Origin: Psammoneis japonica
Taxonomy: Eukaryota
Direction of reading: 5' to 3'
Assembly: GCA_008632985.1 (NCBI GenBank)
Contig: QPGO01000154.1
Location: 1-64,000, forward strand
Length of the DNA stretch: 64,000 nt
In this document: positions 1 to 64,000 of the stretch, piece by piece
Numbering within the stretch: position 1 is the stretch's first letter
Layout of the letters: every line of letters begins with the position of its first letter
Program-made: the position numbers and the translations under genes
The notes under the pieces: model-generated
Database searches by the model: none
Told to the model about the DNA's origin: nothing
Seen by the model: the letters and a program-made list of their open reading frames with translations, nothing else

Positions 1-59
1 GACTGTGTGTCAATCGGAAATTGGGCAGAATTTTAGACACGCAACATCACGATGACAAC

Positions 60-700
60 ACAAGAAGCAGACATGCCATGAAGACCAATCACCTCCTTCC
101 TGCAGAATGTGTTGCACACAATGCGTCTTCGATGTGTGTCACAAAAAACATGAGTGTTGTCAATTTTTGCTCCATTGTGTCTTGCTCAGAACTGGCAAAA
201 GCTCTTCTTGGCTGGTGTCACTGACAGTGTGTTGGACTTGGTGTCATTTGGCAAGTCTGCACAAGAGGTGACAGCAATTTTGTTGACCCAGCAGTCTGTC
301 AAAATCATGGATGCTGTGTCATTCATGGCTGCTCTTGGTGTCCTTGTTTGATGGACAGGAAAAGATCTCTTGGACCCAAGTTCATGCCACAACGCAGTGA
401 GCAACCCATGCACTCTGCTTGCTGCTGTGAGAATCCAATCTGTGAGGGCATTGGATGCTGTCATTTTGGCATGTTTTGTCTTCCTGTTGGCCAGATCTGG
501 GTGCATTGCTGCATGCCCCTTGGCACCCACACTGCCCACAACTGGCACAATGGCAAAGATGGATGACCCTGGATAAAAAATTGCTTGAGATGAAGAGAAA
601 GTCATGCACCCATTTCTCCTCCAAATTGCAATCCATAAAAGCATGTCCAAATGAAGTGAAAAACATCTTTGCATCTCACAAAAGAATGAGTGCTGTCAAT
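60..700 (-). mobile_element. Possible tyrosine-recombinase remnant of a DIRS/Ngaro-like retroelement
   Basis: Minus-strand 'ALTDWILTAASR...' and 'FCQF*ARHNGAKID' loosely resemble the 'LADWLILG' and 'RFQKNGDNG' stretches I recall from diatom YR elements. Highly degenerate. Confidence 0.3.
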
Positions 701-1268
701 GTCAGCTCTGCTGGGTCTTGTGCAGAACTGGCAAAAGCTCTTGGTGTCCTTGGTTTGTGTTGTGCATCCTTTTTTCTTGTGCAAGCTTGAGCAGGACAAT
801 GACACTTCCTTGCACCACAAGAAAGTCTGCTCATGTCTGCAACAGCTCACAATGCTTGTGACAGCAAAAGAGTCACATGGCGCTGGCAGCTGCTGTTGCT
901 GCACACAACAAACCAGTTCCCAAAACCCACAGATCAAACAAAGGATTTTTCAGATGTCCAAGCTTCTGCAGCTGTCGCACCTTCCACTGAAGCAGCATCA
1001 TCAACTGCCAGCTGGCAGCACATTTTTTCAATTGTTGCCTTTGCACCAAAATGTCTGCCTCATCTTAGAACAGAAATGAGTCCAGGAGGAAAAACAACAG
1101 GAGCTTTTCCACCCGGCCTGGACTGGACCCACAGCCAACAACATTGTGCACTTTGTGCAGATGAGCCTTCTTGCTGTGCTCTGATGCAAAATGCATTGCC
1201 AACATCTTGGCACAAACACCCAAAGGACCACACTCAGCAGATGACATGATTCATGACTCAAGACAATG

Positions 1269-4228
1269 CCCAAGAGTTGTGCCAACTTTTGTTGTTGCAA
1301 CAGTGCCCATCATTCTCATTGTCTTTGCCATGAATGAGTCAATGCAACAAGAGCTTGTTGGCAATCTGTGGCTGCACCAAGCAAGCACCAATCATGATTT
1401 GTTGCCACAAGCTGGCACCTTCCATCTCAAACACACCCACCTCATTGTCTGCAAAATGACTGCAATGCTGGTTTGCCGACAGCGCCCACTGCCATTGGAG
1501 CTGATCTTTTTTCTCCTTTGGCCACACTGCATGGATCACCAGGAGGATTGATGAAGGAGCACTTGTTGTTGTCATTGTTCTTTTTGCCATTGTCGCCATT
1601 GTTGTTGTTGTTGTTGTTGACCTCCTGGTGCACCAACACATTTGTCAGCATCCAATGTGGCAACATTTGTGCCATCTTGATCATGCCTTCCTTGTTCTCC
1701 TCCTCCTTGACACTGTGGTGAACATGAGGTTGGTGCAGATTGTTGAAACAACACTGGAGCAAGCCAGCTCACAGCCCCTTTCCATGCAACAAGGATGACA
1801 ACAACCCACTGATGGACGTTGCTTGATTTCTTCCATGGCTGCCACTGTTGCCACAATCATGATCAGAGTCTGCATTGCTTTCATGATTGCTGGGGCCAGT
1901 GTTGCTGCATTTTTGGTTCTTCATCTTGGCCTCTTGGGCTCAGCCTTCTTTTCAGCAATGGCAATGTGCTTGCAGCTGCTGTGACCACTGCACTGCTGCC
2001 ACTTTGACCACTCACCATGTTTGTTGTCATTGTCAGGTCCACAAAATGAAATGGCATCCTTCATCATTGTTGTTCCCAAGCAGGCAACAATGGAAAGAAG
2101 GGATGCTGAAAAGATGTGCCGCAGTTTGTTGAGGAGGGCCTTGATGCTGCACATGGGCTGGAACAAAAAAAGACAGATGAACAAAAGTCATCATCCAGTG
2201 GCATTCAAGGCAATTGAATGGCATGTCAAAAATGCCTGTGCAAGTCTGGTTTTGAACATTGGGGAGGGACACACAAGTGCTGCAACCCGGGCTGATTTGC
2301 TGCACTGCAATTGTCTCAATTGTCCATGCTGGGATTGGCTGTTGAAAGACAATGAATGAGTCGACAAAGTCTTGGAGCTGTGCAGCTGAAACTTAAATTT
2401 GAGCAACTCAGAAGACAAAAGAATTGCGCAAAGGATTGACCCTGCTTGTTCTGTTTGGAACAGATTCAGATTTGCCAGCTGGACAAAAGAGAAGTGGTTG
2501 CTCCCACTGTGGGCTCTCTGAACTGGCTCTCATCCACTGGCATTGTGTGGTTTTGTGGCTGATCATTCCAGCCACTGCTTTCTTGTTGAAAACTTTTTGT
2601 CCACTCTCACTGAACAATGTCAATAAAATGACATTCATGGTGCTCTTCAATGCTCAAACACCTGCGACTTGCATTGCAATGTGGATCACAAGGATGCAAT
2701 CAAGGCACGGAGTTAGCATCAAAGGGGGCATGCACTCCATGGGCAGCAATTGCTCCCGAAGCTCCAAGGTGTTGTGGACCCCAAGAGTTGTGTTGCCTTT
2801 CATCATGACAACAGTGCCCATCATTGTTGTCTTTGCTGTGAAAGAGTTGACACATCAAGAGCTTGTCAGCAATCTGTGGCTGTTCCAGCAAGTGAGCATC
2901 AACCACAATTTCTTGCCACAAGCTGGGCACACTCCATCTCGAACACCTCACAGTTTGCAAAATGACTGTGATGCTGGTTTGAAAATGGTGCTGAGTCTGC
3001 TTTTGCACCACATGGAGTGCAAGGAAGATTTAGCATGTTGTTGTCATTGTTGTTGTTGTTGTTGTTGTTGTTCTGTCCATGTCAGCATCCAAAGCAGCAA
3101 CAACAGTGCCATCTTGATGCCTTCCTTGCTCTTCCTCTTCTCAACTGTGGTGAACATGAGGTTGATGCAGATTGTTGAAACAACATTGGAGCAGCTCCAG
3201 CTTGTTGTCCCTCCCAAACAACAAGGATGATGACAACCCACTGAAAAACATTGCTTGATTTTTTGCATGGCTGCTGCTGCTGCCACAAGAGCTGTGATCT
3301 AAATCTGCATCCCTGCCATGACTGCTGTCATTGTTGTTGTTGCCAGGGCCAGCATTGCTGCATTTTCAGCCCTTTGTCTCAACCTTGGGCTCAGCCTCCT
3401 TTTTGGCAATGCCAATGCCCACAGAAGTGCCACAACCACTGCTGCTGCTGCTTTGGCCATGCTGCACTTGTTGTTGTCATCAGATCCATGAAATGAAACT
3501 GCATCCTTCATCATTGTTTGTCTTCAGAGAGATCACAAAATGAATGGCAAGCTTGTCCCAAAGCAGGCAACAATGAAAAAAAGGGATGCTGAAAAGATGC
3601 GCCACAGTTTCTTGAGGAGGGGGCTTGATGCCACACAGGGGGTGGGACAAAAGAAAAAAGACAGACAAACAAAAGTCATCATCCAGTGGCATTCAAGGCA
3701 ATTGGATGGCACAACAAAGAAGCCCACACAAGTCTGGTTTTGAGTGTTGGGGAGGGAGACACAAGCACTGCAACCTGGACTGATCTGCTGCCTCACAATT
3801 TGATGCTTGAATTGGCTGTTGAACAACAATGAACAAATCAACAGCGTTGGAGCCATGCATCCAAAACTTAAATTTGAGCAACTCAGAAAGCATGAGTGTT
3901 TGCACAAAGGATTGATCCTGCTTGTTTTGCTTGGAACAGAGTCAGATTTGCCAGCTGGACAAGAGAAGTGATTGCTCCCACTGTGGGGTCTCTGAGTTGG
4001 CTCTCATCCACTGGCATGTGGTTTTGTGAATGATCATTCACTGCTCTGTTGATAATTCCATGTCTGCTCTTGCCAAATGACGTCATCAAAAATGGTGGTT
4101 CATGGCACTCTTCAATGCTCAAACACCTCCTGCGACTTGTGTGGATCTCAAAGATGCAATGAAGGCATGGAGTTGGCATCAAAGGGGGCATGCTCCATGG
4201 GCAGCAATTGCTCCAAGGTGTTGTGGAC
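1269..4228. repeat. Head-to-tail tandem duplication, two ~1.5 kb copies (about 1269-2779 and 2780-4228)
   Basis: Both copies begin cccaagagttgtg and end ctccaaggtgttgtggac, and their internal segments are colinear (e.g. aaacttaaatttgagcaactcagaa at ~2389 and ~3864). Confidence 0.9.
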
Positions 4229-4229
4229 T

Positions 4230-5400
4230 GTGTGAGTGCCTCTCAGTGCAGAAGAATGGGGTGGGAGACACCACTCATGTTGGGCATCATTGTGTTGAGA
4301 AGCACGAGATTGGGTTTTGTCCCTCATGCCATGCGCAACACCACTGTCTCTTGCTTGAAGGATTGGCAGCATCTGTGTCTTGTGCAAGGGTCAAGGACCA
4401 GCAATGTGTGTGCCCCCCTGGAAAACTTCCTTTGTTGTCATCAGAAACGTGAAGACTGGATCTTCAAAGACTTGGCCGCAAAATGCATTTTCAAATGGTT
4501 TCAGAGGCTCTCTGCCAACAGTCTGGAAATTGAGAATTGCAAATGCTGAGTCACCAACGGAGCAGCGGGGTGGTGGAATCCGGCAAGCTCTGTTGGTGTG
4601 TCCATGCCAATGAAACCTGGACATTTGTTCACCCAGCTTTTTGCACTCCAACCCACTGTTGGCCATGGTCAACACACACTCAACATGCACATCCACCAAA
4701 GTGTTTGAGTGCAAATCTGGTTTTTGTTCTGCAAATCCAGCTTGGGTTGGATTTGGGATGAAAAGTCTTGTGCTCAGATGTGACACTCACGACAGAGTCA
4801 GTCAGCAGCAGTTTGAAAGACAACATGTCTTCACTTCGTCCACCACATGGGTTGTGCTGTCCCCACAACAAATTTGGCAATGCAAATTCCAGCAACTGCC
4901 GGATGCCATCTAGACCACTGTTCAGTTGATGAGGAAAGACCTTTTCTCCAGTGACAGAAATGACAAAAATTTCAAACAGCATCTGTGAAATGATTTTGTT
5001 GTTTTCATCACAAAAAGCTGTTTCTCTGCAGTTCTTTGACAGAGTGGGCATCAGGATTTGTGGTCAGAAGCACTCAAAATGATTGGAGAGAGACGGAACC
5101 CAGAAGAAGAGTTTGGTTGCCATGATCTGAATTCCTCTCTGGAGAAAAAGTTCATTGAGTGGAAATGTTCCAAGGCCTGGGAAGCTGTCTTGCCTTGCTC
5201 AGCAATGCATGTGACAAGTTTTTCAGCCATCCACATGAGAGGATGCATGTGGTCACTGACATGAGCATGGATGTTCTTTAGCAGCACAATGATCTGGACT
5301 TGATGATCCATGCCAGTGTGGTGGCCAAAGCAGCCAACAATCTCCTCAGTTTGCAGTGCCACATCTGAACTCACAAAGAGTTAACTTGTCTCAATTGAAC
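4230..5400 (-). mobile_element. Possible degenerate reverse-transcriptase fragment
   Basis: 'EIFVISVTGEKVFPHQLNSGLDGIRQLL' is weakly reminiscent of DIRS-type RT. No intact YxDD. Confidence 0.2.
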
Positions 5401-5439
5401 TTTTGAAAGTTGCCACTTGCTGATTTAAATGCTTGCACA

Positions 5440-8400
5440 CCTGCTCCACATCTGGTTGCACACAAATCCAAGATGCGTGCCAGCAAGACAAAATTTCTGT
5501 TGCTGTGGAAATTTGGACTTGTCTTGTGTTGTCAATCACTTGATGCAAGCACTGCATGCCGGTGTGCAGACAATCAAAGTTGCACATCAAACCAAGGCAC
5601 AATCTTGCATGGTGACACACAAGTTGACTCATCCAACACAATCTTGTCACCTGTCACATGTCGTTTTTACCATGGGGCTTGCCCTGCCCATCTCCATCTC
5701 ACTTGTTTTTGCAACATGAACAATGGCACCCTCCTTTGCTGTGGGAAATGGCTGTCCCCTCTTCAACACCACCTGAGAACTCATCTTCCCTGCAAACTCT
5801 CCTTTTCTCAAAGCATCCAAGCTGTTTTTTCCCATCAATCGGATGATGCTCATGGCAAACATTTGCAAATGGGAGAATCCAAAGAACCAGGGGACATTGC
5901 CACCTCTTCTGCCCTTGGCTCTTCTCCCATTGAATTTGTTGCAACAGGGCCCCACTCCAATGCTGGGCCAACTCCACAAGTTCACACACACGACTCAATC
6001 ACTGGCCATTGAGATCCAATTGTGCATTTCAACAGCACCATTCTGCCATCTGCTGATGTTGTTTCAGAGTGCCAGTTCCCAGCAGACAACAAAGAATTTG
6101 TTTCCAATCCATTTGATGAGGATGTGTTTCCTTTTGACACCAAGAGTGCTGCTGCTGCTGTTGTCAAATCAGGCTTTTTTGCTGCACTAGATCAAGTGGA
6201 GCATCTCTCCACTGACAAGGATCTTGTGGCACCCAAAGTTTGCAACAGCAAAACCATTTTTCCATGGTCCGCACATTGAATCTGGGTCACTCCAAGGGTG
6301 TCCCAATCAGTGCAACCAATGAACTTCTGAGAACTGCGCAAGAGGAATTCTTGAGTGGTGGGTTGTCCATCACCCAACAAATCGCCTCTTCTCACACTTT
6401 CATTTCAAAGCTCAAGTCAATGTTGCCCAGCGTTGTTGCTCCGGTGCTGAAGCAAGTCCCCCTTGAGTCAGAGTCCATTGTCAACCAATTCAAAAATGAC
6501 AGAGGCAGCAGTGCAAAATTCACTGTCATTTGTTCTGTGTTTGTCTTTGGTGGTGGCTCCGCAAAATGGTGAGGGATGGGAAGAGCTTGCCTTCCTGAAC
6601 TGGTCCAAGTGAAAGTGAAACTCTGCTGACATCTTGTTTGGTGATTCAATCAACAGTCCCTCTGCACAAGAACCATCAGAAGAACCGCCCATCCCCTCAG
6701 CAGATGCATGCTTTTCCCCACTGTCTGCAACGTGGACACACTTTCTTTTGTGATGCAGAGCTTTTCTCCTTGCATCTGCCTCTCTTTGTGTGGCCACCTG
6801 GGATGACAATTCCTCTGCCACCTCCCTCAATGGAGATGACAGACATTTGTCCCCATGCAAACCTGGGAGCAGCGATGCAGCGATCTTGGTCAAATGAGCA
6901 AAGCTTGGCCGGTTGGAAGTGTGCCGAGACATCCGTCCATGTCAAGAGTTCAGAATGGATGATTTGTGTCAGTGGGAGACAATCCAATGGAAGAGACCTT
7001 TTTGCAAATCAAGGCCCTCTTGCTGACATGCTGACCAGGTTGGAAATGCATGCATTGCTGAGAGATTTTGTTGTTTTTGTGATCCAGTCCTGTCGGAAGG
7101 GGAGGGAGATGAGATGCCAAGTGCAGAGCAGAACACAACAATGACATGGAACGTGAAAATGGACAATGTGGCAGCATGGAGCGGGTGCAACCCAGTGAGA
7201 AAGCTCAGTGGCACAGTTGTTGTGTTGCTTTGCGAGACATTGTGATTGCTGTTGCCATCACATGGACAGACAGTGCCACATGGGACCACAAGCCAAGTTA
7301 CAGCAGATGTCCCAAACAATGAAAAATGATCACAAATAAATGGGCAACCTGTTTTTGTGACAGCAAATTGAGCTAAATCACAAATCAGCAAAAATCAAAC
7401 AACATGATGAGGACAGAGAACATTGAAATTTTGTGCTCTGTTTCAAAAACACAAAAGACAGAAAGCTGCAGCAGTGCATGTTGTTCATTGCACAAAACAA
7501 AAGATGCACAAAAAATGCCTTGGTCATTTCATTGAGGATGCTGCATTTTTCCTGGGAGAGAATGCCTGGGCAATTGCCACATTTGCAAAATTTCGGCCCA
7601 TGCAGCTGCAACAACACAACAATTCTGAAAAAGTGGAGATGCAAATGACAGCAATGGAGACTGCTCAGTGCTTGCGTCGAATGTGCTCTGTTCCAATTGC
7701 CAACAGCGGGGCATGCTGGGCAGCCTGGAAAGCCTTGCAGAAATGGAAGGCACTGTGGAGTGCATTTATCTTGTCTCAACAGGGGAACTCTGTTGAAAAT
7801 GGATGAAGCAAACAAACAAACAAAGCAACACACAACCCCATGCTTTGCAAGAAGCAATTGAGTGCAATGGCACAATGAAAATGCAAGCATGTGACAACAG
7901 CAATCCCAGGTTCACTTTCATTCAGAGACACCGGACTGCCAAGCTCATGCGGCATTTGCACAGAGAGCACATTTCCATGTTCCAGTTGTTTGGTTTTTGC
8001 ATTGCAAGCTGGACAAAAGCAGGCCACATGTCAACTTTTGGAGCTTCAATTGTTGCACTGTGTTGGGATTTCTGGACAATCCAAGGTTTTGTGTTGGACC
8101 ATTTTTGGCAAGGTGGTTGAGCTTCAGACATGTCGATTGTGAGGAACACATGGACAAAGTCACTTTGATGCTGAGTTTGAGCCACTTAAATGTGGAGCAG
8201 TGCATCAGTGAGGGGAGACTGCTGCCTTGCGCGATTGTGGTGGCACGTGAATTGGGGGACAATGCTTGCAGATTCCCAAGAATTGAGTGTGCTCTGCCAC
8301 CTTGCAGACATGATCCATTCACAATCGGCGACAACACCATGTTGGACATGGTTCATCTGGAAGTGCACGACAGAAGAAGGGTCACCTGGCCTCATGCAGA

Positions 8401-9270
8401 CAATTGTTTTCCTCCAACAGTTGGTGGAGATGTGGGGCTTTGCAAAGGAGAAAATTGCTGGGATTGAGGGTGCACTGTGCAGGAGTCCACGCTGTCCAAG
8501 AGGGTTGCAACAGTGGATTGGATGCCAGTTGTGAGCACTTGTTCAAATTTTACAGGTGTTGGAAAGTTCCGGACATGACATTGAGGAAGGCAGAGGGGTG
8601 AGAGCAAGATGATGAGCAAGGGTCAAGACAAAAACACCAAACCCCAGCAAGCTCCAATTGCTGGAAAACCAAACCCCAGCAAGCTTTCATTGCTGTTGCG
8701 CCCTTGGCCAAACGATGCTCTGGATTGGTGGGCACAGAGGGATGGCCAAGAGCATGGGGGCCCAGATGGCAAAGCAAAGACAGGAAGTTCCAGTCGCCAG
8801 CCTCCCAAAAATGCAATGTGGAGTGTTTGGGCTGCAGCCCTTTTGGCAGCATGGCTGCAGCCCAAAAAATAAAATCAGCTTGTGATTTGAACAATCTGGC
8901 ATGCAATGAGTGGCAGCGCCATTGTTCTTCACACACATCATGCAACATAGAGTGGACGCACAATGTGAAGCTGCAAACGATGAAAACTGCCATTCAAACA
9001 AAATGCAAAATTCATCAATTGATGTTTGAAACTGAGCAATTTGAAAATTGTGAAAAATGTTGGGAACATCATCCGCATGGTTGTTGTGTTTGAATTTTCT
9101 TGTGATGCATGACAAAAAAAATTGCATCAGAACTGAGATTTCCAGCACGGTGTGCGAGAATTTTTAAATTAAAATCAAGAATTTTTTGGCATGATGGGCA
9201 AGAATGTCATGTGTGCGTTCAAACACGATGTCAGATTGTTGCCCTGCCAGATGCAATGGCAGTGATTTTA
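5440..9270 (+). mobile_element. Internally deleted copy of the composite element at 25500-37140 (Plavaka-like N-terminus, RNase H/YR remnant, subterminal region)
   Basis: Inverted homology: 5440-6500 with 37140-36290 (AALDQVEHLSTDKDLV vs AALDQVEHLSTNKDLV), 6510-9050 with 29770-27335 (GDNACRFPRIECALPP vs GDNTCRFPKIMCALPP), and 9050-9270 with 25700-25500. Confidence 0.7.
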
Positions 9271-11365
9271 TGATTCAATGTGTTTTTGAGCAGCGTGGTG
9301 AATGGCAAACACACTTCTGATTCAGACGTGTTCCAGCTCCAGGTGGGACCTCGTGCTGCTGAACTGTGACATCAATGGTTTTTTGGGTCACACCACATGT
9401 GGCGCACGCAGATGGCTGCATGTGACATGCTGCAAAATTCTTTCACACTCCCTGTTTTGCAAAGCCAAAGGCTTTCTATTTTCAACATTTGCAAGAGCAA
9501 AAATGCGCTGGGCACATTCTTCAATGTCTGCAGAACACACCCAGGCAAACTGTCAATGATGTGCTTCAAGTGTGAAGGAGGAGATGTGTTTGTTAAATTG
9601 CCTCTTTTTCTGTTGGTGATCATTTGCATTTTCATTGCTTGACAAATTTACTGTGGAGCTCGTGTGCAGAATTCTGCGAGCCAAATGTCGCACCGAGTCC
9701 CACCTGGGACTGGAGCCCATCTTCAACACAGTTTTGTGCCTTGTCCACCAAGACCACAGCCTCCTCCTTGCACTGCTCCAACTCCTCAACAAAGTTGACA
9801 CAGATTCTTGTTAAAATGTGTTCGAGTTCTTAAAGAAGCGCACATTCCTTCCTTCCCCCTCACAAGTTGACCGCCAAGCTGGCGCAGCAGCCAGCGCAGT
9901 TTTTGTTCCAGTGCCTCAGCAAGCACTGACATGAGAACTGAACAATGAGGATTCACCTTCTGAGTGATCTTGTCAATGAGTTCCTGATGTTGCACCATGA
10001 ACTGCCTGTGACCGACATCCGAGGATTCAAAAGATTCCTGCTGATGCATCGACTGCGCCTGAGCATCATGTTTTGCTTGCAAATCCATCGTCATGTTGCC
10101 AACAAAGGGTGCTTTGTTTGGTTGCATTTGAATGCCACCATCTTGCTTGCATTTGAGCATCAGCTGCAACACAGTCCTCTCCCTTGATGAATGAACATCA
10201 AGACAGGTGGGTCCTGACACCAGCTCTTCATGAGCTCCGCGAGCCATCATGCTCTGGCGAGTCGACGCATGCACACACACTGATGACACTGCATCACACG
10301 ATGGCACAGCTGAGATTGATGTGCTCTGTGAAAATTTCAATGTCGTGTCAACAGGAATCATTCGAAAATGTCGTGTGGGTCACAATTGATGTTTTGCATG
10401 AGTGAAAACACAAAATCGTGCAGAAATGCACACAAAGTCATGCGAGAGAGTGATTGGAGCTAACAACTTTTCGGGAACTGAACGGAAATGCTGTCTGATT
10501 GATGGTGTTGGCCTTCACTGTGTGAATCAAAATGCCATCAATCAGACGGCATTTCAATTGATTTCCCGAGAAGTTGACATTCACACATGGATGGATGGAC
10601 AGACTGATGACAATTGTTTTCAGTGCTCTCCTGCACAATTTCCACGTGATGACTCTCAGGACCCGAATGATTCCTGTTGCTGACAAGATGTTTCTATTTT
10701 GTTGCAGGCACTCTGCAACAGAGAGCAGTTGTTCTCTTTGTGCTTGGTTCAGATTGCAATGGGAATCTTTCGAAAATGACCCGTGACGTAAAAAGCACAA
10801 AACAGCTGTGGACACCTGCAGAATCTACACGTTTTTGTGCTGAAACTGTTATGTTCACACAATTTGTGCAAAAATAGACTTGACTGTTATCGGGTCAGGT
10901 GTATTTTTGCAAATGCATTGAAGAAAATACACCTGATCAGAAAACAGTCAAGTCCATTTTTCGCAAAGTTAAAATTCACTAAGGACAGACAGACAGACTT
11001 TTCAATAATTATCTTGGTACTGTTCTACACATTTCTACGTAAATGACTCTACAGCGCGAAAGATTGCTATTGAGATGTTTCTGCTGCAAAAAGTCTGTCC
11101 ATCGTGAGCAAGCGACAACTCATCAATCGATATTTTCAAGAACTTATAATATTTATGCTTATTAATTGCCGGAAATTCCCACCCAAATTTGTATTCATAT
11201 CTTAATTTGTCAAATTGATACTCCTACCAATGCTGATTTACGTGGCCATCTAGTACTAATGTACGCAACGGCGATCACGCACATGTATTATGTGATATTA
11301 CATCACGATGGTTTCTTAATGAACGGAGAACTGAAAAAATGTTGACCACGTAGGTTCCTACGTGC

Positions 11366-11664
11366 TACTACGAATTGCAAGACAATTGCGCGATTCACGT
11401 GCCCGAAGGGTGATTGTTGAAATTCGAGCTTCGCGCACGTAGAGCCTGTAGAAAATGTACCAGCCAGCCCGAAGCTCCGATTTTCGTAGATCACGTAGGA
11501 GAGTACCACAAGGTCATTTGATGAAATGACTGGGACCAAAATGAAAATTTTGATACCACATCATACGTAGAATTGACATCTGCGCGAAGGGAGAATGTTT
11601 CTTCGGGCAACGATATTCCACCTTCGGGCACGTGAATCGCGCAATTGTCTTGCAATTTGTAGTA
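11366..11664. mobile_element. MITE-like element, 299 bp, 44-bp terminal inverted repeats
   Basis: tactacgaattgcaagacaattgcgcgattcacgtgcccgaagg (11366-11409) is the reverse complement of 11621-11664 with 1 mismatch. The outermost TA at each end could be a TA target-site duplication. Confidence 0.8.
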
Positions 11665-12026
11665 TGTACAGATGTACTGCACAGTACCGGCATGCAACCC
11701 TGCCGCCAGCCTGACCTTGCCATGCACGCTTCTCACAGTTCACCCCTCGCGAAAATTGCCACGCACACGCAAACCCACAGACACAATGCTGACAAAGCCG
11801 TTCGGATCCGGACGTTGAACGAGAGGAGAGAGGAGAGTGTTTTGCCACGATAGATTCATAAACCAAGAACGACCAAGTCCCGGTTCCAGTTGCTCTTCTA
11901 ACGCTAAGAACGACGCTCAACTGTTCTAAATCGATTCGTATTGACGTTGTATCAACCGACGAAAAGTTTGTTGCACACACGAACACTCGATAGATCGCCG
12001 AATTCAAATCTATAATAGTACACACC

Positions 12027-13973
12027 ATGGCACGCACGCACGGTCGCCTTCGTCGCCTGCTCCGACCCAAGTCTTCGCGAGAGATGGAGAAGGCACTCCG
12101 TTCTGTGGCAATCGATTCTGTTCCATCTGAAGAAAGCACTCTCCCAGAATCAGAAGTTTGTTCCACTTCCAGCACCGGAGGTCTTTCGCAAGCGGATTCA
12201 GACGAAGACCTCTTTGAGCTATCCACCACCAACGACCCTTATGCAGATGTCCGTGAACGCATGGAAGAATTGGCAGCAGAGGACAAGGCCATGTTTGCCA
12301 ATCACGACGCTACAAAAGAAGCAGAAGCGCATCACGCTGCAGAGCCTTCGATCCCGTCCTTTGCTGCGTACACAACCTATCTCGGTTACGCTGTGTTGAT
12401 TATCTGCGGGCACATTCGTGACATTTGCGCTCGCATCATTCGAACCGGCCGTTATCTTCGTCGTCATACGGACTTTCCCAGTGACGACCTGACCAAGTAC
12501 GCGACTCTGCTCAAGAGCTGGGAGAACTTTTACACGAGGCGACTCTATCACCGAATTCAGGACTGCTTTAACCGTCCCATTGCTTCGAGACCTGGTGCCC
12601 ACATTCAAGTGCTGGAGCGTGTCTCTGCGGATGGAAACAAAACCATGGAGCTGCTGGGGCAGCTCGATAACCTTGAGACGGAGCAGCAGAGACGAGAGTA
12701 CTCGGAGGGATCGCATTTTCATACAGTTTCTGAAGGTCGTGTGGCGAGGTCTTGCCTCAACTTGGGTAGTTACAACTACCTTGGTTTTGCCGACGACTGG
12801 GATATCACTTGCCGAAACGACGTCATGGGCTCTCTCAAGCAACTCCCGGTTAGCACAGGCTCTAGCAGAATTGAATTCGGAACAACGGCCTTGCACCGCG
12901 AGGTGGAGGAACTGGTGGCTGGCTTTTTAGGAAAGGAGGATGCCATGGTACTCAATATGGGGTTCAACACGAATGCCACCACGATCCCGGCGCTTGTATC
13001 GAGGGGTGATTTGCTCATTTCGGACGCACTCAATCACACGAGCATTGTGAATGGTGCTCGCGCTTCGGGTGCGTCTATTCGTACGTTCCGCCACAATGAC
13101 ATGACTCACTTGGAAAAGATTCTCCGCGAAGCCATTGTCATGGGAATGCCCCGAACAAGACGTCCCTGGAACAAGATTCTTGTCATTGTGGAAGGAATAT
13201 ACTCCATGGAGGGCGAATACTGTGACTTGAAGAATGTCGTTCGCATTTGCAAAAAGTACGGTGCCTACATTTACCTCGATGAAGCCCATTCGATTGGCGC
13301 CATGGGACCAACTGGACGAGGCTGCGCTGAGTACACAGGAGTCAACTCGGATGACATTGATATCATGATGGGCACCTTTACAAAGAGCTTTGGTGGCATG
13401 GGCGGGTACATTGCCGGAAACAAGGACGTGATTTCCTTTCTGAGGCGGAAATGTGCTGGTAGCTCATACCACAACTCGCTTAGTCCAGTGGTTTGTCAAC
13501 AGATTATCTCCAGCTTCAAGGTATGTGTCATGATTCTGTGTTGTATGCGACTACTGTGATTATGATTTTCGCGTTGACTAACTAAATTTGTTTATCCACG
13601 TTTTCAGGTCATTATGGGACAAGACGGTACCAATATCGGAAAGCAGAAGCTCCAGGCACTTCGCGATAACTCCAACTACTTTCGCATGCGTCTGACAGAC
13701 ATGGGCCTTCACGTTCTCGGCCACTATGACTCACCCATTATGCCCGTCATGTTGTACAACCCCACAAAGATTGCTGCGTTTTCCCGCGAGTGTCTCAAGC
13801 GAGGACTTGCCGTGGTTGTCGTGGGTTTCCCTGCCGTTCCCATTCTCATGTCGCGGGCCAGGTTCTGCATCTCGGCTGGGCATACCCGAGAGGACTTGGA
13901 CAGGGCTCTCCACGAGATTGATGAAATTGCAGATATCCTCAAACTGAGGTATGCTCGTTCTACGTTTGGCTGA
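12027..13973 (+). CDS. LCB2: Serine palmitoyltransferase catalytic subunit (LCB2/SPTLC2); exons 12027-13520 and 13608-13973
   Basis: [27 protein letters not shown] and PLP-lysine motif [12 protein letters not shown] intron 13521-13607 with ctaac branch site keeps the frame. Confidence 0.95.
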
Positions 13974-14595
13974 GCTACACAGCTTGGACCAAGTGCAATT
14001 CCACGATCAGACACGACTATGGTGCTCTACAATTCTTAATCTTTTGTCTGTAAAAGCTCGCTGTCTTGTGTACTGTAATTGTTTTATAATGAAAACAGTT
14101 GTTTGTATATCTTTTACGTTCTGTCGTCTGATTACCGTATAACGAACGAACATACACATACATGCTTTAGGTACAGTACGCCTGATCTGAGTGATAGGGG
14201 AAGTTCTCAGGTGAGCTTTTATTCCTATTAGTCTCTACGGTACGCAGGCTTGCAGTTTGGTCAAGTGGTTGAGCACAACCACTATGGTACGTAGACTGTA
14301 CTGTAGACTGCGAGTAGTCTGCCTCAAGAAGTAGCTAGCTCAGCTCTCTTGACCGACAACTCCACGGTGCACGCCGCGACGCCGCGACGAGAACGCACGA
14401 CCACGCGAGGCGCGACCACCACCAACGACAGACTCCGACACGTCAGTTTTTTTCGTTCGCTGGAAAGCAAAATGTGAACAGCGGCTATGATATCGATTGG
14501 GGACGAAATTGAATACAAACGTATTTTTGTGCGGTATCGGTGCCTCAATCCTGTTGACTTTGCCTGACGATAGTTTTCAGATAGAGAGAATAGCC

Positions 14596-15225
14596 ATGCT
14601 GAACTACGCTCCAACACTTTTGCTTCTACTTGTCTCTCTCATCGGAGGGAGCAATGCATTCTTTGGTTCTGTGGGTGCAGGCGGAAAGCCTTCGGTTTCA
14701 TCGCCTCAAGCCGATGAGGCCGTAGCGATTTACGGGGAAAAGTATCCGTTCGACCAGCCGGCGACGGAGGGGAACTCGCTTGCTAGTTTTGGCATGCCCA
14801 GGAAAAAAACCTACGGACCAGAGGCGCGCCGTCGATTCACAGACAAGAGCGAAGCGGCAGTCCGTGCTACCTTTGCGGAGCTTGCCAAGAACTATGGCAC
14901 CGACAATGCTCTGGAAATGGTGAAAGTCATGCCCACGTGCTTGGCTTTTAACAAGGACAACTTTGCACCTTCGCTAGCCAACTTTGGAGAAATCTTTGGT
15001 GAAGAAGAGGCGCAGCAAATGGTTCAACGCAATCCAGGTTTGCTGGCAGTAAAACCCGCGGATGCAGCCACATCCACTGAACAGACAATGGTATTTTCTT
15101 ACATTGTGGGTGTGACACGTCCGGTAGGGGGGATTCTATTGGGTGCTTTGGCCATTGCCCTTTTGTCGTTACCAGTCGAAGCGGTGACTGGAGTATCGCT
15201 TCGTTCCGTCATCTTTGGACAATAG
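14596..15225 (+). CDS. Hypothetical, probably plastid-targeted membrane protein
   Basis: Single-exon ORF with signal peptide ending SNA-F and a C-terminal hydrophobic helix. Confidence 0.75.
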   Translation: MLNYAPTLLLLLVSLIGGSNAFFGSVGAGGKPSVSSPQADEAVAIYGEKYPFDQPATEGNSLASFGMPRKKTYGPEARRRFTDKSEAAVRATFAELAKNYGTDNALEMVKVMPTCLAFNKDNFAPSLANFGEIFGEEEAQQMVQRNPGLLAVKPADAATSTEQTMVFSYIVGVTRPVGGILLGALAIALLSLPVEAVTGVSLRSVIFGQ

Positions 15226-15415
15226 ACACAGACGACGCTCATGTGAAAGCCTATACTGCTCACCAAGGCAAAACTTATAATTCGATAATTCCATAGGATT
15301 GATGATACCGGTTTTTGAAAAGGCAGTTGACTGCAGTTCTAGAGAGAGGAAATCTTCTTACCGGTATATTCTCTACTGGAAGCTTCAAAACTTTGGAAGT
15401 TGTGATTGCGTGTAG

Positions 15416-15418
<3 letters not shown>

Positions 15419-15456
<38 letters not shown>
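15419..15456. repeat. (AG)n microsatellite
   Basis: Uninterrupted AG run. Confidence 0.95.
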
Positions 15457-15461
<5 letters not shown>

Positions 15462-15954
15462 AAACAACACTATTACATGCCAGTGGTATGGTACTGTACC
15501 GTCCGTTTCAGCTCTCTCGCTCTCTCCACTGATCTTGTGAGAAGATGGAAGGGGATATTTCCTGCAACCTCAGATTCTGAATATTTTAATTTCTTTTCAC
15601 ATTTCATGTGTGTTAAATAGAAATATTTATTACATAAATACCTTGTAGATTGGACAAAGTAGTTCTGTTACGAACTTATATACTATTATAGATGGAATAA
15701 GGATTAATATGGCAATTGGACATTAATATAGATATTCGTAGGCATAGGTGAACAAACCCTGCTCTGACGTTGTCTGAATTTTTTCGAAAAAAGAGTCGGA
15801 AACAAACACGGAACAAAAGATCGAATGAAAACAGCCGTGACACGAACGTCGTCAGCGCTGCTCATTCCACCCCAAAGAAATTCTCACTCCTCGCAACTCA
15901 GTGTACGAGTAGAGAAAAACTTGGCTGCTTTTCCTTTAAACATCACTATCGAGA

Positions 15955-16925
15955 ATGGCTTCGCATCTGCCAGAAGCAAAAAGCTGTTCATCGCAGAAGT
16001 TCAACGATATGCATGATAGCGAGTTGACCTCACCAACTGTTACTGATGCGGGGAGCGTCTCGGATGATGACGGGAGTGGGGGTGGTTTGGAATCGGTGCC
16101 GACCTCAAGACCTTCGCCAGATCTATCAAAAGCTCCGTACCGAATGCCATTGATGGGATCGCAACGGCTATATCGAAATCCGCCATGGCAGTCGCAGCGG
16201 AGTTCAGTGAATTGGAAAGGGATGCTGAAATAGAAGCGAAGCGGTGGAGGGAGGAAAATTATGGGACGTCGCAGGATCAAGAGGCGGGCGTAACGTTACA
16301 GCTGCCTTGGGAGATACAACGTGGTGATTCATTGGATACCGTGGTCGAAGACACGGTGCTCAAAATGAAGATTCTTAATCTTAGTCGTGATGAAAACATG
16401 TTTTTGAAGCCTTTCAGTGTTTCCGCCGCATCTGATGGCCGCACGACTTGTGGCAAGGCTGACTTTGTGCTTGACGAAGCAAGAATCGACCTCATCAGGC
16501 GTCTGTTAGCAATTGATGAAAGTCTTGCAACCGTGCACGCCAGACTCTCAGGTGAGAATTGTAACAAAACATGTCAGCAGTGATCAATTCTCTCCAATTA
16601 TTTGGACCAACACTTTACCCTTGTTTCGTCCCGTACATCAGGCCGTAGCGATGTCAAGGAAGCTGTTTTCTGGAAAAACTATTTTCATCATTGCGAAAGA
16701 CTTCGAAAAGAGCACCTTACCAAGAGAAGACCTAGCCAAGCAATCACATCGGGCTCCTCATTGGGATCCTTAACAGCCGTACGCAGCTGTGGTGAAGACG
16801 ACGCCGCGTCGTTTGTTATAGCAAGCCCACCTCAAAGTATGAACAGTGTTCTTTCAACTCACTCAGTTGGGGATATGGTGCTTGTTGGTGGTATGGAGGC
16901 ACTTGACACACACGATGAAAAATAG
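15955..16925 (+). CDS. BSD-domain protein; apparent 1-nt frameshift in a G-run at ~16080; intron 16552-16641
   Basis: LLAIDESLATVHARLSG|RSDVKEAVFWKNYF is a BSD signature. Upstream frames join as DDDGSGG-WFGIGADLK if one G is added. Confidence 0.75.
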
Positions 16926-17186
16926 GAAGAATGGGAGAGTTCTCTCGAGGAGAATTCATACGAGTAGCAGTTAATCTCACTCTCTACTAGAGTGACGCCA
17001 AGATAAGAGTCTGATGTTTTTCCTACTTCTCGATTCTGCTTTTGCCGTAAACCTAGAGAGCAGCACTTAATCTCACTTGGAGAGAGTGGTGTCAAGATGA
17101 GGAACTCAAATTGTTTGAAATCAGTTGTTCTCGATCATGTGTTGCTCGTCGCGCCTGTGCAACCCACGTGAATTTCAGCAATTGTA

Positions 17187-17618
17187 TCCTTCGTTCGAGA
17201 GAGAAGAAAGACAAAGGCTATTATATCCGGTAGGTGCGATAGGCAACATTGGTAGGCATTACCAAGGAGCTTCGTTGCGGCGACAGTAACAGTTCTTGGT
17301 CCCCGAGGAGTCGTCATTCCGTTGCGAAAACAGAAGCTAAGATACTGAGGCGAAGCTGTTTGGCGAGAGAAGGCCACTATTACCCCCAATACAGTACAGT
17401 ATTGTAGAGTATAAATCCTTCGTTCAAGAGAGAAGAGAGAGAAAGGCCATTATATCCGGTAGGTGCGATAGGCCACATTGGTAGGCATCACCAAGGAGCT
17501 TCGTAGCGGCGACAGTAACAGTTCTTGGTCCCCGAGGTCATTCGGTTGCGAAAACAGAAGCTGCTATAATGTTTGGCGAGAGAAAGTCACTATTATCCCG
17601 GATGCAGTAGAGTATAAA
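17187..17618. repeat. Tandem duplication of ~200-230 bp between convergent genes
   Basis: tccttcgttc...tatatccggtaggtgcgatagg...gtagagtataaa occurs twice (17187-17416 and 17417-17618). Confidence 0.9.
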
Positions 17619-17638
17619 GGTAACGAGGCGAAACTCAT

Positions 17639-19507
17639 TTATGTTAAACTCATTAGATCCCGCATGAGTAACTCGTCTTCCTTCTTAACAAAACGACCTT
17701 TTACTCGAAGTCGACTGTCCGCGAAATTCTTCCTCACGTCATATTTGACAGTCTTTGTCCAAACGCGATGATTTCTTTTAGCCAGGAAGCGCTCAATCCT
17801 AATTTTTCTGCTTTCAGGAGAGTATGCACCAATCCACCCATCTGGGCGTTCTACTTCAAGCAGTCCATGAATATCCATTGATGTTCTCAAGTTGGGGTCG
17901 CTCATTGATCTTGGGCGGCCTAGGCCAGATGGAGTCTCCTTCCTCTCTTCTTCTTCAACTCTTTTATCCTGCTTTGCTTTTGCAGCCGCCTTCTTATCCT
18001 TCCGCTCCTGCTTCTCGCGTGCCTCCCTCTCTTTTCTTTCCCGCATGTTCTGCTCTCGCTTTTCTTTCTTCTCTCTCTTCTCCCTCTCCTTTTGTTCTTT
18101 CTTGGCGAGTTTCTCACGTCGACGCTCAGCTGCCAGTTCACTTTTAGTCTTTATCCTAGATTCGCTCTTTGATCTACCGTATTGCGCAAGGCTTGCCCCG
18201 ATACCGCCCTCGCCTGGATGTGACGGGCTGCCGCCGGTTACGTTCAGACCCACCATGCCTCCATAAGGGTTTGCCCCTTCTAGCTCTGACACATGGGGTG
18301 ATGCACCATCGCCCAAGAATCGGCGGTCGACCCAACCACCATAACCATCACGCCCATCCTGTGACGACGGGGTTTCTCCCAAGAGGCCACCAAACGCCAA
18401 CGAGTTCGATCGAAAACGCTGTTGCTCTTCGAGAATGGTGGGAGACGGATCAATGTGTCCCGATCCAAAAGCTTGCGGCGGCAGCTTGAGGTACTCATCG
18501 TTTTGGCTAGTAAAATCCCCATTGAACTCCAAATCCCCAATTCCGTCGTCTCCTTCATAAGCAGATGGTGAAACCATGTTGGGTTGAGCTTCTTCCACCG
18601 GATTGTGTTTCTGCTGCGTGACCTGCCCTGGATCTATTGGAATAGGATTTGAGTGGGTACTCTTTGAAGCAATCCCCAGATGTGACAATATATCTGCATC
18701 CGGTGCCCCAGGATGACTCGGCATGTCCATACCGGCGCAGAGATCGTCATCTACAGTCAGAAAATCCAGATCCAAATCATCCAACAAGTTAATGTCAGCT
18801 GAAGCGCGATTCAACAGCTTTCCACTCTTGATCATGTTTTCGAGAGTGCTCTTGTCTCCCCGTTCATACTTGTCTAGAGCAGACTGTAGATCCTCGTCAC
18901 CTGAAATAATGAGATCTTTAAGAATAGCCTTCTGGTGTTGGTCGATGAGTCCTGCGTCTTCCAGTTCCGCAGCAGACCGCAGTCGTCCAGAAATGCTCTG
19001 AGGAAACGAGAAACACAAAATGATATTTTAAGCACGAAATCAAGCAAAAGTTCATAACAACGAAAGCCGAAGATCTGAATTACTTACACCACTTCGCGCA
19101 CGCTTTCCAAAATGTTGCGCTTCATAAGAAGACGGGGCGAAGGTCGGAGGAGTGTGCGACAACGGATCCATAATCCCACTGAGAAAAGCACTTCCAGAAG
19201 AACCGGCAGATCCAGATTGAAACTCGGGGTTGTTGGGTGTCGGTATTGGCTTCGAGGCTGGTGGTCGTGTCGGCATTGGCCTTCCAACAGGAATGGGCTC
19301 CGTGGTACTCACGGCCGTTTGAGTGGGACCCGATGTACTAATATTGCCATAACCTTCATCCTCGTTGTTCATCGCAGCAACCATATGCGCAACGGTCATG
19401 TCCACTCCAGACGACTCGTCAATGTTGAACCCCAAGGAAGAGTACTCATCGTCGGTGTGCGAGCTGCCGAGGCGCTCTGCGGACCCTTTCAAATCAGCGC
19501 TCATCAC
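17639..19507 (-). CDS. CCT-domain (CONSTANS-like) protein; exons 19507-19088 and 18997-17639
   Basis: C-terminal GAYSPESRKIRIERFLAKRNHRVWTKTVKYDVRKNFADSRLRVKGRFVKK. GT-AG intron joins RARSG|SISGRLRSA. Confidence 0.92.
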
Positions 19508-20093
19508 TGAATTCTCTCTCTCGTGATGTCGCTTCGTGTCTCAACGGTACCGGTAGGCTTTCTGCTTTCTCCGAAATTACGTGATCAAAGATTGCTTTTC
19601 TGTGAATGCAATAGTGTGCAATCGAGATAGATTGCGTTGTTCTTGTCAGTTCCAGTTATGATAATGCTATAGGCTTGCTCTACATACCGAGTGGGATTGA
19701 TTCTTGAAGGGTTGATTGAGGGGGTCGACGCGGTCAACCATGAGCGTGTTGCCGGCTGTTCCGATCGATGAAAATACCACGCGGGATGCACCGATACCAG
19801 AGTTTTACGTGGCGTTCTACAGGGTTCAGAATTTTGATAGTGATTTGGTCCAATATGAATGAAATTTCATCAAAGTTCTGGGCCATAAATAAATCTAAAT
19901 GTTCTGACTCCTCACTGAGTCACTGTTTTCTGATTTCGTTAAGTAAATATAACTTTTATTGCTTGATACAAATATATGAATAATGACATTTCCGAAATCA
20001 CCTTTTCCCGCCAAAGCAACTCTCACAAAAGATGCCAAAAAAACCAACGCAACATTATTATTATTTGAACATACAGTAGTGGCGAACTTGACC

Positions 20094-20615
20094 ATGTCTT
20101 TTCTTCTCAAGTCACCCTTGCTCAAGTCGCTGTTTCGGGTGCCTGCCCCACCGCGGCCTACCGTTCCATCCGGAAAACAGCGAATTTGTGTCGCGGGATA
20201 TGGCACATCGCACAACACGGGAAGGGCTCAAAAAATTGCTTTGGAAATCTCGCTGCTCCATCCAGATCGTTTCGAGACTTGGTTTTACTTTTCCTCTTTT
20301 CATTATCAAGAATTTTTGAAAGAGATTAAAAAGGAGATTCCAAAAGAGCAATTGACAAACAAATCAACAATGGATTCCGAAAGAACCATGGTTGAGCACC
20401 GCTCGTCGCCTTTTGTTTGGTTGGAGCGCTCGGACGAGAAAAATGACAAGATTATCGACGCTATTGGAGGGCGAGACAGATTTTGTGAATGGGTCAACAA
20501 GCAGTTCCCAAACGATGCATCGATCCAAAAGTTGGCAACACTCAATGAACCTCCGCTGACGGAACTGTTCTTTGACAATGCAACACCGGGTGGAACGTGG
20601 ATGGAGACGAAATGA
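20094..20615 (+). CDS. Conserved hypothetical protein, possibly glutaredoxin/thioredoxin-like fold without CxxC
   Basis: Intact ORF with 'HRSSPFVWLE' and 'AIGGRDRFCEW', resembling the cis-Pro and GG motifs of glutaredoxin folds. Confidence 0.65.
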   Translation: MSFLLKSPLLKSLFRVPAPPRPTVPSGKQRICVAGYGTSHNTGRAQKIALEISLLHPDRFETWFYFSSFHYQEFLKEIKKEIPKEQLTNKSTMDSERTMVEHRSSPFVWLERSDEKNDKIIDAIGGRDRFCEWVNKQFPNDASIQKLATLNEPPLTELFFDNATPGGTWMETK

Positions 20616-21066
20616 TTAGTTATGGATTACTGACTCTCCAACAACCGGCAACTCGTTCGTATCGAGTATAAAGATGTAGAATTGTTGGTAGCCATATAAA
20701 GTAATAGAACTCTACCCAGTTAGGGAGGTTGTTAGAGAACAGCCAGCAGGTTCAACCGGAAAGTATTGTAGCTTAAGAGCAGCACATTGCAAGGCTCCTG
20801 GCACGACGAAACAAGAAAGGCACTGAAAACTTGATGCGGCCTTCTGTGTTCCGACCATAAGGTGACATTCGACCCAACCACCGGATTGGTAAAGAAAAAC
20901 AGTGCAGTATTATTAGGTACCTTGCAGCGATACGGAGCATAACTAACTTTGAAAGTCAAAATCGTTGTGCTAATTGTTACACAATGTGAATATTTGGGAT
21001 CGGTAGCAAGTAAAGAATGAAAAGTGATGCTTTGGAACCTAAAGCAGCGCAGATGTACTACACTAT

Positions 21067-22357
21067 TTAGTCGTCCATCGGAAAGGCCTCTTCGTTCTCG
21101 ATTTCATTCAAGTGCGGGTCAGACTCTTCTTCCAATATCGTTGCACACCTACTAGCTCCCTCGACAAGGACACCAAGGGAGGCGCTGCGAGGTCTTCGCG
21201 AGTATGCTCGGCCTCCTTGATCGCTCTCTGATGTAAGGAGGGATTCGACAGTAGGATCATTTCGATTGCCGACAAAGTCATGCGGAACAAGAACTGATCT
21301 CCCTTGCTTGACCTTGAACGTCGAAGTTTCATCGCAGCTTTCTGCTCTCAAGCGGCGCTGCTTGGCCGCAACCCCCGAGAGCTCGACGAGCCCTCCTTGC
21401 ACACGGTCATCTCGAGTGGCATTCAGGAGAGCTGTCATTTTATCCATATACGATGAAGTGCTGTCTAGGCTCTTTCCCAGCATCGACGGAACAACGGGCC
21501 CTCCAGGTGTAGCTTGACATTCAGTAGCAGCAGCAACTGCGCTTATTTTCCCGCTCATCAACTCAGAAGCGGAGGGCAGACTAGTGCTAAACATAGATTC
21601 TCCAGTTGAGTCTTGAGGTTGTCTGCACGGTGGTGGCGGCATCGCTTTGGCAGACGAAGAACGAATGAGTCGGCCTGGAATAACAACACTAGTCGTTTCA
21701 GATGAATGCTTTTGTTTGGACAATGCCCGTCTCGTCTTTCCCCCGCCAGGTGAATGCTTTCCCCCTTCAAGTATGCTCCTCGCATGTCTTGCCATGAGTG
21801 AGCAGACGAGACATACATGTTGTTGTTGCTGCCGTCCAGAGGCTTTCTGTGCTTGCTTTTGTCTGCCTTGACGAGCTCGGATCTCTCGGCACTGATCATA
21901 ATGAGCAAGAAGTTTTCTCGTTTGACAGCACCCTTGAAACTCCTTTGGGCATTCTGAGCTTCCCACAGCCTTACAGGTCTTGATATGCAAAAGGACAATT
22001 TTCGATTCGGCACAGCCTCTTACAGGACACCGATAAGGGCTCTCGTTGCAACGCTACACTCGACGATATAGAGCCAGTAAGTGAGAATGGCGTTAACGGA
22101 GAATACTCACAATATAATTCGTAGAAGAAACGTACCTGAGCATGCAATATTATGCACAGCGACGCCGCAGCCTTTTTAGCCTTGGATACAACCGCACCAA
22201 CATCAGAAGAGCATGAAGGCGATTTCCTATCTAAAAGTCGTGGTGAAGTTGTCTCGTTCTCAGATCCCATTGGATCAGTTACATTAGAATCGCTGATGTT
22301 TCTCGAACTAGCTTCACTCATTGGTCCCACGGCATCACAAACAACAGGAGCTGTCAT
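21067..22357 (-). CDS. TAZ zinc-finger protein; exons 22357-22136 and 22053-21067
   Basis: Spliced ILHAQ|RCNESPYRCPVRGCAESKIVLLHIKTC...CPKEFQGC...LLAHYDQC...CLVC matches the TAZ HxxxC pattern. Confidence 0.8.
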
Positions 22358-22789
22358 TGGGAGGACGTCCTTGTGGACTGCCTTCCACTTTTGTTATCCC
22401 AATGTATTTCAAATCCGAAAATCAATTTCTTTTCATCGAGTTTGTGGTTGTCGTTCCATCACTCAAATCGAATTCTTGCGTCTGGCGCGAGCAAAAGCAG
22501 TGGATGGAGATGGATGAATTCTGTTCGTTTGCTCCTCGCCAACCATCAGTCTTGCTTTGCGTTTTTCTCACTTGCGCACACAGAAATTGGTGGTGGATGT
22601 TGACGTCGCTTGTCGTAGAAAGGACACAGAGAACCTCGTACGAAATGTGTGGCTACAGAGGATTTCGGTACAAACGCACGGCCGGTGAGTCGGTCGCGTG
22701 GCGCCAATCAAAATTCAATTATCAATGAACTTATAAGATATATACTCTGGTTCAAGTTGGAAGATTGTCTGTGTGTTGTCGTGTCAGAC

Positions 22790-22935
22790 TACGGTACTAC
22801 TCCGTAGTATAAGTACTACTCTAGTAGTTGATTTCGGCGCGGGCACAAAACAGGACCATGCTCTCTCTAGCTAGAGTAGTAGCTACTACTCTCTCTAGAG
22901 TAGCTAGCTAGCTAGCTAGCTAGCAGTAGAGAGTA
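22790..22935. repeat. TA-rich low-complexity palindromic patch including (CTAG)n
   Basis: ctctctctagctagagtagtagctactactctctctagagtagctagctagctagctagctag. Confidence 0.8.
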
Positions 22936-23009
22936 AAGAAATCGAAAGCCACTCGTGCTGGAGGACAATGAGATTAAGAAGAACTATCGATCGATATAGC
23001 TGTTGCTTA

Positions 23010-24434
23010 CTATGGCTTCCAGAGAAAGCTATCAAACATTCGCTTTCCCATTTCAACGCCCAGAAAGAGAGCAGCGTTCGCTGGGAAAGCTCGAAGAAGT
23101 GTTGGCCCTAATCCGCTAAAAAGACCTGGCACACCCCTTTCTCGCGCGATTTGCATCAACTTAGGAAAATAGCTACCGACAACCTTTGTGTCCCAGCTAG
23201 ATTGCACATTTGTCTTTGGCACGTCAAACGGCATGGCGACTGAAAACAACCATAATGCAAAATGAAACGGTGAGAGGACCTGTCAGTCTCGTCAATGTTG
23301 ACTAGAAACGTCAACAGGCAAATCTGTCTTACCTGTCCATCCAAACATACCGGCTAGCCCCCCACTTCACAGCGGCCACAATGTATTTCGAATCAGGGAA
23401 GAGAAAGCATTCAGTCTTGTTATCGTTTCGATAGCAACAGACAGCAGGTAGGGCCCTACATCGCCTCACCTTATAAAGAAATTCAATTCATCTGGCATAG
23501 ATGGTGTGTACGTTCGGAAAAAGTATTTAGATAGCTCGTACCCACCAAAGAAAAAGGCATAGAAGGATCCATCACGCATCAATTGAGCATCAAAACCTAC
23601 AATCATTGACTGAGGGGTCGAAAAACACACTAAGCGAATCAGTGGATCATCTGCGCACGGCGAAGAGTTTCGTCGCATTTTCCGGACGTACCCTGATTCC
23701 TTGCTTCTTCAACATTTCTCTAATGATGTCATTGGATGATTTTGAACCAACAACTACCTGCGTCTTTGCCTTTATGGCGAGTGGTCAACGCAACTTATGT
23801 GAGAGATAGATCGAGTTTTTCGTTGGAAGTAAAAGTATGTAGACCCTCAGGGTCTGGTATCCTTACCTTCACAACCTCACTCGGCAACAAGACAGTTGCA
23901 GAGCAACAGCCAGTAAATGATCCCTATTGCGTACGCAGTGAGAAAGAAACCATGGTGACAAAGATATTAGCAACGCTGTACGAAAAACGAGCAGGTTGTT
24001 GACTCGGCCACCCACCATGAAAAACGGCTTAACGAGATCAGGTCGTCCACCTTGGATTCGTTCTTCTGGATCGTCGGGAAAAGCTCGTTTTAGCGCTTCA
24101 TTCACTCCGAAGGCCATTGCATTCTCAAGAGCCATTCCCGCTGCCGTTGGGACCGAGCCTTTCCAGAAAGCTGCTATACCCTAGTTGCGAAATCAAAGTA
24201 AACTGAGAAAAGAAAACAAGAAAAAATCCCCGCACACTAACACTCCGCACTTCATACCTCATTTTTGAATATGCTTGATGTGGTTGAAAGAACTCCAGGG
24301 TATTCCGCAGGATTCGTCTGCATTCTAACCTTGATCGTGTCGAGAGGCTGACCCGTATAACAGCAAGTTATCGATCCTAACGTCGCCGAAAATACGTCCT
24401 TGCTCACTTCACGAGGGTCGGCAATGTCTCCCAT
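23010..24434 (-). CDS. Mitochondrial carrier family (SLC25) protein, multi-exon
   Basis: Carrier signatures PLDTIKVRMQ and PFDVPKTNVQ, C-terminal GLFSGLGPTLLRAFPANAALF, and several short GT-AG introns. Substrate not determinable. Confidence 0.9.
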
Positions 24435-26199
24435 GGTTGCTTGCGCTTTCCCTGCTAATTTCGTGGGTCAAACTAAGTTGGAAAGTGCGCTCTCTGCCGA
24501 TGCCACAACAGAAGAGTTCAAGTGGCGCGCGGTTGAGTGGATTTGGAGAGATTTGAAGTGGTTTTTGTGAAAATCGTGTTGTGAGAAAAAAATTGCAGCC
24601 AGCAGCCAAAATCGGTCTTGAGACAGAGGCTGGTTGTGCCATTGCCCAGGCAGGTGCGAGATCTCAGAGATGCAAGTGGATGTCAAAGCGATGAGAGCTC
24701 TGCAAGAGCCACCCACAGCTCCATGGCCATGTTTAGATGGGAAAATGCAAAACCTTGTCTTTCTGCCCTCAGTGTCTGAGCTGCCTGTGAGGCACGGCGG
24801 GCGGCAGCACCAAGACACACAACAGCTTTCGCTGCGGCAGCTGAAAAACACACTCCCGGCAACAGGCATGCAAAAAAAGACTTCTGCAGCAAGCCAAAAA
24901 GGGCAGCAAGCTTGAGTTCAGCTCTCAAAATGTGAAACGCAGATTGGCCCATTGAGAGTGGTGGGGGGGCGCTGCTGGTGTGTCGCCTGCCTGTGCAGCA
25001 CTTTGTCCGCGCTTTTTGCTTTGAGTTTCTTGGCTCTCCAGCCTCTTGTGTGTGAAATGTCACATGTCACAAGGCATCCATCACCCAGCTGTTTTGTTGC
25101 AGCATTGTCTGCTCTCCAAATCTGCTGACAAACAAACTCCTTCTTTTGTTGCAGCCACCATGACGCTCAACAACTGTCACACCACAGCGGTGTGCGGTGC
25201 ACCAACCAGCCAGACAACGCAGCTGATCATCAGCCAGCAAGCACACAAGCATGCACATGCATCAACATGCATCAAAAACAACTTCATAATTTCATGTGCA
25301 GCTGACACCCCCCCTGGAGCATTTTTTCAGTTTGTCAAAGTTCTCTCTGTTGTGCTGCCAGAGTCTTCAATTTTGGAGCCAGCTCAAGATCTGGCTGCAC
25401 AGAGACCACCAGCATGCCATTTGAGGTCATGACTTGGCAGGAGTTGCAACAGCAACACACTTCTTTTTTTTGTTCTCATGTGCGCACCACTTAAAAAAAA
25501 TGAGATCTGTTCATCTGGCGGGGCAATGATCTGATGTCGCAGGTGGGCAACGTGCCAACAAATTTTTGATTTTAATTTGAACATTCTTGCACGCTGTGCA
25601 AGAAATCTTGGTTCTGATTTCAACATTTTTGGCATGTCGTGTGCAAGAAAACTCAAATGTGACAAGCACATGGGTGACATTCCCGACATTTTCAAGTGCA
25701 GCACTTGGTCGCCTTTCACCGTGTGACAAGTTGCTTTCCATTCACTCCTCTTTTCACCATGAAACAAATTGCTTTCTGGTCACTCTGCTTTTCACCATGT
25801 GACAAACGGCTTTCCATTCAATCCCCAGTTCACATCACTTGCAAACTCTGCTTTTCTTTTCTTTTAAGGCCAATTTTGTTCTGACATTCAAATGACATCC
25901 TGTCTCTAATCCAACTTGCATTGGCTCCGGATGTGAGTTGATTCTTGGTTGATTTTGCTGTGTTGTTGTTGTGCACTGTTTGCCAGTGAGTGTTGCCATT
26001 CAGTTGCCTGCACATTTGTGCTGAGCTCCTTGGCTGCTGCTGTGGGTTGTTGTTTGCTCTGCCTTCTCCTGAACCCATTCAGGTTGAAGCACTGTTGTCC
26101 ATGGCCTCTGCTGCTGGAGTCTCTTCCTCTCTTTTCTTGTGTCCATTGTTCCTCCCTGCTGCTTCCCCTTTGCTGTTGCTCCAATCAGTTTTTGGAGCT

Positions 26200-27180
26200 G
26201 CCCATCCCTTCACACTGTTCTTTTTTTCCTCTTTCTTTTCTTTCCCCACGCACTCTCCAATTTCTTTGTCTGCAGGTGTTGTGCATCAACTCTGGCACAC
26301 TCTGTTCTCTCCTCCACCACCACATTGTGCAGCTCACTCATTGTGCCTTTTGATTCCACTCTGGCTCCATTTTTGATTTCTCTTTTCTTCCTGTCCCTGG
26401 AATGTGCACTTTGGGGGCACGGGCTGTGTTGGCTCTTGCACCTCTTGTCCTCCTTGAATTGGGTTTCTGTCTCCACCATTGCCATCATCATCCAGCAGCA
26501 GTGGTTGCACATGAGCCTTGCAAAAGCCTCCATGCTTGTCATCAGCCAATCACCAATGGCCTGGTTTTCCTCTGTCTCAAATTGTTCCACAACAGATGGC
26601 AAAAGAAAGAACTGAGCTGTTCTAAGAACTGGATGTGCACCGGTGGTGATGCCCTTTGCTTTTCAATGTCTGCTGCACTCTCTAGACCCCCGTGTCTGGC
26701 CATGGCCAACCAATGACAAATGTGTGAGCAGCACTTTCCATCCCATTTGCATGCCACCTGCATCGCATGTGCCAATCATCTTTTTCCAAAATGCCTCCTG
26801 TCTGTTGTTTCATCTCTGATTTAGTCTTTTCCTCACCTTCTCCTTGTTCAGCTCCCAGCAAGCTGTGCAGTCACTGTTGGCCACATTGAGGTGCTTGCAA
26901 ACCTTTTTCTGCATTTTGCTGCCAAACACCAACTCAACATTGTCATGCACTACAAACTTGGTCTTTGGGTGCACTGCCATCACAACACAGTTGGTCATTT
27001 GACCATCCATGAACTTCCTCTTGGCTTCCTCTGAGCTGACGACTAACATCCCTGCAATCTCCACATTTTGGGATCCCATCTCTGCCACATCATGGGTGCC
27101 AACTGTAACCAACAACACAGTCCGTGTCAGCAGGCATGCCCGTGTCTGTCTCAGTGTTGCTCTTGCCGCAATGCACATGC
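26200..27180 (-). mobile_element. Degenerate accessory ORF of the type seen next to diatom Plavaka-like transposases
   Basis: 'TSMEAFARLMC' and 'KGTMSELHNVVVEER' resemble the 'SDEAFALL...GWS...FNEL...V..DR' pattern. Recalled similarity only. Confidence 0.35.
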
Positions 27181-27699
27181 CTGATGAATTGTTTCATGCT
27201 GACATGATTGCCCACCCATCTCCACAGTGTTGTGCACACAATTTTTTTTCTTCCGCCTTGAATGGAGGCCAATTGTGCCTGCCAGCATGCCAATGGCCTG
27301 TCTTTTTTTCTGCTCCTCCTCTTTGAATGCCAAAATTTTCAAATGGGTCAGTTCACAACATCAGCTCATGCATTGTGGCATTTCGTTTGAATGGCGGTTT
27401 TTGCCATTTGCAGGCTCACATTGCATGCACACTGTTGCACATTGCACGCTAAGAACAATGACACTGCCACTTTTTGCATGCCAAAATTTTCAAATGGAGT
27501 GCCAATTTTTGTTGCTTTGCTCATGGTTTGCTTTCCATTCCCCTGTGCTCTCATCCGTTGCTTGTCATCCAGTCTTGGACCTCTGACCCATCATCCTTGC
27601 TTGTCTTGGCCCATTGTTCCTTGAATCTTGGAACAAGTGTTCCAGGGAAGTGTCCAACCCCCCGTGATGTCCCTCCATGGCCGCATGGACACCAGCACA

Positions 27700-30600
27700 G
27701 TGTGCCCTCAGTCCAATGAGTTTCTTTCATTTGCAAAACACCAGGTCTCCGCTGACTGTCGGAGGCCACCAATCAGTTGCTGGCAAGGGTTCCAATCCCC
27801 TGTCATGCATTTGCAGATGAGCTGCATTCAATGAAGTTTGGCCATCCTCAATGTCAATTGGTTCCCATTGACGTGGTGGCAGAGCACACATGATTTTTGG
27901 GAATCTGCAAGTGTTGTCTCCATGCTTGCATGCTGCCACAATGGCGGGAGGCAGATGACTCTGCTGGCACATGTGCTTTGCCACTTTCCTGTGGCTGAAA
28001 CTGAGAGGCAAAGTTGCTTTGTCCAATTGCTCTTCACAATGGACCCTGCTCCACCCCACAAACTCTTCCAAAATGTTGGGCATCCTCCATCTGTCAAAGT
28101 CCTGTCTGTTGAAGTCCAGCCATCCTGCAACAATGTGACAATTGACATCTCAACAGCTGCAGTGCAGCCTGCTTTCGTCCAGCTCATGGTGTAAATTCCA
28201 TGGGTGGAAATCTGCAATGGCACTGCACAATCACCCCACGAGCGCAGCCATCCTGTGTTTCTGCATTGAAGCAAACCTTGGATCACCCATGTCACTCCAT
28301 CTCTCCTTGCATGCATCGTCAGCCACACTTGTCTCTCGCAAAGCACGTGTTGTATGTTGCTGCATCTGTTTGTTCACTGTGTCCATTTTCAACAGGTTTT
28401 TCACATCAAATGTGAAAAGACAAAGTCCACAATGCTCTCTGTTGATGCCAGGTTACCCAGCTCATCCATTTGCAGGCAATGACAACAAAACCCCGGCAAC
28501 CACGCATGGTTTTTTTCCCTGTTGCTGTTCTTCATCAACTTGCTCATGATTTGTCAGATGCATTCTCTCTTGCCATCCATTTCACAGTGTCCTGGATTTT
28601 GCCTTTGTTGCAAAAAGATGAAAAGGGGGCATCAGTCATGACTTTCACCAACACTCAAAATTTTTGTTTCCGGGCAGTTGACACATCCTTTGCCACAACA
28701 TGAAATTTTAGTTTGGGGCAGTTGTCTCATCATCAGCCCAATGAAACTGTGCTGTTTCCTCAAACACCTTGATTGCAGCATCTTGTTGGTCCATCTTTTG
28801 TTGTGTGCAATGAAATGCTTTCACTTCTGCACATTTCTGTGCCCTCCATCATTTGAAGAGCAACCAAAATTTTGATTGCTGTTCTTCATTGCTTGTTTGA
28901 TTTTTGCTGATTTGTGACAGAATTCCACGGCACTGTCCCACAACTTGGCAACCCATCCTTTTGTGATCATTCTTCACACACAAATGAATTTTTTGTTGCT
29001 TGCTTTCTAGTCCCAGGTGCTCACAGTCACACACGACACCACATCACAATGTTGCAGCAACAACACAACAAGTTCATTGCCACACCTCCTTGCTGGGTCT
29101 CACCTTCTTCATGCTGGAACACATGTGTCCAACTGCCATGTTGCTGATGTTTTCTGCTTGCTGCTCAATGTCTCATCTCCCTCCCCTTCCCATTGGACTG
29201 GATTGGGAAAACAACAAAAGCTCTCGTCAATGCACACATTTCCAACCTGGTCGCATGTCAGCAAGAGGAGGAACTTGCTTTGCAAAAGTGTCTCTTCTGT
29301 TGGATTGTCCCCCACTGGCATGCTGCATCTCTTCCAACAACTTGACATGGATGGATTTCTCAGCCACTTCCACCGGCCAAGCTCTGGCAATGTGGCTGAG
29401 AATGCCCCATCAGCATTCCTGCACTTTCCACAATCAATGTCTGTCATTTGCACCATTGCAGCAGGTGGCAGAAGAATTGTCTTTGCAAGTGGCTAAATGC
29501 AGAGAGGCAAGTGCCAGGAGATCCACTCCATGTTGCAAAAGAAAGCATGACTGCAGCCCCAGCTGCTCAGGAAAAGTGTTCATCTGCCAAAGAGATGAAT
29601 TGTTTGTTCATTTGGTGGTTCTTGTGTGGAGGGACTTTTGATCAAATCACCAAACAAGATGTCATCAGAGTTTTGCTCCCATCTCCCATTTGGATTGTTT
29701 TGGGAAAGGAAGCAAAGAAGTCTCGTGCCTCACCATTTTGCAGTGCTGCTGACAAGGACAAACAAAGCACACATGGCAATGAAGGTGACACCATCAATGA
29801 CGCCTTCCCAGAGAAGACCCGCCATTTCGAGAGCAAAGGTTCCATCAGAGATGATGCCAATGAACAAATGACAGAAGAAGCAGGAAACAACTGTTGCAAC
29901 AAACCCCTCTTTGCCAATCAAGCTGAGTTGGACAACCATGATTTGTGTCAATTTGAAAATCAACAGGACTTTGCCATTCTCCTGCCAAGGGCCCAGAATG
30001 CTTTGCTGGAGAAGCAGCTGATGTTGCCAACAATGTGTTGGTCATTGGCATGGCATTTGATGATGAGACTGCCAACAAAGGCAACCAGGATTGTTGGGAC
30101 ACCGCACATTGTAAAGTGCCAGTCAAGGCCAGTTTCAATGTTCACACCATTGACTGTCAAACAACAAAAACTCCTGATCCAAACCACATGGAGGCCAATG
30201 TGCAGGCTCTTCATCCGTCTTCAATGGACATTGTCCACATGCCAAATGGACACCTCAACAGCTGGGTGTTGACAATTTTTCTTTCTTCAGTCAATCCTTG
30301 ACCCATTTTTGCCTGAAGCTGCTGGACGTTGGCAATGTCCACCTGCTGACAAACTTGCAGGTCACCAAGGGATTGTCTGACAACTGGCAACTGGCAGGTG
30401 GTGGGTGAGGTCTAGATTGTCAGGTGCCTTCACCAAGACCAATGAGAGGAGATGCCTCTCTTCCATCCAAAAGCGGTGCTGCCGCTGGAATGTTGTGGCA
30501 AGGCAGGAGACATGTTTCACCAGAGGAAAAGTTTTGGAGTTGCATTGTTGGAGGTCAGCTCACATTGGCACACATGTTGCTCATGCGATTGTCATCCGCT

Positions 30601-30700
30601 GACTCCAACTGCTCATCTCCCATTTGTTTCCAGACAAAGGGGGGTTGTGAGCAATGACCAACATGAGCCAGTTGCAAGGTTTGCATGTGATGTTCATGTG
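27700..30700 (-). mobile_element. Degenerate DIRS/Ngaro-like retroelement module (RT, RNase H, tyrosine recombinase)
   Basis: cat gtg gac aat (HVDN, 30241-30230) reverts to YVDD by undoing one TA->CA and one CG->CA change. The homologous block-1 copy shows RNase H-like 'KMDNVAAWSG' and YR-like 'FSSNSWWRCGA...RCWK'. Confidence 0.5.
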
Positions 30701-30729
30701 AATGTCTAGAAAGCTGTGCTGTCTGTCCC

Positions 30730-33170
30730 ATGTCCAGTCTTGTTGACACTGATCCAATCCTAGATGAAACCTTGGAGGCAACAGATGCCATCTGTGGCCA
30801 TTTCTGTTGTAAAACCAAGTGCACAAAAGGGGGAAAGAGCAAAGCAGATCTGCTTGAGGAGAAAAATTTCAAATGTTGGGTTGACAAGTGTCAACCATTG
30901 GACTCTCCCAATGGAAAGACAACAACACTGGGGAACTGTGTCTTTGATCCCAACAGATGTTGACAAATCACAAGCACAGTTGTTCTGGAATTTGATCTGA
31001 TGAATTTGAACAAGATTAAAAAGTGCTGGAGCAACCAGTTGTTGTTTGTTGAGAAAAAAAAGGGGCCAAATCAGTGCAGCTCCTTGACACCAACTGGCAT
31101 GCAGTGACCAGAACAGAATTGGCAACAAAACTGGTGGAGGACCTGGGTGGCAACCTTGGCATCCTGTCAAATTGCCGCAATCATCCATGTTCAGGATTGC
31201 GTCCAAGGGATCCCACTGTTGTCAACAAAAACAACATTTTGGGCATTGACACTGACCATGATCATGGCAGATGCTTGTTTCAAATGCTGAAGCTGTCAAA
31301 GCAGATTGCTGGAAGAGACCTTCTGTCACAAACCTCCAGCACAATTGAGGGTGGTTTGTAAAATGGTCTTGGAGATGAGTTTGTCACCCTGTCCAAAGCA
31401 CACAAACAAAGGAAGTTCTGCTCCATGGCTCTGGAATTAATGCAGCTGGGGGGAAGTTGAGCAGGAGCGGTGGTCGTGGAGTTGCCATGCCTGGCTGTCT
31501 CCCAGGATTGCCCAACCAAGCCTCTCCACACTTGCAGCAGTGGACACTGCAACTCTTGTGATGGTCATTCATGGTGTTTGCCAAAGAATGCTGGATGGAA
31601 CAGCACAATCACAGCAGGGAGCAACCAATGCAATGAGACGCAAGGTCACTGAGAAAAATAAAAAATGGCCCAGCTGCCCAGATGCTCTGTGGGCTGCTCT
31701 GAGGGAGTTCAGTGCTCACACCAGCTCCACAGGTGCTGCAACTTTTCATTTGGACACGAGCAATGGAAAGGAAAAGCATCATGATCACATCACTCCAGCT
31801 TTGTTTCAGGTGGAAGACTGGACCATGTGTCTTTCAGAAGAGAGCACCACAAAGCCAATCAAGAATTTGGTGCCAGTCACAAACAGCCACTTCACCCACT
31901 TGGCACAAACACAGCAGTGGATTGTCAACAGCCAGTTGAACAAGCTGGAATTAAATGTTGACTGCCCTTGCACAGAGTTGCTCATGACCATCTTGAAGGA
32001 GCACTTGGAGATGATTGATCTGTGCACACTGAGCAGCAAGGAGGAAATTTTCAACACCATGGAAAGAATGCCATCCATGGAGGACACAAGCACAACAACA
32101 GATTGCAGTGAGGGCAGGTGCATCATGATGAAAGAGGGTAAAACTTGATTGATTGTGATGGGGTGCATGGCATGGCTGTGGCTCCTCTTTTGCAACACCT
32201 GTGAAGGATGGGTCCATCTGCAACACGTGACAGAGTGCAAAGCATTTGTGTCAATGGGGCTCAATGGCACTCTGCTGCTCATGAGGACAATGCTAACTGC
32301 AATCTCCTTGCCCACAAAGGCAAGTGTCATCTTGGATTTGCAGAGGCGAGCCACACAAGAAGTGCCTTCTGCAAATGGTCAAAGATGCCAAATGTGGGGG
32401 AGATCCCAGCAAAGTTCACAGTTCTCCCATCCCATGTGGCAGAACTGCAACAAAAGCCTGCACAATGGCAAACCCAAGACAAAGGACTGCCCACATCATT
32501 TTGGTTTGTTTGTTGGAAGAGCAAGACTGAGTCCTGCAAAACCCGAATTCAACAGAGCAAGAGAAGGACACAGCTCATAGATTGACAATCAACCCAAACA
32601 AGCAAAAGGCAATGAATCAGCTGGAAGCAACTGGGAGATCAGCTCCGCTGGGCAGCGTGAGAGGCACTGTGCATGCACAGATGGTTACCTTGGTGATTGT
32701 CAGGCAGAGAACACAGCCTGTGCTGTTCCAAATGAAGATGAAAAGAATGGTTTCTGTTGCCACCTGGTTGACACCACAGCATCCAACAGTTCTGATGCAT
32801 CTGGCAGCAGGATTGACACATCCAATGCTCCAAAAATCTGTTAAGATGTGTGGGGAGTGATCATGCATGCCAACAAAATGTTGGTGTCCACAGCCTGCAT
32901 GGACCAACTGTCTTGCTGCCTGCATCATTTGAAGAATCATGGTCTGAAGGAGGACTCAATTTTTTTGCATGATGACAGCACAGTCTTCTTGCCCATGAGA
33001 CACAAGGAAGTGTGCACTGCCGCGGCAAGGACACACAGTTTCAAACACAGGACAGAGTTCTTCTCAGTTGACAAATGGTGTGGGCTGGAGGAATTTGTTG
33101 CAAAATGCAACAACACAATGGACCCAGACAGTGTTTGGTCACACTCAAAATTTGGAAAGATCATGTGAGG
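30730..33170 (+). mobile_element. Degenerate opposite-strand coding remnant, possibly MULE/SWIM-type transposase
   Basis: Longer protein-like fragments on + (30730-30963, 31074-31361, 31540-32148) and a Cys cluster 'CNTCEGW...ECKAF'. Family assignment is weak. Confidence 0.25.
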
Positions 33171-33199
33171 GGACAAGCAATGTTTTAAACAATTTGTCA

Positions 33200-36100
33200 C
33201 TCTTTGCACACACTCCTGCCCCCAGAGCACAAATCGCCATCTAAAAAGAGTTCCAGCCACTCTTCCTTCATGTCCACGACAAACAATGTCTTTTTGTCCA
33301 ACAACTCGCGATCCAACACAGTGCCTGACAAAGACAAATTGGCAGCTTCTTGACTGTCCCCTGAATTTTGTTTCTGAGCTTTCTTTCCTTTCTTGCATTT
33401 TTTTCCTTTCTTTCCATTGTCCGTCAGCACCATCTTTGGCAAGACCACACTGAACCCACCTCCCACAAGCGTGTTTTTCTGAGAACCGCAAAAGGTGCAC
33501 TTGGGTGTCATGCCCTCCATGTGCCTTTTCCTCCTCACTTTGGGTTGAGCATGTTCTTCCAAATGCAACAACCTCCTGTCTGTTGTCACTTTTAAAACAC
33601 ACCCATGCAGTGGCATTGGGATTTAGGTGTCTGTCCCATGATTGTCGTTTCTGTGTACAACCTGAGCAAAGTCATGCCATCTCCCAGCCTTGCAACAATT
33701 CAGATGGGCAGCATGGAATTGCAAGTTGTGTTCCACCTTTAGATTCAACTCAGAGTGCACCACAACGTGCCTCTGCATTACACTCAACTTCTGTTGTCTG
33801 CACAAAAACTCATCAACATCCTCCTCCAAGTGAGTGCTTCTGTCTCTTTTCAACTCTGTCACTGGTGCATTGCAGTGGACATTCAAGGTGGTTGAGCACA
33901 AACAGTGCATGAACCAAGTCATTGTGTGATTTTAAACTTGGTTGCAAATGATTGGATTTGCCACTGTTGTGGCCAATCAAATTGTTTGCTTGCTCCAACA
34001 GAGTCTGCTTGCACAGTTGGCTTGCAAGCTGATGAGTGAACTCCTCTTTGCCAGACTGCCAGTGGTGGCATCCCATCCAGAGAAGATGCCCAGGCAATGA
34101 AGAGCAGCAATCAAGTGCAGCAGATCATGACTGATCTGGCTCTGCAGCTTGAACATTAGAAGAACAAGGTGGCATTTGAGATTGACTTGATTGGTGTGTG
34201 TGTGTGTGTGCAAAGAAAACCACAGTTGCAAAAGGAGTGGAACAATGACAATTTGTTGAGCAACAGAAACAGGTGTTCCACATCATCACAGTGCACCAAA
34301 CAACTGGTGGGCTGGAGATCCATGCTGTTCAATCAATTGTGGAATGGAGGAGGCAAGTCTTTTTCAATTCCAGAGCAAAGAAACCATTGGTTGTGGTCAG
34401 TTGACTGTGTGTGAAGGGTCGGACATTGGTCTGTGCAGTGTCTTGCGCTTTCATTGACAGAAGAGTCATTTTTGTCAGGAGTGAAGAGTTGTTGGTCAAG
34501 ATTGACATTTCTTGTTTGCATCACATAATGTTGTGGCACAACTGGGCTTGAGTGGTGGTCATCTGCAAAATGTGAGGACACCTGCAAAATGTGAAGACAC
34601 ATGTGCAACAGGCCATGATGACAACATTGATTTTCCAGGAAATCATTGTGAGTGGGGTCAGTGGGATTGCATTCTTTGTTTGCATGGGGCTTGTTCACAG
34701 CTGCAGCAGCTCCATCTGTGGAGGCCACCAAGGGAGATTCTTCATTGGTGCAGTGCTCTTTGTTGTCCTCCTCAGGAGTTTGTTGGCATTTGTTGGATTC
34801 ACAGGCAGACTCGTCATCCTCCAATGCAGCCTCATTGGGATTGTTGGCTTCTTGTTCCACTTCTTTGCATGTGCAACCATCGTCTTTGTCTTTGCAATTG
34901 CGGTCATCTTCTGGAGGACCTTCATTGAACTGGGAGGCTTGCTTTTTCTTTGTCTTGTCAAAATCAGGATGACATCAAAGATGGAGATGCTGCACCCCTC
35001 CTTGGTCTGACCCATCAGTGCAAGTGCAAAAAGCTTGCCCATCTTTTGGTCACAGGTCAAACCAGACAAGGTGCAAAAACCACTGCACAGGCCAGGACAA
35101 CCAGTGGAAAGTTTGATCTCTGTGCAGGCCTGCACCACTGAGATCCAAATGTGCGGTTGGCCAAATTGTTTGGTCGCCTTTGGCAGAGTCAGGCAAATCA
35201 TTGACTGTCGATGGAAAGCATTTGAGGGACTGTGCCACCTTGGAATGTGTGCATTGGGTGGGGGAGGCAAAACCAAACACCCCCTGATGGTTGTCTCCCA
35301 CGTGCAGAGGAAAGAAATTGTTGACGGTGTGTTGACAGAACACCTCATGTGGTGTGGTGGTGCAAATGTTTGTGCACCAAACAACAGCACTGCATGCCAT
35401 CAAACACATTGATTTGGCTTTCAACTTCAACATCACAATGTGAATTGTTGACTTGATGCACAAATGCCACAGACTGTTGGTGGAACCCAGTGGTTTTCCA
35501 AGAGTGGCTGCCGTTAGATGACCCATCACTTCCTGAGAAAAATGCTTGCAACAGTGCAGCAGTTCATTGCTGCATGTCCAGGATGCATGGCAAGCATGAC
35601 TGATGCAACAGGTGTTTTTGCAACCTGAAACATGGCCGGTGACTTTTGCTGCATCACACCGGCATTGCCCATCAAAGTGATGCTGTGAACAATTGTGCAC
35701 TTGAAACAGCACTGAGCTCCCAGTCAGACAAGGCATGTTGGCAATTCTTGCACTGCAATTGCAAATGCGAGAATGATGGATGCAGTGCAGTGACAGTTTC
35801 TGACATTTGTCAAGCATTCACGCCAAAAACTTGCCAAAAACAGCATTCTCAGTTTTGCAGCCAGTGAATTTTGGGATGAAGCCTGGAGGGTGCCATGCTT
35901 CAAAATGCCTGTGTGCACCTGCCTTGATGAGAGTCCACAGAGAAAAGAAATGGCTCCATCAAATGGGGTGCAACCTGTCTTTCCTGGTTTTGTTGGTGTG
36001 ACACACAACAAAGACAGGAAAGGATCCAGGGAGAGTGGGACCACAGAATCCACACAAACAGTTGCTGCAAGTTTCTCCATCCTTCATCATTTCTGCATCA

Positions 36101-37140
36101 TCACAAAGTTGCCAGTCTTCATTCTTGCCCAGCGTGGGTTCACGGGAAAGGACCTGAGACCAGCATGACACGGGAGGAATGTCAAGATTGGAAAGGTCTG
36201 GAAAAAGAGGATCATCAAACAAGTCCTGCAGCTGAAGAGAAAGGTTGCACACAGGATTCTGGGAGACAGCTTTGCAGTTTGTTGTTTTTGAATTGGTTGA
36301 CAATGGACACAGACTCAAGGGGACTCTCTTCAACACCAGAGTGATGATGCTGGGCAACATTGACTCAAGCTTTGAGATGAAAATTCAAGAAGAGGGGACT
36401 TGGTGGTTGGCAAACAACCCGCCACTCAAGAACTCCTCTTGTGCTGTTCCAAGAATTTGTCAGTTGCGCTGATTGGGACACCCTTGGAGCAACACAGACT
36501 CAACATGTGAGCCACAGAGATGATCTTGCTGTTGTGTGCTTTGGGAACAACAAGATCCTTGTTGGTGGAAAGGTGCTCAACTTGATCCAGCGCAGCAAAA
36601 GAACCTGATTTGACAACAGTGGCAGCACCCTGGTTGACAGAAGGAGATGCAGCACCATCAAACAAATCAGAAACAAAATCTTTGTTGTGAGGGTGCTGGC
36701 ATTCTGAAACATCATTGGTGGCTGGCACAACGGCAGTGGTGTGAGAAGATCATGGCTCTTGCACTGGGGTGCCTGCATGAGTGGATCTTAGATGTGAGGA
36801 TTGTGTTGTGCATGAACTTTTGGAGTGGACCCCATGTTGGAGTGAGACCCCACTGCAACAAATTAGATGGGGAGGGGGGGGAAGGTGGAAGAGGGAGTTT
36901 CATTGCCCAGTTCTTTGGATTCTCCCATTGGCGGAAGTTCACATGATTGTCCTTGTGAATGCTCTGCAAAAAGGAGTTCTGAGGTGATGCAGAAGACCAG
37001 TTGGAAGGAAACATTTGCCACACACGGACAATCATTTGCCACAGCAAAGGAAGGCACCAAACTGGCTGGTCACAACAACAGAAATTTTGTCATGCAAGCA
37101 CGCATCTTGGATTTGTGTGCAACCAGACGTTGCCCATTGT
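33200..37140 (-). mobile_element. Degenerate Plavaka-like DNA transposase
   Basis: Ordered remnants LQDLFDDPLF..LSNLDI (~36200), GDNHQGVFG...PMHTFQGG (~35270), WKI..HGLLH (~34620) and FHAAHLNCCKAGRWHDFAQV (~33690), resembling the recalled 'HPNY...WYDW' motif. Confidence 0.55.
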
Positions 37141-37501
37141 GAAAAATGATTCTCTTCCTTTCTTGGAGGTGAGGGCTGCACTTGTCACAAGATTCTCCAA
37201 GCTGGTGCATGTTGACACTTCTTGTGGCCACACCTTGTTGTCAAGAGTCTTTGAGTTCTCATCATCTGCCACTTCTGCAGTTTCAGCAGAAGCAGCAAAA
37301 GCAGCACATGGCTCCAAACCGCATCTTTTGGCAATGTGCTCCAAACTCAAATGTCTCAAAATGTTCTTGAAGTGTTGATGTGTGACAAGGATTCCTGAAA
37401 ACTGTTGAGCAACTCAACCAAGTCATGAGCCGGGTTGCAAGAAGAAATCTGACAGTCTTGGTTTGCACACCATCAACACAGAAAAAATCAGACATCTCAA
37501 G

Positions 37502-38192
37502 CCATGCTGCTGTGAAAAAAAGCACAGGATTGCCAGCAACCAGTGGAAAATGTTGATTTGCTGCACATTTGTCAGACAAGCAAGTCATCAAAAGTTTGTT
37601 GCAGAAGATGGAAAGAGACCACATGTGCTCAAGCCTCCAATCATTGTGAAAATTCAGGAGCTCATCTCCAGCATGTTCAGAGTCCAGAAGAAAACATGCC
37701 CTTCCACACTTGTCCATGCCAGCATGAGTGAGCCAAGAAGAGAGCTTGCACTCTGTGGTTGCAAGTCCTTGCTGGAAATGCAATGGTGCAAGACCTCCAG
37801 GCCATCATTTGAATGAACAGAATCAAGAGCAACCTGCTCAATGCCAAAGATGGCGTGAATCTGGCAGTCAGAGAATTTTTTTACCCAGGCGCTGCATTCT
37901 GAAAGGCAAAAAAACACTCAATGCAAGCCAGCCCCAGCTCTTGAGGATGGCAAGACCACCATGATCCCAGAGGAGCTCATCACAGCTCCACATCAAGTCA
38001 CACTTTGTTTGGAAAGTCTGGAGGTGAGCAGCTTGCCACTCATCACCACCACGACCTCCTGCAATCTCTCCACTGCTGTGCTGCACATGACATCTCAAAG
38101 ATTTGACTCCAGACACTCACAAGGAAGCTCCAGAGAAGGAGCGTGGCACATCTGCAACCAGGGCAATTCCAAGAAGTTTCCACAGCAGGTTT
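37502..38192 (+). repeat. Left arm of a ~0.68 kb inverted repeat (partner 42870-43547)
   Basis: Long identical stretches with the reverse complement of 42870-43547, e.g. both translate to VLKPPIIVKIQELISSMFRVQKKTCPSTLVHASMSEPRR. Confidence 0.92.
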
Positions 38193-38452
38193 GGATCAGG
38201 TGACGTGAGATAGATGCGATGCCGCTTAGATTCAGATTCAAAGCCCAAGGCATTTTTGCTACATCGTTTTCACTGTGTGACTCATCTTTGCTGCCGCACG
38301 AGCTGGGCAACAATGAATGCATCACGTTCCAATGCAGGTCCGATCAAGCGTCGCTCCTCACAAAAGAAAAGATTCCAAATCTATCTCGTGGGAGAGCGAT
38401 CTTGTGCGAAAGCGCGTGGACTTTGGCGCAAGAAAAATCGACGTGTGCTTGT

Positions 38453-40847
38453 CTAACACAAAGACGTTCGAATTCCCTTCGAAAGAATCTTCACTGCAGC
38501 AGGAGGGACAAAGCCGTCGGCAATGGAAATGCGCCCAGCCTCAATCTCAGAGTGCAGTTTGACAATGTTGGACTCAATGGAATTGTTGAACACAAACCTC
38601 TTCACTTGCACCGCTTTCGTTTGTCCAAGGCGGTGGATGCGACCTGCCGCCTGGACTTCCGCAGCGGGGTCGATGCACGGCTCGAGAAGACACACAATCG
38701 ATGCCGCAGTCAACGTGACCAGACGGCAGAACAAATGTGTGAGGTCAGGGTCGACATGGCAAAAGACAAGTCTCGAGCGAAGACACCACTACTTACTTCC
38801 AACGTTGCCAGCCTTCAGCGTAATGACGAAGACTGCTGGTGTAGAATCACTTTCATCTTGGAACTTCCGGATTGCCTTGTCTCGGGCAGGGCCACTTGTA
38901 GATCCGGTAAACTGGCACACATCCAGACCTTGGTTCTTGAGTGCTTCGATCACTGCCGAGTGCTGCCGAGTGTACTGCGTAAACACAACAGCACGGAGCT
39001 TGGGTTGAGAACGGCGCACAAGCTGCAGATCGTTCAGAAGAGCCTTGGTCTTGGTGACGGCGTGGCCAGCGAACGTCATGCGAAACAGAAAGCACTGCTC
39101 AAGAGTAAATATTTTGGATCCTTCTAGTTCGTAACCACGAATGATATCCGCGTGCTTGTTGGCTTTTCCAAGCATGTCCCGTTCGAGCGGTGACATGTCC
39201 ACGCACAAGGTGGTCGAGGTGGACGCAGGGAGAACCAAAGCCTCGGATTCTCGGATGCGTTGCTTTTTCGTGTGATGAATCATGACACGCTTCAACTGTT
39301 CAACAAGAGCGTCGAATCTCTCCTTCCCATTGGGTAAGGCCGATTCAAAATCCCGAATCAACCTCAAAAGCACCTCATCGTAGCTTCCGGAAAAGAGGAG
39401 CTGAGATGCAATCTCGCGAATGGAGGAAGTGAACGGAGTCGCTGTCACACACCACCTGATTTCTGAACAAATCTTTCCGGCCTCATGCTGCTTTGCTGAC
39501 GATCTGTTTGTTTCAAATAAATGGCTCTTGTCGGCAACAACCCGGTGGAACTCGAAGTTGTCGGTGATGCTTGGTTTCCATGTAAAGGTGGAAGTGGAAA
39601 TGATGACATCTAAATCAACAAGCTGGCGTGGATCGAATTTCTCTGGTTTCCGTGGCACCTCGCAGCACGGAGATTAGGAGCATGCTTCTTGCATTCGTTG
39701 AGCCACTGGCCAACCAGCGAAACGGATGTTAACACCACAGCAGTCTTTGCTGGAACCCTCTCCCACGTCCTGATCATTTCCCTCCATTCCCTCCATTTCT
39801 TTTTGTCATAGTCTGGGTCTCCACCATCGCGAAAATGACTCAATCGAGAGAGCTCCTTGGACTTGTGGTCAAGTCGACGAGGTGGCTTCTCCCAGTCTTG
39901 CAGTTTCTCTTCAACTGGGGACAAAGTCGGCAGTCTTTTCAGTGCCATGGGATTGGAGGCAACAAGAGCAAGAACAACGGCGGACTTGCCCATTCCAACC
40001 TCATCGCACAGGAACCCCCCCTTGGCCTTGCCGCCGGCAGAGATCTCGCGATCTTCCACGTCCAGCATGAATGCCAGGCTCTGACGTTGGCAGTGGCGAA
40101 GGCTCGTGGAAAAGAGGTTCGCAGGAGGAACCTTTTCAACAGGGCATGCCTGAGTCACGGCATCCAGCAACTTACGAATCGAGAAGTCACCTGCAACGGT
40201 GCAGTTGACGGTCCTGGCACAGCAGCCTCAGCTTGCTGTGGGGGCACCAGCATTTCTCCTCGTTTCTTCACGCTTGCGTCTCCACTGATCATCACTGTAC
40301 TTGGCATGGCAGTGCTCCTTCCATGAGGCACAAGTAGAGGCCAAAATGTCACACACGTAGCAAAAACAGTTTGCGCAGTGCTTTGAGGGATCGACGTTGT
40401 GAGGGTGGCAATGCAGTTCTCACGCGAGTGGGGAAAGTCAACAAGAGCAAAATGACCTGTCGTTCCAACCACAGCGACCTCTTCATCGTCCTTCTTCTCC
40501 TCGTTGTCAGTGGAGAACAACTGGGCCGTGGCAGACTTGACTCGAGAAGCAGAGACCTCACGAACATCGTCGTTGTTGTTTCCAGACGAAACTTCTTCTG
40601 TGTCTTCTTCGCTCGTCGAAGCACTCATGGTCGACAATGGAGGATTGGCACTCGCCACTGCTTGTTCTCCGGGTGTCGTGACTGGAAGCATCACCTCCTC
40701 TCTGTCAGGACAACCCACCGATGCGCTGCCAAGTGAGTTCTCGGTCTTGATTCGCTTTGAAGTCACTTTCAGTGTCGCCGCGGCTGGCCTCTTTCCGTCT
40801 GCGTCATCGTCATCTGAAGACACCAGATCAATCACGTTCGTCGACAT
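38453..40847 (-). pseudogene. SNF2/RAD5-like helicase with N-terminal Cys/His zinc-binding domain, disabled
   Basis: Motifs GGFLCDEVGMGKS, VVADKSH, RWCVTATP, VVFTQY and QAAGRIHRLGQ; N-terminal FPHSRENC...HCANCFCYVCD...W..HC. In-frame TGA at 40230-40228, frameshifts at ~40405 and ~39640, and a broken splice acceptor at 38721-38719. Confidence 0.85.
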
Positions 40848-40990
40848 AGTCCACTGCATGGATGTGGCTGTGAGATTTCGAGCACAGTGCGCATTCAATG
40901 ATGAGAAGCAACGAAACTTGGAGCCGTCAGCCTCATCGACATCGTGAACTGCCGAGACGCCGCATCCCGCATCAGCATGGCATGCCGGTG

Positions 40991-41243
40991 TTCATCGTGA
41001 GACCCCACAAATGCGGAGGGACCCTCCTGCAGAGCTCTGTGCAAATTTTTGTATGTGGCACTGAAACATGTAGCCTGCATGCGCAAAACTGGTGCAGTTT
41101 CTACGACAAAAATCCGAAAAAACGCCCAGTTTGCGAGATGGCTCTGGTGCAAAACCCACGTGAACAGTCCCCATACATTCACGTAGAACTCCACACATTT
41201 CCGGGTTGCAGGTCCCTCCGCATTTGTGGGGTCCCACGATGAA
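40991..41243. mobile_element. MITE-like element, 253 bp, 33-bp terminal inverted repeats
   Basis: ttcatcgtgagaccccacaaatgcggagggacc (40991-41023) vs reverse complement of 41211-41243, 1 mismatch. Flanked by TG on both sides. Confidence 0.75.
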
Positions 41244-41399
41244 TGCATGGCATGCTCAATCTTTTTTTGGCGCGCACCCGCGCCCTCTCCATCGTTTCGA
41301 GAACGGCCCATTTGGACAGAGAGACCTGTTCAGCAAAGCCAGAAAAAGAAAAGTGAAAGCTGGCATTTTCCGGTCCAGCCAGCATCTAAGAAAAAGGAG

Positions 41400-44130
41400 C
41401 AATGCCGAGAACAGCTTTTTGGACACATGAGCAACACCAATGACAAAACAACTGGGTTGCTTGAAAAGGTTGCCAGCGACAGATCATTCTTTCCCCCCTT
41501 TTTTTTTTGTCAAAAGCAAGTCATGTGAACAGGCTGTTGGCTGAGCACCTTCAAAAGTGCAAGGTCTCTTGATGCTTTAGCAAGACACAGCTTTCCTCAC
41601 TCTGGGGCCCTGCATGCACCTGACAGCTGCATGCAAACACCCTGCAGCACACGCCACACAGCAAATCAGCACAGGAGGGTTTCATTTTAGAGACAAGATC
41701 CTGAGAGGAAACCATTGTTCTCACACTTCTTTCAGAAACAAGCCTGGGAGCATGCTGTGCATGTGGAGAGCAACATTTTCAAACCTTTGCAATGGCAGGC
41801 CACCAGCACATGGCACAATCTCAGGGGCACCAACAATGTGGGTCCATCCACCTGCCACAAGCTGGAAATTTTATGACTGCAGTGCTAGATGAGCATTGCT
41901 TGGCAAGTTGGGTGATCACTTTCATTTCAGTTCAGACCAACTCTTGTGGGCCAATTGAAGTCAAATTGTGCCCTCTTTTGTTGCAGGGTGTTCTTGCCTC
42001 TGATCCCAGAGTCAATGCCTTTTTTTTTTTGTGTTTTGTTGTTTCTTCAGCAGCCATCATTGTTGTTGTTTGTGGTTGTCGAACATGCAGAGCACCAAAA
42101 GCTGAGGCAGCAATTTGAGAGGTGAGATCTGTTCCCCTTGTGAACAAGAACAGACATGTGGAAAGCACCATGGGTTCTTGGCTGTTGTTTGAAGCAATGT
42201 GGTGGGTGCTTCTCACCATTTCAATGGAGTGTCAGTGTCAGTGCTCAACTGTGCCAACCATGTGGCACAGTGTTGCACCAAGAATGTCACAACCAACTGT
42301 GCCATGCTGCAAGAGAAAATGGCCCAAGTGCAAAAAAAAAAGGGGTGGCTGGGAGCCACCACCCACAAAACTGGAGCTGGTGCACATGCTGCTTGGGCTG
42401 TTGTTCCTTGCCATGTCATCACTGTTGAGCCCAGTGTGGAGGAACAGGGCCTGTGGCAGTGACAAAAGAGGAGCACATGGTGCCTTGGCTTTGACGCCAC
42501 TCTGTCACCTCTGTGCTCCCAAAAGCTGTCCTCCAACCAGGAAAGTTTTGACTGACCCAGTCAGAAGATTGCACTCAGATGACACACAGAGATGGGACAT
42601 GCAACAGTTTCAAACAACATTGACGTGGTGTCTGCTGCTGTTGCAATTGCTGCTGAGTTTCCTTGCATGCAGAGCATTGCTGGTGAGCACCCAAGCCACT
42701 GGTTTTGACAAGTGCTCCTGGAGTGGGAGCTGATGGCAAGGATTGGTGCAAGCACGCTCTTTTCTTTTTTCAACTTTGATGTTTCTTTCAGCTTTTCTGG
42801 CACATGCTCTTGAGCATTGGAGCAGCTCATCTTGGCATTGTGGCAGGCCTCAAAACTCACTGTCACTTTAAATCTGCTGTGGAAACTTCTTGGAATTGCC
42901 CTGGTTGCAGATGTGCCATGCTTGTGAGTGTCTGGAGTCAAATCTTTGAGATGTCATGTGCAGCCCAGCAGTGGAGAGATTGCAGGAGGTTGTGGTGGAA
43001 ATGAGTGGCAAGCTGCTCTCCTCCAGACTTTCCAAACAAAGTGTGACTTGATGTGGAGCTGTGGTGAGCTCCTCTGGGATCTTGGTGGTTCTTGCCATCG
43101 TGTCCTCAAGAGCTGGGGCTTGCATCAAGTGGTTTTTTGCCTTTCAGACTGCCTGCACCTGGTTAAAAACTTTCTCTGATTGCCAGATTCACACCATCTT
43201 TGGCATTGAGCAGGTTGCTCTTGGTTCTGTTCATTCAAATGACAGCCTGGAGGTCTTGCACCATTGCATCTCTAGCAAGGACTTGAGCGCAGAGTGCAAG
43301 GCTCTTCTTGGCTCACTCATGCTGGCATGGACAAGTGTGGAAGGGCATGTTTTCTTCTGGACTCTGAACATGCTGGAGATGAGCTCCTGAATTTTCACAA
43401 TGATTGGAGGCTTGAGCACATGATGTGGTCTCTTTCCATCTCTTCTGCAACAAACTTTTGATGACTTGCTTGTCTGGCAAATGTGCAGCAAAATCATCAT
43501 CCTTCTGCTGGTTGCTGGCAATGTGCTTTTTCTTCACAGCAGCATGGAAAAATCTTGACCATGAGATCACATGTTGTCAGCTGGCTGTAGGTGGCACTTG
43601 TGTGCGGGCTCCTGATGGAGCTAAGACCTGAGTGAGGTGGACACTGTTTCCAAAAAGTTTGGCACCAAGTGTGCTCAAGTGTTCCCCACTTTTGTTGTCA
43701 AAGGCATGTTCCTCCTGCACAAGAGAGCCCAGCAAGGCATTCAGTGAGGTGTTGCTTTTCTGTCAGCGAGTGCAAGTGATCCAAGCAAGTCAGGTTGGAA
43801 GGAGCTGGTGAAGCAGACACATTTTCTAAAGGCAACCCAGCACATCACCATTGCTCTGCTGGCTAGAGAGCATGTTGTCATTGAGCAGCATGTGGGTGCT
43901 GCCTTCAAGTTCACACAAATTGCAAAAGCCATGCTGGTGCAGTGACAACACTTGGAAAGGGTGTCATTGCACCCACCAGTGCCTTCAAGCAGCAGAAGCT
44001 CAACCCAAGAGCTCTGCCAAAACAGAGATCATCACAGAATGTGCTCTGTGATTAGCTTCAAAGTTTGTGGGCCACCAGGAGGCACATTTGTTGTGAAGTG
44101 CAAGGAGGATGATGCTTCTACTGCCAGTGG
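41400..44130. other. CpG- and TpA-depleted block (block 3)
   Basis: Same signature. TA and CG resume at about 44130-44200. Confidence 0.88.
42870..43547 (-). repeat. Right arm of the inverted repeat (partner 37502-38192)
   Basis: See left arm. Confidence 0.92.
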
Positions 44131-44371
44131 CAGATAACAGCATCATAGTCACAAGAACCGTGTGGCATGTTTTGGCCGCTGAAAGACTATAGCGAACAAT
44201 CTACAAGTAGAGGCGGAGTTATAGGGAGTCGGAGACAAGTACGAAGTAGAAGTGACGCCATTGTTGCGCAAAAAGGCGAACACGAATCAATTCCTTGTTG
44301 ACTCTCTAGCAAACAAATGGTGTTGCACGCATTATGTTCATTTTCCTTTATACTTTCGTACGAGTACTGCT

Positions 44372-45433
44372 TCAGGGATAGGTGGCACCTTCGACGGTGG
44401 CACCGTCGAGAAAATCAATCACGTCCTTGGCCAGTGTAGCACCGTGCCCTTCGTGCCACATGAGATGCGACGCGTTGGGAAAGGTCTTATAGGGAATTCC
44501 TGCCTGTCGGGCGCTTTCTACAGCCGCAGTGCAGTCGTCCACGACTTCGTGTTCGGCTATACAGAGAAGGAGGGGGGTGGATTGATGGATGCGCTTCAAC
44601 TCTGCAAGACTCCAAGCGTGTGGTTTGCCAGCAATGAGTTTACAGCATTGATCAACGAGGCACCATGCAATTCGGTAATCCCAAAGAGGGTACGGGAGCT
44701 CCTCGCCTTCTTCCTTGGAACAAGACGAATCCTCAGGGTCGTGCATCATTGCTTTTAACACACCTTCCGCTAACGTCTCCTTCGTCGTCCACCATGGTAT
44801 GACCTGAAGGACAGTATAGAAAATCCACCGTAGAATCAACCATCCCCTATCGCCCTGAATAGGAGCAAACACTCCCGCAGGAGCAAGGAGGACCACTTTG
44901 CCGACCTCCTTAGGAGCGGACTTGACAAAGAGCGAGGAGAGAAAGCTCCCGTAGGAGTAGCCGACGAGAGAAACGGGCTTCCCTAGCAACTTGAGTTCCG
45001 ACTTGAGCGACAAAAACCACTCGACCGCTTGTTCTTCACTGTTCGGAAGATTGAAAGCCTTTCCATCCTTGGGATAGCTACGTCCCATGTCTCCTATCGT
45101 GTCAAAAGCAAGAACGTGATACTTTTTGGTAAGTGTGGGGATAAGCCATTTCGCGAACAAAAGGGCGCTTTCGTTGGACCCGTGAAACAAAAAGACGGGA
45201 GGATTCCTTTCGCTGCCACACGCATAGACTCGCGTCGTTCCGAATCTCGATTTCAGGTTCATGACCCGACAATCCTCACTGGCAAGGTACTGTGAGAGGT
45301 ACTTGTCGTATCTACGCAACAGCTCGGCCCATCCCGGGCCGTCGTGCCATTTTTTCTTGCGCTGCCGGAGAATAACCGCGCCGGCAACAACGGCGGCTAC
45401 GGTCCCGGCGATTGCTGATACCCATCTGGCCAT
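44372..45433 (-). CDS. Alpha/beta hydrolase (carboxylesterase-like) with N-terminal membrane anchor
   Basis: LFHGS, DTIGDMGRS, nucleophile elbow GYSYG and catalytic His in NASHLM. Intronless, 353 aa. Confidence 0.9.
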   Translation of the reverse strand: MARWVSAIAGTVAAVVAGAVILRQRKKKWHDGPGWAELLRRYDKYLSQYLASEDCRVMNLKSRFGTTRVYACGSERNPPVFLFHGSNESALLFAKWLIPTLTKKYHVLAFDTIGDMGRSYPKDGKAFNLPNSEEQAVEWFLSLKSELKLLGKPVSLVGYSYGSFLSSLFVKSAPKEVGKVVLLAPAGVFAPIQGDRGWLILRWIFYTVLQVIPWWTTKETLAEGVLKAMMHDPEDSSCSKEEGEELPYPLWDYRIAWCLVDQCCKLIAGKPHAWSLAELKRIHQSTPLLLCIAEHEVVDDCTAAVESARQAGIPYKTFPNASHLMWHEGHGATLAKDVIDFLDGATVEGATYP

Positions 45434-45820
45434 GGCGATGGTTCAGGACGGTCTCGTCGATGGGCGTAGGAAGCCTCTTTTTTCCATAAGGGTTAGTCAT
45501 GAACGCGGAGCTTGATAAAGTGTATACGACTATATGTTGTGAAGCTTTCGTCGATCATCTTTCATCATCATTCATCGCATCCGCTCTTCGACGGAGGACT
45601 TCAGGACTGATTGCTAAGCACTGTGGATGCAAAATCCAAAATGCAGAAAATCGCGCTCTCTTCTTTAGGAAAAAGTTCAAAAAAGGAAGTAAAATAGAAA
45701 AATCAAAATTTCCCAATACTGTACATGCAAAACTGAGAAAAATGACACACAGCACCTTACAGTGGCAACTGGCAACAACAGCATTGCCATTCCTGTCGGA
45801 CAACAAACTTTTTCTTAGCA

Positions 45821-47095
45821 ATGTCGGACGGTGACACATCGAGTGATAATGATGATGACATCGGGGGACTCCCAGAGATGGACGGTTCCTCTTCGGACGA
45901 GGACGTTTTTGCTTTTCAGAAGCGTAAATTCCAGAAGCGAAAGACTGATTACTCCGATGAATCCTCTTGCAGCGACGACAGTGAGTACGACGACGATGAA
46001 GCGACGAAGCCATCTAGTTCAAAACGTCAAATCAAGAAAAAGAAAGGCTCTCCATCTGTAGAGGAGCGACTATCAGCAATGCGAAGACGAAAAAGTCCAA
46101 AGCTACCTACAGATGATTCTGACGATTCTGACACGGAGAACGACGCAGACGTTCCCAAAGCCCCAAGGCCGTCCGTCGTTGAACTTTTGTCATCGGATGA
46201 CGATGATGACGACGTGGTTGTTGTGCAAAGTCAACAATCGAGATATTCCTCTGCAAATCCGGAGCAATTAACCCTTATTGAACAAGCACGAAGTGCTGCA
46301 AGAGGTTTGAGACAAGCCCAGAATTATCATGCGGAAGACGTTCGAGTCACCGTAGAACAACCTCCGAATCAGCCTACAAACCCAATGATTGCTACCCTTG
46401 GATACCAGACATTGGGCGCTACAGGCTATGCAAGAAAGATTTCGCCCATGATGAGCAACGAAGTTGACCTTACGTCCGATGTTCCTCAGAACGGCTTGAA
46501 TCTAGCTCAGGCGAATTTGGGAAAATCAATGAAGCTTTCGTTGAGAGCTGAAGAGTACGTAAATGGCAAGCTGCAGTCATCGTCGTATTCAAACGGAGAG
46601 CACAATTTCTTTTCCATCATGGAGCGAGAACCACTCCGTAATCTCGTTGAAAAGTACGTCACGTCAAGGGAACTGCCGTTGGATTCAACCACTGTTGTGC
46701 TTTCGTTTCGTGGGGACCAAGTGGACTTGAACATGACACCGTCAATCTGCGAGATGCAAGATGGCGATGTAATAGATGCGGTGGCGAAAACCATCGTGGT
46801 CCCGACCAAGTCGTCCAAGAAAGTCGCCAAGTCAGCGGCAAACTTGGGGGAAGAGATTATGCTCACGCTGCGAGTGCAAGAGATGAAGGAAGGTAAAAGG
46901 GTTCCTGTGGATGAGGTCCTGAAGATTCGGATGCTGGAAAAATTCTCGGTCCTGATGGAAAAATTCAAGAAGAAGAGGAATACAAACTCTTCCAACATTA
47001 CAATGTCGTTTGACGGGCTAACGCTTGATATGAACAAGACGCCAACGGATTATGAAGTAGAGGACGAAGATTTGATTGACGTATTGGTAAAATGA
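45821..47095 (+). CDS. Rad60/Esc2/NIP45-like protein with two SUMO-like domains
   Basis: Acidic N-terminus, SIM-like VVELLSSDDD, and C-terminal repeats LSFRGDQVDLNMTP...MQDGDVID and MSFDGLTLDMNKTP...VEDEDLIDV. Confidence 0.85.
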   Translation: MSDGDTSSDNDDDIGGLPEMDGSSSDEDVFAFQKRKFQKRKTDYSDESSCSDDSEYDDDEATKPSSSKRQIKKKKGSPSVEERLSAMRRRKSPKLPTDDSDDSDTENDADVPKAPRPSVVELLSSDDDDDDVVVVQSQQSRYSSANPEQLTLIEQARSAARGLRQAQNYHAEDVRVTVEQPPNQPTNPMIATLGYQTLGATGYARKISPMMSNEVDLTSDVPQNGLNLAQANLGKSMKLSLRAEEYVNGKLQSSSYSNGEHNFFSIMEREPLRNLVEKYVTSRELPLDSTTVVLSFRGDQVDLNMTPSICEMQDGDVIDAVAKTIVVPTKSSKKVAKSAANLGEEIMLTLRVQEMKEGKRVPVDEVLKIRMLEKFSVLMEKFKKKRNTNSSNITMSFDGLTLDMNKTPTDYEVEDEDLIDVLVK

Positions 47096-47177
47096 AGTAA
47101 TTGAAAATCGATCAGGGGTCAAATCCTCTATTATCTTTAGTGTCGACCTGAACTTTGACAGTGCAGAGGTTTCAGCG

Positions 47178-48731
47178 TCAAGATATGGCACCATCCAACT
47201 GCCAGGAGGATTCCTTACCCATCCAAGACTCTGTCCAAAGCGCCTTCAAAGCACTGACAGGTTTTGATGATATTACCACTTCCTGTTGCACAGGCAATCT
47301 AGTTGTTTCACTTCGTTCGCTCCAAGATGATGGAACTTGCACTGAATCAATGGGAGAGTGATAGCAGGAATGAGCCACAAGGACCACGTCGACTGCAAAT
47401 GTCGCCAGCAGTTCCTGGATTTTTGTAACCACGGCAGATTCATCGTCGTGACTGTCGACGCTGATTGGAGTTACTACCGCATGGTCTCCCATTGACTTTT
47501 CAAACTTTGCGACGACCGACAGGGATGGCGCCACAACTGTCACCCTCGGACGCACTACAAAGACAGGAGAACTTCCAGAATATGAATCCGCGTCGGGTTG
47601 ATCGTACCAATAGCCTGCAGCTGGAGTCTCAAGTGGCACAAAGGCACCACAATCTGTGATTTCAATCGGTGCAGACGGTTCGCCACCTGACGTTCCATAC
47701 GTCTCTGCCGCATCTATAACCTGTTACACCAATCACGCATAAGGATACTACAACTTGTAAGCTTTTTCGAGATGGGAACTCAAAGTGATATCATCAATTC
47801 TGCAACAGTGTGTCATAGCCCAAGGCCCAGATAGAAAAGAATACTACTTGTAGGCAATACGTACCTCATATCCACTAACGACTTCTCCAAAGACAACATG
47901 TTTGCCATCACATTGTGGCGCTCCTTGAAAGGTGATAAAGAATTGTGACGTGTTTGAGTTCTTCCCACTATTTCCCATGGATAACACGCCTTTCCGATCA
48001 TGCTTTAGTTGAAGCCCAGCACGTTCGTCCTTGAACTTTTTTCCGTTGAAAATTGATTCACCCCCGCTCCCATTGCCAAACACGAAATCTCCCCCCTGAA
48101 GAATAAACCCTGGTACAACTCTGTGAATGACGCTGTTTCGAAACGTCAAGGGCTTGCCGGATTCCCCAATCGGTGGTGGTTTTGGTTTCTTGTTGGTTGA
48201 AACAATGTTGCTTCCGTTGGTACAAAGAGTAGCAAAGTTCTCACATGCCAAGGGTGCGATATCCCAAAAGAGTCGCACCACAATCCGGTTGCCGCTTCTT
48301 GGTGGACGAACCTCGATCCCACCACATTCAGAGTCCTTGCTGCTCCATTCTGTAGATAGAGAGCGAGACAGTGAGACACAGATACGTAAAACATGGATAG
48401 CGTCGGTGCATCTTTTTTGAAAAATGAGCCGCAGCAATCCATTGAGAATTACACATACTGCACTGGATACCGGCTTTCAACCCGGAAATGAAGTCAATTC
48501 TTCCTCTGGTGGAAAATGAACCGATTGCCACTCACCGTGATCGCTGCTTATGAGATCAGCAATCCTCGATATTTCGGATCCTCCGAGATGCCGAAGATCT
48601 TTGGACGAAAAACCGTACCGCGAGTCGGTTGCATCCACAAAGGCTGCTGCCGTCTTGAGTTTTGATCTGTGATTATCAAAATCAAAGTCGAGGTAACAGT
48701 AAGCACAAGACTGTGCGTTGACGGCCGACAT
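47178..48731 (-). CDS. Cyclophilin-type peptidyl-prolyl isomerase with N- and C-terminal extensions, 3 exons
   Basis: APLACENF, HRVVPGFILQGGDF..GNGSGGESI, SMGNSGKNSNTSQFFIT and DGKHVVFGEV. Introns near 48535-48350 and 47865-47725. Confidence 0.9.
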
Positions 48732-49252
48732 GATGTTGTTGCCATTGGCAATGGCGTTTTTCGCGTTTCACGCAAAGAAAATCAAATCACAGCTTTTATT
48801 GTGAGCAGTGGCACTCCATAAACACGTGGCACGAAATGAGGCATGCTTGCGTGGAAAAGGAAAGCACGAACTAAATCGCCATCAACTCGCAATGTCCGAG
48901 AAAGCAAAGAACAGCTCTGAGCTAATGTACGATACGACTACTCTAGAGGGACCTTACACTCGTTTGCTTAGGCCTACTAACAAAACATACGTTGGACTTC
49001 GGGTCTTATAAAACAAGTAAAAGCAATTGAAAGAAAAGCAGAGGGCGAATTTTGCGTTAGCCGCCATTCGCATTGCATTCAGCCCCCGCCGAAATTTCGC
49101 TCTTTTCGCGCTAAAAAGTGCGCGTAAAAATGACCGAGCCGCCACCCGAATGACTTTGGCGCTCGAGATGATTTGCGGCGCAGAAGCTAAACACGGCTCG
49201 TACCTGGATAGACGAGGGACGACACAAAGCAACACAACAATAAACTATAAAT

Positions 49253-50051
49253 ATGGCCTCGGACAGTCTCTTTTCAAAAGTTGCCAATGAAGTGTTGGAA
49301 GCATCGGAGCGTATTGCAAATCGAATGGAAGAAGGTTTGTCGGTCTTGCTGGATGGAGGAGCTGCACCAACCAAGACTGAAGACCATGCAAGCCCCGGTC
49401 CGATGGAGGACGAGGACTTTGATATTGGCGATGAGGAAATGATGGATTCACCTCTTCAAGGCATATCTGAAGGAGTGATTGATAACATTATGAAGATGCA
49501 GGTACGTACGAATGCGGATAAGCTGTCGTCCCATGATTTTTTTGCAGCTTCACGTTAGACTCATAAGCTCGGTTCTTTTTCTTTTTCAGGTCGGACCACA
49601 AACGCCCTGGGAACACATTCAAGCCTTCAAATCAGCCATTACATGGTCGGAACCGTTTATTCTGTCGCTCTTGGCGTTTCAGGTTGTTGCCTTTTTGTTT
49701 TGCATTTGGGTCACACGCCCCAACCGAGGAATCGTCCCACGCATTGGTTTCATGGTGATTGTCGGGTTGATTGTCAGGAGCGCCGAGTATCTTAATAATC
49801 TTGGTGCTCAACACTGGGAGAGTTTCTCAACACAAAATTACTTTGATCGGAACGGCATCTTTATGGGAATCATGCTTTGTGCTCCGCTCTTGGTGAATTG
49901 CTTCATCATGCTCGTTATTTACCTACGCGAAGCATCGCAGCTGTTGGTGCAAGTCAAAAAGGAAGAAATGAAACAAAAGAAGAACAAGAAAACAACGACA
50001 AGTAACGGTACGAACAATAAAAAGAAGAGGTCCGCGAAAAAGGAGGACTAG
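49253..50051 (+). CDS. TMEM18: Transmembrane protein 18; intron 49502-49589
   Basis: AITWSEPF, AEYLNNLGAQHWESFSTQNYFDRNG and a basic C-terminal tail. Confidence 0.88.
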
Positions 50052-50429
50052 CTAGGATCAGGCAGATGAGAGATTTGTTCCGAACGATGCTTGGAATCTT
50101 TAAATTTAGAGTACTTGATGGTTCTTCTTTTGATTGAAATTTGTCACTTCAGATGGTATGTTTCGACCAGTTTATCTTCCTCAGTACAAGCGGCCGTTAC
50201 GAAAGGTTTAGTGCGTGCGGGGAACAATTCCGGCCGCTCGTGATGCTATCGGGAGGAAGAAGCGATCAGAAGGGAATGAGCTCTGCCACATCCTACTCTC
50301 TAGAGAGAACTATGTTCTAGTAGTAAGCTCTACAAGACCTTGCTTGCTTTTAGATCTAAAGTCGAATTTGAGAGCTACGACTAGTAGCTACTCGTACCGG
50401 TACCGGTACTCTCTAGAGCTAGAGCAGCT

Positions 50430-51560
50430 ACCTTTTAAATAGAAGATTAAGGGAGCCTATGTAGAGCGGAAGGGAACAGCAGAGGGAGGCACGAAGGTAG
50501 CTGTAGAGACGGTAGAGTAGAAGGGTCGAAGGACGCAAGACGAAGGGCGTTTTGAGGAAGGTATGGGTGAGGAGGGAGCAGGGAGAGAGGAAGTGAATCG
50601 GAGGATGTGCGTAGAAAGGTGAAGAACGACGTTGTAGCCAAGAGTTTGGGTGGCCCACTGGGATGGGGTGGCCGTACGGTAGGTGCTCCCAAAGCGATCG
50701 GCGGACAGGCGACGCCATGCGAAGTCAGCGGAGGGAAGGATTGCAGACGGAGACGATAAAGCGTAGAGGAAGGCGGAGTAGGAGGCATCGGAGTGACGAA
50801 AGTCAGAGGAAGAGGACCAGGGTGGCTTGGGCTGAGAGCAGATGGAGGAGGATGTAGAACCAAAGAGCAAGTGGTGAGCAAAGCAGCCGAGACCACCAAG
50901 GTGATCTACAGTGAAGGGGAGCAGGAAGATGCCATCATTGTCAAGTGAAGAAACAACAAGGGATCCATCGGTGGAGGAAGCAGAGGGGCCAAGAAACTTC
51001 AATCTCGCGCTCGAGTGGTGTGCCTCAGTTGAAGTGGGAGAAGAGGGAGCAGGCAGACCTGGAGGAGGGCGAGAGGAAGCTTGAGGGACGGCAACATCTA
51101 CTGCAATGTAGTGATGGTGGGAGGGAGCGGAAAGGGAGGCGGGAGGGGGAATTGAAATGCCGACATCGGCGGGACCGAGGAGCGGGCGGGTGGGGAGCAG
51201 GTTGGCAGGTTCTCGAGATGAACGTCATTGGGGGATCGACAGAACTCTGCAAGAGGACCCAAAGCTTGGGCTAGGATGAAAACAGTGTCACGGAGACCAT
51301 TGGAGAGCTTGGACTTGTGAGCACGGCGGCAAGAAAAGGCATGATCACCACAGGCATCCAGGATTGCATGGCCACAGGGACAGGGAGTGTTGACAAGGGA
51401 CGGAGGAAGGATGGGGAGACGAAGCTTGCGAAGGGCGGCAATAACGTAGGCGTCCGAAGAAAGGCGGGAGCTTGGGAAGCGACGGGAGAAGGAATGAAGA
51501 GGGAGGCTTGTAAGCGGAGATAGCAATGTTCCACAGACGAAATACAAAACACTGCATAAC
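50430..51560 (-). mobile_element. 5'-truncated non-LTR retrotransposon 3' end (zinc knuckle + restriction-like endonuclease)
   Basis: RKLRLPILP...CPCGHAILDACGDHAFSC..HKSKLSNGLRD and LLPFTVDHLGGLG, frameshifted, with strong purine/pyrimidine skew. Confidence 0.7.
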
Positions 51561-52037
51561 TGAATGAACGGAATCTGGAACTCCATTTTCTTAGATCTTT
51601 CGTTGGTCGTGATTTTGTTGGATTCCAAAAATTGATGACGGAGGCATGCTGTCATATTGGGCCTACGTGGCACTGAATCATCCAATCAGAATCGATCTCT
51701 TGATCCTTCTGACGAATATCTGCAAGTTCGCGTTAAATAAAACACTTATTTGACTTGCGGATTTTAAATACAGATTATGATTGGGGTTCGCAAATCGAGA
51801 AACTATCAATTTCTATTGGCTGACGTAATTTTGTTTCCTCGGAATGGCGTCGTTTGGCAACTGCAACGCGTGCCGAAGTACGTACGTGAGCCACTGAAAA
51901 AAACCGTGGCAAAGCACCACGTAAAAAATCAGTGTTGAGTTGTCAACCACAACATCGTGCACTTTTTCTTCGCTGGATCTTCCTTCGACTCTATTGTTGC
52001 CAATTGCATTCGATTACTCAACACAAAATACGGCATC

Positions 52038-52574
52038 ATGGTTCGCCTTCTGAATATCATTGGCTTTTTCCTCTCGCTAGCCGCCGCTTCGGCCTTTTCT
52101 GTTTCGAGAGTTTCATCTCAGAGAAACCCTTCTTCTCTGTTTGCTTTCTCGTCTGTTGCGGAGTACTCGAGACCGTCCATGGTCACAAAGCGAAGAAACG
52201 ACGTTGTAATGATGCCAGCAGTGATTGAGAAGGAGACAGTTAGAACCGGAGGAGGACCAGCCGTCTTGGATCGCCCTCAAGTCGAAGAGCGCAAGACTGT
52301 AGACGATCCTGCGAGGCGAAAAGAACGACAGGGATCTGAGGGATGGGAGGTCCGAATTTACAACGACGGCTTCAACACACGGGAATATGTTGCGCGATCA
52401 CTGGTCCAAGTCACTGGTATGACCGAGCTTGCTGCTTATCAGACAATGATGCAAGCGCATCAAAACGGAATTGCAGTTGTGGGACGATGGGTATACGAAC
52501 GTGCCGAAATGTACCACGAGGCTTTGAAGAACAATGGCATCGTGTGTGATCTCGTACCTGTTGACGAAGACTAA
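52038..52574 (+). CDS. clpS: Plastid-targeted Clp protease adaptor ClpS
   Basis: Signal peptide ending ASA-F; EVRIYNDGFNTREYVARSL...AYQTMMQAHQNGIAVV...ERAEMY. Confidence 0.9.
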   Translation: MVRLLNIIGFFLSLAAASAFSVSRVSSQRNPSSLFAFSSVAEYSRPSMVTKRRNDVVMMPAVIEKETVRTGGGPAVLDRPQVEERKTVDDPARRKERQGSEGWEVRIYNDGFNTREYVARSLVQVTGMTELAAYQTMMQAHQNGIAVVGRWVYERAEMYHEALKNNGIVCDLVPVDED

Positions 52575-52958
52575 GTGCGATTCAAAGTACGATTCACGGA
52601 AAGACTTAAGCAAGGCGATGCTAATTGAGTTGACGGTGGGAAACGCGGCTTAATGTCCGGTTCGCGATCTTTCCTTCGTTGATTCAACACCTTCAAACCT
52701 TTATACTTCAAATAATATTAACGACTGCATGTACTTTAGATCTTTACATGACTAGCAAGTGTCCATTGAGTTGGTTCAGCTAAACTATGGCTTCTTTGTC
52801 ACGGTACATGTAGAGAGTAGCTGGCTGGCGTTGAATGCAAGCAAGAGAAAGTTCTGAAGCCGGTGAATACGGAATCTTCGGTTTTTGGATATAGTACACA
52901 TTGGCGATCTTGTTTCTTGTTGATGGCACCACTTCCCACAACATCTTTTGATATCAAG

Positions 52959-55064
52959 ATGGTGTTCAATTGCTGCGGGGAGTGTCGGTACAGCACTTTG
53001 TCGCTAAACCTGATTTTCCTGGCATTTTTTAGCGTCCAGCTGTTTTGTAATGCCTACACTCCCCGAGTCGTTGTTGTTGGAGGTGGTGTGGGCGGTTTAG
53101 CAACCGCAGCTAGAATTGCTGCTTCAAACGAGAAATGTGATGTGGTTGTACTGGAAAAGAATACAATGCTTGGCGGGAGATGTGGCTCATTTGACGTTCA
53201 AACGAAAAAGGGAACCTTTCGTCACGAACGAGGACCAAGTTTGTTGCTATTAAGACATGTGTACGAAAATGTATTTCAGGACTGCGCGTCATCGTCTCCA
53301 GAGGCCTTTGGCTTGACAATGAGGCAGTGCATTCCTGCTTATCAAGTCGTTTTCGAAGATGGAGATTCCATCGAGTTGGGCTTCCCTACCACAGCCAGCG
53401 ATTCTAGTGTTAGTGGAGGAAGCGTTGCAGAACGAGAGGAGCAATCGCGGACAAAAATGAACTCGTTTGAACCAAACGGGGCACTAAAATGGGATAACTA
53501 CATGACCGCAACTGCTGCTTTCCTCGATTGTGGGCTACCCAACTTTATCGAAGAGAAGCTTGATCTGGCTTCGTTTCCTGCGTTTCTCATCGAATCGCTC
53601 CGCGATGTTGCAAAAGTAGGTCATGACGGTAGAGTGCATCCATCACTATTCTTTCCGTTCGTTGCATTCTCAGAATTCCTCTTACTCACTAGGCGTGGCC
53701 TCTGAAACCGCATTCAGATGTCCTTGATGGCTTTTTCGACTCTTGCAAGATGCAAGCCCTGGCTTCCTTCCAGGACCTGTACGTTGGGTTGGAGCCTTAT
53801 CGGAATGATAAACAGTTGGGAGGAGGCGTTCTTCGAAAGACGGCACCAGCTGTTTTTGGTTTGTTAGCGGCTATTGAACTGCATCCATCAAATAAAAAAG
53901 CAGGAGGTGAGCACAAGACGTGATCGTCTCCAGCTCTACAACACCTTCTACTGACATAACTTTATTGCAATCAACTCACATTTCTGTTCGTCGGCTAGTC
54001 TTCGCTCCAGTTGGAGGATTCCGAGCAGTGGAAAAAGCTCTGGGGAGTTTGGCAGAGTCAAAAGGAGTTAAGATAGTATGTGGCATGACCGTCATGCGCC
54101 TTTGCAGTGATGGTGTTCAAATTTGTGACTCAAACGATCACAAGAATAGTGACTTCATGCAGGCCGACTTGGTCATAGTGAACGCTGATCTACCATATGC
54201 AACAAAAAGCTTGATAGATTCTTCAAACCCAGACCCAGACGAGTTGGAGATGCGTGAGCCTTTGAATGAGGTAGAACCACGGTTTGACTGGGATGACACA
54301 TTTGATTTTAGTAGTGGAGTTATTGCCTTTCATTGGTCGGTTGACGTGGAACTGAACGACCTTAACACTCACAACGTCTTCCTGGTCGCTGGCAGTCGTG
54401 AGAATGCGGAACGAAGCTGGAGAGCGGTACGAGATCCTGGACAAGCAAACAAAAATGTTGAATTAGAGCCATTCAACTTTTACGTTCATAGAGCGAGCCT
54501 CACGGATCCAACTGCCGCCCCAGAAGGGTGCGATGCACTCATGATCTTGGTGCCTTGTAGAACACTAGCTCGAAAAGACGATTTAGCTGACCTCCCGCGT
54601 GAGGAAGCCCTTAACCGATACAGGGAACAGTTTGACTCGTCCACAATCTCCGAAGCCAGGGACGCTGTACTGAAAAGATTGGCTGTAATCAATTCGCTTC
54701 AAGACCTTGAAAACCATATCATTGACGAGGTTGTTGATACGCCGGCGACATATTCTGATTCATACAATGTTGGCGCTGGCACTCCGTTTGCTCTGGTGAG
54801 AAAATCGCGGCAATCGATGGCTTGTATCGTAATAATTGCATTCATGCTTATTCATCTTGAATCTCCTCCTCTCTTTCACAGAGCCATGGATTTGGACAGC
54901 TGAGCGTCACTCGTCCTGCCGCAGAGACCGCTTCAATGCCAAATGTTCTATTCGTTGGTGCAAGCAGTCGTCCTGGTAACGGAGTTCCGTTAGTACTTAT
55001 CGGATCAAAGCTAGTAGCCAGCAAGGCAATCAATCGGCTATCGAAGTTAAGATCCGGATCTTAG
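52959..55064 (+). CDS. CrtI-family FAD-dependent phytoene desaturase-like protein, 4 exons
   Basis: VVVVGGGVGGLA...VLEKN..LGGR, ERGPSLLL and C-terminal LFVGASSRPGNGVPLVL. Introns near 53616-53692, 53908-53997 and 54796-54880. Start codon uncertain. Confidence 0.85.
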
Positions 55065-55117
55065 CACGCGTCGAACCTTTTTGTATCGTGAATCAATAAT
55101 CGGAGCGAATGTCACCG

Positions 55118-56003
55118 TTAAAGCTTTCGTGCACAGATTCGAGTGCCCAGTAGCTCAAAATCAAATACAATCAAGTCGTTGTCCATGAAAGATATAGGAA
55201 AGACAGATACTTGCTTAATGAAGAATAGACGACCAATGGAGCTTATGATTGGCTTCAGAAATGAATTTGGGACATCCGAAATTCGTGGGTACGGTTTGTC
55301 TCCTTCGTCGTCAACAACCTCCTTGACCCAGGCTTCGTCAAAATCCACTCGACATACAGAGTCGCTGACTGAGCCAAAACTGCCTTCAAGATGAGCGCAA
55401 GATACGAATTCTAATTAGGAAAGAGAGGTGAACGTATCAATTACTCCGACCCGCAGGTAACTCACCGCTCACAGACAGATACAAGCTTCTTAGTCCAAAT
55501 AGCCACGGGAAGTCAAGGCGTGCGTGGCTCTCCATCGTGGCATCTTGATTCATAATATATTGTACGTCAAAGCTTCCCCCGCCCAATACTCTTGCCATGG
55601 TAGTCATATGTGGAGCATAAATGACCTTCCATCTTCCTTGGGCAATCGGGTTCATTGACTGCCACAATCCTGGCTTTTCAATGCTTCGCGTGCTTTCGTT
55701 CTTCTTGAGAACTTGATCAACTCTGGATTCAATTTTGTTGTCAATCAACGCATTTAGTAGTGCTGTCCTCTCTGTGCTTGCCTCGTTTAAGCGATCGTCA
55801 TAGTCTAGGGATTTCAAAAAGTCGTCTTTCTCGTTGGATTGTAGTGCTGCAAACAATGAAATGTCAGGCGATGTGGAAGCCCGCCAAGCTCGTGTTGAAA
55901 TCTGTCCGGGATGCAAAAACGAAAGCGCCAATTTCGAAGACAAAAGCAGACCTACAAGCAGGAGTGGCAACTGACCAACGGCCCATGCAGTTGCCATGGT
56001 CAT
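55118..56003 (-). CDS. Probable plastid lipid-associated/fibrillin-like protein, 2 exons
   Basis: Signal peptide ending ALS-F, 'GRWKVIYAPH', and second exon '...VSVFPISFMDNDLIVFDF'. Confidence 0.6.
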
Positions 56004-56075
56004 GGATCTTGTTTCTTGTCTTTTATCGCAAGCAAGCAACAAGCACTGAGCACTGCATAACTGCATCAAGAAAGC

Positions 56076-56116
56076 AAATGAAAAAATGAAAAAATGAAAA
56101 AATGAAAAATGAAAAA
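56076..56116. repeat. (AAAAAATG)n-like short tandem repeat
   Basis: aaatgaaaaaatgaaaaaatgaaaaaatgaaaaatgaaaaa. Confidence 0.85.
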
Positions 56117-56625
56117 GTGCGTGAGTCAGTGCGCCGTCCATCGGCCAGACCTTTGCGGTAGGCGGTATGGCTGGTAGCATTCTGCCTGTCCATCCGTCCT
56201 CAAAAATGTCACTCAAATCCCGCAAGCCGCAAGCACCATGAAGAAACCACTAACACCCTGCGTTGACTTTGCTTGCTGCCGCTGGTGCGTCGAACCTCGA
56301 ACCAATACCAAGCTGTACAAAGCAAAAGTTGTTGTTGTCTCCTCTACGAAGAGTTTCTCGAATTTCAGGGATCTCTCTTGCTGTGTTAGTCAACGTTGAA
56401 CAAGACTTGTTCAAGTCATTCTGCATCATACCGAGCCACCATAGGCGTTGCGCAAATATCAAAGTGTCCCAAGAGCAGTATCGCTACTTCCTTGTTCGGT
56501 TTTGTTGTCTGTATTTCTTGTGATCGAATGTGCTTGTCATTGAGCTTTCGTGAATAAAGTGGAATTGTAGGAGGGAAAGTTTTTTGTCCCCTGAGCAAAG
56601 TCTGACGTTCAATCAATCATCGATT

Positions 56626-59600
56626 ATGAATACTTCTGAAGAAAAAGGAGGAGACGGCGAAAACACTGGCAGTTCCTCAGATGAGAAGAACAAATATATT
56701 GCGAACGTTAGTGCGATTTATTCGAGCAATGAACGACAAACAAGTAGTAACGGTCGTCAGCCAGTAGAGGAAGACGATGGCAGCCACTACTTTATGAGTG
56801 AGCCGTCGGTAAGCGAAGAGGGTTCAGAACAACCGTCCATGAGGGGCTTGGCCATTCTTTCACCTCAAGACAGTTTATCAGAAACACTGAGCCCTTCTTC
56901 AGACAATAGAAATCACCAAATGATTGGCAACCTGGATGAATCTGGTCTGGAAATATCATCGCCTACCCGACAACCACTGTCACCACGCGCAGATGTCGAG
57001 CCTTCTCCACCTCGAGCGGGAACCCCGCTTTCACCAGGCGGGACAAGCCTCAGCTCTAGGGACAGCCCATTTTGGACGACACAATATCACTTTATGGCTT
57101 ATCCACCAGGTGAAAGTGATCATAGTGCAGGTGGTAGTTTCGAAGGATCTCGACACTTGCAAGCAGCACAGCGGGCTTCCGCTGCAAAGAAGCACCACCA
57201 GGCACACGACGGTAGTAGTGACGCAGAGGCTGACGGATCATCACAAAATGAGCGGAAGCATGTAAATGGGACGACGAATCAGTATGGGAATGATATATCA
57301 ACTCCAAATCTTTCGGATGATGCCGCATCCTTCCTTTATCACTTACGGCAGCAAAGTGTTGGGGCTTTCATGGTTTCAGACCCAGGAGTAGGCGTTGCTG
57401 ATGAAGACCTGAAGCAGGAAAAAGCGAATTTACAGTCTATTATACGGTCCAGCCAGTCTGGAAGTGATATTAACAATGCGAACCGCGCAAACCTGGACAA
57501 AGGATCAGACAGAAAGCATTTGGATCGACATAAAAGGAAAAAGTCATCTAACAAACACCGCCGCACGCGAAGTGGCGATGAGGTCGCGGCAATGATCATG
57601 ACAGGAGGAACAGAATGGAGAGGCATGGAGGGTGAGGGTTTCCCTGCGCCACCATTGTATGGACGTTCTGACGACGACGACGACGACGATGCTCAAGTTC
57701 CGTTGGGGATAAGACAGTCTTCTGGGGAAGATGAAACGTCACGTATGCCTGTGAACAGATCGGGAATGATGCCCCCACAACTTGTATCGCAGACCTCTCA
57801 GGGTTTCACCGCGGTTGACAGAAGTCCACTCTCTTTTCGGAACGACCAAGGAGCGGACCTTTGGAGTCTATCAGATACCACCATGTCCCCGCGCCACAAA
57901 GATAGAGAGCGCCTTGGTAGCAATCGAGAGAACTCCGTGTCAACCTTGCCATCTTACGTGGATCACAGAGAAAGTTATAGTGGATCGATTTCAACTCTTG
58001 GGTATGGCGGGGCTGAGTCAAAACCAAGTCACATTTCCGACAGTGAGTTTCGACGTCAAGACGAGAAGGCCACAAGGTCTGACTCTGACAGTCCTCAACA
58101 TGAATCTAGGAAACCAAGTACAAGCCAAGACAACTCTGCGGTCTCGGAGAATTCAAGTGCGTCGTCGTCCAAGTTTTCTTGGATTTCAGGTTCCGCTCTC
58201 GCTCCCCGCAGACAGAGTCAGCACCCCCCACCATATCCCACACCTCAGAACCCTCCTCGACCAAGCATTCCCGAAGGGGATAACGATGTGTCATCGAGCG
58301 AGTCTGCGAGCTCATACTATTCCAGCGAAGAGTTCAGTGACGAAGGAAACACCCATACCGGTACATCCTTTCAACGCAACATTTTTCATGATCCACAAAT
58401 GATGAGAGATCCGACTTTCCCCCCTCATGCACAACGTGTTTTTGGACCTCTCCATTCGCCATTTGCAAATTTTGGAAAGACAAAACGAGAGTTTCTCAAC
58501 AAAAAGAATTATGCACCCACCACCCTCGCCGAAGACGCAGACAAATATCCAACGTTTGTTTGTCCTCGTTGTGAAACTCGTCAGAGAGCATTTTTCGACA
58601 CAGCGACCGCTCCAACACAAGACAGCCCTGCTGGCTACCTCGCTTTCTATTTCTTCATTTACGTGATTGCATCACTGTATATCTTTGGCCTGCAGGTAAG
58701 AGTAGCACAATTGACGTCGTCGGTACTGTAGAGTTGCTCTCGACTGACATCCTCCGTTCACTGTTTCTTCTACTTTTCTGTTGAGTAGGAAGGTTGGAAT
58801 GCTCTTGACTGCGTGTACTTTGCTGTTATTACTCTCACGACCGCGGGGCTGGGTGACTTCGTACCCACCTCTGACGGCGCAAAGGTCATATGCTCGATTT
58901 TCATCTATTTTGGAGTTGCCTGCATTGGATTGCTTCTCGGCTCTTACCTTGCCGGGTCGCTTGATGAAGTTTCTCGAAAAGAGGCAAACGCCAATCGAAT
59001 TGACACTTGCATCAACTGTAATCGACTGAAAGAATTGAAAGCGGCGTCGAAGGCAAAAATAAAGGCCCGTGTCAAAATTACTTCTGTAAACAGCCCCGCA
59101 TCATTGGCGTCTGCGTCGAAATTTATGTCTGAGGGACCACAGCACGCGAACACTCAACCCCACCCGGCGGTGTATGAGCGAGCGGAAAAGAGACATAGGC
59201 CTCCCGGTAATATGGAGATGCCAGGATTGCATCAGAGGTCAAACCCGGCAGAATACAGTCATTTACCAGGTCCTGTTCATCTTGGAGGAAGCTATGATTC
59301 TCAACAGTCAACGCCGAGCCAGTTCAGTAGTAGTGGCGTGAACAGTCAAGGATCGTCTTTGGATGTGATTGGAAATACTGGAAGAAACGACTCTACATTT
59401 TCCTCGCCACCGCTGACAACAACTTCTGGCCATCCGGCATCGCCGATGACGTTGGGATCCCCTGTAACAGCAAGAATTATGCACCGTCAAAGACATACTC
59501 GACACGCTTCGTTAGACATTGGGAGCGATATGTTCAATGAGATGAATCCTAATCCGTTTGGTAGACATAGGGAGCGGCGATTCAGCGAGGAGGGTGGGTT

Positions 59601-60969
59601 GCAAGTTGGACCAACAATCCCAGAGGGTCAACCAGCTCCGTCTCCTCCTCCGTCTTTCTTTGGCAGAAGCCCGGACAGCTCAGACAGTTACTACGATGAA
59701 AGTGATTCAGATGAGTCCATCTCCGATTCCTCTGAATCATCGTTTTTGGATGCACAGGATATGAAACAGCCGATAAGCAGGGTCAAGACTGCAAAGTATG
59801 TGTTCCTGACCCTCAAGCAAGCTGTCATGAATTCAATTTTCATCATAACGATCGGCGGTACAGGCTTCTATTTCATCGAAAAGATGTCCGCTATCGACTC
59901 TTTTTACTTCACGACGAGTCTTTTAACCACTGTCGGTGCGTAGTCCCTCATCATCGGGTTGTGTTTCTTTCCCTGTGTGCATGGCGGTTTGCTTTAAATG
60001 TTCGCGCCGCTTCTCATCTTTTGTTTCCGTTCTTTTTCTGACAGGCTACGGAGATCTCACTCCTGTCACCGCACCGGGAAAGCTTTTTGCTACGGTTTAC
60101 GTTCTGGTTGCTGGTACTGTGCTTCTTCATAATATGTCAACGATTTCCATGATCCCATTAGAACTCCGAAAGCGAAGGATAGAACGTGCAGTACTGACGC
60201 AGGTAAGATAGCATGAAACCCTGGCTGTTTAACATTTCTTTTCCGAGGTGCTCTTCTCACTTTGTGGTTGTTGTTGTTGTTGTTGTTGTTGGTGGTGATG
60301 CTGCTATTGTTCTGTGTTTAGTTTGGAGACCAGCTGGATGATGCTACGCTAAGAGAGCTTGCTACCGGCCCGCTTGTTCGTCGACTCCAGCTCTCTGCCA
60401 AGAATCAGTCTGGTCTCGATGAATGTACGAGAGAAATGTTTGCTCTTGCCATGCTGGTCCGTCTCGGGAAGGTTACCGAGCATGACATCCGAATGACCTT
60501 TGCTGCCTTCCGCCGACTTGATGTTGGAAACGACGGTATTTTGAATAGCCAAGACATTATTGTTGGCATGATGCAGAAACGGCGACAGTCCAGTGTTACC
60601 AACATGGCTGCCTATGCGCAGGAAGCAGCGGCGGCAACACGCGAGAGTAGTGCGAGCAGCACAGCTAGTACTAGACCGTGGTACTTCTTTGGCAGGCATG
60701 GTTCGGTTCATCAGGTGGTCGAATCACCTGAAAACGTTCCATTTCAGTATGCTTCAGCTGAAGATATGGCCCAATCTGAACAGCAGGCGCTCCTGAATGC
60801 GTCCATGTCGGTCATGGACAATAGATACAGTAGCATGCAAATGTCTCACGTACGTTTGAACTCGTTTGACGCGGGCGTGACCAGGAGGAGCCCCCAAGCC
60901 ATGGATGTGGAGGCTGGCTACTACAACCAGAATTATCGTCGATCAGGTGCCATGTCAACTTCTTTTTGA
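56626..60969 (+). CDS. Two-pore-domain K+ channel (TPK-like) with C-terminal EF hand; exons 56626-58695, 58789-59935, 60045-60202, 60322-60969
   Basis: Pore loops YFAVITLTTAGLGDFVP and YFTTSLLTTVG|YGDLTP, EF hand FRRLDVGNDGILNSQD, and GT-AG introns that keep the frame. Confidence 0.9.
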
Positions 60970-61030
60970 CGCTCAGGGCACAACTTTGTGGTATTCCGAA
61001 CGTAACTATAGATTAGAATACAACTGTCAT

Positions 61031-62092
61031 TCACACCAACTGCTCTGGATATGGACACAGACGTAACTCATGACCATGCATCTTTGTACCTTGTAGTTCT
61101 CGAATTGCCGCTCTTGCCCATGAGGCATCTTCAAACTGAACAATAAAGATGGTATCATTTTTACTCCGTTTGATTTTCCGGATGGACGGTGGTGTCATGG
61201 ACAAGTCGTAACGACGTAAAAAGTGTCGCATGTGGTCCACCGACATGCCTTCTGGACAATCCTCGATACGAAGTGTTGCATCGGATACTTGCAACTCATG
61301 GGGCTGAATATTGCCATTGCTGTTGCTTGTATTTTTCTCTGTGCCGTCCCATTCTGCTATTGAGACAGGTTTCCAAGCACAATAGAATGAATAGTCTTGT
61401 GCATGTTGCAGAATGGCATGAGCAATCGACCGGTTTGCAAAGCGGAGTCGCCACCCCATGGGACGATAATAAGTTGATAAGACGGATTTTGCCGACAAAA
61501 CCCATGGCTCTCCCTCTGGTATATCTAACAAAGGAGGGTGACCACCTTCGTCTTGAGAAGTAGCATCCAAATCGACAATTCCGCGTTCCTTTTCAAAGTC
61601 CAACACTTTACCGACACTCTGCAGCACATCATCCAACTTTGAAAGAACAGGAACACCACTGATCTCAACCCAACAACTAGAAGGAAACGAGGCGGCATCA
61701 CTCGGAACTGATGATTCGTGTGTGGCGGAGCTTTCATCATTCTTTGGATTTGTTGGTTCACGTTTGCTGGAGCTTTCCATCGTTTTGTTTGATGTTTCTG
61801 GTGTTGGGCCGATGTTTAGCTTCTCGTGCTGCGGTCCAAAAGATTTTTTCTTCAGTCCTTTACCTCGATTACCTCCTTGCCGTTGGTGTTTATGGAAGCC
61901 TTGTCTCCCTATTGTATTCAATGTATTGAATCGAACAGGATTGGATGCTTTCGGCTTTTCTTCGTCATCTGGATTTGTGGTTCTGGAAGAAGTTTGTGTC
62001 GTCGATGCAAAAGATCTTGTTGCTACCGAACGCGCTTTGGCTATGGACATTTGCCTCACAAAGAAACGACTAACGCTTGATGGAACGGACAT
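61031..62092 (-). CDS. RRM-like protein with putative mitochondrial presequence
   Basis: Ser/Arg-rich N-terminus; C-terminal LRIEDCP...FIVQFEDASWARAAIRELQG. Confidence 0.7.
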   Translation of the reverse strand: MSVPSSVSRFFVRQMSIAKARSVATRSFASTTQTSSRTTNPDDEEKPKASNPVRFNTLNTIGRQGFHKHQRQGGNRGKGLKKKSFGPQHEKLNIGPTPETSNKTMESSSKREPTNPKNDESSATHESSVPSDAASFPSSCWVEISGVPVLSKLDDVLQSVGKVLDFEKERGIVDLDATSQDEGGHPPLLDIPEGEPWVLSAKSVLSTYYRPMGWRLRFANRSIAHAILQHAQDYSFYCAWKPVSIAEWDGTEKNTSNSNGNIQPHELQVSDATLRIEDCPEGMSVDHMRHFLRRYDLSMTPPSIRKIKRSKNDTIFIVQFEDASWARAAIRELQGTKMHGHELRLCPYPEQLV

Positions 62093-62476
62093 TGTGTGAA
62101 TGGAATTGGTCTGTTTCCTTTTCTTTATTGCTTCGCTTCGCCATTCGTCTCTTTTCCTTTTCGTCTTAACACGCTCAACACTCAACACTCAACACTGCAA
62201 CGTTGGATGGACTTCGCTGGGGTCGCTGAGATCGAACGAGTGCGCGAGCGAGCGAGCGCGCAGCGAGCGAGCGACGAGGCAGGGAGAGGGCGACAATGGC
62301 CGCAACTGTTTCTCAATTATAGTATTCCAATTTATGCTCCTGCAATAACAGCACACCTACCAAGGCTTTGCTGAACATATCTCCTTCATCGAATATTGAA
62401 CAGAACTGTTATCAGGCTTTAACTTTTTGTCAAGAGGATCGAGAAAAGAAACGGGATTCATTCATTCAGATCAAAG

Positions 62477-64000
62477 ATGCGCTTTTCTGCTGTTCTTGCC
62501 TCTTGTTGGTGGCTGCCGCTGGCGTCGGCTCTCTTTGAGGAAGAAGCCGGCATGTATGACTTTGTCGTTGCAACTGCGGGACACGGAGCCACCAAATACG
62601 TTCATTCGTACGATGATTATTCGATATTGACCTCGGACAGTCCCATCAAGGCCGGTGCTCCGACTTCAGATGATGCAGTCCATACATCCTGCACCGTGGC
62701 GAGTCGAGATGTAGCGACGGGATCGCTCTTGTGGCGTCGTAACGTGTGTTCTACTCAGTCCGATAAAAGCCGTCATGTGACTACAGCTAAGGGTGATTAT
62801 GCCTATACAATGGACCATGCTGGTGTATTGCGTGCTTGGACGATGAACAAGGGCGATCTTGCCTGGGATGCTCCTCCGGATGAGGAGGTTCAACAACCAC
62901 GTCTCTGGGCGGTTGGAAGCATTGTAGCTTCAACCGCCAATCATGAAACGCTTACAGTTCGAGATGATAAATCGGGGAGCTCCTTGGCCACACTCAGTGC
63001 CACGGACGCGTTGAACGAGGCAGAGGTTTCGGGGTCTGGTCAGGCCATGTGGCTTCACGTATTGGAGAACGGTGATAAAGTACAGGCGCTAGTTGGATGG
63101 GTATCACAGGACAAAACGAACAGCCTCACCAGCTCTGGAGGATCCATGGTTCTTGTCGAGATCTTTGTCAAAGACGACGGCGCCTCATTGGGTTCCCCAG
63201 CCAACTCAAACACGCTGACGGTACAATCCTCGTATCATCTCTCGAGATACAACGTGTCGACAATGAGTTACATTGTTTGGCGATTTCAGCTGATCAATCA
63301 CAAATCTTTCAGTTTTCTCTTTCTTCCAGTTTCAGTGAAAGTGTGACCATTTCAAAGCTCAAGCCTTCTTGGACTTCCGTTGAATCAATTCATCCGACGT
63401 TGGAATCGGGAGTTGTTGGTGTTGGGGCGACCGATGCTAACGCTCAAACTTCCGTGGGCCTTTTCCAGTTTGAATCCAGTCGAGGCTGGAACCAGTTATA
63501 CCCTGTACCAGAAGATGCCAGTCTGGAAGTCTCTTCGTATTGTCCATCCATGAAGTTGGGGGTGGCTTTGCAGCGTGACCAAGGCTTATCCGTCATGGCG
63601 TGGCTTTCAGGAAAGACCGTGAACGTCGTTGGAGATTCCTCCTTGGCCATTTCTGATCCGGTCACTTCCTTCACTCTTGTTTCTTGTCAAGAGAAGAAAA
63701 TGACTGCCTTGATCAGTACGGAGCTTGGTACGACAATGCAACTGTCCTTTAAGCCAGCGGGAAGCGACGTGTCTTCTGAAATTGTCTGGATTGCCGAGGA
63801 AGGCTTGTCGCAGGTTTCATCGGCTCTATTGTTGGATGCGAGTCACTCATCATCTATTGCAGATACGCATTCAACGGATGAAGAGCACGAAGTCTTGGCT
63901 GAATTAGATCTATCCTCTCGGTTAACTGCGCAGTGGGAGTCACTCAAAGCCATTGGCGGCGTTCGCATCGGAGCGTCCAAGGAGAATGATTACGCGTTTG
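62477..64000 (+). CDS. EMC1: ER membrane protein complex subunit 1, 5' part; apparent 1-nt frameshift at C-run 63195-63198; runs off the window
   Basis: Signal peptide then ALFEEEAGMYDF, PQQ-like VASRDVATGSLLWRR and LRAW...GDLAWD; downstream WIAEEGLSQV and LSSRLTAQW. Confidence 0.8.

Follow-up and report, generated by a model that had tools for sequence, protein, structure and literature searches.

Erosion of repeats in a defined sequence context has, to our knowledge, been described for cytosine only, as CpG decay and as RIP. Fungal RIP converts C to T mainly at CpA, creates TpA, raises A+T and proceeds in bursts along one strand; duplications longer than a threshold set it off. Adenine is edited by ADAR and in fungal mRNA, where a purine is favoured after the edited A and the substrates are RNA; bacterial tRNA deaminases of the ADAT/TadA type have a natural site in which the target A is preceded by U and followed by C. 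Among thymine modifications of silent DNA, 5-hydroxymethyluracil in dinoflagellates has been reported to be concentrated at TpA, and kinetoplastids have base J; we know of neither base in diatoms, of no TpA erosion attributed to either and of no reported preference for a purine before T, and a literature search found no paper tying them to diatoms. Depletion of CTAG in enterobacteria is ascribed to very-short-patch repair. According to the parts of PMC9998398 that treat DNMT4 and DNMT5a, diatoms carry RID-related DNMT4 genes of function not known (reported in 31 of 60 species), and transposon methylation in Phaeodactylum is maintained by DNMT5a.

Our results concern one 64-kb window of Psammoneis japonica DNA, the whole stretch analysed, in which three blocks are nearly free of both TA and CG (Table 1). 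The block coordinates given in a preliminary description of the sequence, and its counts for positions 1-600 (2 TA against 42 expected and 6 CG against 33 expected from base frequencies), were reproduced exactly. Block 1 holds 37 TA (observed/expected, o/e, 0.05), 125 CG (0.21), 1289 TG (1.89) and 1206 CA (1.80); TA and CG number 48 (0.05) and 128 (0.17) in block 2, and 13 (0.07) and 11 (0.07) in block 3. Across the three, TG and CA stand at o/e 1.7-1.95. The flanking DNA has plenty of both steps, as described before: TA o/e 0.63 and CG 0.99 at 10851-24599, and 0.53 and 0.97 at 44131-64000. Because 200 mononucleotide shuffles of block 1 left far higher counts (775 ± 21 TA, 590 ± 19 CG), chance is excluded as the source of its depletion. 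Block edges are sharp, within ~200 bases (the right edge of block 1 lies at ~10800-10850). Between blocks and normal DNA, G+C is not shifted (0.472 against 0.477), and AA shows no deficit (o/e 1.24 within the blocks against 1.12).

Table 1. Features of the window and their coordinates.
Feature	Coordinates	Strand	Remarks
Block 1	1..10850	.	Repeat-derived, nearly without TA and CG; runs off the window start
Tandem pair	1269..4228 (copies 1269-2779 and 2780-4228)	+	Unit of ~1.5 kb within block 1
Inverted collinear copy	5448..9193	+	Within block 1; copy of 25551-37130 in block 2
Hairpin element, 113 bases	10464..10576	.	In block 1; 55-base arms, 78% complementary
Block 2	24600..38200	.	Repeat-derived, nearly without TA and CG
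Extra ~6.5 kb	29797..36277	.	In block 2; gap between matching segments, without counterpart in the block 1 inverted copy
Inverted repeat, 0.69 kb	37502..38195 (left arm); partner 42867-43547	+	Free of TA and CG
Island	38201..41399	-	SNF2-family pseudogene between blocks 2 and 3; Pfam SNF2-rel_dom and Helicase_C
MITE-like element, 253 bases	40991..41243	.	Nested in the island; 33-base inverted ends, arms 97% complementary
Block 3	41400..44130	.	Nearly without TA and CG; contains the right arm 42867-43547

In silico conversion of every CG and TA to TG/CA in the window's normal DNA, whose genes and spacers approximate an ancestral block composition from which the original repeats may have differed, gave TG/CA o/e of 1.88-1.91 (real value 1.83) and kept G+C constant. 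With the context rule described below, GC came to 1.17 (observed 1.22) and AT to 0.85 (observed 0.86). Since TG/CA stand at 1.83, A>G/T>C changes are required.

Reads carry the same letters. Contigs built from exact 31-letter words of X1, a public run whose platform is off record, match the blocks over 1786 letters on 415-2209 with 4 differing and over 1785 letters on 3675-5459 with 7 differing, at a depth of ~60, the single-copy level (54-68 in single-copy genes). The preliminary description had named an artefact, with reads lacking the TG/CA bases, as one way in which its claim could fail; the X1 contigs contain those bases. This match is read-level support rather than independent replication, and X1 may be the window's own sample. 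Forty differences between the window and X1, among 400 places in all, were listed. Within block 1, 23 of 30 set CG or TA against TG/CA, unpolarised (16 CG, 7 TA; the other 7 are of other kinds), against 1 of 10 in adjacent genes. Residual TA and CG in block 1 are still segregating in place. An X3 contig from a relative of the repeat at 9324-9385 overhangs by 30 letters at 9385, and CG and TA persist in this overhang at places where the window reads CA. Six X1 contigs overhang there too, with a consensus that retains CG, not TA.

Survival of TA in the blocks, expressed as density relative to normal DNA, depends on the bases on either side (Fisher test, p = 5e-22). It is 0.006 for RTAY (2 against 387), 0.068 and 0.049 for the mixed flanks RTAR and YTAY, and 0.343 for YTAR (60 against 214). 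A model of two independent strands, with hazards of 2.56 (TAY) and 0.53 (TAR), puts the mixed classes at 0.045; likewise, TTAA (0.51) and CTAG (0.20) predict 0.32 for TTAG and CTAA, observed at 0.35 and 0.33. TAA is the best protected. The products agree, enrichment being 2.05-fold for TGC and 1.95-fold for TGT, against 1.44-fold for TGG and 1.22-fold for TGA. This influence of the +1 base is confined to TA: elsewhere, A/G divergence is 10.4% against 10.2%. TA is therefore lost by A>G at 5'-TAY, which is T>C at RTA, independently of strand, and the earlier proposal, in which an A following T turns to G (on the opposite strand, a T preceding A turns to C) and TA becomes TG/CA, is borne out. Every smaller window contains A>G and T>C products in balanced numbers, mixed among one another.

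CG obeys other flanks, surviving at 0.30-0.36 in GCGC, CCGG and CCGC against 0.09-0.10 in TCGA, ACGA and TCGG. Thirteen of 319 smaller windows were TA-low with normal CG and none was the reverse; TA loss can be told apart from CG loss and at no point trails it. The one-sided windows and the differing flank dependence uphold the earlier claim of a second process beside CpG decay, one that shares the repeat-derived domains of CG>TG/CA as had been proposed.

The three-block layout of the preliminary description stands, with one refinement: the spacer between blocks 2 and 3 differs from normal DNA, with a TA o/e of 0.20 and CG at 0.89. Against this low TA value, nine other ORFs have 0.44-0.63 and two SNF2 relatives 0.43-0.82. 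This island represents an intermediate stage of conversion, TA-poor and CG-normal, and its surviving TA (RR 18, YR 7, YY 6, RY 6) departs from the clean flank pattern of the blocks. The pseudogene within it is an intronless, frameshifted copy: its pieces 39613-40227, 38792-39673 and 38456-38788 are directly contiguous in 17 relatives and differ in frame here, and an in-frame stop lies at 40228-40230. Both of two tyrosines conserved in the SNF2 family are Cys in the pseudogene. Thirty single-transition changes against an outgroup include 6 TA>TG/CA and 5 CG>CA, with 1 CA>TA, 1 CA>CG and 1 TG>CG in the opposite sense; this comparison, thin at two tyrosines and six codons, suggests a direction from TA/CG to TG/CA. 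The possibility, raised at the outset, that source elements were already TA-free finds limited evidence against it, in the X3 overhang and the TA content of the SNF2 relatives.

Small elements differ in how far they have been converted. The 253-base element (5 TA, o/e 0.33; 12 CG, 0.74) is the least converted sequence of the domain. The hairpin element has lost TA and retained CG (0 and 4), and one X1 contig links 10461 to 10590 without it. Repeats are present in the blocks; just beyond the block, a 299-base inverted-repeat, MITE-like element is apparently multi-copy, yet unmutated.

Repeat copies diverge chiefly by transitions. Identity between copies rises from 69-72% to 84-92% once transitions are hidden (72% to 88-90% with purine/pyrimidine coding in the tandem pair), and at about 14-20% of aligned pyrimidine-purine (YR) sites one copy has TG and its partner CA: 42/302 in the tandem pair, and 21/114, 23/173 and 11/59 in three further comparisons. 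Adjacent transition pairs exceed expectation in all four (54 against 19.8, 29 against 14.0, 34 against 16.1 and 14 against 8.8), and both measures put conversion after duplication. The inverted copy in block 1 matches block 2 through six blastn and eight purine/pyrimidine-coded segments in reversed order, and the extra stretch of block 2, probably a nested insertion, is depleted equally (TA o/e 0.01-0.11 and CG 0.09-0.22 in 1-kb bins). Because copies differ by transitions, and X1 differs from the window by CG or TA against TG/CA, the pattern was made by mutation in place. The 0.69-kb inverted repeat (89% identity, 92% purine/pyrimidine-coded) has the same TG/CA choice at 138/148 YR sites and a TG-versus-CA difference at only 3/148, so this pair was duplicated after conversion. 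Among 159 ORFs of the blocks there were 0 Pfam matches, and no transposon protein or reverse-transcriptase remnant was recognisable.

Outside YR steps the copies diverge by 18%, with transitions at 9.7% and transversions at 8.4%. They are thus old, and a steady rate elevation suffices, with bursts unneeded. Runs tests on the TG/CA choice at discordant sites, perhaps mostly CG-derived, gave z = 0.77, -1.56, 2.16 and -0.3. Since this choice shows no strand runs, the process is not a RIP-like processive hypermutation, and that part of the preliminary description finds no support. Discordant sites with R..Y flanks number 19/91 (21%), where 21% is expected if only CG was converted after duplication and ~28% if TA was too; the share matches conversion of CG alone and is not clearly different from ~28%, so the oldest repeats may stem from copies that were already TA-poor.

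We interpret the blocks as old, probably silenced repeat DNA subject to two separate context-specific transition processes that act in place, at the DNA level, and put the chance that TA loss stems from a domain-confined, enzyme-driven lesion, its most likely cause, at roughly one half. One process turns CpG into TpG/CpA and behaves like methylated-CpG decay, with best survival in G+C-rich flanks. The other acts as A>G at 5'-T-A-Y-3' (T>C at 5'-R-T-A-3') on each strand independently, about five times faster with a pyrimidine after the A, limited to sharply bounded domains and running ahead of CpG loss. The data show the signature with its direction, motif, restriction to domains and lead over CG loss; the cause is a proposal. 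The lesion behind TA loss might come from deamination or modification of adenine in TpA, or from a mutagenic modification that lets the thymine of TpA pair with G; CpG erosion by 5-methylcytosine would be the analogue in both cases. Genome defence is one conceivable role and a by-product of a chromatin mark another; repeat targeting, defence and the enzyme are put forward as conjecture. Our literature search found no description of domain-confined TA loss; loss under the TAY rule fits no described mutation process, and the second process is new. More tentatively, diatoms or this lineage may possess a dedicated 5'-TAY DNA modifier or deaminase that acts on newly silenced or repeated DNA before CpG methylation decay.

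Copying or repair errors that are unmasked in these domains could replace such an enzyme, an explanation we regard as unlikely. Mismatch repair might be shut out, fixing a T:G mispair hot spot of the replicative polymerase at TpA, or 5mC deamination might draw in long-patch, error-prone repair that mutates nearby A:T pairs. The latter would be akin to phase two of antibody hypermutation, where an A preceded by A or T is the preferred target of polymerase eta. Changes made site by site without strand runs, on both strands independently, are what such errors would leave; TA loss without CG loss fits faithful repair of CpG lesions with collateral errors in the patch, and A:T>G:C hot spots defined by the next base occur in mismatch-repair-deficient bacteria. 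However, the specificity is extreme, AA being spared and A/G divergence outside TA showing no +1 effect. Transitions outside YR steps are barely in excess of transversions, whereas transitions dominate the spectra seen when repair is deficient, and error-prone polymerases introduce many errors of other kinds. Biased mismatch repair, in which a domain-recruited T:G glycosylase or nuclease resolves TpA mispairs to C:G and turns replication errors into T>C, strikes us as improbable; its parallel would be the very-short-patch repair to which CTAG depletion in enterobacteria is ascribed. Biased repair would account for T>C at RTA at rates set by immediate neighbours and for a gradual process on both strands, and domains of heavy CpG decay are where such repair is expected. 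But repair of 5mC deamination should act at TpG and protect CpG, which is lost here, and a TpA context has no evident reason.

Editing of A to I at U-A in repeat transcripts, followed by reverse transcription and reinsertion, would yield copies born TA-poor and CG-normal, and is slightly less probable again. It would explain why TA went first and CG later, why the intronless, frameshifted SNF2 copy and the six-contig overhang at 9385 keep CG and lack TA, and why discordant sites fit CG-only conversion after duplication. Against it, 7 of the 30 listed same-locus differences involve TA, and A>G and T>C are balanced in every smaller window where editing of a sense strand predicts one kind. The hairpin element, likely of DNA type given its inverted arms, is also TA-free; known editing enzymes favour a purine after the edited A, and no reverse-transcriptase remnant was found in the 159 block ORFs. 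That the blocks lacked TA and CG from the start, being foreign, selected or amplified from a depleted source with no ongoing TA process, appears very unlikely. The inverted repeat copied after conversion is in keeping with it, and with the R..Y share as it is, TA loss may predate the older duplications. Yet unrelated sequences share the loss (the SNF2 pseudogene with its TA-normal relatives, the hairpin element, several repeat families), residual TA and CG are polymorphic, the X3 overhang from a related copy retains both, and the multiplicative flank rule resembles a mutational hazard rather than a composition. Least probable of all is a sequencing or assembly artefact, in which a long-read basecaller or polisher misreads modified CpG and TpA as TG/CA. 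Domain-wide modification could cause systematic miscalls, and the platforms of both the assembly and X1 are off record; but contigs of exact 31-letter words at single-copy depth carry TG/CA with 4-7 differences per 1.8 kb, the inverted-repeat pair keeps its TG/CA choices, and the frameshifts and Tyr>Cys changes of the pseudogene are ordinary decay.

A domain-limited A:T>G:C process at TpA would be a new source of mutation bias, one that has a clean three-base motif and outpaces CpG decay. Such a process would indicate novel adenine or thymine DNA chemistry in a major group of marine primary producers, and could be a new route for inactivating mobile DNA that leaves base composition unchanged. 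A dedicated TAY activity, if real, would be a functional counterpart of RIP with opposite, composition-neutral chemistry (A:T>G:C), and TpA might bear a second heritable chromatin mark parallel to 5mC at CpG; a natural TAY-specific DNA adenine deaminase would be of interest to base editing. Lacking TAA and TAG stops, the blocks contain long spurious ORFs in each of the six frames. Four-letter alignments of them are also difficult to make, and standard annotation of repeats and genes will misread them as a result; purine/pyrimidine coding restores detectable homology.

Each of the known systems shares part of this signature. ADAR and the ADAT/TadA enzymes likewise make A>G with T (U) before the target, and the tRNA enzyme's site fits TAY; unlike ADAR and fungal editing, the process here favours a pyrimidine after the A about fivefold, and unlike ADAR and ADAT it alters DNA, doing so in place on either strand. 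With 5-hydroxymethyluracil and base J it would share a modification at pyrimidine position 5 in a palindromic pyrimidine-purine step, on repeats; an oxidised form can pair with G and give T>C, mirroring 5mC at CpG. Enterobacterial CTAG depletion is also the loss of a TA-containing word through a flank-set T>C bias, but it is bacterial, genome-wide and tetranucleotide-specific, whereas here CTAG survives rather well (0.20). Decay of methylated CpG, as in vertebrates and in DNMT5-bearing fungi and algae, matches the CG>TG/CA half of the signature (CG o/e 0.07-0.21, TG/CA doubled), with random strand choice per site and slower loss in G+C-rich flanks; it is silent on TpA, whose loss here is fuller than that of CG, and earlier. 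Ascomycete RIP is similar in its restriction to transitions, its dinucleotide context, its sharp-edged repeat-derived domains with ruined enclosed genes, and a mutation apparently earlier than methylation-type decay. The differences are that RIP acts in one-strand bursts where these blocks show no strand runs, and that TpA, which RIP creates, is here destroyed (o/e 0.05-0.07) by A>G/T>C with G+C unchanged.

Within sharply bounded domains, two context-specific transition processes have acted in place: conversion of CG to TG/CA, which resembles CpG decay, and conversion of TA to TG/CA, that is, A to G at 5'-TAY or T to C at RTA (Y, pyrimidine; R, purine). In 1-kb bins, blocks 1-3, the three repeat-derived stretches, have observed/expected (o/e) values of 0.01-0.14 for TA, 0.04-0.58 for CG and 1.6-2.2 for TG and CA, against 0.4-0.9 for TA and 0.75-1.3 for CG in the remaining window. 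Block 1 holds 37 TAs, compared with 775 ± 21 in shuffled sequence. The counts of 2 TA and 6 CG that the preliminary description gave for positions 1-600 are exact, where 42 and 33 are expected. Block edges are sharp, with the transition completed within ~200 bases. Low-complexity TG repeats were rejected as a cause of the depletion, as just four short arrays are present.

Coordinates of features in and around the blocks
Feature	Position	Remark
Block 1	1-10850
Block 2	24600-38200
Block 3	41400-44130
Tandem copies, unit ~1.5 kb	1269-2779 and 2780-4228	block 1
Collinear inverted copy	5448-9193 versus 25551-37130	extra 6.5 kb interrupts the block 2 side
0.69-kb inverted repeat	37502-38195 and 42867-43547
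Period-3 stretch	2701-3600	overlaps a TGT microsatellite
Period-3 stretch	31501-32400
Period-3 stretch	34201-35400
Segment matching abundant sequence	9324-9385	block 1
Palindrome, 95 bases	10867-10961	right edge of block 1
Element with inverted ends, 299 bases	11366-11664	just outside block 1
Intron skipped by X2	13518-13606	aminotransferase gene
Intron skipped by X2	16547-16638	unnamed gene
Intron skipped by X2	18997-19088	CCT-motif gene
Edge segment, ~250 bases	24400-24650	left edge of block 2
Island, SNF2-family pseudogene	38201-41399 (-)	between blocks 2 and 3
Cys/His-rich stretch, 63 residues	40231-40419 (-)	upstream of the pseudogene's SNF2 domain

Three observations concern the block edges and interiors. 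The edge segment of block 2 has 2 TAs per 200 bases with a normal CG count (10 per 200); it represents either DNA inserted more recently or a limited extension of the TA process into the flank. Block 1 ends within ~20 bases of the palindrome, whose arms are 84-89% complementary and whose TA content is normal. The surviving CGs of blocks 1-3 tend weakly to lie 160-200 or 360-380 bases apart (z ~3.3-3.5, 30 bins), a nucleosome-like spacing whose signal is too faint for a claim.

No transposon class could be assigned to the blocks from Pfam (26 + 133 ORFs) or from protein searches (three ORFs). The sole Pfam match among the 26 block ORFs of at least 150 aa was a sub-threshold DUF2871 (E 0.0046; score 17.7 bits, cut-off 27.4). 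No match at E <= 0.001 came from the 75-149 aa class, of whose 170 ORFs 133 were searched, the other 37 being mostly the shortest. Three block ORFs had no relatives in large protein libraries, and an Rfam search gave no match. Since TAA and TAG are missing from the blocks, long ORFs are expected by chance in all frames. Purine/pyrimidine coding of the blocks revealed three stretches with a period-3 signal (signal-to-noise 8-10), as high as in the window's real genes, for which no homologue was found; they hint that the blocks retain remnants of coding sequence. In the flanking genes the introns are short and of the GT..AG type, and contigs of the sequencing run X2, recorded as 'DNA?', skip 87-90-base GT..AG stretches (CT..AC on the opposite strand) in genes. 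X2 behaves like RNA. It barely covers block 1, an absence that is no evidence, and transcriptional silence of the blocks is our assumption.

Repeat copies record conversion in place. Their identity rises from 69-72% in four letters to 84-92% when purines and pyrimidines are merged, and at aligned YR steps one copy reads TG where the other reads CA in 42/302, 21/114, 23/173 and 11/59 cases. Adjacent transition pairs are 2-3 times commoner than predicted under independent mutation. Discordance and pairing are together the outcome that independent conversion of an ancestral CG or TA would give. The younger 0.69-kb inverted repeat is discordant in this way at just 3 of 148 sites and was therefore copied after conversion. 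When each CG and TA in normal DNA of the window was converted computationally, the blocks' whole dinucleotide profile was reproduced with G+C unchanged; CG loss alone would fall short of their TG/CA level. The process still shows up as sequence variation. Among the 40 listed of 400 differences between the window and contigs of the run X1, counted as unpolarised pairs of states, 16 of the 30 in blocks set CG and 7 set TA against TG/CA, compared with a single difference of these two kinds among the 10 in adjoining genes.

Of 319 windows, each 400 bases long, 120 were low in both TA and CG, 13 were TA-low and CG-normal, and none was CG-low and TA-normal; 11 of the 13 fall either at the block edge (10.0-10.6 kb) or in the island (38.2-41.0 kb). 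TA o/e in the island is 0.20 and CG 0.89, whereas TA is 0.44-0.63 in nine other ORFs of the window and 0.43-0.82 in two SNF2 relatives; a metagenome scan returned two short contigs without flanks, which served solely as a TA control. The nested elements fall into an approximate series by age, from a 253-base MITE-like insert (TA 0.33, CG 0.74), through the SNF2 pseudogene and a 113-base hairpin that have lost TA only, to old repeats that have lost both. CG survival is highest in G+C-rich flanks, as would be expected for methylated-CpG deamination, and this dependence is unlike that of TA. TA loss is distinct from CG loss and precedes it. The suggestion of a second process besides CpG decay is borne out by the 13-to-0 split and by the different flank rules.

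TA survival depends steeply on the flanking bases (Fisher test, p = 5e-22). With ancestral composition taken from the window's genes and spacers, the ratio of TA density in blocks to that in normal DNA is 0.006 for RTAY (2 versus 387), 0.068 for RTAR, 0.049 for YTAY and 0.343 for YTAR (60 versus 214), a 57-fold contrast far beyond the reach of composition. A model of two independent strands, with a hazard of 2.56 for a pyrimidine after the A and 0.53 for a purine, predicts 0.045 for the mixed classes. Likewise, TTAA (0.51) and CTAG (0.20) predict 0.32 for TTAG and CTAA, observed at 0.35 and 0.33; the flank effect is multiplicative. Among the products, enrichment is ~2-fold for TG with C or T next and just 1.2-fold for TG with A next, and adding the TAY rule brings simulated GC and AT values closer to the blocks. 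The anticipated TpA context bias of A to G change is indeed present, with TAY preferred; outside TA, the next base has no effect on A/G divergence, and AA is not depleted. Survival, products and the lack of effect outside TA together identify the event as a single-base change at 5'-T-A-Y (R-T-A opposite), for which a lesion on either strand would fit. The asymmetry between YTGY and RCAR follows local base composition.

The direction of change can be read in the SNF2 pseudogene, the domain's sole recognisable gene, which is broken by two or more frameshifts as well as an in-frame stop. Its best protein matches (~43% identity) are diatom proteins, including those of Thalassiosira profunda and Cylindrotheca closterium, and it keeps 214 residues at 266 columns conserved among 17 relatives, our outgroup. 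Both conserved tyrosines of the relatives read Cys, and 30 single-transition changes include 6 TA to TG/CA and 5 CG to CA, versus 3 in the reverse directions. The Cys/His-rich stretch sits where relatives carry PF27679, a domain missing from the Pfam copy searched; the family (17 matches, E down to 5e-61) appears confined to diatom-like sources.

Two of the rival explanations are artefact and source DNA that was intrinsically depleted. An assembly or polishing slip is excluded by X1, whose contigs carry the TG/CA letters with 4-7 differences per 1.8 kb at a depth of ~54-68, that of adjoining single-copy genes; X1 may come from the assembly's own sample, its platform off record, and gives read support but no independent replicate. 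A 60-base segment of block 1 matches a very abundant X1 sequence (bin depth ~35000, versus ~60 for single-copy DNA) and one contig of X3, a tiny run, whose 30-letter overhang at 9385 retains CG and TA at positions that read CA in the window. Among six X1 contigs, the overhang consensus there retains CG, with TA already gone. The X3 overhang, from another copy of this short repeat, is limited evidence against TA-free source DNA and also bears on the direction of change. The flanks of sites discordant between copies fit TA loss before as well as after duplication, and the oldest repeats may derive from TA-poor copies.

As the cause of the TA process itself, we favor an enzyme-driven lesion, given how specific the process is and that it outpaces CpG decay. 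Adenine at TpA would be deaminated or modified or, equally possibly, thymine at TpA would carry a mutagenic modification and mispair with G; 5-hydroxymethyluracil has a TpA bias. Rival causes are unmasked polymerase errors or error-prone patch repair, T:G-biased repair, and RNA editing ahead of reinsertion. Neighbor preferences are known for ADAR, ADAT/TadA, polymerase eta and very-short-patch repair. Gene conversion biased towards G+C was rejected, since CG to TG/CA runs the opposite way, as were generic dNTP effects of late replication, since a +1 effect is absent outside TA.

Repetition alone seems insufficient for conversion, as the element just outside block 1 is unmutated. Its 44-base inverted ends are 98% complementary, and TA (14) and CG (22) are both normal. 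Thirteen X1 contigs with a summed depth of ~8500 cover position 11600, and one contig lacking the element runs from 11367 straight to 11670, differing at 8 letters, and so resembles an empty site; the element is apparently a MITE that is multi-copy and was recently mobile.

Full-text searches of the main articles of openly available journals gave no account of repeats losing TA and CG jointly, nor of TpA-specific A to G change in DNA; the signature may have been described elsewhere. According to the portion of PMC9998398 available, DNMT4 genes related to RID, with no known function, occur in diatoms, and DNMT5a maintains transposon methylation in Phaeodactylum; that portion reports no mutational signature. 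The available portion of PMC12344493 contained nothing relevant. Outside YR steps, repeat copies differ by 9.7% transitions and 8.4% transversions: the copies are old, and a steady elevation of rate suffices. The preliminary description had termed the hypermutation RIP-like, a likeness that fails on comparison with fungal RIP: in the blocks the chemistry is reversed, base composition is unchanged, and strand runs are missing.

Follow-up and report, generated by a model that had tools for sequence, protein, structure and literature searches.

TpA depletion and transition lesions in a diatom SNF2 helicase gene enclosed by repeat domains

The window analysed here, a stretch of 64,000 nucleotides of contig QPGO01000154.1 from Psammoneis japonica, carries on its minus strand a Rad5-like SNF2 helicase gene (38453-40847) lying between two repeat domains that are nearly devoid of TpA and CpG. 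With a probability of roughly three in four, we take this to be nuclear diatom DNA in which a transition process of the repeat domains, acting at TpA and CpG, has reached the helicase gene through its TpA arm and has turned the window allele into a pseudogene. The traces of this process are present in the base composition, in residue changes relative to homologs and in differences to a second allele or copy. The lesions at conserved residues together with the breaks in the reading frame indicate that the window allele is a recent pseudogene.

The helicase gene and its family

The gene extends on the minus strand from an ATG at 40847-40845 to a TAG at 38455-38453. Open reading frames, Pfam, tblastn, composition and a full-length alignment with 18 homologs (best identity 43-44%) were used to define it. 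Pfam searches of the gene pieces gave PF00176 (SNF2-rel_dom, E-values 1.2e-10 and 1.5e-9) and PF00271 (Helicase_C, E-value 2.7e-5). Both lobes of an SNF2-family ATPase of the Rad5-like branch, N-terminal and Helicase_C, are thus present, while the catalytic motifs are not intact (Walker B DExH) and the frame is not continuous: tblastn with the homolog P0003 recovers the gene in three reading frames with a retained intron.

Upstream of the helicase core lies a Cys-rich N-terminal domain (DFPHSRENC ... HCANCFCYVCD ... W..HC; 40300-40439, minus strand), and the same motif could be aligned in 8-10 homologs. In the homologs this domain carries a precomputed PF27679 annotation, a model absent from the Pfam version used for scanning the window. 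The order of Cys-rich domain, SNF2 domain and Helicase_C is found again in diatom proteins, some of them encoded on contigs of 0.1-1.4 Mb, and the family is conserved in diatoms. The best solved-structure match of P0003 is 6l8n (E-value 9.7e-33), from the RAD5 and Rad5/Rad16-like SNF2 ATPases. The diatom family shares with these the SNF2 ATPase core and an insertion between the two lobes but has its own Cys-rich N-terminal domain, and the window copy is broken. Neither a RING nor a HIRAN domain was reported by Pfam.

The locus had been called a host-type helicase gene in a preliminary description made from the sequence, and this label is well founded, as the architecture recurs in diatom proteins and two scans of viral contigs gave no close relatives. 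A viral origin was considered and rejected; the single-protein scan returned nothing, and the profile scan returned six loci of 25-40% identity over at most 142 residues.

TpA loss in the gene, the island and the flanking repeats

The observed/expected ratio (o/e) of TA in the helicase coding sequence is 0.19, compared to 0.44-0.63 in 10 control ORFs. At the control o/e, about 70 TA would be expected in the coding sequence, which has 26 (Poisson P = 1.7e-9, or 5.7e-7 if the lowest control is taken). With flanks at 0.02-0.09, the earlier wording that the gene was caught in the middle of mutation is therefore appropriate for TpA. The controls have a CpG o/e of 0.85-1.18, a range that includes the gene (0.88), so CpG decay at the level of the whole gene is not demonstrated and rests on single sites.

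The gene lies in an island of about 3.3 kb (38200-41500) that retains CpG and is reduced in TpA (CG o/e 0.55-1.28 and TA o/e 0-0.55 per 250 nt). To its left lies a repeat domain (24500-38200) recognised by composition and by diverged repeat families common to positions 1-10500, and to its right a second one (41500-44000) recognised by composition; both are nearly without TpA and CpG. In the flanking repeats the o/e of CG is 0.07-0.32 and that of (TG+CA)/2 is 1.75-1.98 (overall roughly 0.03 for TA, 0.1 for CG and 1.9 for TG/CA), whereas normal DNA shows a TA o/e of 0.44-0.76 and a CG o/e of 0.88-1.06. In the depleted domains, none of 84 ORFs of at least 110 aa passed the Pfam cut-off, and the three weak matches obtained were at chance level.

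Within the island, the stretch 38751-39250 has a near-normal TpA content and depletion peaks at 39751-41000; the loss is strongest on approaching the right border and in the 500 nt next to the left one. At domain edges as well as in the gene, the loss of TpA runs ahead of the loss of CpG. Three other domain borders are sharp, and a hydrolase gene 370 nt from one of them has a normal TA o/e of 0.63, so that spreading is not general.

A second allele or copy of the gene

Contigs of the public run X1 (k-mer assembly), which belongs to the runs X1-X3 of one DNA sample, served as comparison DNA. They contain a second version of the locus, which over 4.5 kb differs from the window by 125 transitions and by 22 transversions; 40 of these 147 differences are listed. 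Sixteen of the 21 listed transitions in 38435-40800 interconvert TA, CG, TG and CA. Among the listed sites, three have TA in the window and CA in the other version, and nine set CG against TG or CA. In two adjacent pairs of listed differences the window reads TG and the other version CA, which suggests that a single ancestral TA was in each case hit independently in the two versions. When polarised by the homologs, V146I, P303L, R317Q and T370A are derived in the window and Y573C in the other version. The listed differences comprise 9 synonymous and 15 non-synonymous changes, and therefore no constraint is visible.

Variant contigs (90-99% identity) are often deeper (47-143) than window-type contigs, which lie at the haploid depth of 28-52, and the second version may for this reason be an extra copy rather than an allele. 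This bears on a different and rather unlikely explanation, in which the gene, being itself duplicated, was taken for a repeat in the manner of fungal RIP and hit for that reason, with no spread from the flanks. Besides the depth, inverted repeats at 37502-38192 and 42870-43547 bracket the island, so that the block could have been moved or copied. However, the graded TA loss within the island fits spreading from its borders, and one contig joins across a 269-nt element near the gene (described below) at a haploid-like depth of 42.5, as expected for an allele. A protein search also gave no close paralog, a weak argument, the collection seemingly being without the proteome of the organism itself.

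Lesions at conserved residues

Every codon named in the preliminary description stands where it had been placed. The clearest lesion of the TpA type is Y253C, where LRHYQ has become LRHCQ (TGC at 40092-40090, minus strand; TA>TG) at a Tyr that is invariant in 13 of 13 homologs. In the Walker B box, DE(S/A/G)H in 18/18 homologs, DESH reads DKSH in the window (39521-39532, minus strand; GAC AAG for its first two residues at 39532-39527). This change, E441K, is GAG>AAG after C and thus CG>CA, at a Glu conserved in all 18 homologs. The Walker B Glu is needed for ATP hydrolysis in SF2 ATPases. In the same manner IRHTK reads IHHTK (R525H; CAT for CGT at 39277-39275, minus strand; CG>CA), with Arg in 18/18 homologs. 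Both had been described as consistent with CG>CA or CG>TG. None of the homologs carries Cys (0/13), Lys (0/18) or His (0/18) at these three invariant positions.

Five Tyr to Cys changes had been proposed, among them LRHCQ, IVCLLEP and DVCQFTGS. The Cys in IVCLLEP (Y694C; TGT, 38690-38692, minus strand; TA>TG) corresponds to Tyr in 13 and Phe in 4 of 17 homologs, and that in DVCQFTGS (TGC, 38915-38917, minus strand) to Tyr in 7, Phe in 5 and Leu in 4 of 18, none having Cys. The remaining two are ambiguous: the QACPVE column (Cys codon at 40146) has His in 6 and Tyr in 5 of 12 homologs, and the ARCHG column (Cys codon at 39657) has Phe in 13, Tyr in 4 and Cys in 1 of 18.

Further changes of the same kind were found. 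D384N in the QWEDE motif (39697-39699, minus strand) is CG>CA at a position with Asp in 17/18 homologs; the adjacent E383L, at a Glu conserved in 18/18 homologs, requires several changes. At T370A (39739-39742, minus strand; Thr in 16/18 homologs) the window reads t/GCT and the other version c/ACT, with adjacent differences at 39741 and 39742. The sequence here is best read as two separate hits, giving TG and CA respectively, on one ancestral TA spanning two codons.

Is the window protein unusual in the number or in the kind of its changes? It deviates at 4 of 88 invariant columns and at 17 of 179 columns conserved to at least 80%, a rate no higher than in more divergent homologs (e.g. 6/94), and it did not stand out in leave-one-out counts of such deviations at conserved columns. 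Eleven of the 17 deviations at the columns conserved to at least 80% are not of the TA/CG type. What is unusual is the type of its changes rather than how many there are. Cys occupies 4 of 10 Tyr-rich columns in the window, compared to 0 of 101 such cells in the 18 homologs. Of the transitions that restore the consensus, 6/11, 9/18 and 14/29 (column thresholds 0.8, 0.6 and 0.5) are of the type TA>TG/CA or CG>TG/CA, where control-gene composition predicts a share of 0.18 (P = 0.007, 0.002 and 0.0002). The substitutions are thus enriched at inferred ancestral TA and CG, as the preliminary description had required of its own reading. One 'R>P' row in this tabulation comes from three residues misread by the alignment model in an unconserved stretch near the second frame break.

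Frame breaks, the in-frame TGA and a lost splice acceptor

Two single-base deletions and a missing splice acceptor, which had escaped the preliminary description, were also found. The first frame break (40408-40409, minus strand) divides the Cys-rich domain and is seen as a frame change in tblastn; compared with the other allele or copy, which reads ENC-V-V-HPH, one base is lacking, and the run X1 contig has an extra base behind 40408 (depth 94.7 of 94.7). At the second (39637-39638, minus strand), likewise a frame change, a run of A is one A shorter than in the other allele or copy, and the run X1 contig has an extra base behind 39637 (depth 79.3 of 79.3). None of the X1 contigs that cover these sites has the deletions, which may be either assembly errors or allele-specific. 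Neither frameshift stems from the TA/CG process.

The in-frame TGA (40228-40230, minus strand) is at the place given earlier and in frame with the helicase reading, as seen in the ORFs and by tblastn. It sits within the variable linker that joins the Cys-rich domain to the helicase core, and the origin from CG that had been suggested for it is accordingly no more than possible. A 57-nt GT..AG intron at 40247-40191, which is in phase, could hide it. A 26-nt GTAAGT..AG stretch at about 40175-40150 was rejected as a tiny intron, since the helicase frame crosses it uninterrupted and aligns with the homologs (DFSIRKLLDAVTQACPVE).

Towards the 3' end of the gene, alignment with the homologs reveals a 78-nt intron (GTAAGT ... 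CTGG; 38719-38796, minus strand) that holds a TAG stop and whose acceptor reads GG (38720-38719). The homologs read uninterrupted GNVG-I-TLTAAS across this site, and no AG is present in the last 50 nt of the intron. Judging from the sequence, the ancestor probably read cTAG and TA>TG converted TAG to TGG; a putative intron elsewhere in the window has a TAG acceptor. Over 38636-39014, the acceptor-less intron included, a run X1 contig does not differ from the window.

These observations also bear on whether the gene could be intact and working, the breaks being assembly errors, the TGA intronic and the odd residues lineage-specific changes in a divergent member of the family. The X1 contigs do restore the frame at both breaks, the in-phase 57-nt stretch does cover the TGA, and in its rate of deviation at conserved columns the window protein stays within what the homologs show. 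Nevertheless, we regard an intact gene as quite improbable: it would have to work with Lys for the Walker B Glu, Cys for an invariant Tyr and His for an invariant Arg, it retains a stop-containing intron without an acceptor in a stretch confirmed by an independent contig, its TA o/e is far under that of all 10 control ORFs, and its non-synonymous differences to the second version outnumber the synonymous ones.

Differences between repeat copies

The commonest double difference between repeat copies is TG against CA (37, 38, 19 and 36 cases; next type at most 9). A high-copy element of 269 nt with short inverted ends (40977-41245), identified by its depth (2000-2800 compared to about 45-95 elsewhere), lies upstream of the start codon at a distance of about 130 nt and is absent from the other allele, in which one contig skips 40977-41245. 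Seven differences to other copies of this element are listed; in all seven the window copy shows TG or CA against TA or CG in the others, which have TA in four of the seven cases. The preliminary description had considered the lesions of the helicase gene as the best evidence that TpA loss is mutational. We agree that the loss is mutational, but the comparisons between alleles and between repeat copies in the window are the stronger evidence.

A strand-coordinated, processive mode of mutation was rejected. The counts of TG and CA are balanced per kb, and runs tests on TG/CA states between repeat copies (P = 0.65, 0.91, 0.08 and 0.03) gave no convincing clustering.

Modified bases can give systematic errors in some long-read assemblies. 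The idea that the blocks were never mutated in place, but are foreign DNA or sequence under selection, with a composition of its own, or that modified DNA was miscalled, is hardly credible even with 84 block ORFs lacking a recognised protein domain, because repeat copies differ chiefly by TG against CA at the same site, the high-copy element and the alleles differ likewise among TA, CG, TG and CA, and the independent run X1 assembly agrees with the window in depleted sequence, its contigs (word depth 36-92) matching exactly or nearly so in the depleted flank at 37981-38181 and over 38636-39014.

Comparison with known hypermutation systems

Repeat-induced point mutation (RIP), known from Neurospora and other fungi, is a repeat-associated, dinucleotide-specific transition hypermutation that can leak into adjacent single-copy genes. 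It consists of C>T at CpA, and thereby creates TpA and removes CpA and TpG; it is tied to sequence duplication and a premeiotic stage. The process described here has in common with RIP its association with repeats, the degradation of repeats by dinucleotide-specific transitions and the damage to nearby or enclosed single-copy genes. However, the signature is the opposite (TA o/e 0.02-0.09, TG/CA 1.75-1.98), and the changes are not C>T at CpA.

Methylated transposons lose CpG by deamination of 5-methylcytosine. The confinement of CpG>TpG/CpA loss to repeats is common to both cases, but 5-methylcytosine deamination leaves the TpA loss unexplained. Diatom transposons are methylated and many diatoms carry a RID-like DNMT4 (PMC9998398).

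The closest known process is reported from Bigelowiella natans, where integrated DNA of giant viruses and virophages undergoes TpA hypermutation (Mettrop et al., 2026 preprint, bioRxiv 10.64898/2026.01.13.699255). There, transitions occur at TpA only, giving TpG or CpA by strand, in particular genomic blocks, and the long-term signature is TpA depletion with a gain of CpA and TpG; the authors compare the process to RIP as a defence and propose an ADAT2-like adenine deaminase. The transitions from TpA to TpG or CpA, the confinement to blocks and the signature are common to both organisms. At Y253C, Y694C and T370A, A>G or T>C changes at TpA are polarised by the homologs as outgroup. The two cases differ in several respects. 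The B. natans host is a rhizarian alga, whereas ours is a diatom. In the preprint the viral region is only mildly depleted (Rho TpA 0.45), recognisable viral inserts are the target, de novo events are measured and a CpG arm is not among the results reported. Here, in contrast, the blocks are near saturation (0.02-0.09), unrecognisable repeats and a host gene are affected, the events are deduced from alleles and copies, and CpG is lost too (block o/e 0.07-0.32), so that the spectrum is not restricted to TpA.

Proposed mechanism

In the process that we propose, site-by-site transitions at the DNA level would act on the two pyrimidine-purine steps that are their own complement, TpA and CpG, and leave TpG or CpA in their place, on either strand. 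It would be nearly saturated in the flanking repeats, and its TpA arm would also act on the 3.3-kb single-copy island between the two repeat domains. To this arm may be attributed Tyr>Cys at LRHYQ and VYLLEP and Thr370>Ala, probably two to three more Tyr changes and probably the loss of the TAG acceptor. Single CpG transitions would account for Glu>Lys in Walker B, Arg>His in IRHTK, Asp>Asn in QWEDE and possibly for a TGA derived from CGA, with the two 1-nt deletions contributing the frame breaks. The TpA arm may be enzymatic, by adenine deamination at TpA, in analogy to the proposal for B. natans; the CpG arm may be deamination of 5-methylcytosine; and both may be directed by a repeat or heterochromatin mark that bridges a small island.

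In its broadest form, the proposal is that diatoms possess an active two-arm DNA editing defence, directed to repeats or heterochromatin, which converts TpA and CpG to TpG or CpA with a signature that mirrors RIP, is still running in the clone, prefers TA followed by non-A, bridges small single-copy islands and destroys host genes. We consider the chances of this broader reading to be about even. It would still be running in the sampled clone because single ancestral TpA sites have been hit independently in different alleles, and its preference for TA followed by non-A would make Tyr codons and TAG splice acceptors prime casualties.

Significance

A full-text literature search found no report of TpA hypermutation in diatoms, and TpA-specific hypermutation is so far described in a single rhizarian alga, in the 2026 preprint cited above. 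This locus would extend it to a second and ecologically dominant lineage, the diatoms. Here the process is close to saturation and goes together with CpG loss, and protein conservation and a second allele show for individual bases in which direction they changed. There is a cost, as a host helicase gene of the DNA-repair type is being destroyed and neighbouring host genes can be killed. Blocks poor in TA and CG and rich in TG and CA offer a simple genome-wide marker of the process, and diatom cultures provide a tractable system for finding the enzyme, for which an ADAT-like adenine deaminase and the RID-like DNMT4 are candidates.

A Rad5-like helicase gene between depleted repeat domains

The window carries large ORFs with few and short introns and represents eukaryotic nuclear DNA. 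A serine palmitoyltransferase ORF (12027-13559) has 72-79% identity to diatom proteins, whose sources name Nitzschia, Craspedostauros and Attheya; on this basis the organism is taken to be a diatom. Normal DNA immediately beyond the 3' end of a CCT-motif gene (17639-19018, minus strand) contains two tandem copies of a unit of about 215 nt (17186-17402 and 17415-17615; 84% identity). The SNF2-family gene runs on the minus strand from an ATG at 40847-40845 to a TAG at 38455-38453, and pieces of it match the Pfam domains SNF2-rel_dom and Helicase_C. Eighteen relatives were found, with identities of at most 43-44%; some come from Thalassiosira profunda and Cylindrotheca closterium, and some have their genes on contigs of 0.1-1.4 Mb. 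The homologs share a Cys-rich N-terminal domain (DFPHxRxxC ... CxNCYCYVCD ... W..HC) followed by the SNF2 core and Helicase_C, and the closest solved structure to one of them, P0003, is RAD5 (E 9.7e-33). Scanning viral contigs with a single helicase protein found no relative, and a profile scan found no close one, only six loci with 25-40% identity over at most 142 residues. Given these relatives, their shared architecture and the viral scans, the label 'host-type' in the preliminary description of the gene is a fair one.

TpA loss extends into the gene

Observed/expected (o/e) ratios over the whole window are 0.33 for TA, 0.64 for CG and 1.44/1.43 for CA/TG. The depleted bins (1-10000, about 24500-38200 and 41500-44000) have TA at 0.02-0.09, CG at 0.07-0.32 and (TG+CA)/2 at 1.75-1.98, as compared to TA at 0.44-0.76 and CG at 0.88-1.06 in the normal DNA that makes up the rest. 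Within normal DNA, a TA-rich patch (22751-23000; 29 TA in 250 nt, o/e 1.51) is located about 1.5 kb before a depleted-domain border. The island holding the helicase gene (38200-41500) has sharp CpG borders, with CG o/e of 0.55-1.28 per 250 nt and only 0-8 TA per 250 nt.

TA o/e in the helicase coding sequence is 0.19 (26 TA) as compared to 0.44-0.63 in ten control ORFs from the normal DNA of the window; about 70 TA would be expected at the mean control ratio (Poisson P 1.7e-9; 5.7e-7 against the lowest control). CG o/e is 0.88, and the controls lie at 0.85-1.18. By these values the gene has lost much of its TpA, but an overall CpG loss cannot be demonstrated at the gene level. TA counts inside the island come close to normal at 38751-39250 (13 in 500 nt) and reach minima at 39751-41000 (6 in 1250 nt) and 38251-38750 (3 in 500 nt), towards both borders, so that the loss is graded from both sides. 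At two domain edges (10001-10750 and 24501-25250) TpA o/e is 0-0.06 while CpG remains at 0.33-0.89. Since TA is gone or reduced at these edges and in the island with CpG partly or fully kept, the process converting TpA to TpG or CpA (the TpA arm) is faster or further-reaching than its CpG counterpart. Composition changes sharply at three other borders, and the hydrolase gene lying 370 nt from one of these shows no effect (TA o/e 0.63).

Residue changes at conserved positions

All codons named in the preliminary description, which had read the gene as caught mid-mutation, were found where it had placed them. Homologs have Tyr in 13 of 13 cases at the Cys of LRHCQ, Glu in 18 of 18 at the Lys of DKSH and Arg in 18 of 18 at the first His of IHHTK. 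Five Tyr to Cys changes had been proposed, and besides the Tyr at LRHCQ the homologs have Tyr (13/17) or Phe (4/17) at IVCLLEP and Tyr 7, Phe 5 and Leu 4 of 18 at DVCQFTGS; QACPVE (His 6 and Tyr 5 of 12) and ARCHG (Phe 13, Tyr 4 and Cys 1 of 18) are ambiguous. At columns with Tyr in at least 38% of the other sequences, the window protein has Cys in 4 of 10 as compared to 0 of 101 such cells in the 18 homologs. Tyr makes up only 6 of its 768 residues (0.8%; homologs 1.1-2.8%) and Cys 3.1% (homologs 0.7-2.6%).

The window protein deviates at 17 of 179 conserved columns (at least 80% agreement among at least 12 homologs). TA>TG explains two of these deviations (Y253C and T370A) and CG>CA four (D384N, E441K, R525H and one more), the other 11 being other transitions, transversions or multi-base changes. 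Among consensus-restoring single transitions, the TA/CG-type accounts for 6/11, 9/18 and 14/29 at thresholds of 0.8, 0.6 and 0.5 (looser column set: at least 8 homologs, window residue present at most once in the column). The null share, taken as the fraction of nucleotides in the ten control ORFs that belong to a TA or CG, is 2 x (401 + 728) / 12465 = 0.18 and gives binomial P of 0.007, 0.002 and 0.0002, respectively. Neither outcome that the preliminary description had named as refuting it was observed: homologs have no Cys, Lys or His at the three invariant positions, and there is enrichment at inferred ancestral TA and CG. Counting against decay, the window protein does not deviate unusually often: it does so at 4 of 88 invariant columns, with some homologs reaching 6 of 94. 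Lesions aside, the predicted protein still resembles a member of its family, which fits a recent decay.

Frame breaks, introns and the in-frame TGA

Beyond the lesions already listed, two frame breaks and an intron lacking an acceptor were identified. In a tblastn search with P0003 the gene is spread over three frames, with one break near 40408, between ENCI and HPHNV, and another after ARCHG. A contig of X1 (one of the runs X1-X3 of a single DNA sample that contains the stretch) puts the missing base of the latter at 39637/39638, in an A run. At both breaks, the sole covering X1 contig has an additional base with which the frame is restored (depth 94.7/94.7 and 79.3/79.3). Contigs of this type drop minority variants, and therefore the frameshifts may be allele-specific deletions or errors in the window assembly.

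Between GNVG and TLTAAS, 78 extra bases (38796-38719) start with GTAAGT, contain a TAG stop and end in CTGG; no AG acceptor was found in their final 50 nt. When precisely this stretch of 78 nt is excised, the reading becomes GNVG-I-TLTAAS, as in the homolog consensus. A putative in-frame 93-nt intron (58696-58788; GTAAGA ... TAG) joins an ORF at 56584-58731 to a potassium-channel ORF at 58813-59943. Because this intron ends in TAG, it is plausible that an ancestral cTAG acceptor of the 78-nt intron became cTGG by TA>TG.

The in-frame TGA is present at 40230-40228, in a linker of varying length where homologs do not reveal its ancestor; an origin from CG is possible. The TGA may be intronic: it could be hidden in an in-phase 57-nt GT..AG intron (40247-40191), the putative donor of which, GTGCCC, differs from the two GTAAG donors described above.

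A second version of the locus

X1 yields 207 contigs over 37500-42000 (77 at 99% identity or above, 60 at 95-99% and 70 at 90-95%), which differ from the window by 125 transitions and 22 transversions. Word depth is 28-52 for window-identical contigs and 47-143 for variant ones; the second version may be an allele or an extra copy. Site-level comparison covers 40 of the 147 differences, and 25 of those listed, 21 being transitions, fall in 38435-40800. These transitions comprise three TA in the window with CA in the other version, four forming two adjacent TG-versus-CA pairs (39741/2 and 40329/30), four CG in the window with TG/CA in the other version, five of the reverse kind and five of other kinds. 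The TG-versus-CA pairs are best explained as two independent hits on a single ancestral TA. This is confirmed at 39741/2, where TA>CA was silent in the other version and left Thr, the residue in 16 of 18 homologs, whereas TA>TG gave Ala in the window. Polarised by homologs, V146I, P303L and R317Q are derived in the window at CpG, and Y573C arose at TpA in the other version. With 9 synonymous and 15 non-synonymous differences among those listed, no constraint is visible on either version.

A 269-nt element (40977-41245), about 130 nt upstream of the start codon and with short inverted ends (40980-41023 and 41255-41211), has a word depth of 2000-2800 as compared to about 45-95 nearby and is therefore high-copy. 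It is present only in the window version; one X1 contig (depth 42.5) joins 40976 to 41246. All seven listed differences are TG/CA in the window copy and TA (4) or CG (3) in other copies.

Repeats mutated in place

Self-comparison of the window revealed that the depleted domains share diverged repeat families (62-76% identity). TG versus CA is by far the commonest double difference between copies (37, 38, 19 and 36, the next type reaching at most 9), as expected from independent losses of a shared ancestral TA or CG in each copy. The inverted pair 37502-38192 and 43547-42870 (89% identity over 706 nt), which brackets the island and 1.4 kb of depleted DNA, has only three such differences, its arms sharing almost all TG/CA states, and was therefore copied after depletion. 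Counts of TG and CA per kb are balanced, and runs tests for strand clustering gave nothing convincing, so that hits look single and strand-neutral.

An artefact of modified bases is an unlikely source of the depleted sequence, as X1 contigs (depth 36-92) agree with the window at 37981-38181 apart from one substitution and an 18-nt gap, and another has zero differences over 38636-39014. With hardly any TAA or TAG stops, the depleted domains are rich in long ORFs on both strands that could be mistaken for genes; a Pfam search of 84 such ORFs of at least 110 aa gave no domain above cut-off.

Origin of the decay

The best explanation, to which we give a probability of about three in four, is a TpA/CpG transition process of the repeat domains, the TpA arm of which also struck the enclosed helicase gene and left a recent pseudogene. 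The earlier observation is confirmed and its interpretation supported, although CpG decay is not demonstrated for the gene as a whole and two of the Cys calls are ambiguous. The island may have been bridged because of its small size between two depleted domains, the element inserted upstream of the start codon or an extra copy of the gene.

Fungal RIP is likewise associated with repeats and also does collateral damage to neighbouring genes; however, its signature (CpA>TpA) is the opposite. Two context-specific transition processes would act on the repeat domains here. The CpG arm would fit 5-methylcytosine deamination in methylated transposons; PMC9998398 describes diatom transposons as methylated and a RID-like DNMT4 of unknown function in many diatoms. 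The signature of the TpA arm matches one measured directly in mutation-accumulation lines of Bigelowiella natans, with 230 of 231 mutations of two viral regions at TpA, for which an ADAT2-like DNA adenine deaminase has been proposed (bioRxiv 10.64898/2026.01.13.699255). The diatom case differs in its lineage, near-saturation, added CpG arm and a host gene being hit. Full-text literature searches for TpA-directed hypermutation in diatoms returned no account of it.

TA that survives in the depleted domains (1-10500, 24600-38150 and 41550-43950) is TAA/TTA in 76 of 93 cases (82%) as compared to 38% in normal DNA; TTAA is about six-fold enriched among the survivors, and almost nothing is left of TAC, TAT and TAG-type contexts. 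The pattern suggests a flanking-base preference of the process, for TA without a following A, or survivors that arose as new mutations. With such a preference, Tyr codons and TAG acceptors would be prime targets.

Follow-up and report, generated by a model that had tools for sequence, protein, structure and literature searches.

Loss of TpA is uncoupled from loss of CpG and extends beyond it at an SNF2-family helicase locus of Psammoneis japonica

Introduction

The stretch between positions 40381 and 40980 of the window analysed here (positions 1 to 64,000 of contig QPGO01000154.1 of Psammoneis japonica, 64 kb in length) raises the question of why DNA should have lost nearly all of its TA dinucleotides and kept its CG dinucleotides. 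With a recognisable gene in which TA is nearly gone and CpG is kept, adjoined by DNA without both, the locus represents a natural experiment on the relation between the two losses. The original prediction for it had been that TA loss is uncoupled from CG loss and extends beyond it, and that the responsible process is mechanistically separate from CpG decay and either faster or spreading further.

Results

The 600 bp from 40381 to 40980 (GC 0.537; no strand assigned) contain a single TA, with 32.0 expected from base composition (observed/expected ratio, o/e, 0.03), and 44 CG (o/e 1.02), so that an earlier hand count of 1 TA and about 44 CG proved to be exact on recount. CA (o/e 1.42) and TG (o/e 1.25) are both elevated. 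The stretch covers the 5′ coding part of an SNF2 gene together with about 120 bp of its upstream flank. Its sole TA, at 40847–40848, is the minus-strand T|A junction that immediately precedes an ATG (Met, 40847–40845), four codons ahead of the start of homology at 40835. The same TA-poor sequence is present in contigs of the DNA run X1, which is possibly the window's own source sample.

As a reference for intact genes, 15 intact ORFs within the 64-kb window were used, which carry 2.5–3.7 TA and 4.6–7.3 CG per 100 bp. Their TA o/e of 0.42–0.63 indicates that coding DNA is generally TA-poor. Nevertheless, the 152 segments of 600 bp inside these ORFs contain at least 10 TA (median 19), the 40 among them with a GC of at least 0.52 contain at least 13, and the minimum among 639 such segments in two normal blocks is 5. 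That intact genes keep many TA could be confirmed for 45821–47095, which has 38 TA (o/e 0.44) and 83 CG (o/e 1.18). The scarcity at 40381–40980 hence falls outside what intact genes of comparable GC show (1 TA against a minimum of 13). A codon-aware null model, in which synonymous codons were resampled 5000 times on the region's own, already mutated protein with the codon usage of the 15 intact ORFs, gave 17.5 ± 3.4 TA for the 489 coding bp at 40410–40898 (minimum 7 in 5000 draws) versus 1 observed, and 33.2 ± 4.4 CG versus 34 observed. About 94% of the expected TA is missing there, and CG is at expectation. The TA loss is real and mutational.

The original prediction had treated the stretch as part of a diffuse edge or gradient. 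This does not hold, as it is actually the 5′ part of a discrete gene unit of 3.1 kb (38200–41310, no strand assigned) with sharp CpG borders on both sides. The CG change points lie at 38200 (support 38130–38210) and 41310 (support 41300–41480), and inspection by eye revealed no evident target-site duplication or inverted repeats, the mark of a young insertion, at these two positions. The unit is depleted of TA (36; o/e 0.20) and retains its CpG (192 CG; o/e 0.90), so that methylation-type CpG depletion is absent from the flagged stretch as well as from the unit as a whole. Its CA (o/e 1.36) and TG (o/e 1.29) compare with about 1.1 in normal blocks, and its GC of 0.52–0.54 with 0.44–0.53 in the surroundings. 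TA depletion reaches the non-coding flanks of the unit, and at 38210 TA climbs merely from 0.14 to 1.16 per 100 bp, the normal value being about 4. Within the unit the loss is patchy (6 TA in 1242 bp versus 25 TA in 1600 bp). It is weakest directly beside the adjoining 13.7-kb block, where TA occurs at 38211, 38227 and 38260, which argues against a simple spread from the nearest repeat. Of the two edge zones that had been described as rich in CG and poor in TA, 38200–38700 fits this description (5 TA, o/e 0.16; 35 CG, o/e 1.09), whereas 9650–10400 is poor in TA (2 TA, o/e 0.04) but also about half-depleted of CG (23 CG, o/e 0.51).

The gene within the unit is located on the minus strand at 38453–40859 and comprises an acidic/Ser-rich N-terminus, a Cys/His-rich stretch, an SNF2-related domain and a Helicase_C domain. 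On two minus-strand ORFs, Pfam matches to SNF2-rel_dom (PF00176; E-values of 1e-10 and 2e-9) and Helicase_C (PF00271; 3e-5) were both above the cut-offs. A BLASTP search among proteins of 516–2000 aa yielded 17 relatives at 34–44% identity, two of which are named as proteins of diatoms; PF27679 is a domain precomputed for these relatives. In tblastn, all six relatives tried align colinearly from 40835 to 38462 over three frames, with a best identity among the six of 46% in the C-terminal segment, and the gene's stop codon is a TAG at 38455–38453. These data identify the gene as an SNF2-family helicase gene; it is probably a pseudogene, as discussed below. No second copy was found by tblastn in the 64-kb window, and the BLASTP search revealed no close paralogue among proteins of 516–2000 aa, with nothing above 44% identity. 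A metagenome scan yielded two loci only, at 38–39% identity, and no close orthologue. Neither the gene nor the MITE-like element described below has a look-alike in the survey's sequence index.

Over the entire helicase gene, TA amounts to 1.07 and CG to 5.99 per 100 bp. About 65–70% of its TA has been lost, and its 147 CG compare with a codon-aware expectation of about 150 (three segments summed). Codon usage has shifted in the direction predicted by TA>TG: the ratio of GTA to GTG is 0:24 versus 62:75 in the 15 intact ORFs, and that of CTA to CTG is 1:17 versus 37:78. ATA accounts for 1 of 815 codons (36 of 5392 in the intact ORFs), Tyr for 6 of 815 (128 of 5392) and Cys for 27 of 815 (90 of 5392). 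Residual TA by codon class (7, 6 and 13, with about 19, 25 and 35 expected from intact-ORF densities) implies that Tyr codons have been eroded as strongly as synonymous TA. Among four conserved Tyr columns, one is still Tyr and two have become Cys, with the motif LRHYQ now reading LRHCQ. A consensus-polarised codon test on 330 conserved columns found 77 mismatches (5 TA-type, 8 CG-type, 7 other AT>GC, 8 other GC>AT, 21 transversions and 28 multi-step); none of these classes is above dinucleotide-context chance, and relatives at about 40% identity leave this test without power.

A putative intron of 78 nt (38719–38796, minus strand) has the donor GTAAGT, and its 3′ end reads ..tctGG in place of an AG acceptor. 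Read through, this insert brings an in-frame TAG, whereas excision of exactly these 78 nt restores an Ile codon and the relatives' motif GNVG-I-TLTAAS. From about 38773 up to the next exon, no alternative AG is present. An X1 contig is identical to the window over 38636–39014, and one relative (L001) lacks an intron at this site. It appears likely that the acceptor was formerly TAG and has become TGG through TpA>TpG. An in-frame TGA at 40228–40230 (minus strand) is of uncertain status, as it lies in an unconserved linker and possibly inside a possible 57-nt intron.

Two frameshifts of the minus-strand gene had also been considered. The first, at 40408–40409, has one base fewer than the relatives; the X1 contig has one additional base behind 40408 (all of the depth there, 94.7), which restores the frame, so that this frameshift is either specific to the window's version or an assembly error. 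The second, at 39637–39638, is a run of A3 in the window and of A4 in the other version, the additional base behind 39637 (depth 79.3 of 79.3) again restoring the frame. As X1 contigs have an additional base at both sites, the frameshifts were dropped as proof of a dead gene. No intact spliceable frame with intact catalytic motifs was found, given the TAG in the acceptor-less insert, the TGA and the replaced Tyr of LRHYQ, the frameshifts belonging to the window's version only. The gene is probably dead, judging from its sequence; since both frameshifts are missing from X1 and may be assembly errors, the case is mainly built on the likely loss of the acceptor and on Tyr>Cys.

Three blocks of the window, none of them assigned to a strand, are nearly free of both TA and CG. 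The large block (24480–38200) has a TA o/e of 0.05, a CG o/e of 0.17, a CA o/e of 1.84 and a TG o/e of 1.80, and its first 1.45 kb (24480–25930) form a margin with 6 TA (o/e 0.06) and 35 CG (o/e 0.42). For the second block (41310–44050) the respective values are 0.07, 0.06, 1.98 and 1.72. The third (1–10780) likewise has a margin, 8500–10780, with 13 TA (o/e 0.08) and 50 CG (o/e 0.42). In all three deep blocks the feature of CpG decay is present (CG o/e 0.06–0.20). Normal blocks have a TA o/e of 0.53–0.64, and the TA change points at 10780, 24480 and 44050 are sharp (support intervals of 120–180 bp), with normal DNA alongside. At the far border of the second block both dinucleotides are back within 100 bp (TA at 44050, CG at 44150), beside the 3′ end of an intact hydrolase gene. 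No Pfam family was found above threshold in ORFs of at least 130 aa from the TA-poor blocks (101 ORFs scanned window-wide); two sub-threshold matches in such ORFs of the large block are at chance level. The margin ORF at 9789–10379 (minus strand) has no relatives among proteins of 108–345 aa.

Divided into 128 bins of 500 bp, the window contains 65 normal bins, 53 without both dinucleotides, 10 that are TA-poor with normal CG and none that is CG-poor with normal TA. A CG o/e of 0.3–0.6 occurs only where the TA o/e is 0.23 or less, which results in an L-shaped path in TA/CG space. Of the five block borders, four show uncoupled or offset changes in TA and CG, and at one (about 44050–44150) the two coincide. 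CG-poor DNA is nested inside TA-poor DNA. The first claim of the original prediction, that TA loss is uncoupled from CG loss and more extensive, is thereby borne out.

A MITE-like insertion of 269 bp occupies 40977–41245 (no strand assigned) and lies upstream of the first ATG of the gene, at a distance of about 120 bp. It has 33-nt TIRs (40991–41023 and 41211–41243; 97% complementary) and is flanked by an 11-bp direct repeat (40975–85 and 41245–55). The insertion is missing from the other version of the locus, in which the X1 contig joins 40976 to 41246, and it is a high-copy element, with an X1 depth of 2007 in the bin 41010–41343 versus about 50–60 over single-copy genes. The depths of X1 contigs are sums that cannot rank regions, and no copy number of the gene unit was taken from them. 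The MITE keeps 13 CG (o/e 0.73) and 5 TA, all of the latter in contexts that have been erased elsewhere. The 1242 bp around it, with 6 TA kept, are the most erased patch, and as a polymorphic element inside this patch still has 5 TA, the TA process looks episodic. The CG o/e of 0.73 in this young element also argues that CpG poverty is not simply imported by insertions.

A second version of the locus, differing from the window at TA and CG sites, exists in run X1, which may be the window's own source sample; the event counts given here are a sample, drawn from 40 of 239 differences. Of the 19 events considered within 38200–41310, seven are CpG transitions (five with TG/CA in the window versus CG in the read, two reverse), three have TA in the window versus CA in the read, two are CA-versus-TG doublets, one is a CpG transversion and six are others. 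Among the differences considered, at least 21 fall in the 3.1-kb unit versus 5 in 1833 bp of neighbouring genes. CpG transitions amount to about 1.8% per CpG base versus about 0.23% for other bases (about 8-fold), and in the read's lineage 3 of 36 TA and 3 of 192 CG were lost, a comparison of rates that rests on few events, as these stem from 40 of the 239 differences. That the two versions differ at CpG sites suggests that CpG decay is acting in the unit, slowly.

Discussion

The TA loss at this locus runs in the direction A:T>G:C, the CG loss of the neighbouring blocks in the direction G:C>A:T. As these are opposite chemical directions, two separate processes have to be assumed, in line with the original prediction of a mechanistically separate TpA process. 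The TA process neither depends on CpG decay nor travels with it, is able to hit DNA outside of repeats, and probably kills genes. With regard to the alternative of a faster or a further spreading process, we favour the former: about 94% of TA is gone where CG is still at expectation, and the two versions of the locus indicate a slow change at CpG. A simple spread is contradicted by the TA loss being weakest next to the 13.7-kb block.

Rather probably, a fast, TpA-specific A:T>G:C hypermutation and a slower, separate CpG decay have both acted on this DNA. The first process would convert TA to TG or CA on both strands, in sharp-edged and nearly complete patches of about 1–2 kb, also outside of repeats. 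Its chemistry would be either a deamination of adenine or a thymine modification that mispairs. The second would be ordinary CpG decay (CG to TG/CA), presumably through deamination of methylated cytosine, a role of methylation that we infer, and would be much slower per site. The first process would have passed through the helicase gene, on which the second would have been almost without effect so far, whereas the flanking, repeat-derived blocks would be old enough for both to have finished. TA loss would then appear early, and CpG loss late, in DNA that has been drawn into a silent domain, with silencing presumably preceding mutation. That the TpA process may be what strikes newly silenced DNA first, as the original prediction also had it, is plausible. 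The gene would have been killed along the way by conversion of Tyr codons to Cys and, likely, of a TAG acceptor to TGG.

Instead of two speeds, the pattern could reflect two different targets, with CpG decay bound to repeat-derived DNA and the TpA mutator acting across a broader chromatin domain, unique DNA between repeats included. The helicase gene would then never lose its CpG. Such a division is in agreement with the CpG steps at 38200 and 41310, which coincide exactly with the limits of the gene unit, and with the CG of the gene being at its codon-aware expectation; the overrun of RIP into adjacent single-copy genes reported in PMC3105345 would provide a precedent for a leaking mutator. 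However, the margins at 8500–10780 and 24480–25930 exhibit a graded, intermediate CpG loss that is not all-or-none, and the 7 CpG transitions among the 19 unit events, about 8-fold the level of other bases, suggest that CpG decay is ongoing in the unit. We therefore regard a difference in targets as rather unlikely.

As TA>CA and TA>TG are strand mirror images, the sequence cannot separate A>G from T>C. A modified thymine within TpA (e.g., 5-hydroxymethyluracil, 5hmU, set by a TET/JBP-type enzyme) that mispairs or is mis-repaired to give T>C would produce the same symmetry. According to the title of a 2024 PNAS paper (PMC11572971), 5-hydroxymethyluridine silences transposons in dinoflagellates. 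In this group 5hmU favours TpA. On the other hand, nothing was encountered that would indicate 5hmU in diatoms, and the authors of the work on Bigelowiella natans favour an ADAT2-like adenine deaminase (bioRxiv 10.64898/2026.01.13.699255). This chemistry appears unlikely; it bears solely on the mechanism and leaves the two-process picture intact.

It is very unlikely that the contrast originates from history before insertion, that is, from blocks that arrived CpG-poor, and perhaps TA-poor, after methylation and mutation over many rounds of transposition. The contrast between gene and block would then carry no information on kinetics in place. The deep blocks are indeed degraded beyond classification, their ORFs of 130 aa or more having given no Pfam family above threshold, yet the sole demonstrably young insertion, the MITE at 40977–41245, has kept its TA and a CG o/e of 0.73, and graded CpG margins beside unique DNA point to decay in place. 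An explanation without any mutator, in which a functional helicase gene avoids TA by codon usage or selection (e.g., against UA-rich mRNA), can practically be dismissed despite the general TA poverty of coding DNA, as none of the 152 intact-ORF segments and none of the 5000 draws comes near the single TA observed, the non-coding flanks are depleted as well, Tyr codons are eroded as much as synonymous TA, and an in-frame stop lies within an unspliceable 78-nt insert.

Two features of the borders are worth recording beside the time-lag reading. The sharp CpG borders at the limits of the gene unit fit a repeat-bound CpG loss as well as a time lag. The border at 44050/44150, without an offset between TA and CG, forms a further counterpoint to a time lag.

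Returning to the reading of a fast TpA hypermutation and a slow CpG decay, a wider and more tentative proposal is that both belong to a two-stage genome defence of diatoms, in which a burst-like TpA editor, guided by chromatin domains, is followed by slow CpG decay. Its first stage would turn TpA into TpG/CpA in sharp patches of 1–2 kb of chromosomal DNA and would strike anything in the domain, including unique host genes between repeats. Genes would be killed fast, through loss of Tyr codons, TAG splice acceptors and TA-rich promoter signals. The enzyme might be a DNA adenine deaminase of an uncharacterised type or a thymine modifier, common to stramenopiles and rhizarians. If such a defence exists, TA loss relative to CG loss would be a clock for the time since silencing; already the much faster rate per site of the TA process implies that the TA/CG state could date silenced DNA. 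The two versions of the locus, distinguished by the MITE as well as by differences at TA and CG sites, provide test objects. They make the guidance of the mutator, its timing relative to methylation and the identity of the enzyme accessible to direct tests.

Among known systems, decay of CpG by deamination of 5-methylcytosine is characteristic of methylated transposons. It explains why CG has given way to TG/CA in the three deep blocks, and it explains the graded margins; it cannot explain the TA loss, and it is not measurable in the flagged stretch, where the CG o/e is 1.02.

Enzymes are also known to hypermutate or edit unwanted nucleic acid: APOBEC3 converts C to U on retroviral DNA, and ADAR converts A to I on RNA. 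The process at this locus would share with them an enzyme-driven hypermutation within a short sequence context. Unlike it, APOBEC3 and ADAR act on single-stranded replication intermediates or RNA, in other contexts and with other base changes, and not on chromosomal domains.

RIP is a fungal process that requires duplicated DNA and a sexual cycle. The position of the helicase gene between two mutated blocks resembles RIP overrun, with one copy of the gene in the window. RIP of ascomycetes is reported to leak into neighbouring single-copy genes (PMC3105345), and it shares with the present process regional, near-saturating and dinucleotide-specific transitions that destroy repeats and overrun unique neighbours (PMC3105345, PMC2621366, PMC3017866). 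The direction is different, however, as RIP proceeds by C:G>T:A, mostly at CpA, makes TpA and lowers GC. Here TpA is nearly gone, CpA and TpG are increased, and GC is unchanged or slightly up.

The closest counterpart is a TpA-specific hypermutation in B. natans that strikes integrated DNA of giant viruses and virophages (Mettrop et al., bioRxiv 10.64898/2026.01.13.699255). This 2026 preprint on an unrelated alga is so far the only source for A:T>G:C hypermutation targeted at chromosomal DNA. In the full-text literature searched, outside subscription journals, TpA hypermutation was found neither described for diatoms nor related to CpG decay. The preprint does not contain the words "CpG", "diatom", "flanking", "boundar" or "spread" (bioRxiv 10.64898/2026.01.13.699255), so that the relation to CpG decay, the point of the present finding, is not treated in it. 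Its abstract cites editing-type deaminases as analogies (bioRxiv 10.64898/2026.01.13.699255).

In B. natans, mutations are reported solely at TpA, to TpG/CpA, with rates in the same region of 6.85e-7 for AT>GC versus 3.9e-9 for GC>AT; the measured rate is about 1000-fold above background, in some lines only. The affected region is single-copy and has a 27-fold higher SNP density, and a whole-genome scan also yielded TpA-depleted coding sequences of likely host origin (bioRxiv 10.64898/2026.01.13.699255). The present locus exhibits the same TpA to TpG/CpA signature (TA o/e 0.03, CA 1.42 and TG 1.25, the codon shifts, and 3 of the 19 events considered being TA versus CA) and the same regional confinement, with sharp TA change points. 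Both cases have in common that TpA is converted to TpG/CpA on both strands, regionally, and that single-copy DNA is struck. The B. natans rate was measured, whereas the rate here is deduced from sequence, and B. natans is a chlorarachniophyte, a lineage different from the present one. Unlike the viral targets described there, a host-type SNF2 helicase gene with diatom relatives has been struck here, together with unclassifiable repeat blocks, and the depletion, which in B. natans is partial (Rho 0.45 in the NCLDV region), is near total at this locus (o/e 0.03–0.07).

TA and CG content of the helicase gene

The 600 bp at 40381-40980 contain a single TA, where base composition predicts 32, and 44 CG (observed/expected, o/e, 1.02), so that the hand count of the original prediction (1 TA, about 44 CG) was exact. 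In this stretch CA is raised to an o/e of 1.42 and TG to 1.25. The scarcity of TA lies outside the range of intact genes. In 15 intact ORFs of the window, which carry 2.5-3.7 TA per 100 bp, no 600-bp window (n = 152) had fewer than 10 TA, the minimum being 13 in the 40 of these windows with a GC content of at least 0.52, and across the normal, gene-rich blocks every one of 639 windows held at least 5. The gene at 45821-47095, which had been named as an intact gene that keeps its TA, indeed holds 38 TA and 83 CG. As a codon-aware null, synonymous codons of the protein translated from the stretch were redrawn 5000 times according to the codon usage of the 15 ORFs. For 40410-40898 this null, which is somewhat too high for TA (about 3.6-4.4 per 100 bp back-translated vs. 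3.1-3.7 in real ORFs), yields 17.5 ± 3.4 TA (lowest draw 7) and 33.2 ± 4.4 CG, compared with 1 TA and 34 CG observed. The bias of the null is far smaller than the gap down to 0.2 TA per 100 bp in the stretch. About 94% of the TA is gone, a loss of CpG is not measurable and, by arithmetic from the codon-aware null, the loss per site is more than five-fold higher for TA than for CG even with both counts taken at their pessimistic limits. Two edge zones had also been described as TA-scarce and rich in CG. This applies to 38200-38700 (5 TA, o/e 0.16; 35 CG, 1.09), while at 9650-10400 TA is scarce (2 TA, 0.04) but CG is about half-depleted (23 CG, 0.51).

The stretch belongs to a gene with SNF2-related and Helicase_C domains (Pfam), found on two minus-strand ORFs. 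Its 17 relatives share 34-44% identity, with two being named as diatom proteins (Thalassiosira profunda and Cylindrotheca closterium). The six relatives that were aligned with the window are all colinear with it between 40835 and about 38462. The 600 bp comprise the acidic, serine-rich N-terminal part of the gene and about 120 bp upstream. Their sole TA (40847-40848) is the T|A junction before a minus-strand ATG, four codons ahead of the position where homology to the relatives begins. An A>G change there would convert ATG to GTG, and survival of this TA may be a trace of past start-codon selection or chance. Intron positions differ among the relatives. A distant one on a metagenome contig (L001) carries an intron-like, stop-containing insert (about 1790-1990) that separates FPH from SRENCV and has no counterpart in the window (about 40410-40440), and the window has a 78-nt insert at GNVG|I, where L001 reads on.

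A mosaic of two depletion patterns

Three blocks of the window (1 to about 10780, about 24480-38200 and 41310-44050) are depleted in both dinucleotides (TA o/e 0.05-0.07, CG 0.06-0.20) but enriched in CA and TG (1.7-2.0), at unchanged base composition. Two gene-rich blocks have a TA o/e of 0.53-0.64 and a CG o/e of about 0.97. The unit carrying the helicase gene (38200-41310) combines a TA o/e of 0.20 with a CG o/e of 0.90. Its CpG borders are sharp, at 38200 (support 38130-38210) and 41310 (support 41300-41480); with a block on either side, the unit forms a discrete island and not a diffuse edge. The depleted blocks are called repeat-derived here by analogy and from the high, variable depth of contigs from X1, a DNA sequencing run compared with the window; among the 101 ORFs scanned in the window, those of at least 130 aa in these blocks matched no Pfam family above threshold. 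One X1 contig lacks 18 bases at 38122, just inside the repeat block; the CpG border at 38200 is about 80 bp away.

Among 128 bins of 500 bp, 65 are normal, 53 lack both TA and CG, ten are TA-poor with CG retained and none is CG-poor with TA retained. In agreement with the original prediction, TA loss and CG loss are separate and not coupled. Of the ten, two (51001 and 58001) belong to normal blocks and have only a mild shortage of TA. Bin 51001-51500 has 5 TA (o/e 0.26), normal CG and a GC content of 0.58, lies in a strong G-over-C skew across 50-52 kb and its ORFs have no Pfam match; its TA scarcity may be compositional instead of mutator-made. At four of the five block borders TA and CG behave differently. 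At 10780 TA steps sharply and CG climbs gradually from about 8500; at 24480 TA steps, with CG falling stepwise as far as about 25930; TA remains low across 38200 and 41310, the two borders with a sharp step in CG; only at 44050/44150 do both step together. A CG o/e of 0.3-0.6 was confined to places where TA had already fallen to 0.23 or less. The TA-erased zone stops upstream of a mitochondrial-carrier gene, about 46 bp short of its ATG (24434-24480), leaving the gene's upstream region TA-free and its coding sequence untouched; this gene appears intact, with Pfam Mito_carr on three exon-like ORFs.

In the cores of the depleted blocks (1-8500, 26000-38190 and 41320-44040) 54 TA are left in 23,412 bp, in non-random contexts. 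CTAA/TTAG (0.26 of normal density), TTAA (0.25), CTAG (0.19) and GTAA/TTAC (0.10) are partly spared, and the remaining contexts are at 0-0.02. A pyrimidine after the TA, on either strand, seems to mark the preferred target. In the helicase gene, where erasure is partial, ATAN/NTAT contexts show the strongest depletion, a hint that contexts may be lost in a kinetic order.

Mutational origin of the TA loss

Several independent read-outs show that the TA loss in the helicase gene is mutational. GTA:GTG is 0:24 (62:75 in intact ORFs) and CTA:CTG 1:17 (37:78). Among its 815 codons there are one ATA, six Tyr and 27 Cys codons, compared with 36, 128 and 90 among 5392 in intact ORFs. Of four columns with conserved Tyr, one is still Tyr, two are Cys and one is Phe, the Cys cases including LRHYQ to LRHCQ and RVYLMEP to IVCLLEP. 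Residual TA in the three codon-position classes number 7, 6 and 13 (19, 25 and 35 expected), approximately the proportions of intact genes, and Tyr codons were thus not preferentially protected. A single-change reversion test over 330 conserved columns found 5 TA-type and 8 CG-type changes among 77 mismatches, not above the prediction from context frequency; as the relatives are only about 40% identical, this test was without power.

The gene also carries candidate inactivating lesions. At GNVG-I-TLTAAS, where the relatives are uninterrupted, the window carries an insert of 78 bases that opens with GTAAGT. As cutting exactly these bases restores the Ile codon, the insert looks like an intron, which L001 lacks at this site. 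It ends, however, in tctGG and not in AG, no alternative AG is available, and reading through leads to an in-frame TAG. The simplest account would be that the TpA process turned a TAG acceptor into TGG, a candidate splice-acceptor kill. An X1 contig identical to the window across 38636-39014 confirms both GG and TAG. An in-frame TGA lies in an unconserved linker. Two one-base frameshifts, without space for introns, are not relied on, as X1 contigs have one additional base at each site, making them specific for the window's version or assembly errors.

Probable timing of the two processes

X1 contains 61% of the sampled words from 38000-41500 and provides a second version of the locus, although as contigs, which drop variants, and maybe from the window's own sample. 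Among the differences listed, at least 21 single-base differences separate the versions in 38200-41310, compared with 5 in 1833 bp of neighboring genes. Counted as events, and with 40 of the 239 differences across the 10 kb listed, those of the gene unit comprise three TA of the window read as CA, two doublets (CA in the window, TG in X1), seven CpG transitions (CG lost in the window in five, in X1 in two), one CpG transversion and six others. The listed events correspond to about 4% of remaining TA bases, about 1.8% of CpG bases and about 0.23% of other bases, the latter being similar to neighboring genes. Adjacent CA/TG doublets occur at 39741-39742, 40329-40330 and 36663-36664; each points to a single ancestral TA or CG that was hit independently, on opposite strands, in the two versions.

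A MITE-like insertion of 269 bp (40977-41245), absent from the X1 version, ends in 33-nt inverted terminal repeats (97% complementary), is flanked on each side by an 11-bp direct repeat and is high-copy in X1 (bin depth 2007 vs. about 50-60 over neighboring genes). This young element still has 5 TA, in contexts erased elsewhere, within the most TA-erased patch; the surviving TA speak for episodes and against a constant rate, and the element probably arrived once the mutation episode was over. TA loss in the gene unit is patchy, with 6 TA in the 1242 bp of 39800-41310 outside the MITE and 25 in 38200-39799, and is weakest directly adjoining the large block; a simple decay with distance does therefore not explain it.

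Two processes most likely account for these patterns: a TpA-specific A:T>G:C hypermutation like that of Bigelowiella natans, where it was measured, which would be fast and burst-like, and ordinary CpG decay. Chemically, the TpA process could be deamination of adenine or a modification of thymine that mispairs, between which sequence cannot discriminate. The TpA process had been proposed to be either faster than CpG decay or to spread further. The first is very probably correct, with about 94% of TA lost and CG at expectation. That it spreads further, with CpG loss confined to repeats, fits the sharp CpG borders of the gene unit equally well, but is less favored, as CpG transitions are in excess among the differences between the versions, which suggests that the gene unit is subject to CpG decay and that time was so far too short. 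The TpA process may also be, as had been proposed, the first to strike newly silenced DNA.

Comparison with known systems

Full-text searches yielded no account of TpA hypermutation in diatoms, nor of how it relates to CpG decay. RIP is reported to leak into single-copy genes embedded in repeats (PMC3105345). The process here resembles such leakage but runs chemically opposite and is thus not RIP. In B. natans, according to a preprint (bioRxiv 10.64898/2026.01.13.699255), which does not use the words CpG, diatom, flanking, boundary or spread, all hypermutations are at TpA, occur in some lines only and reach 6.85e-7 per site in a single-copy region where G:C>A:T changes run at 3.9e-9. Unlike the foreign viral DNA described there, the target here is a host-type gene; at the level of sequence the depletion shares with B. 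natans hypermutation that it is restricted to TpA and regional.
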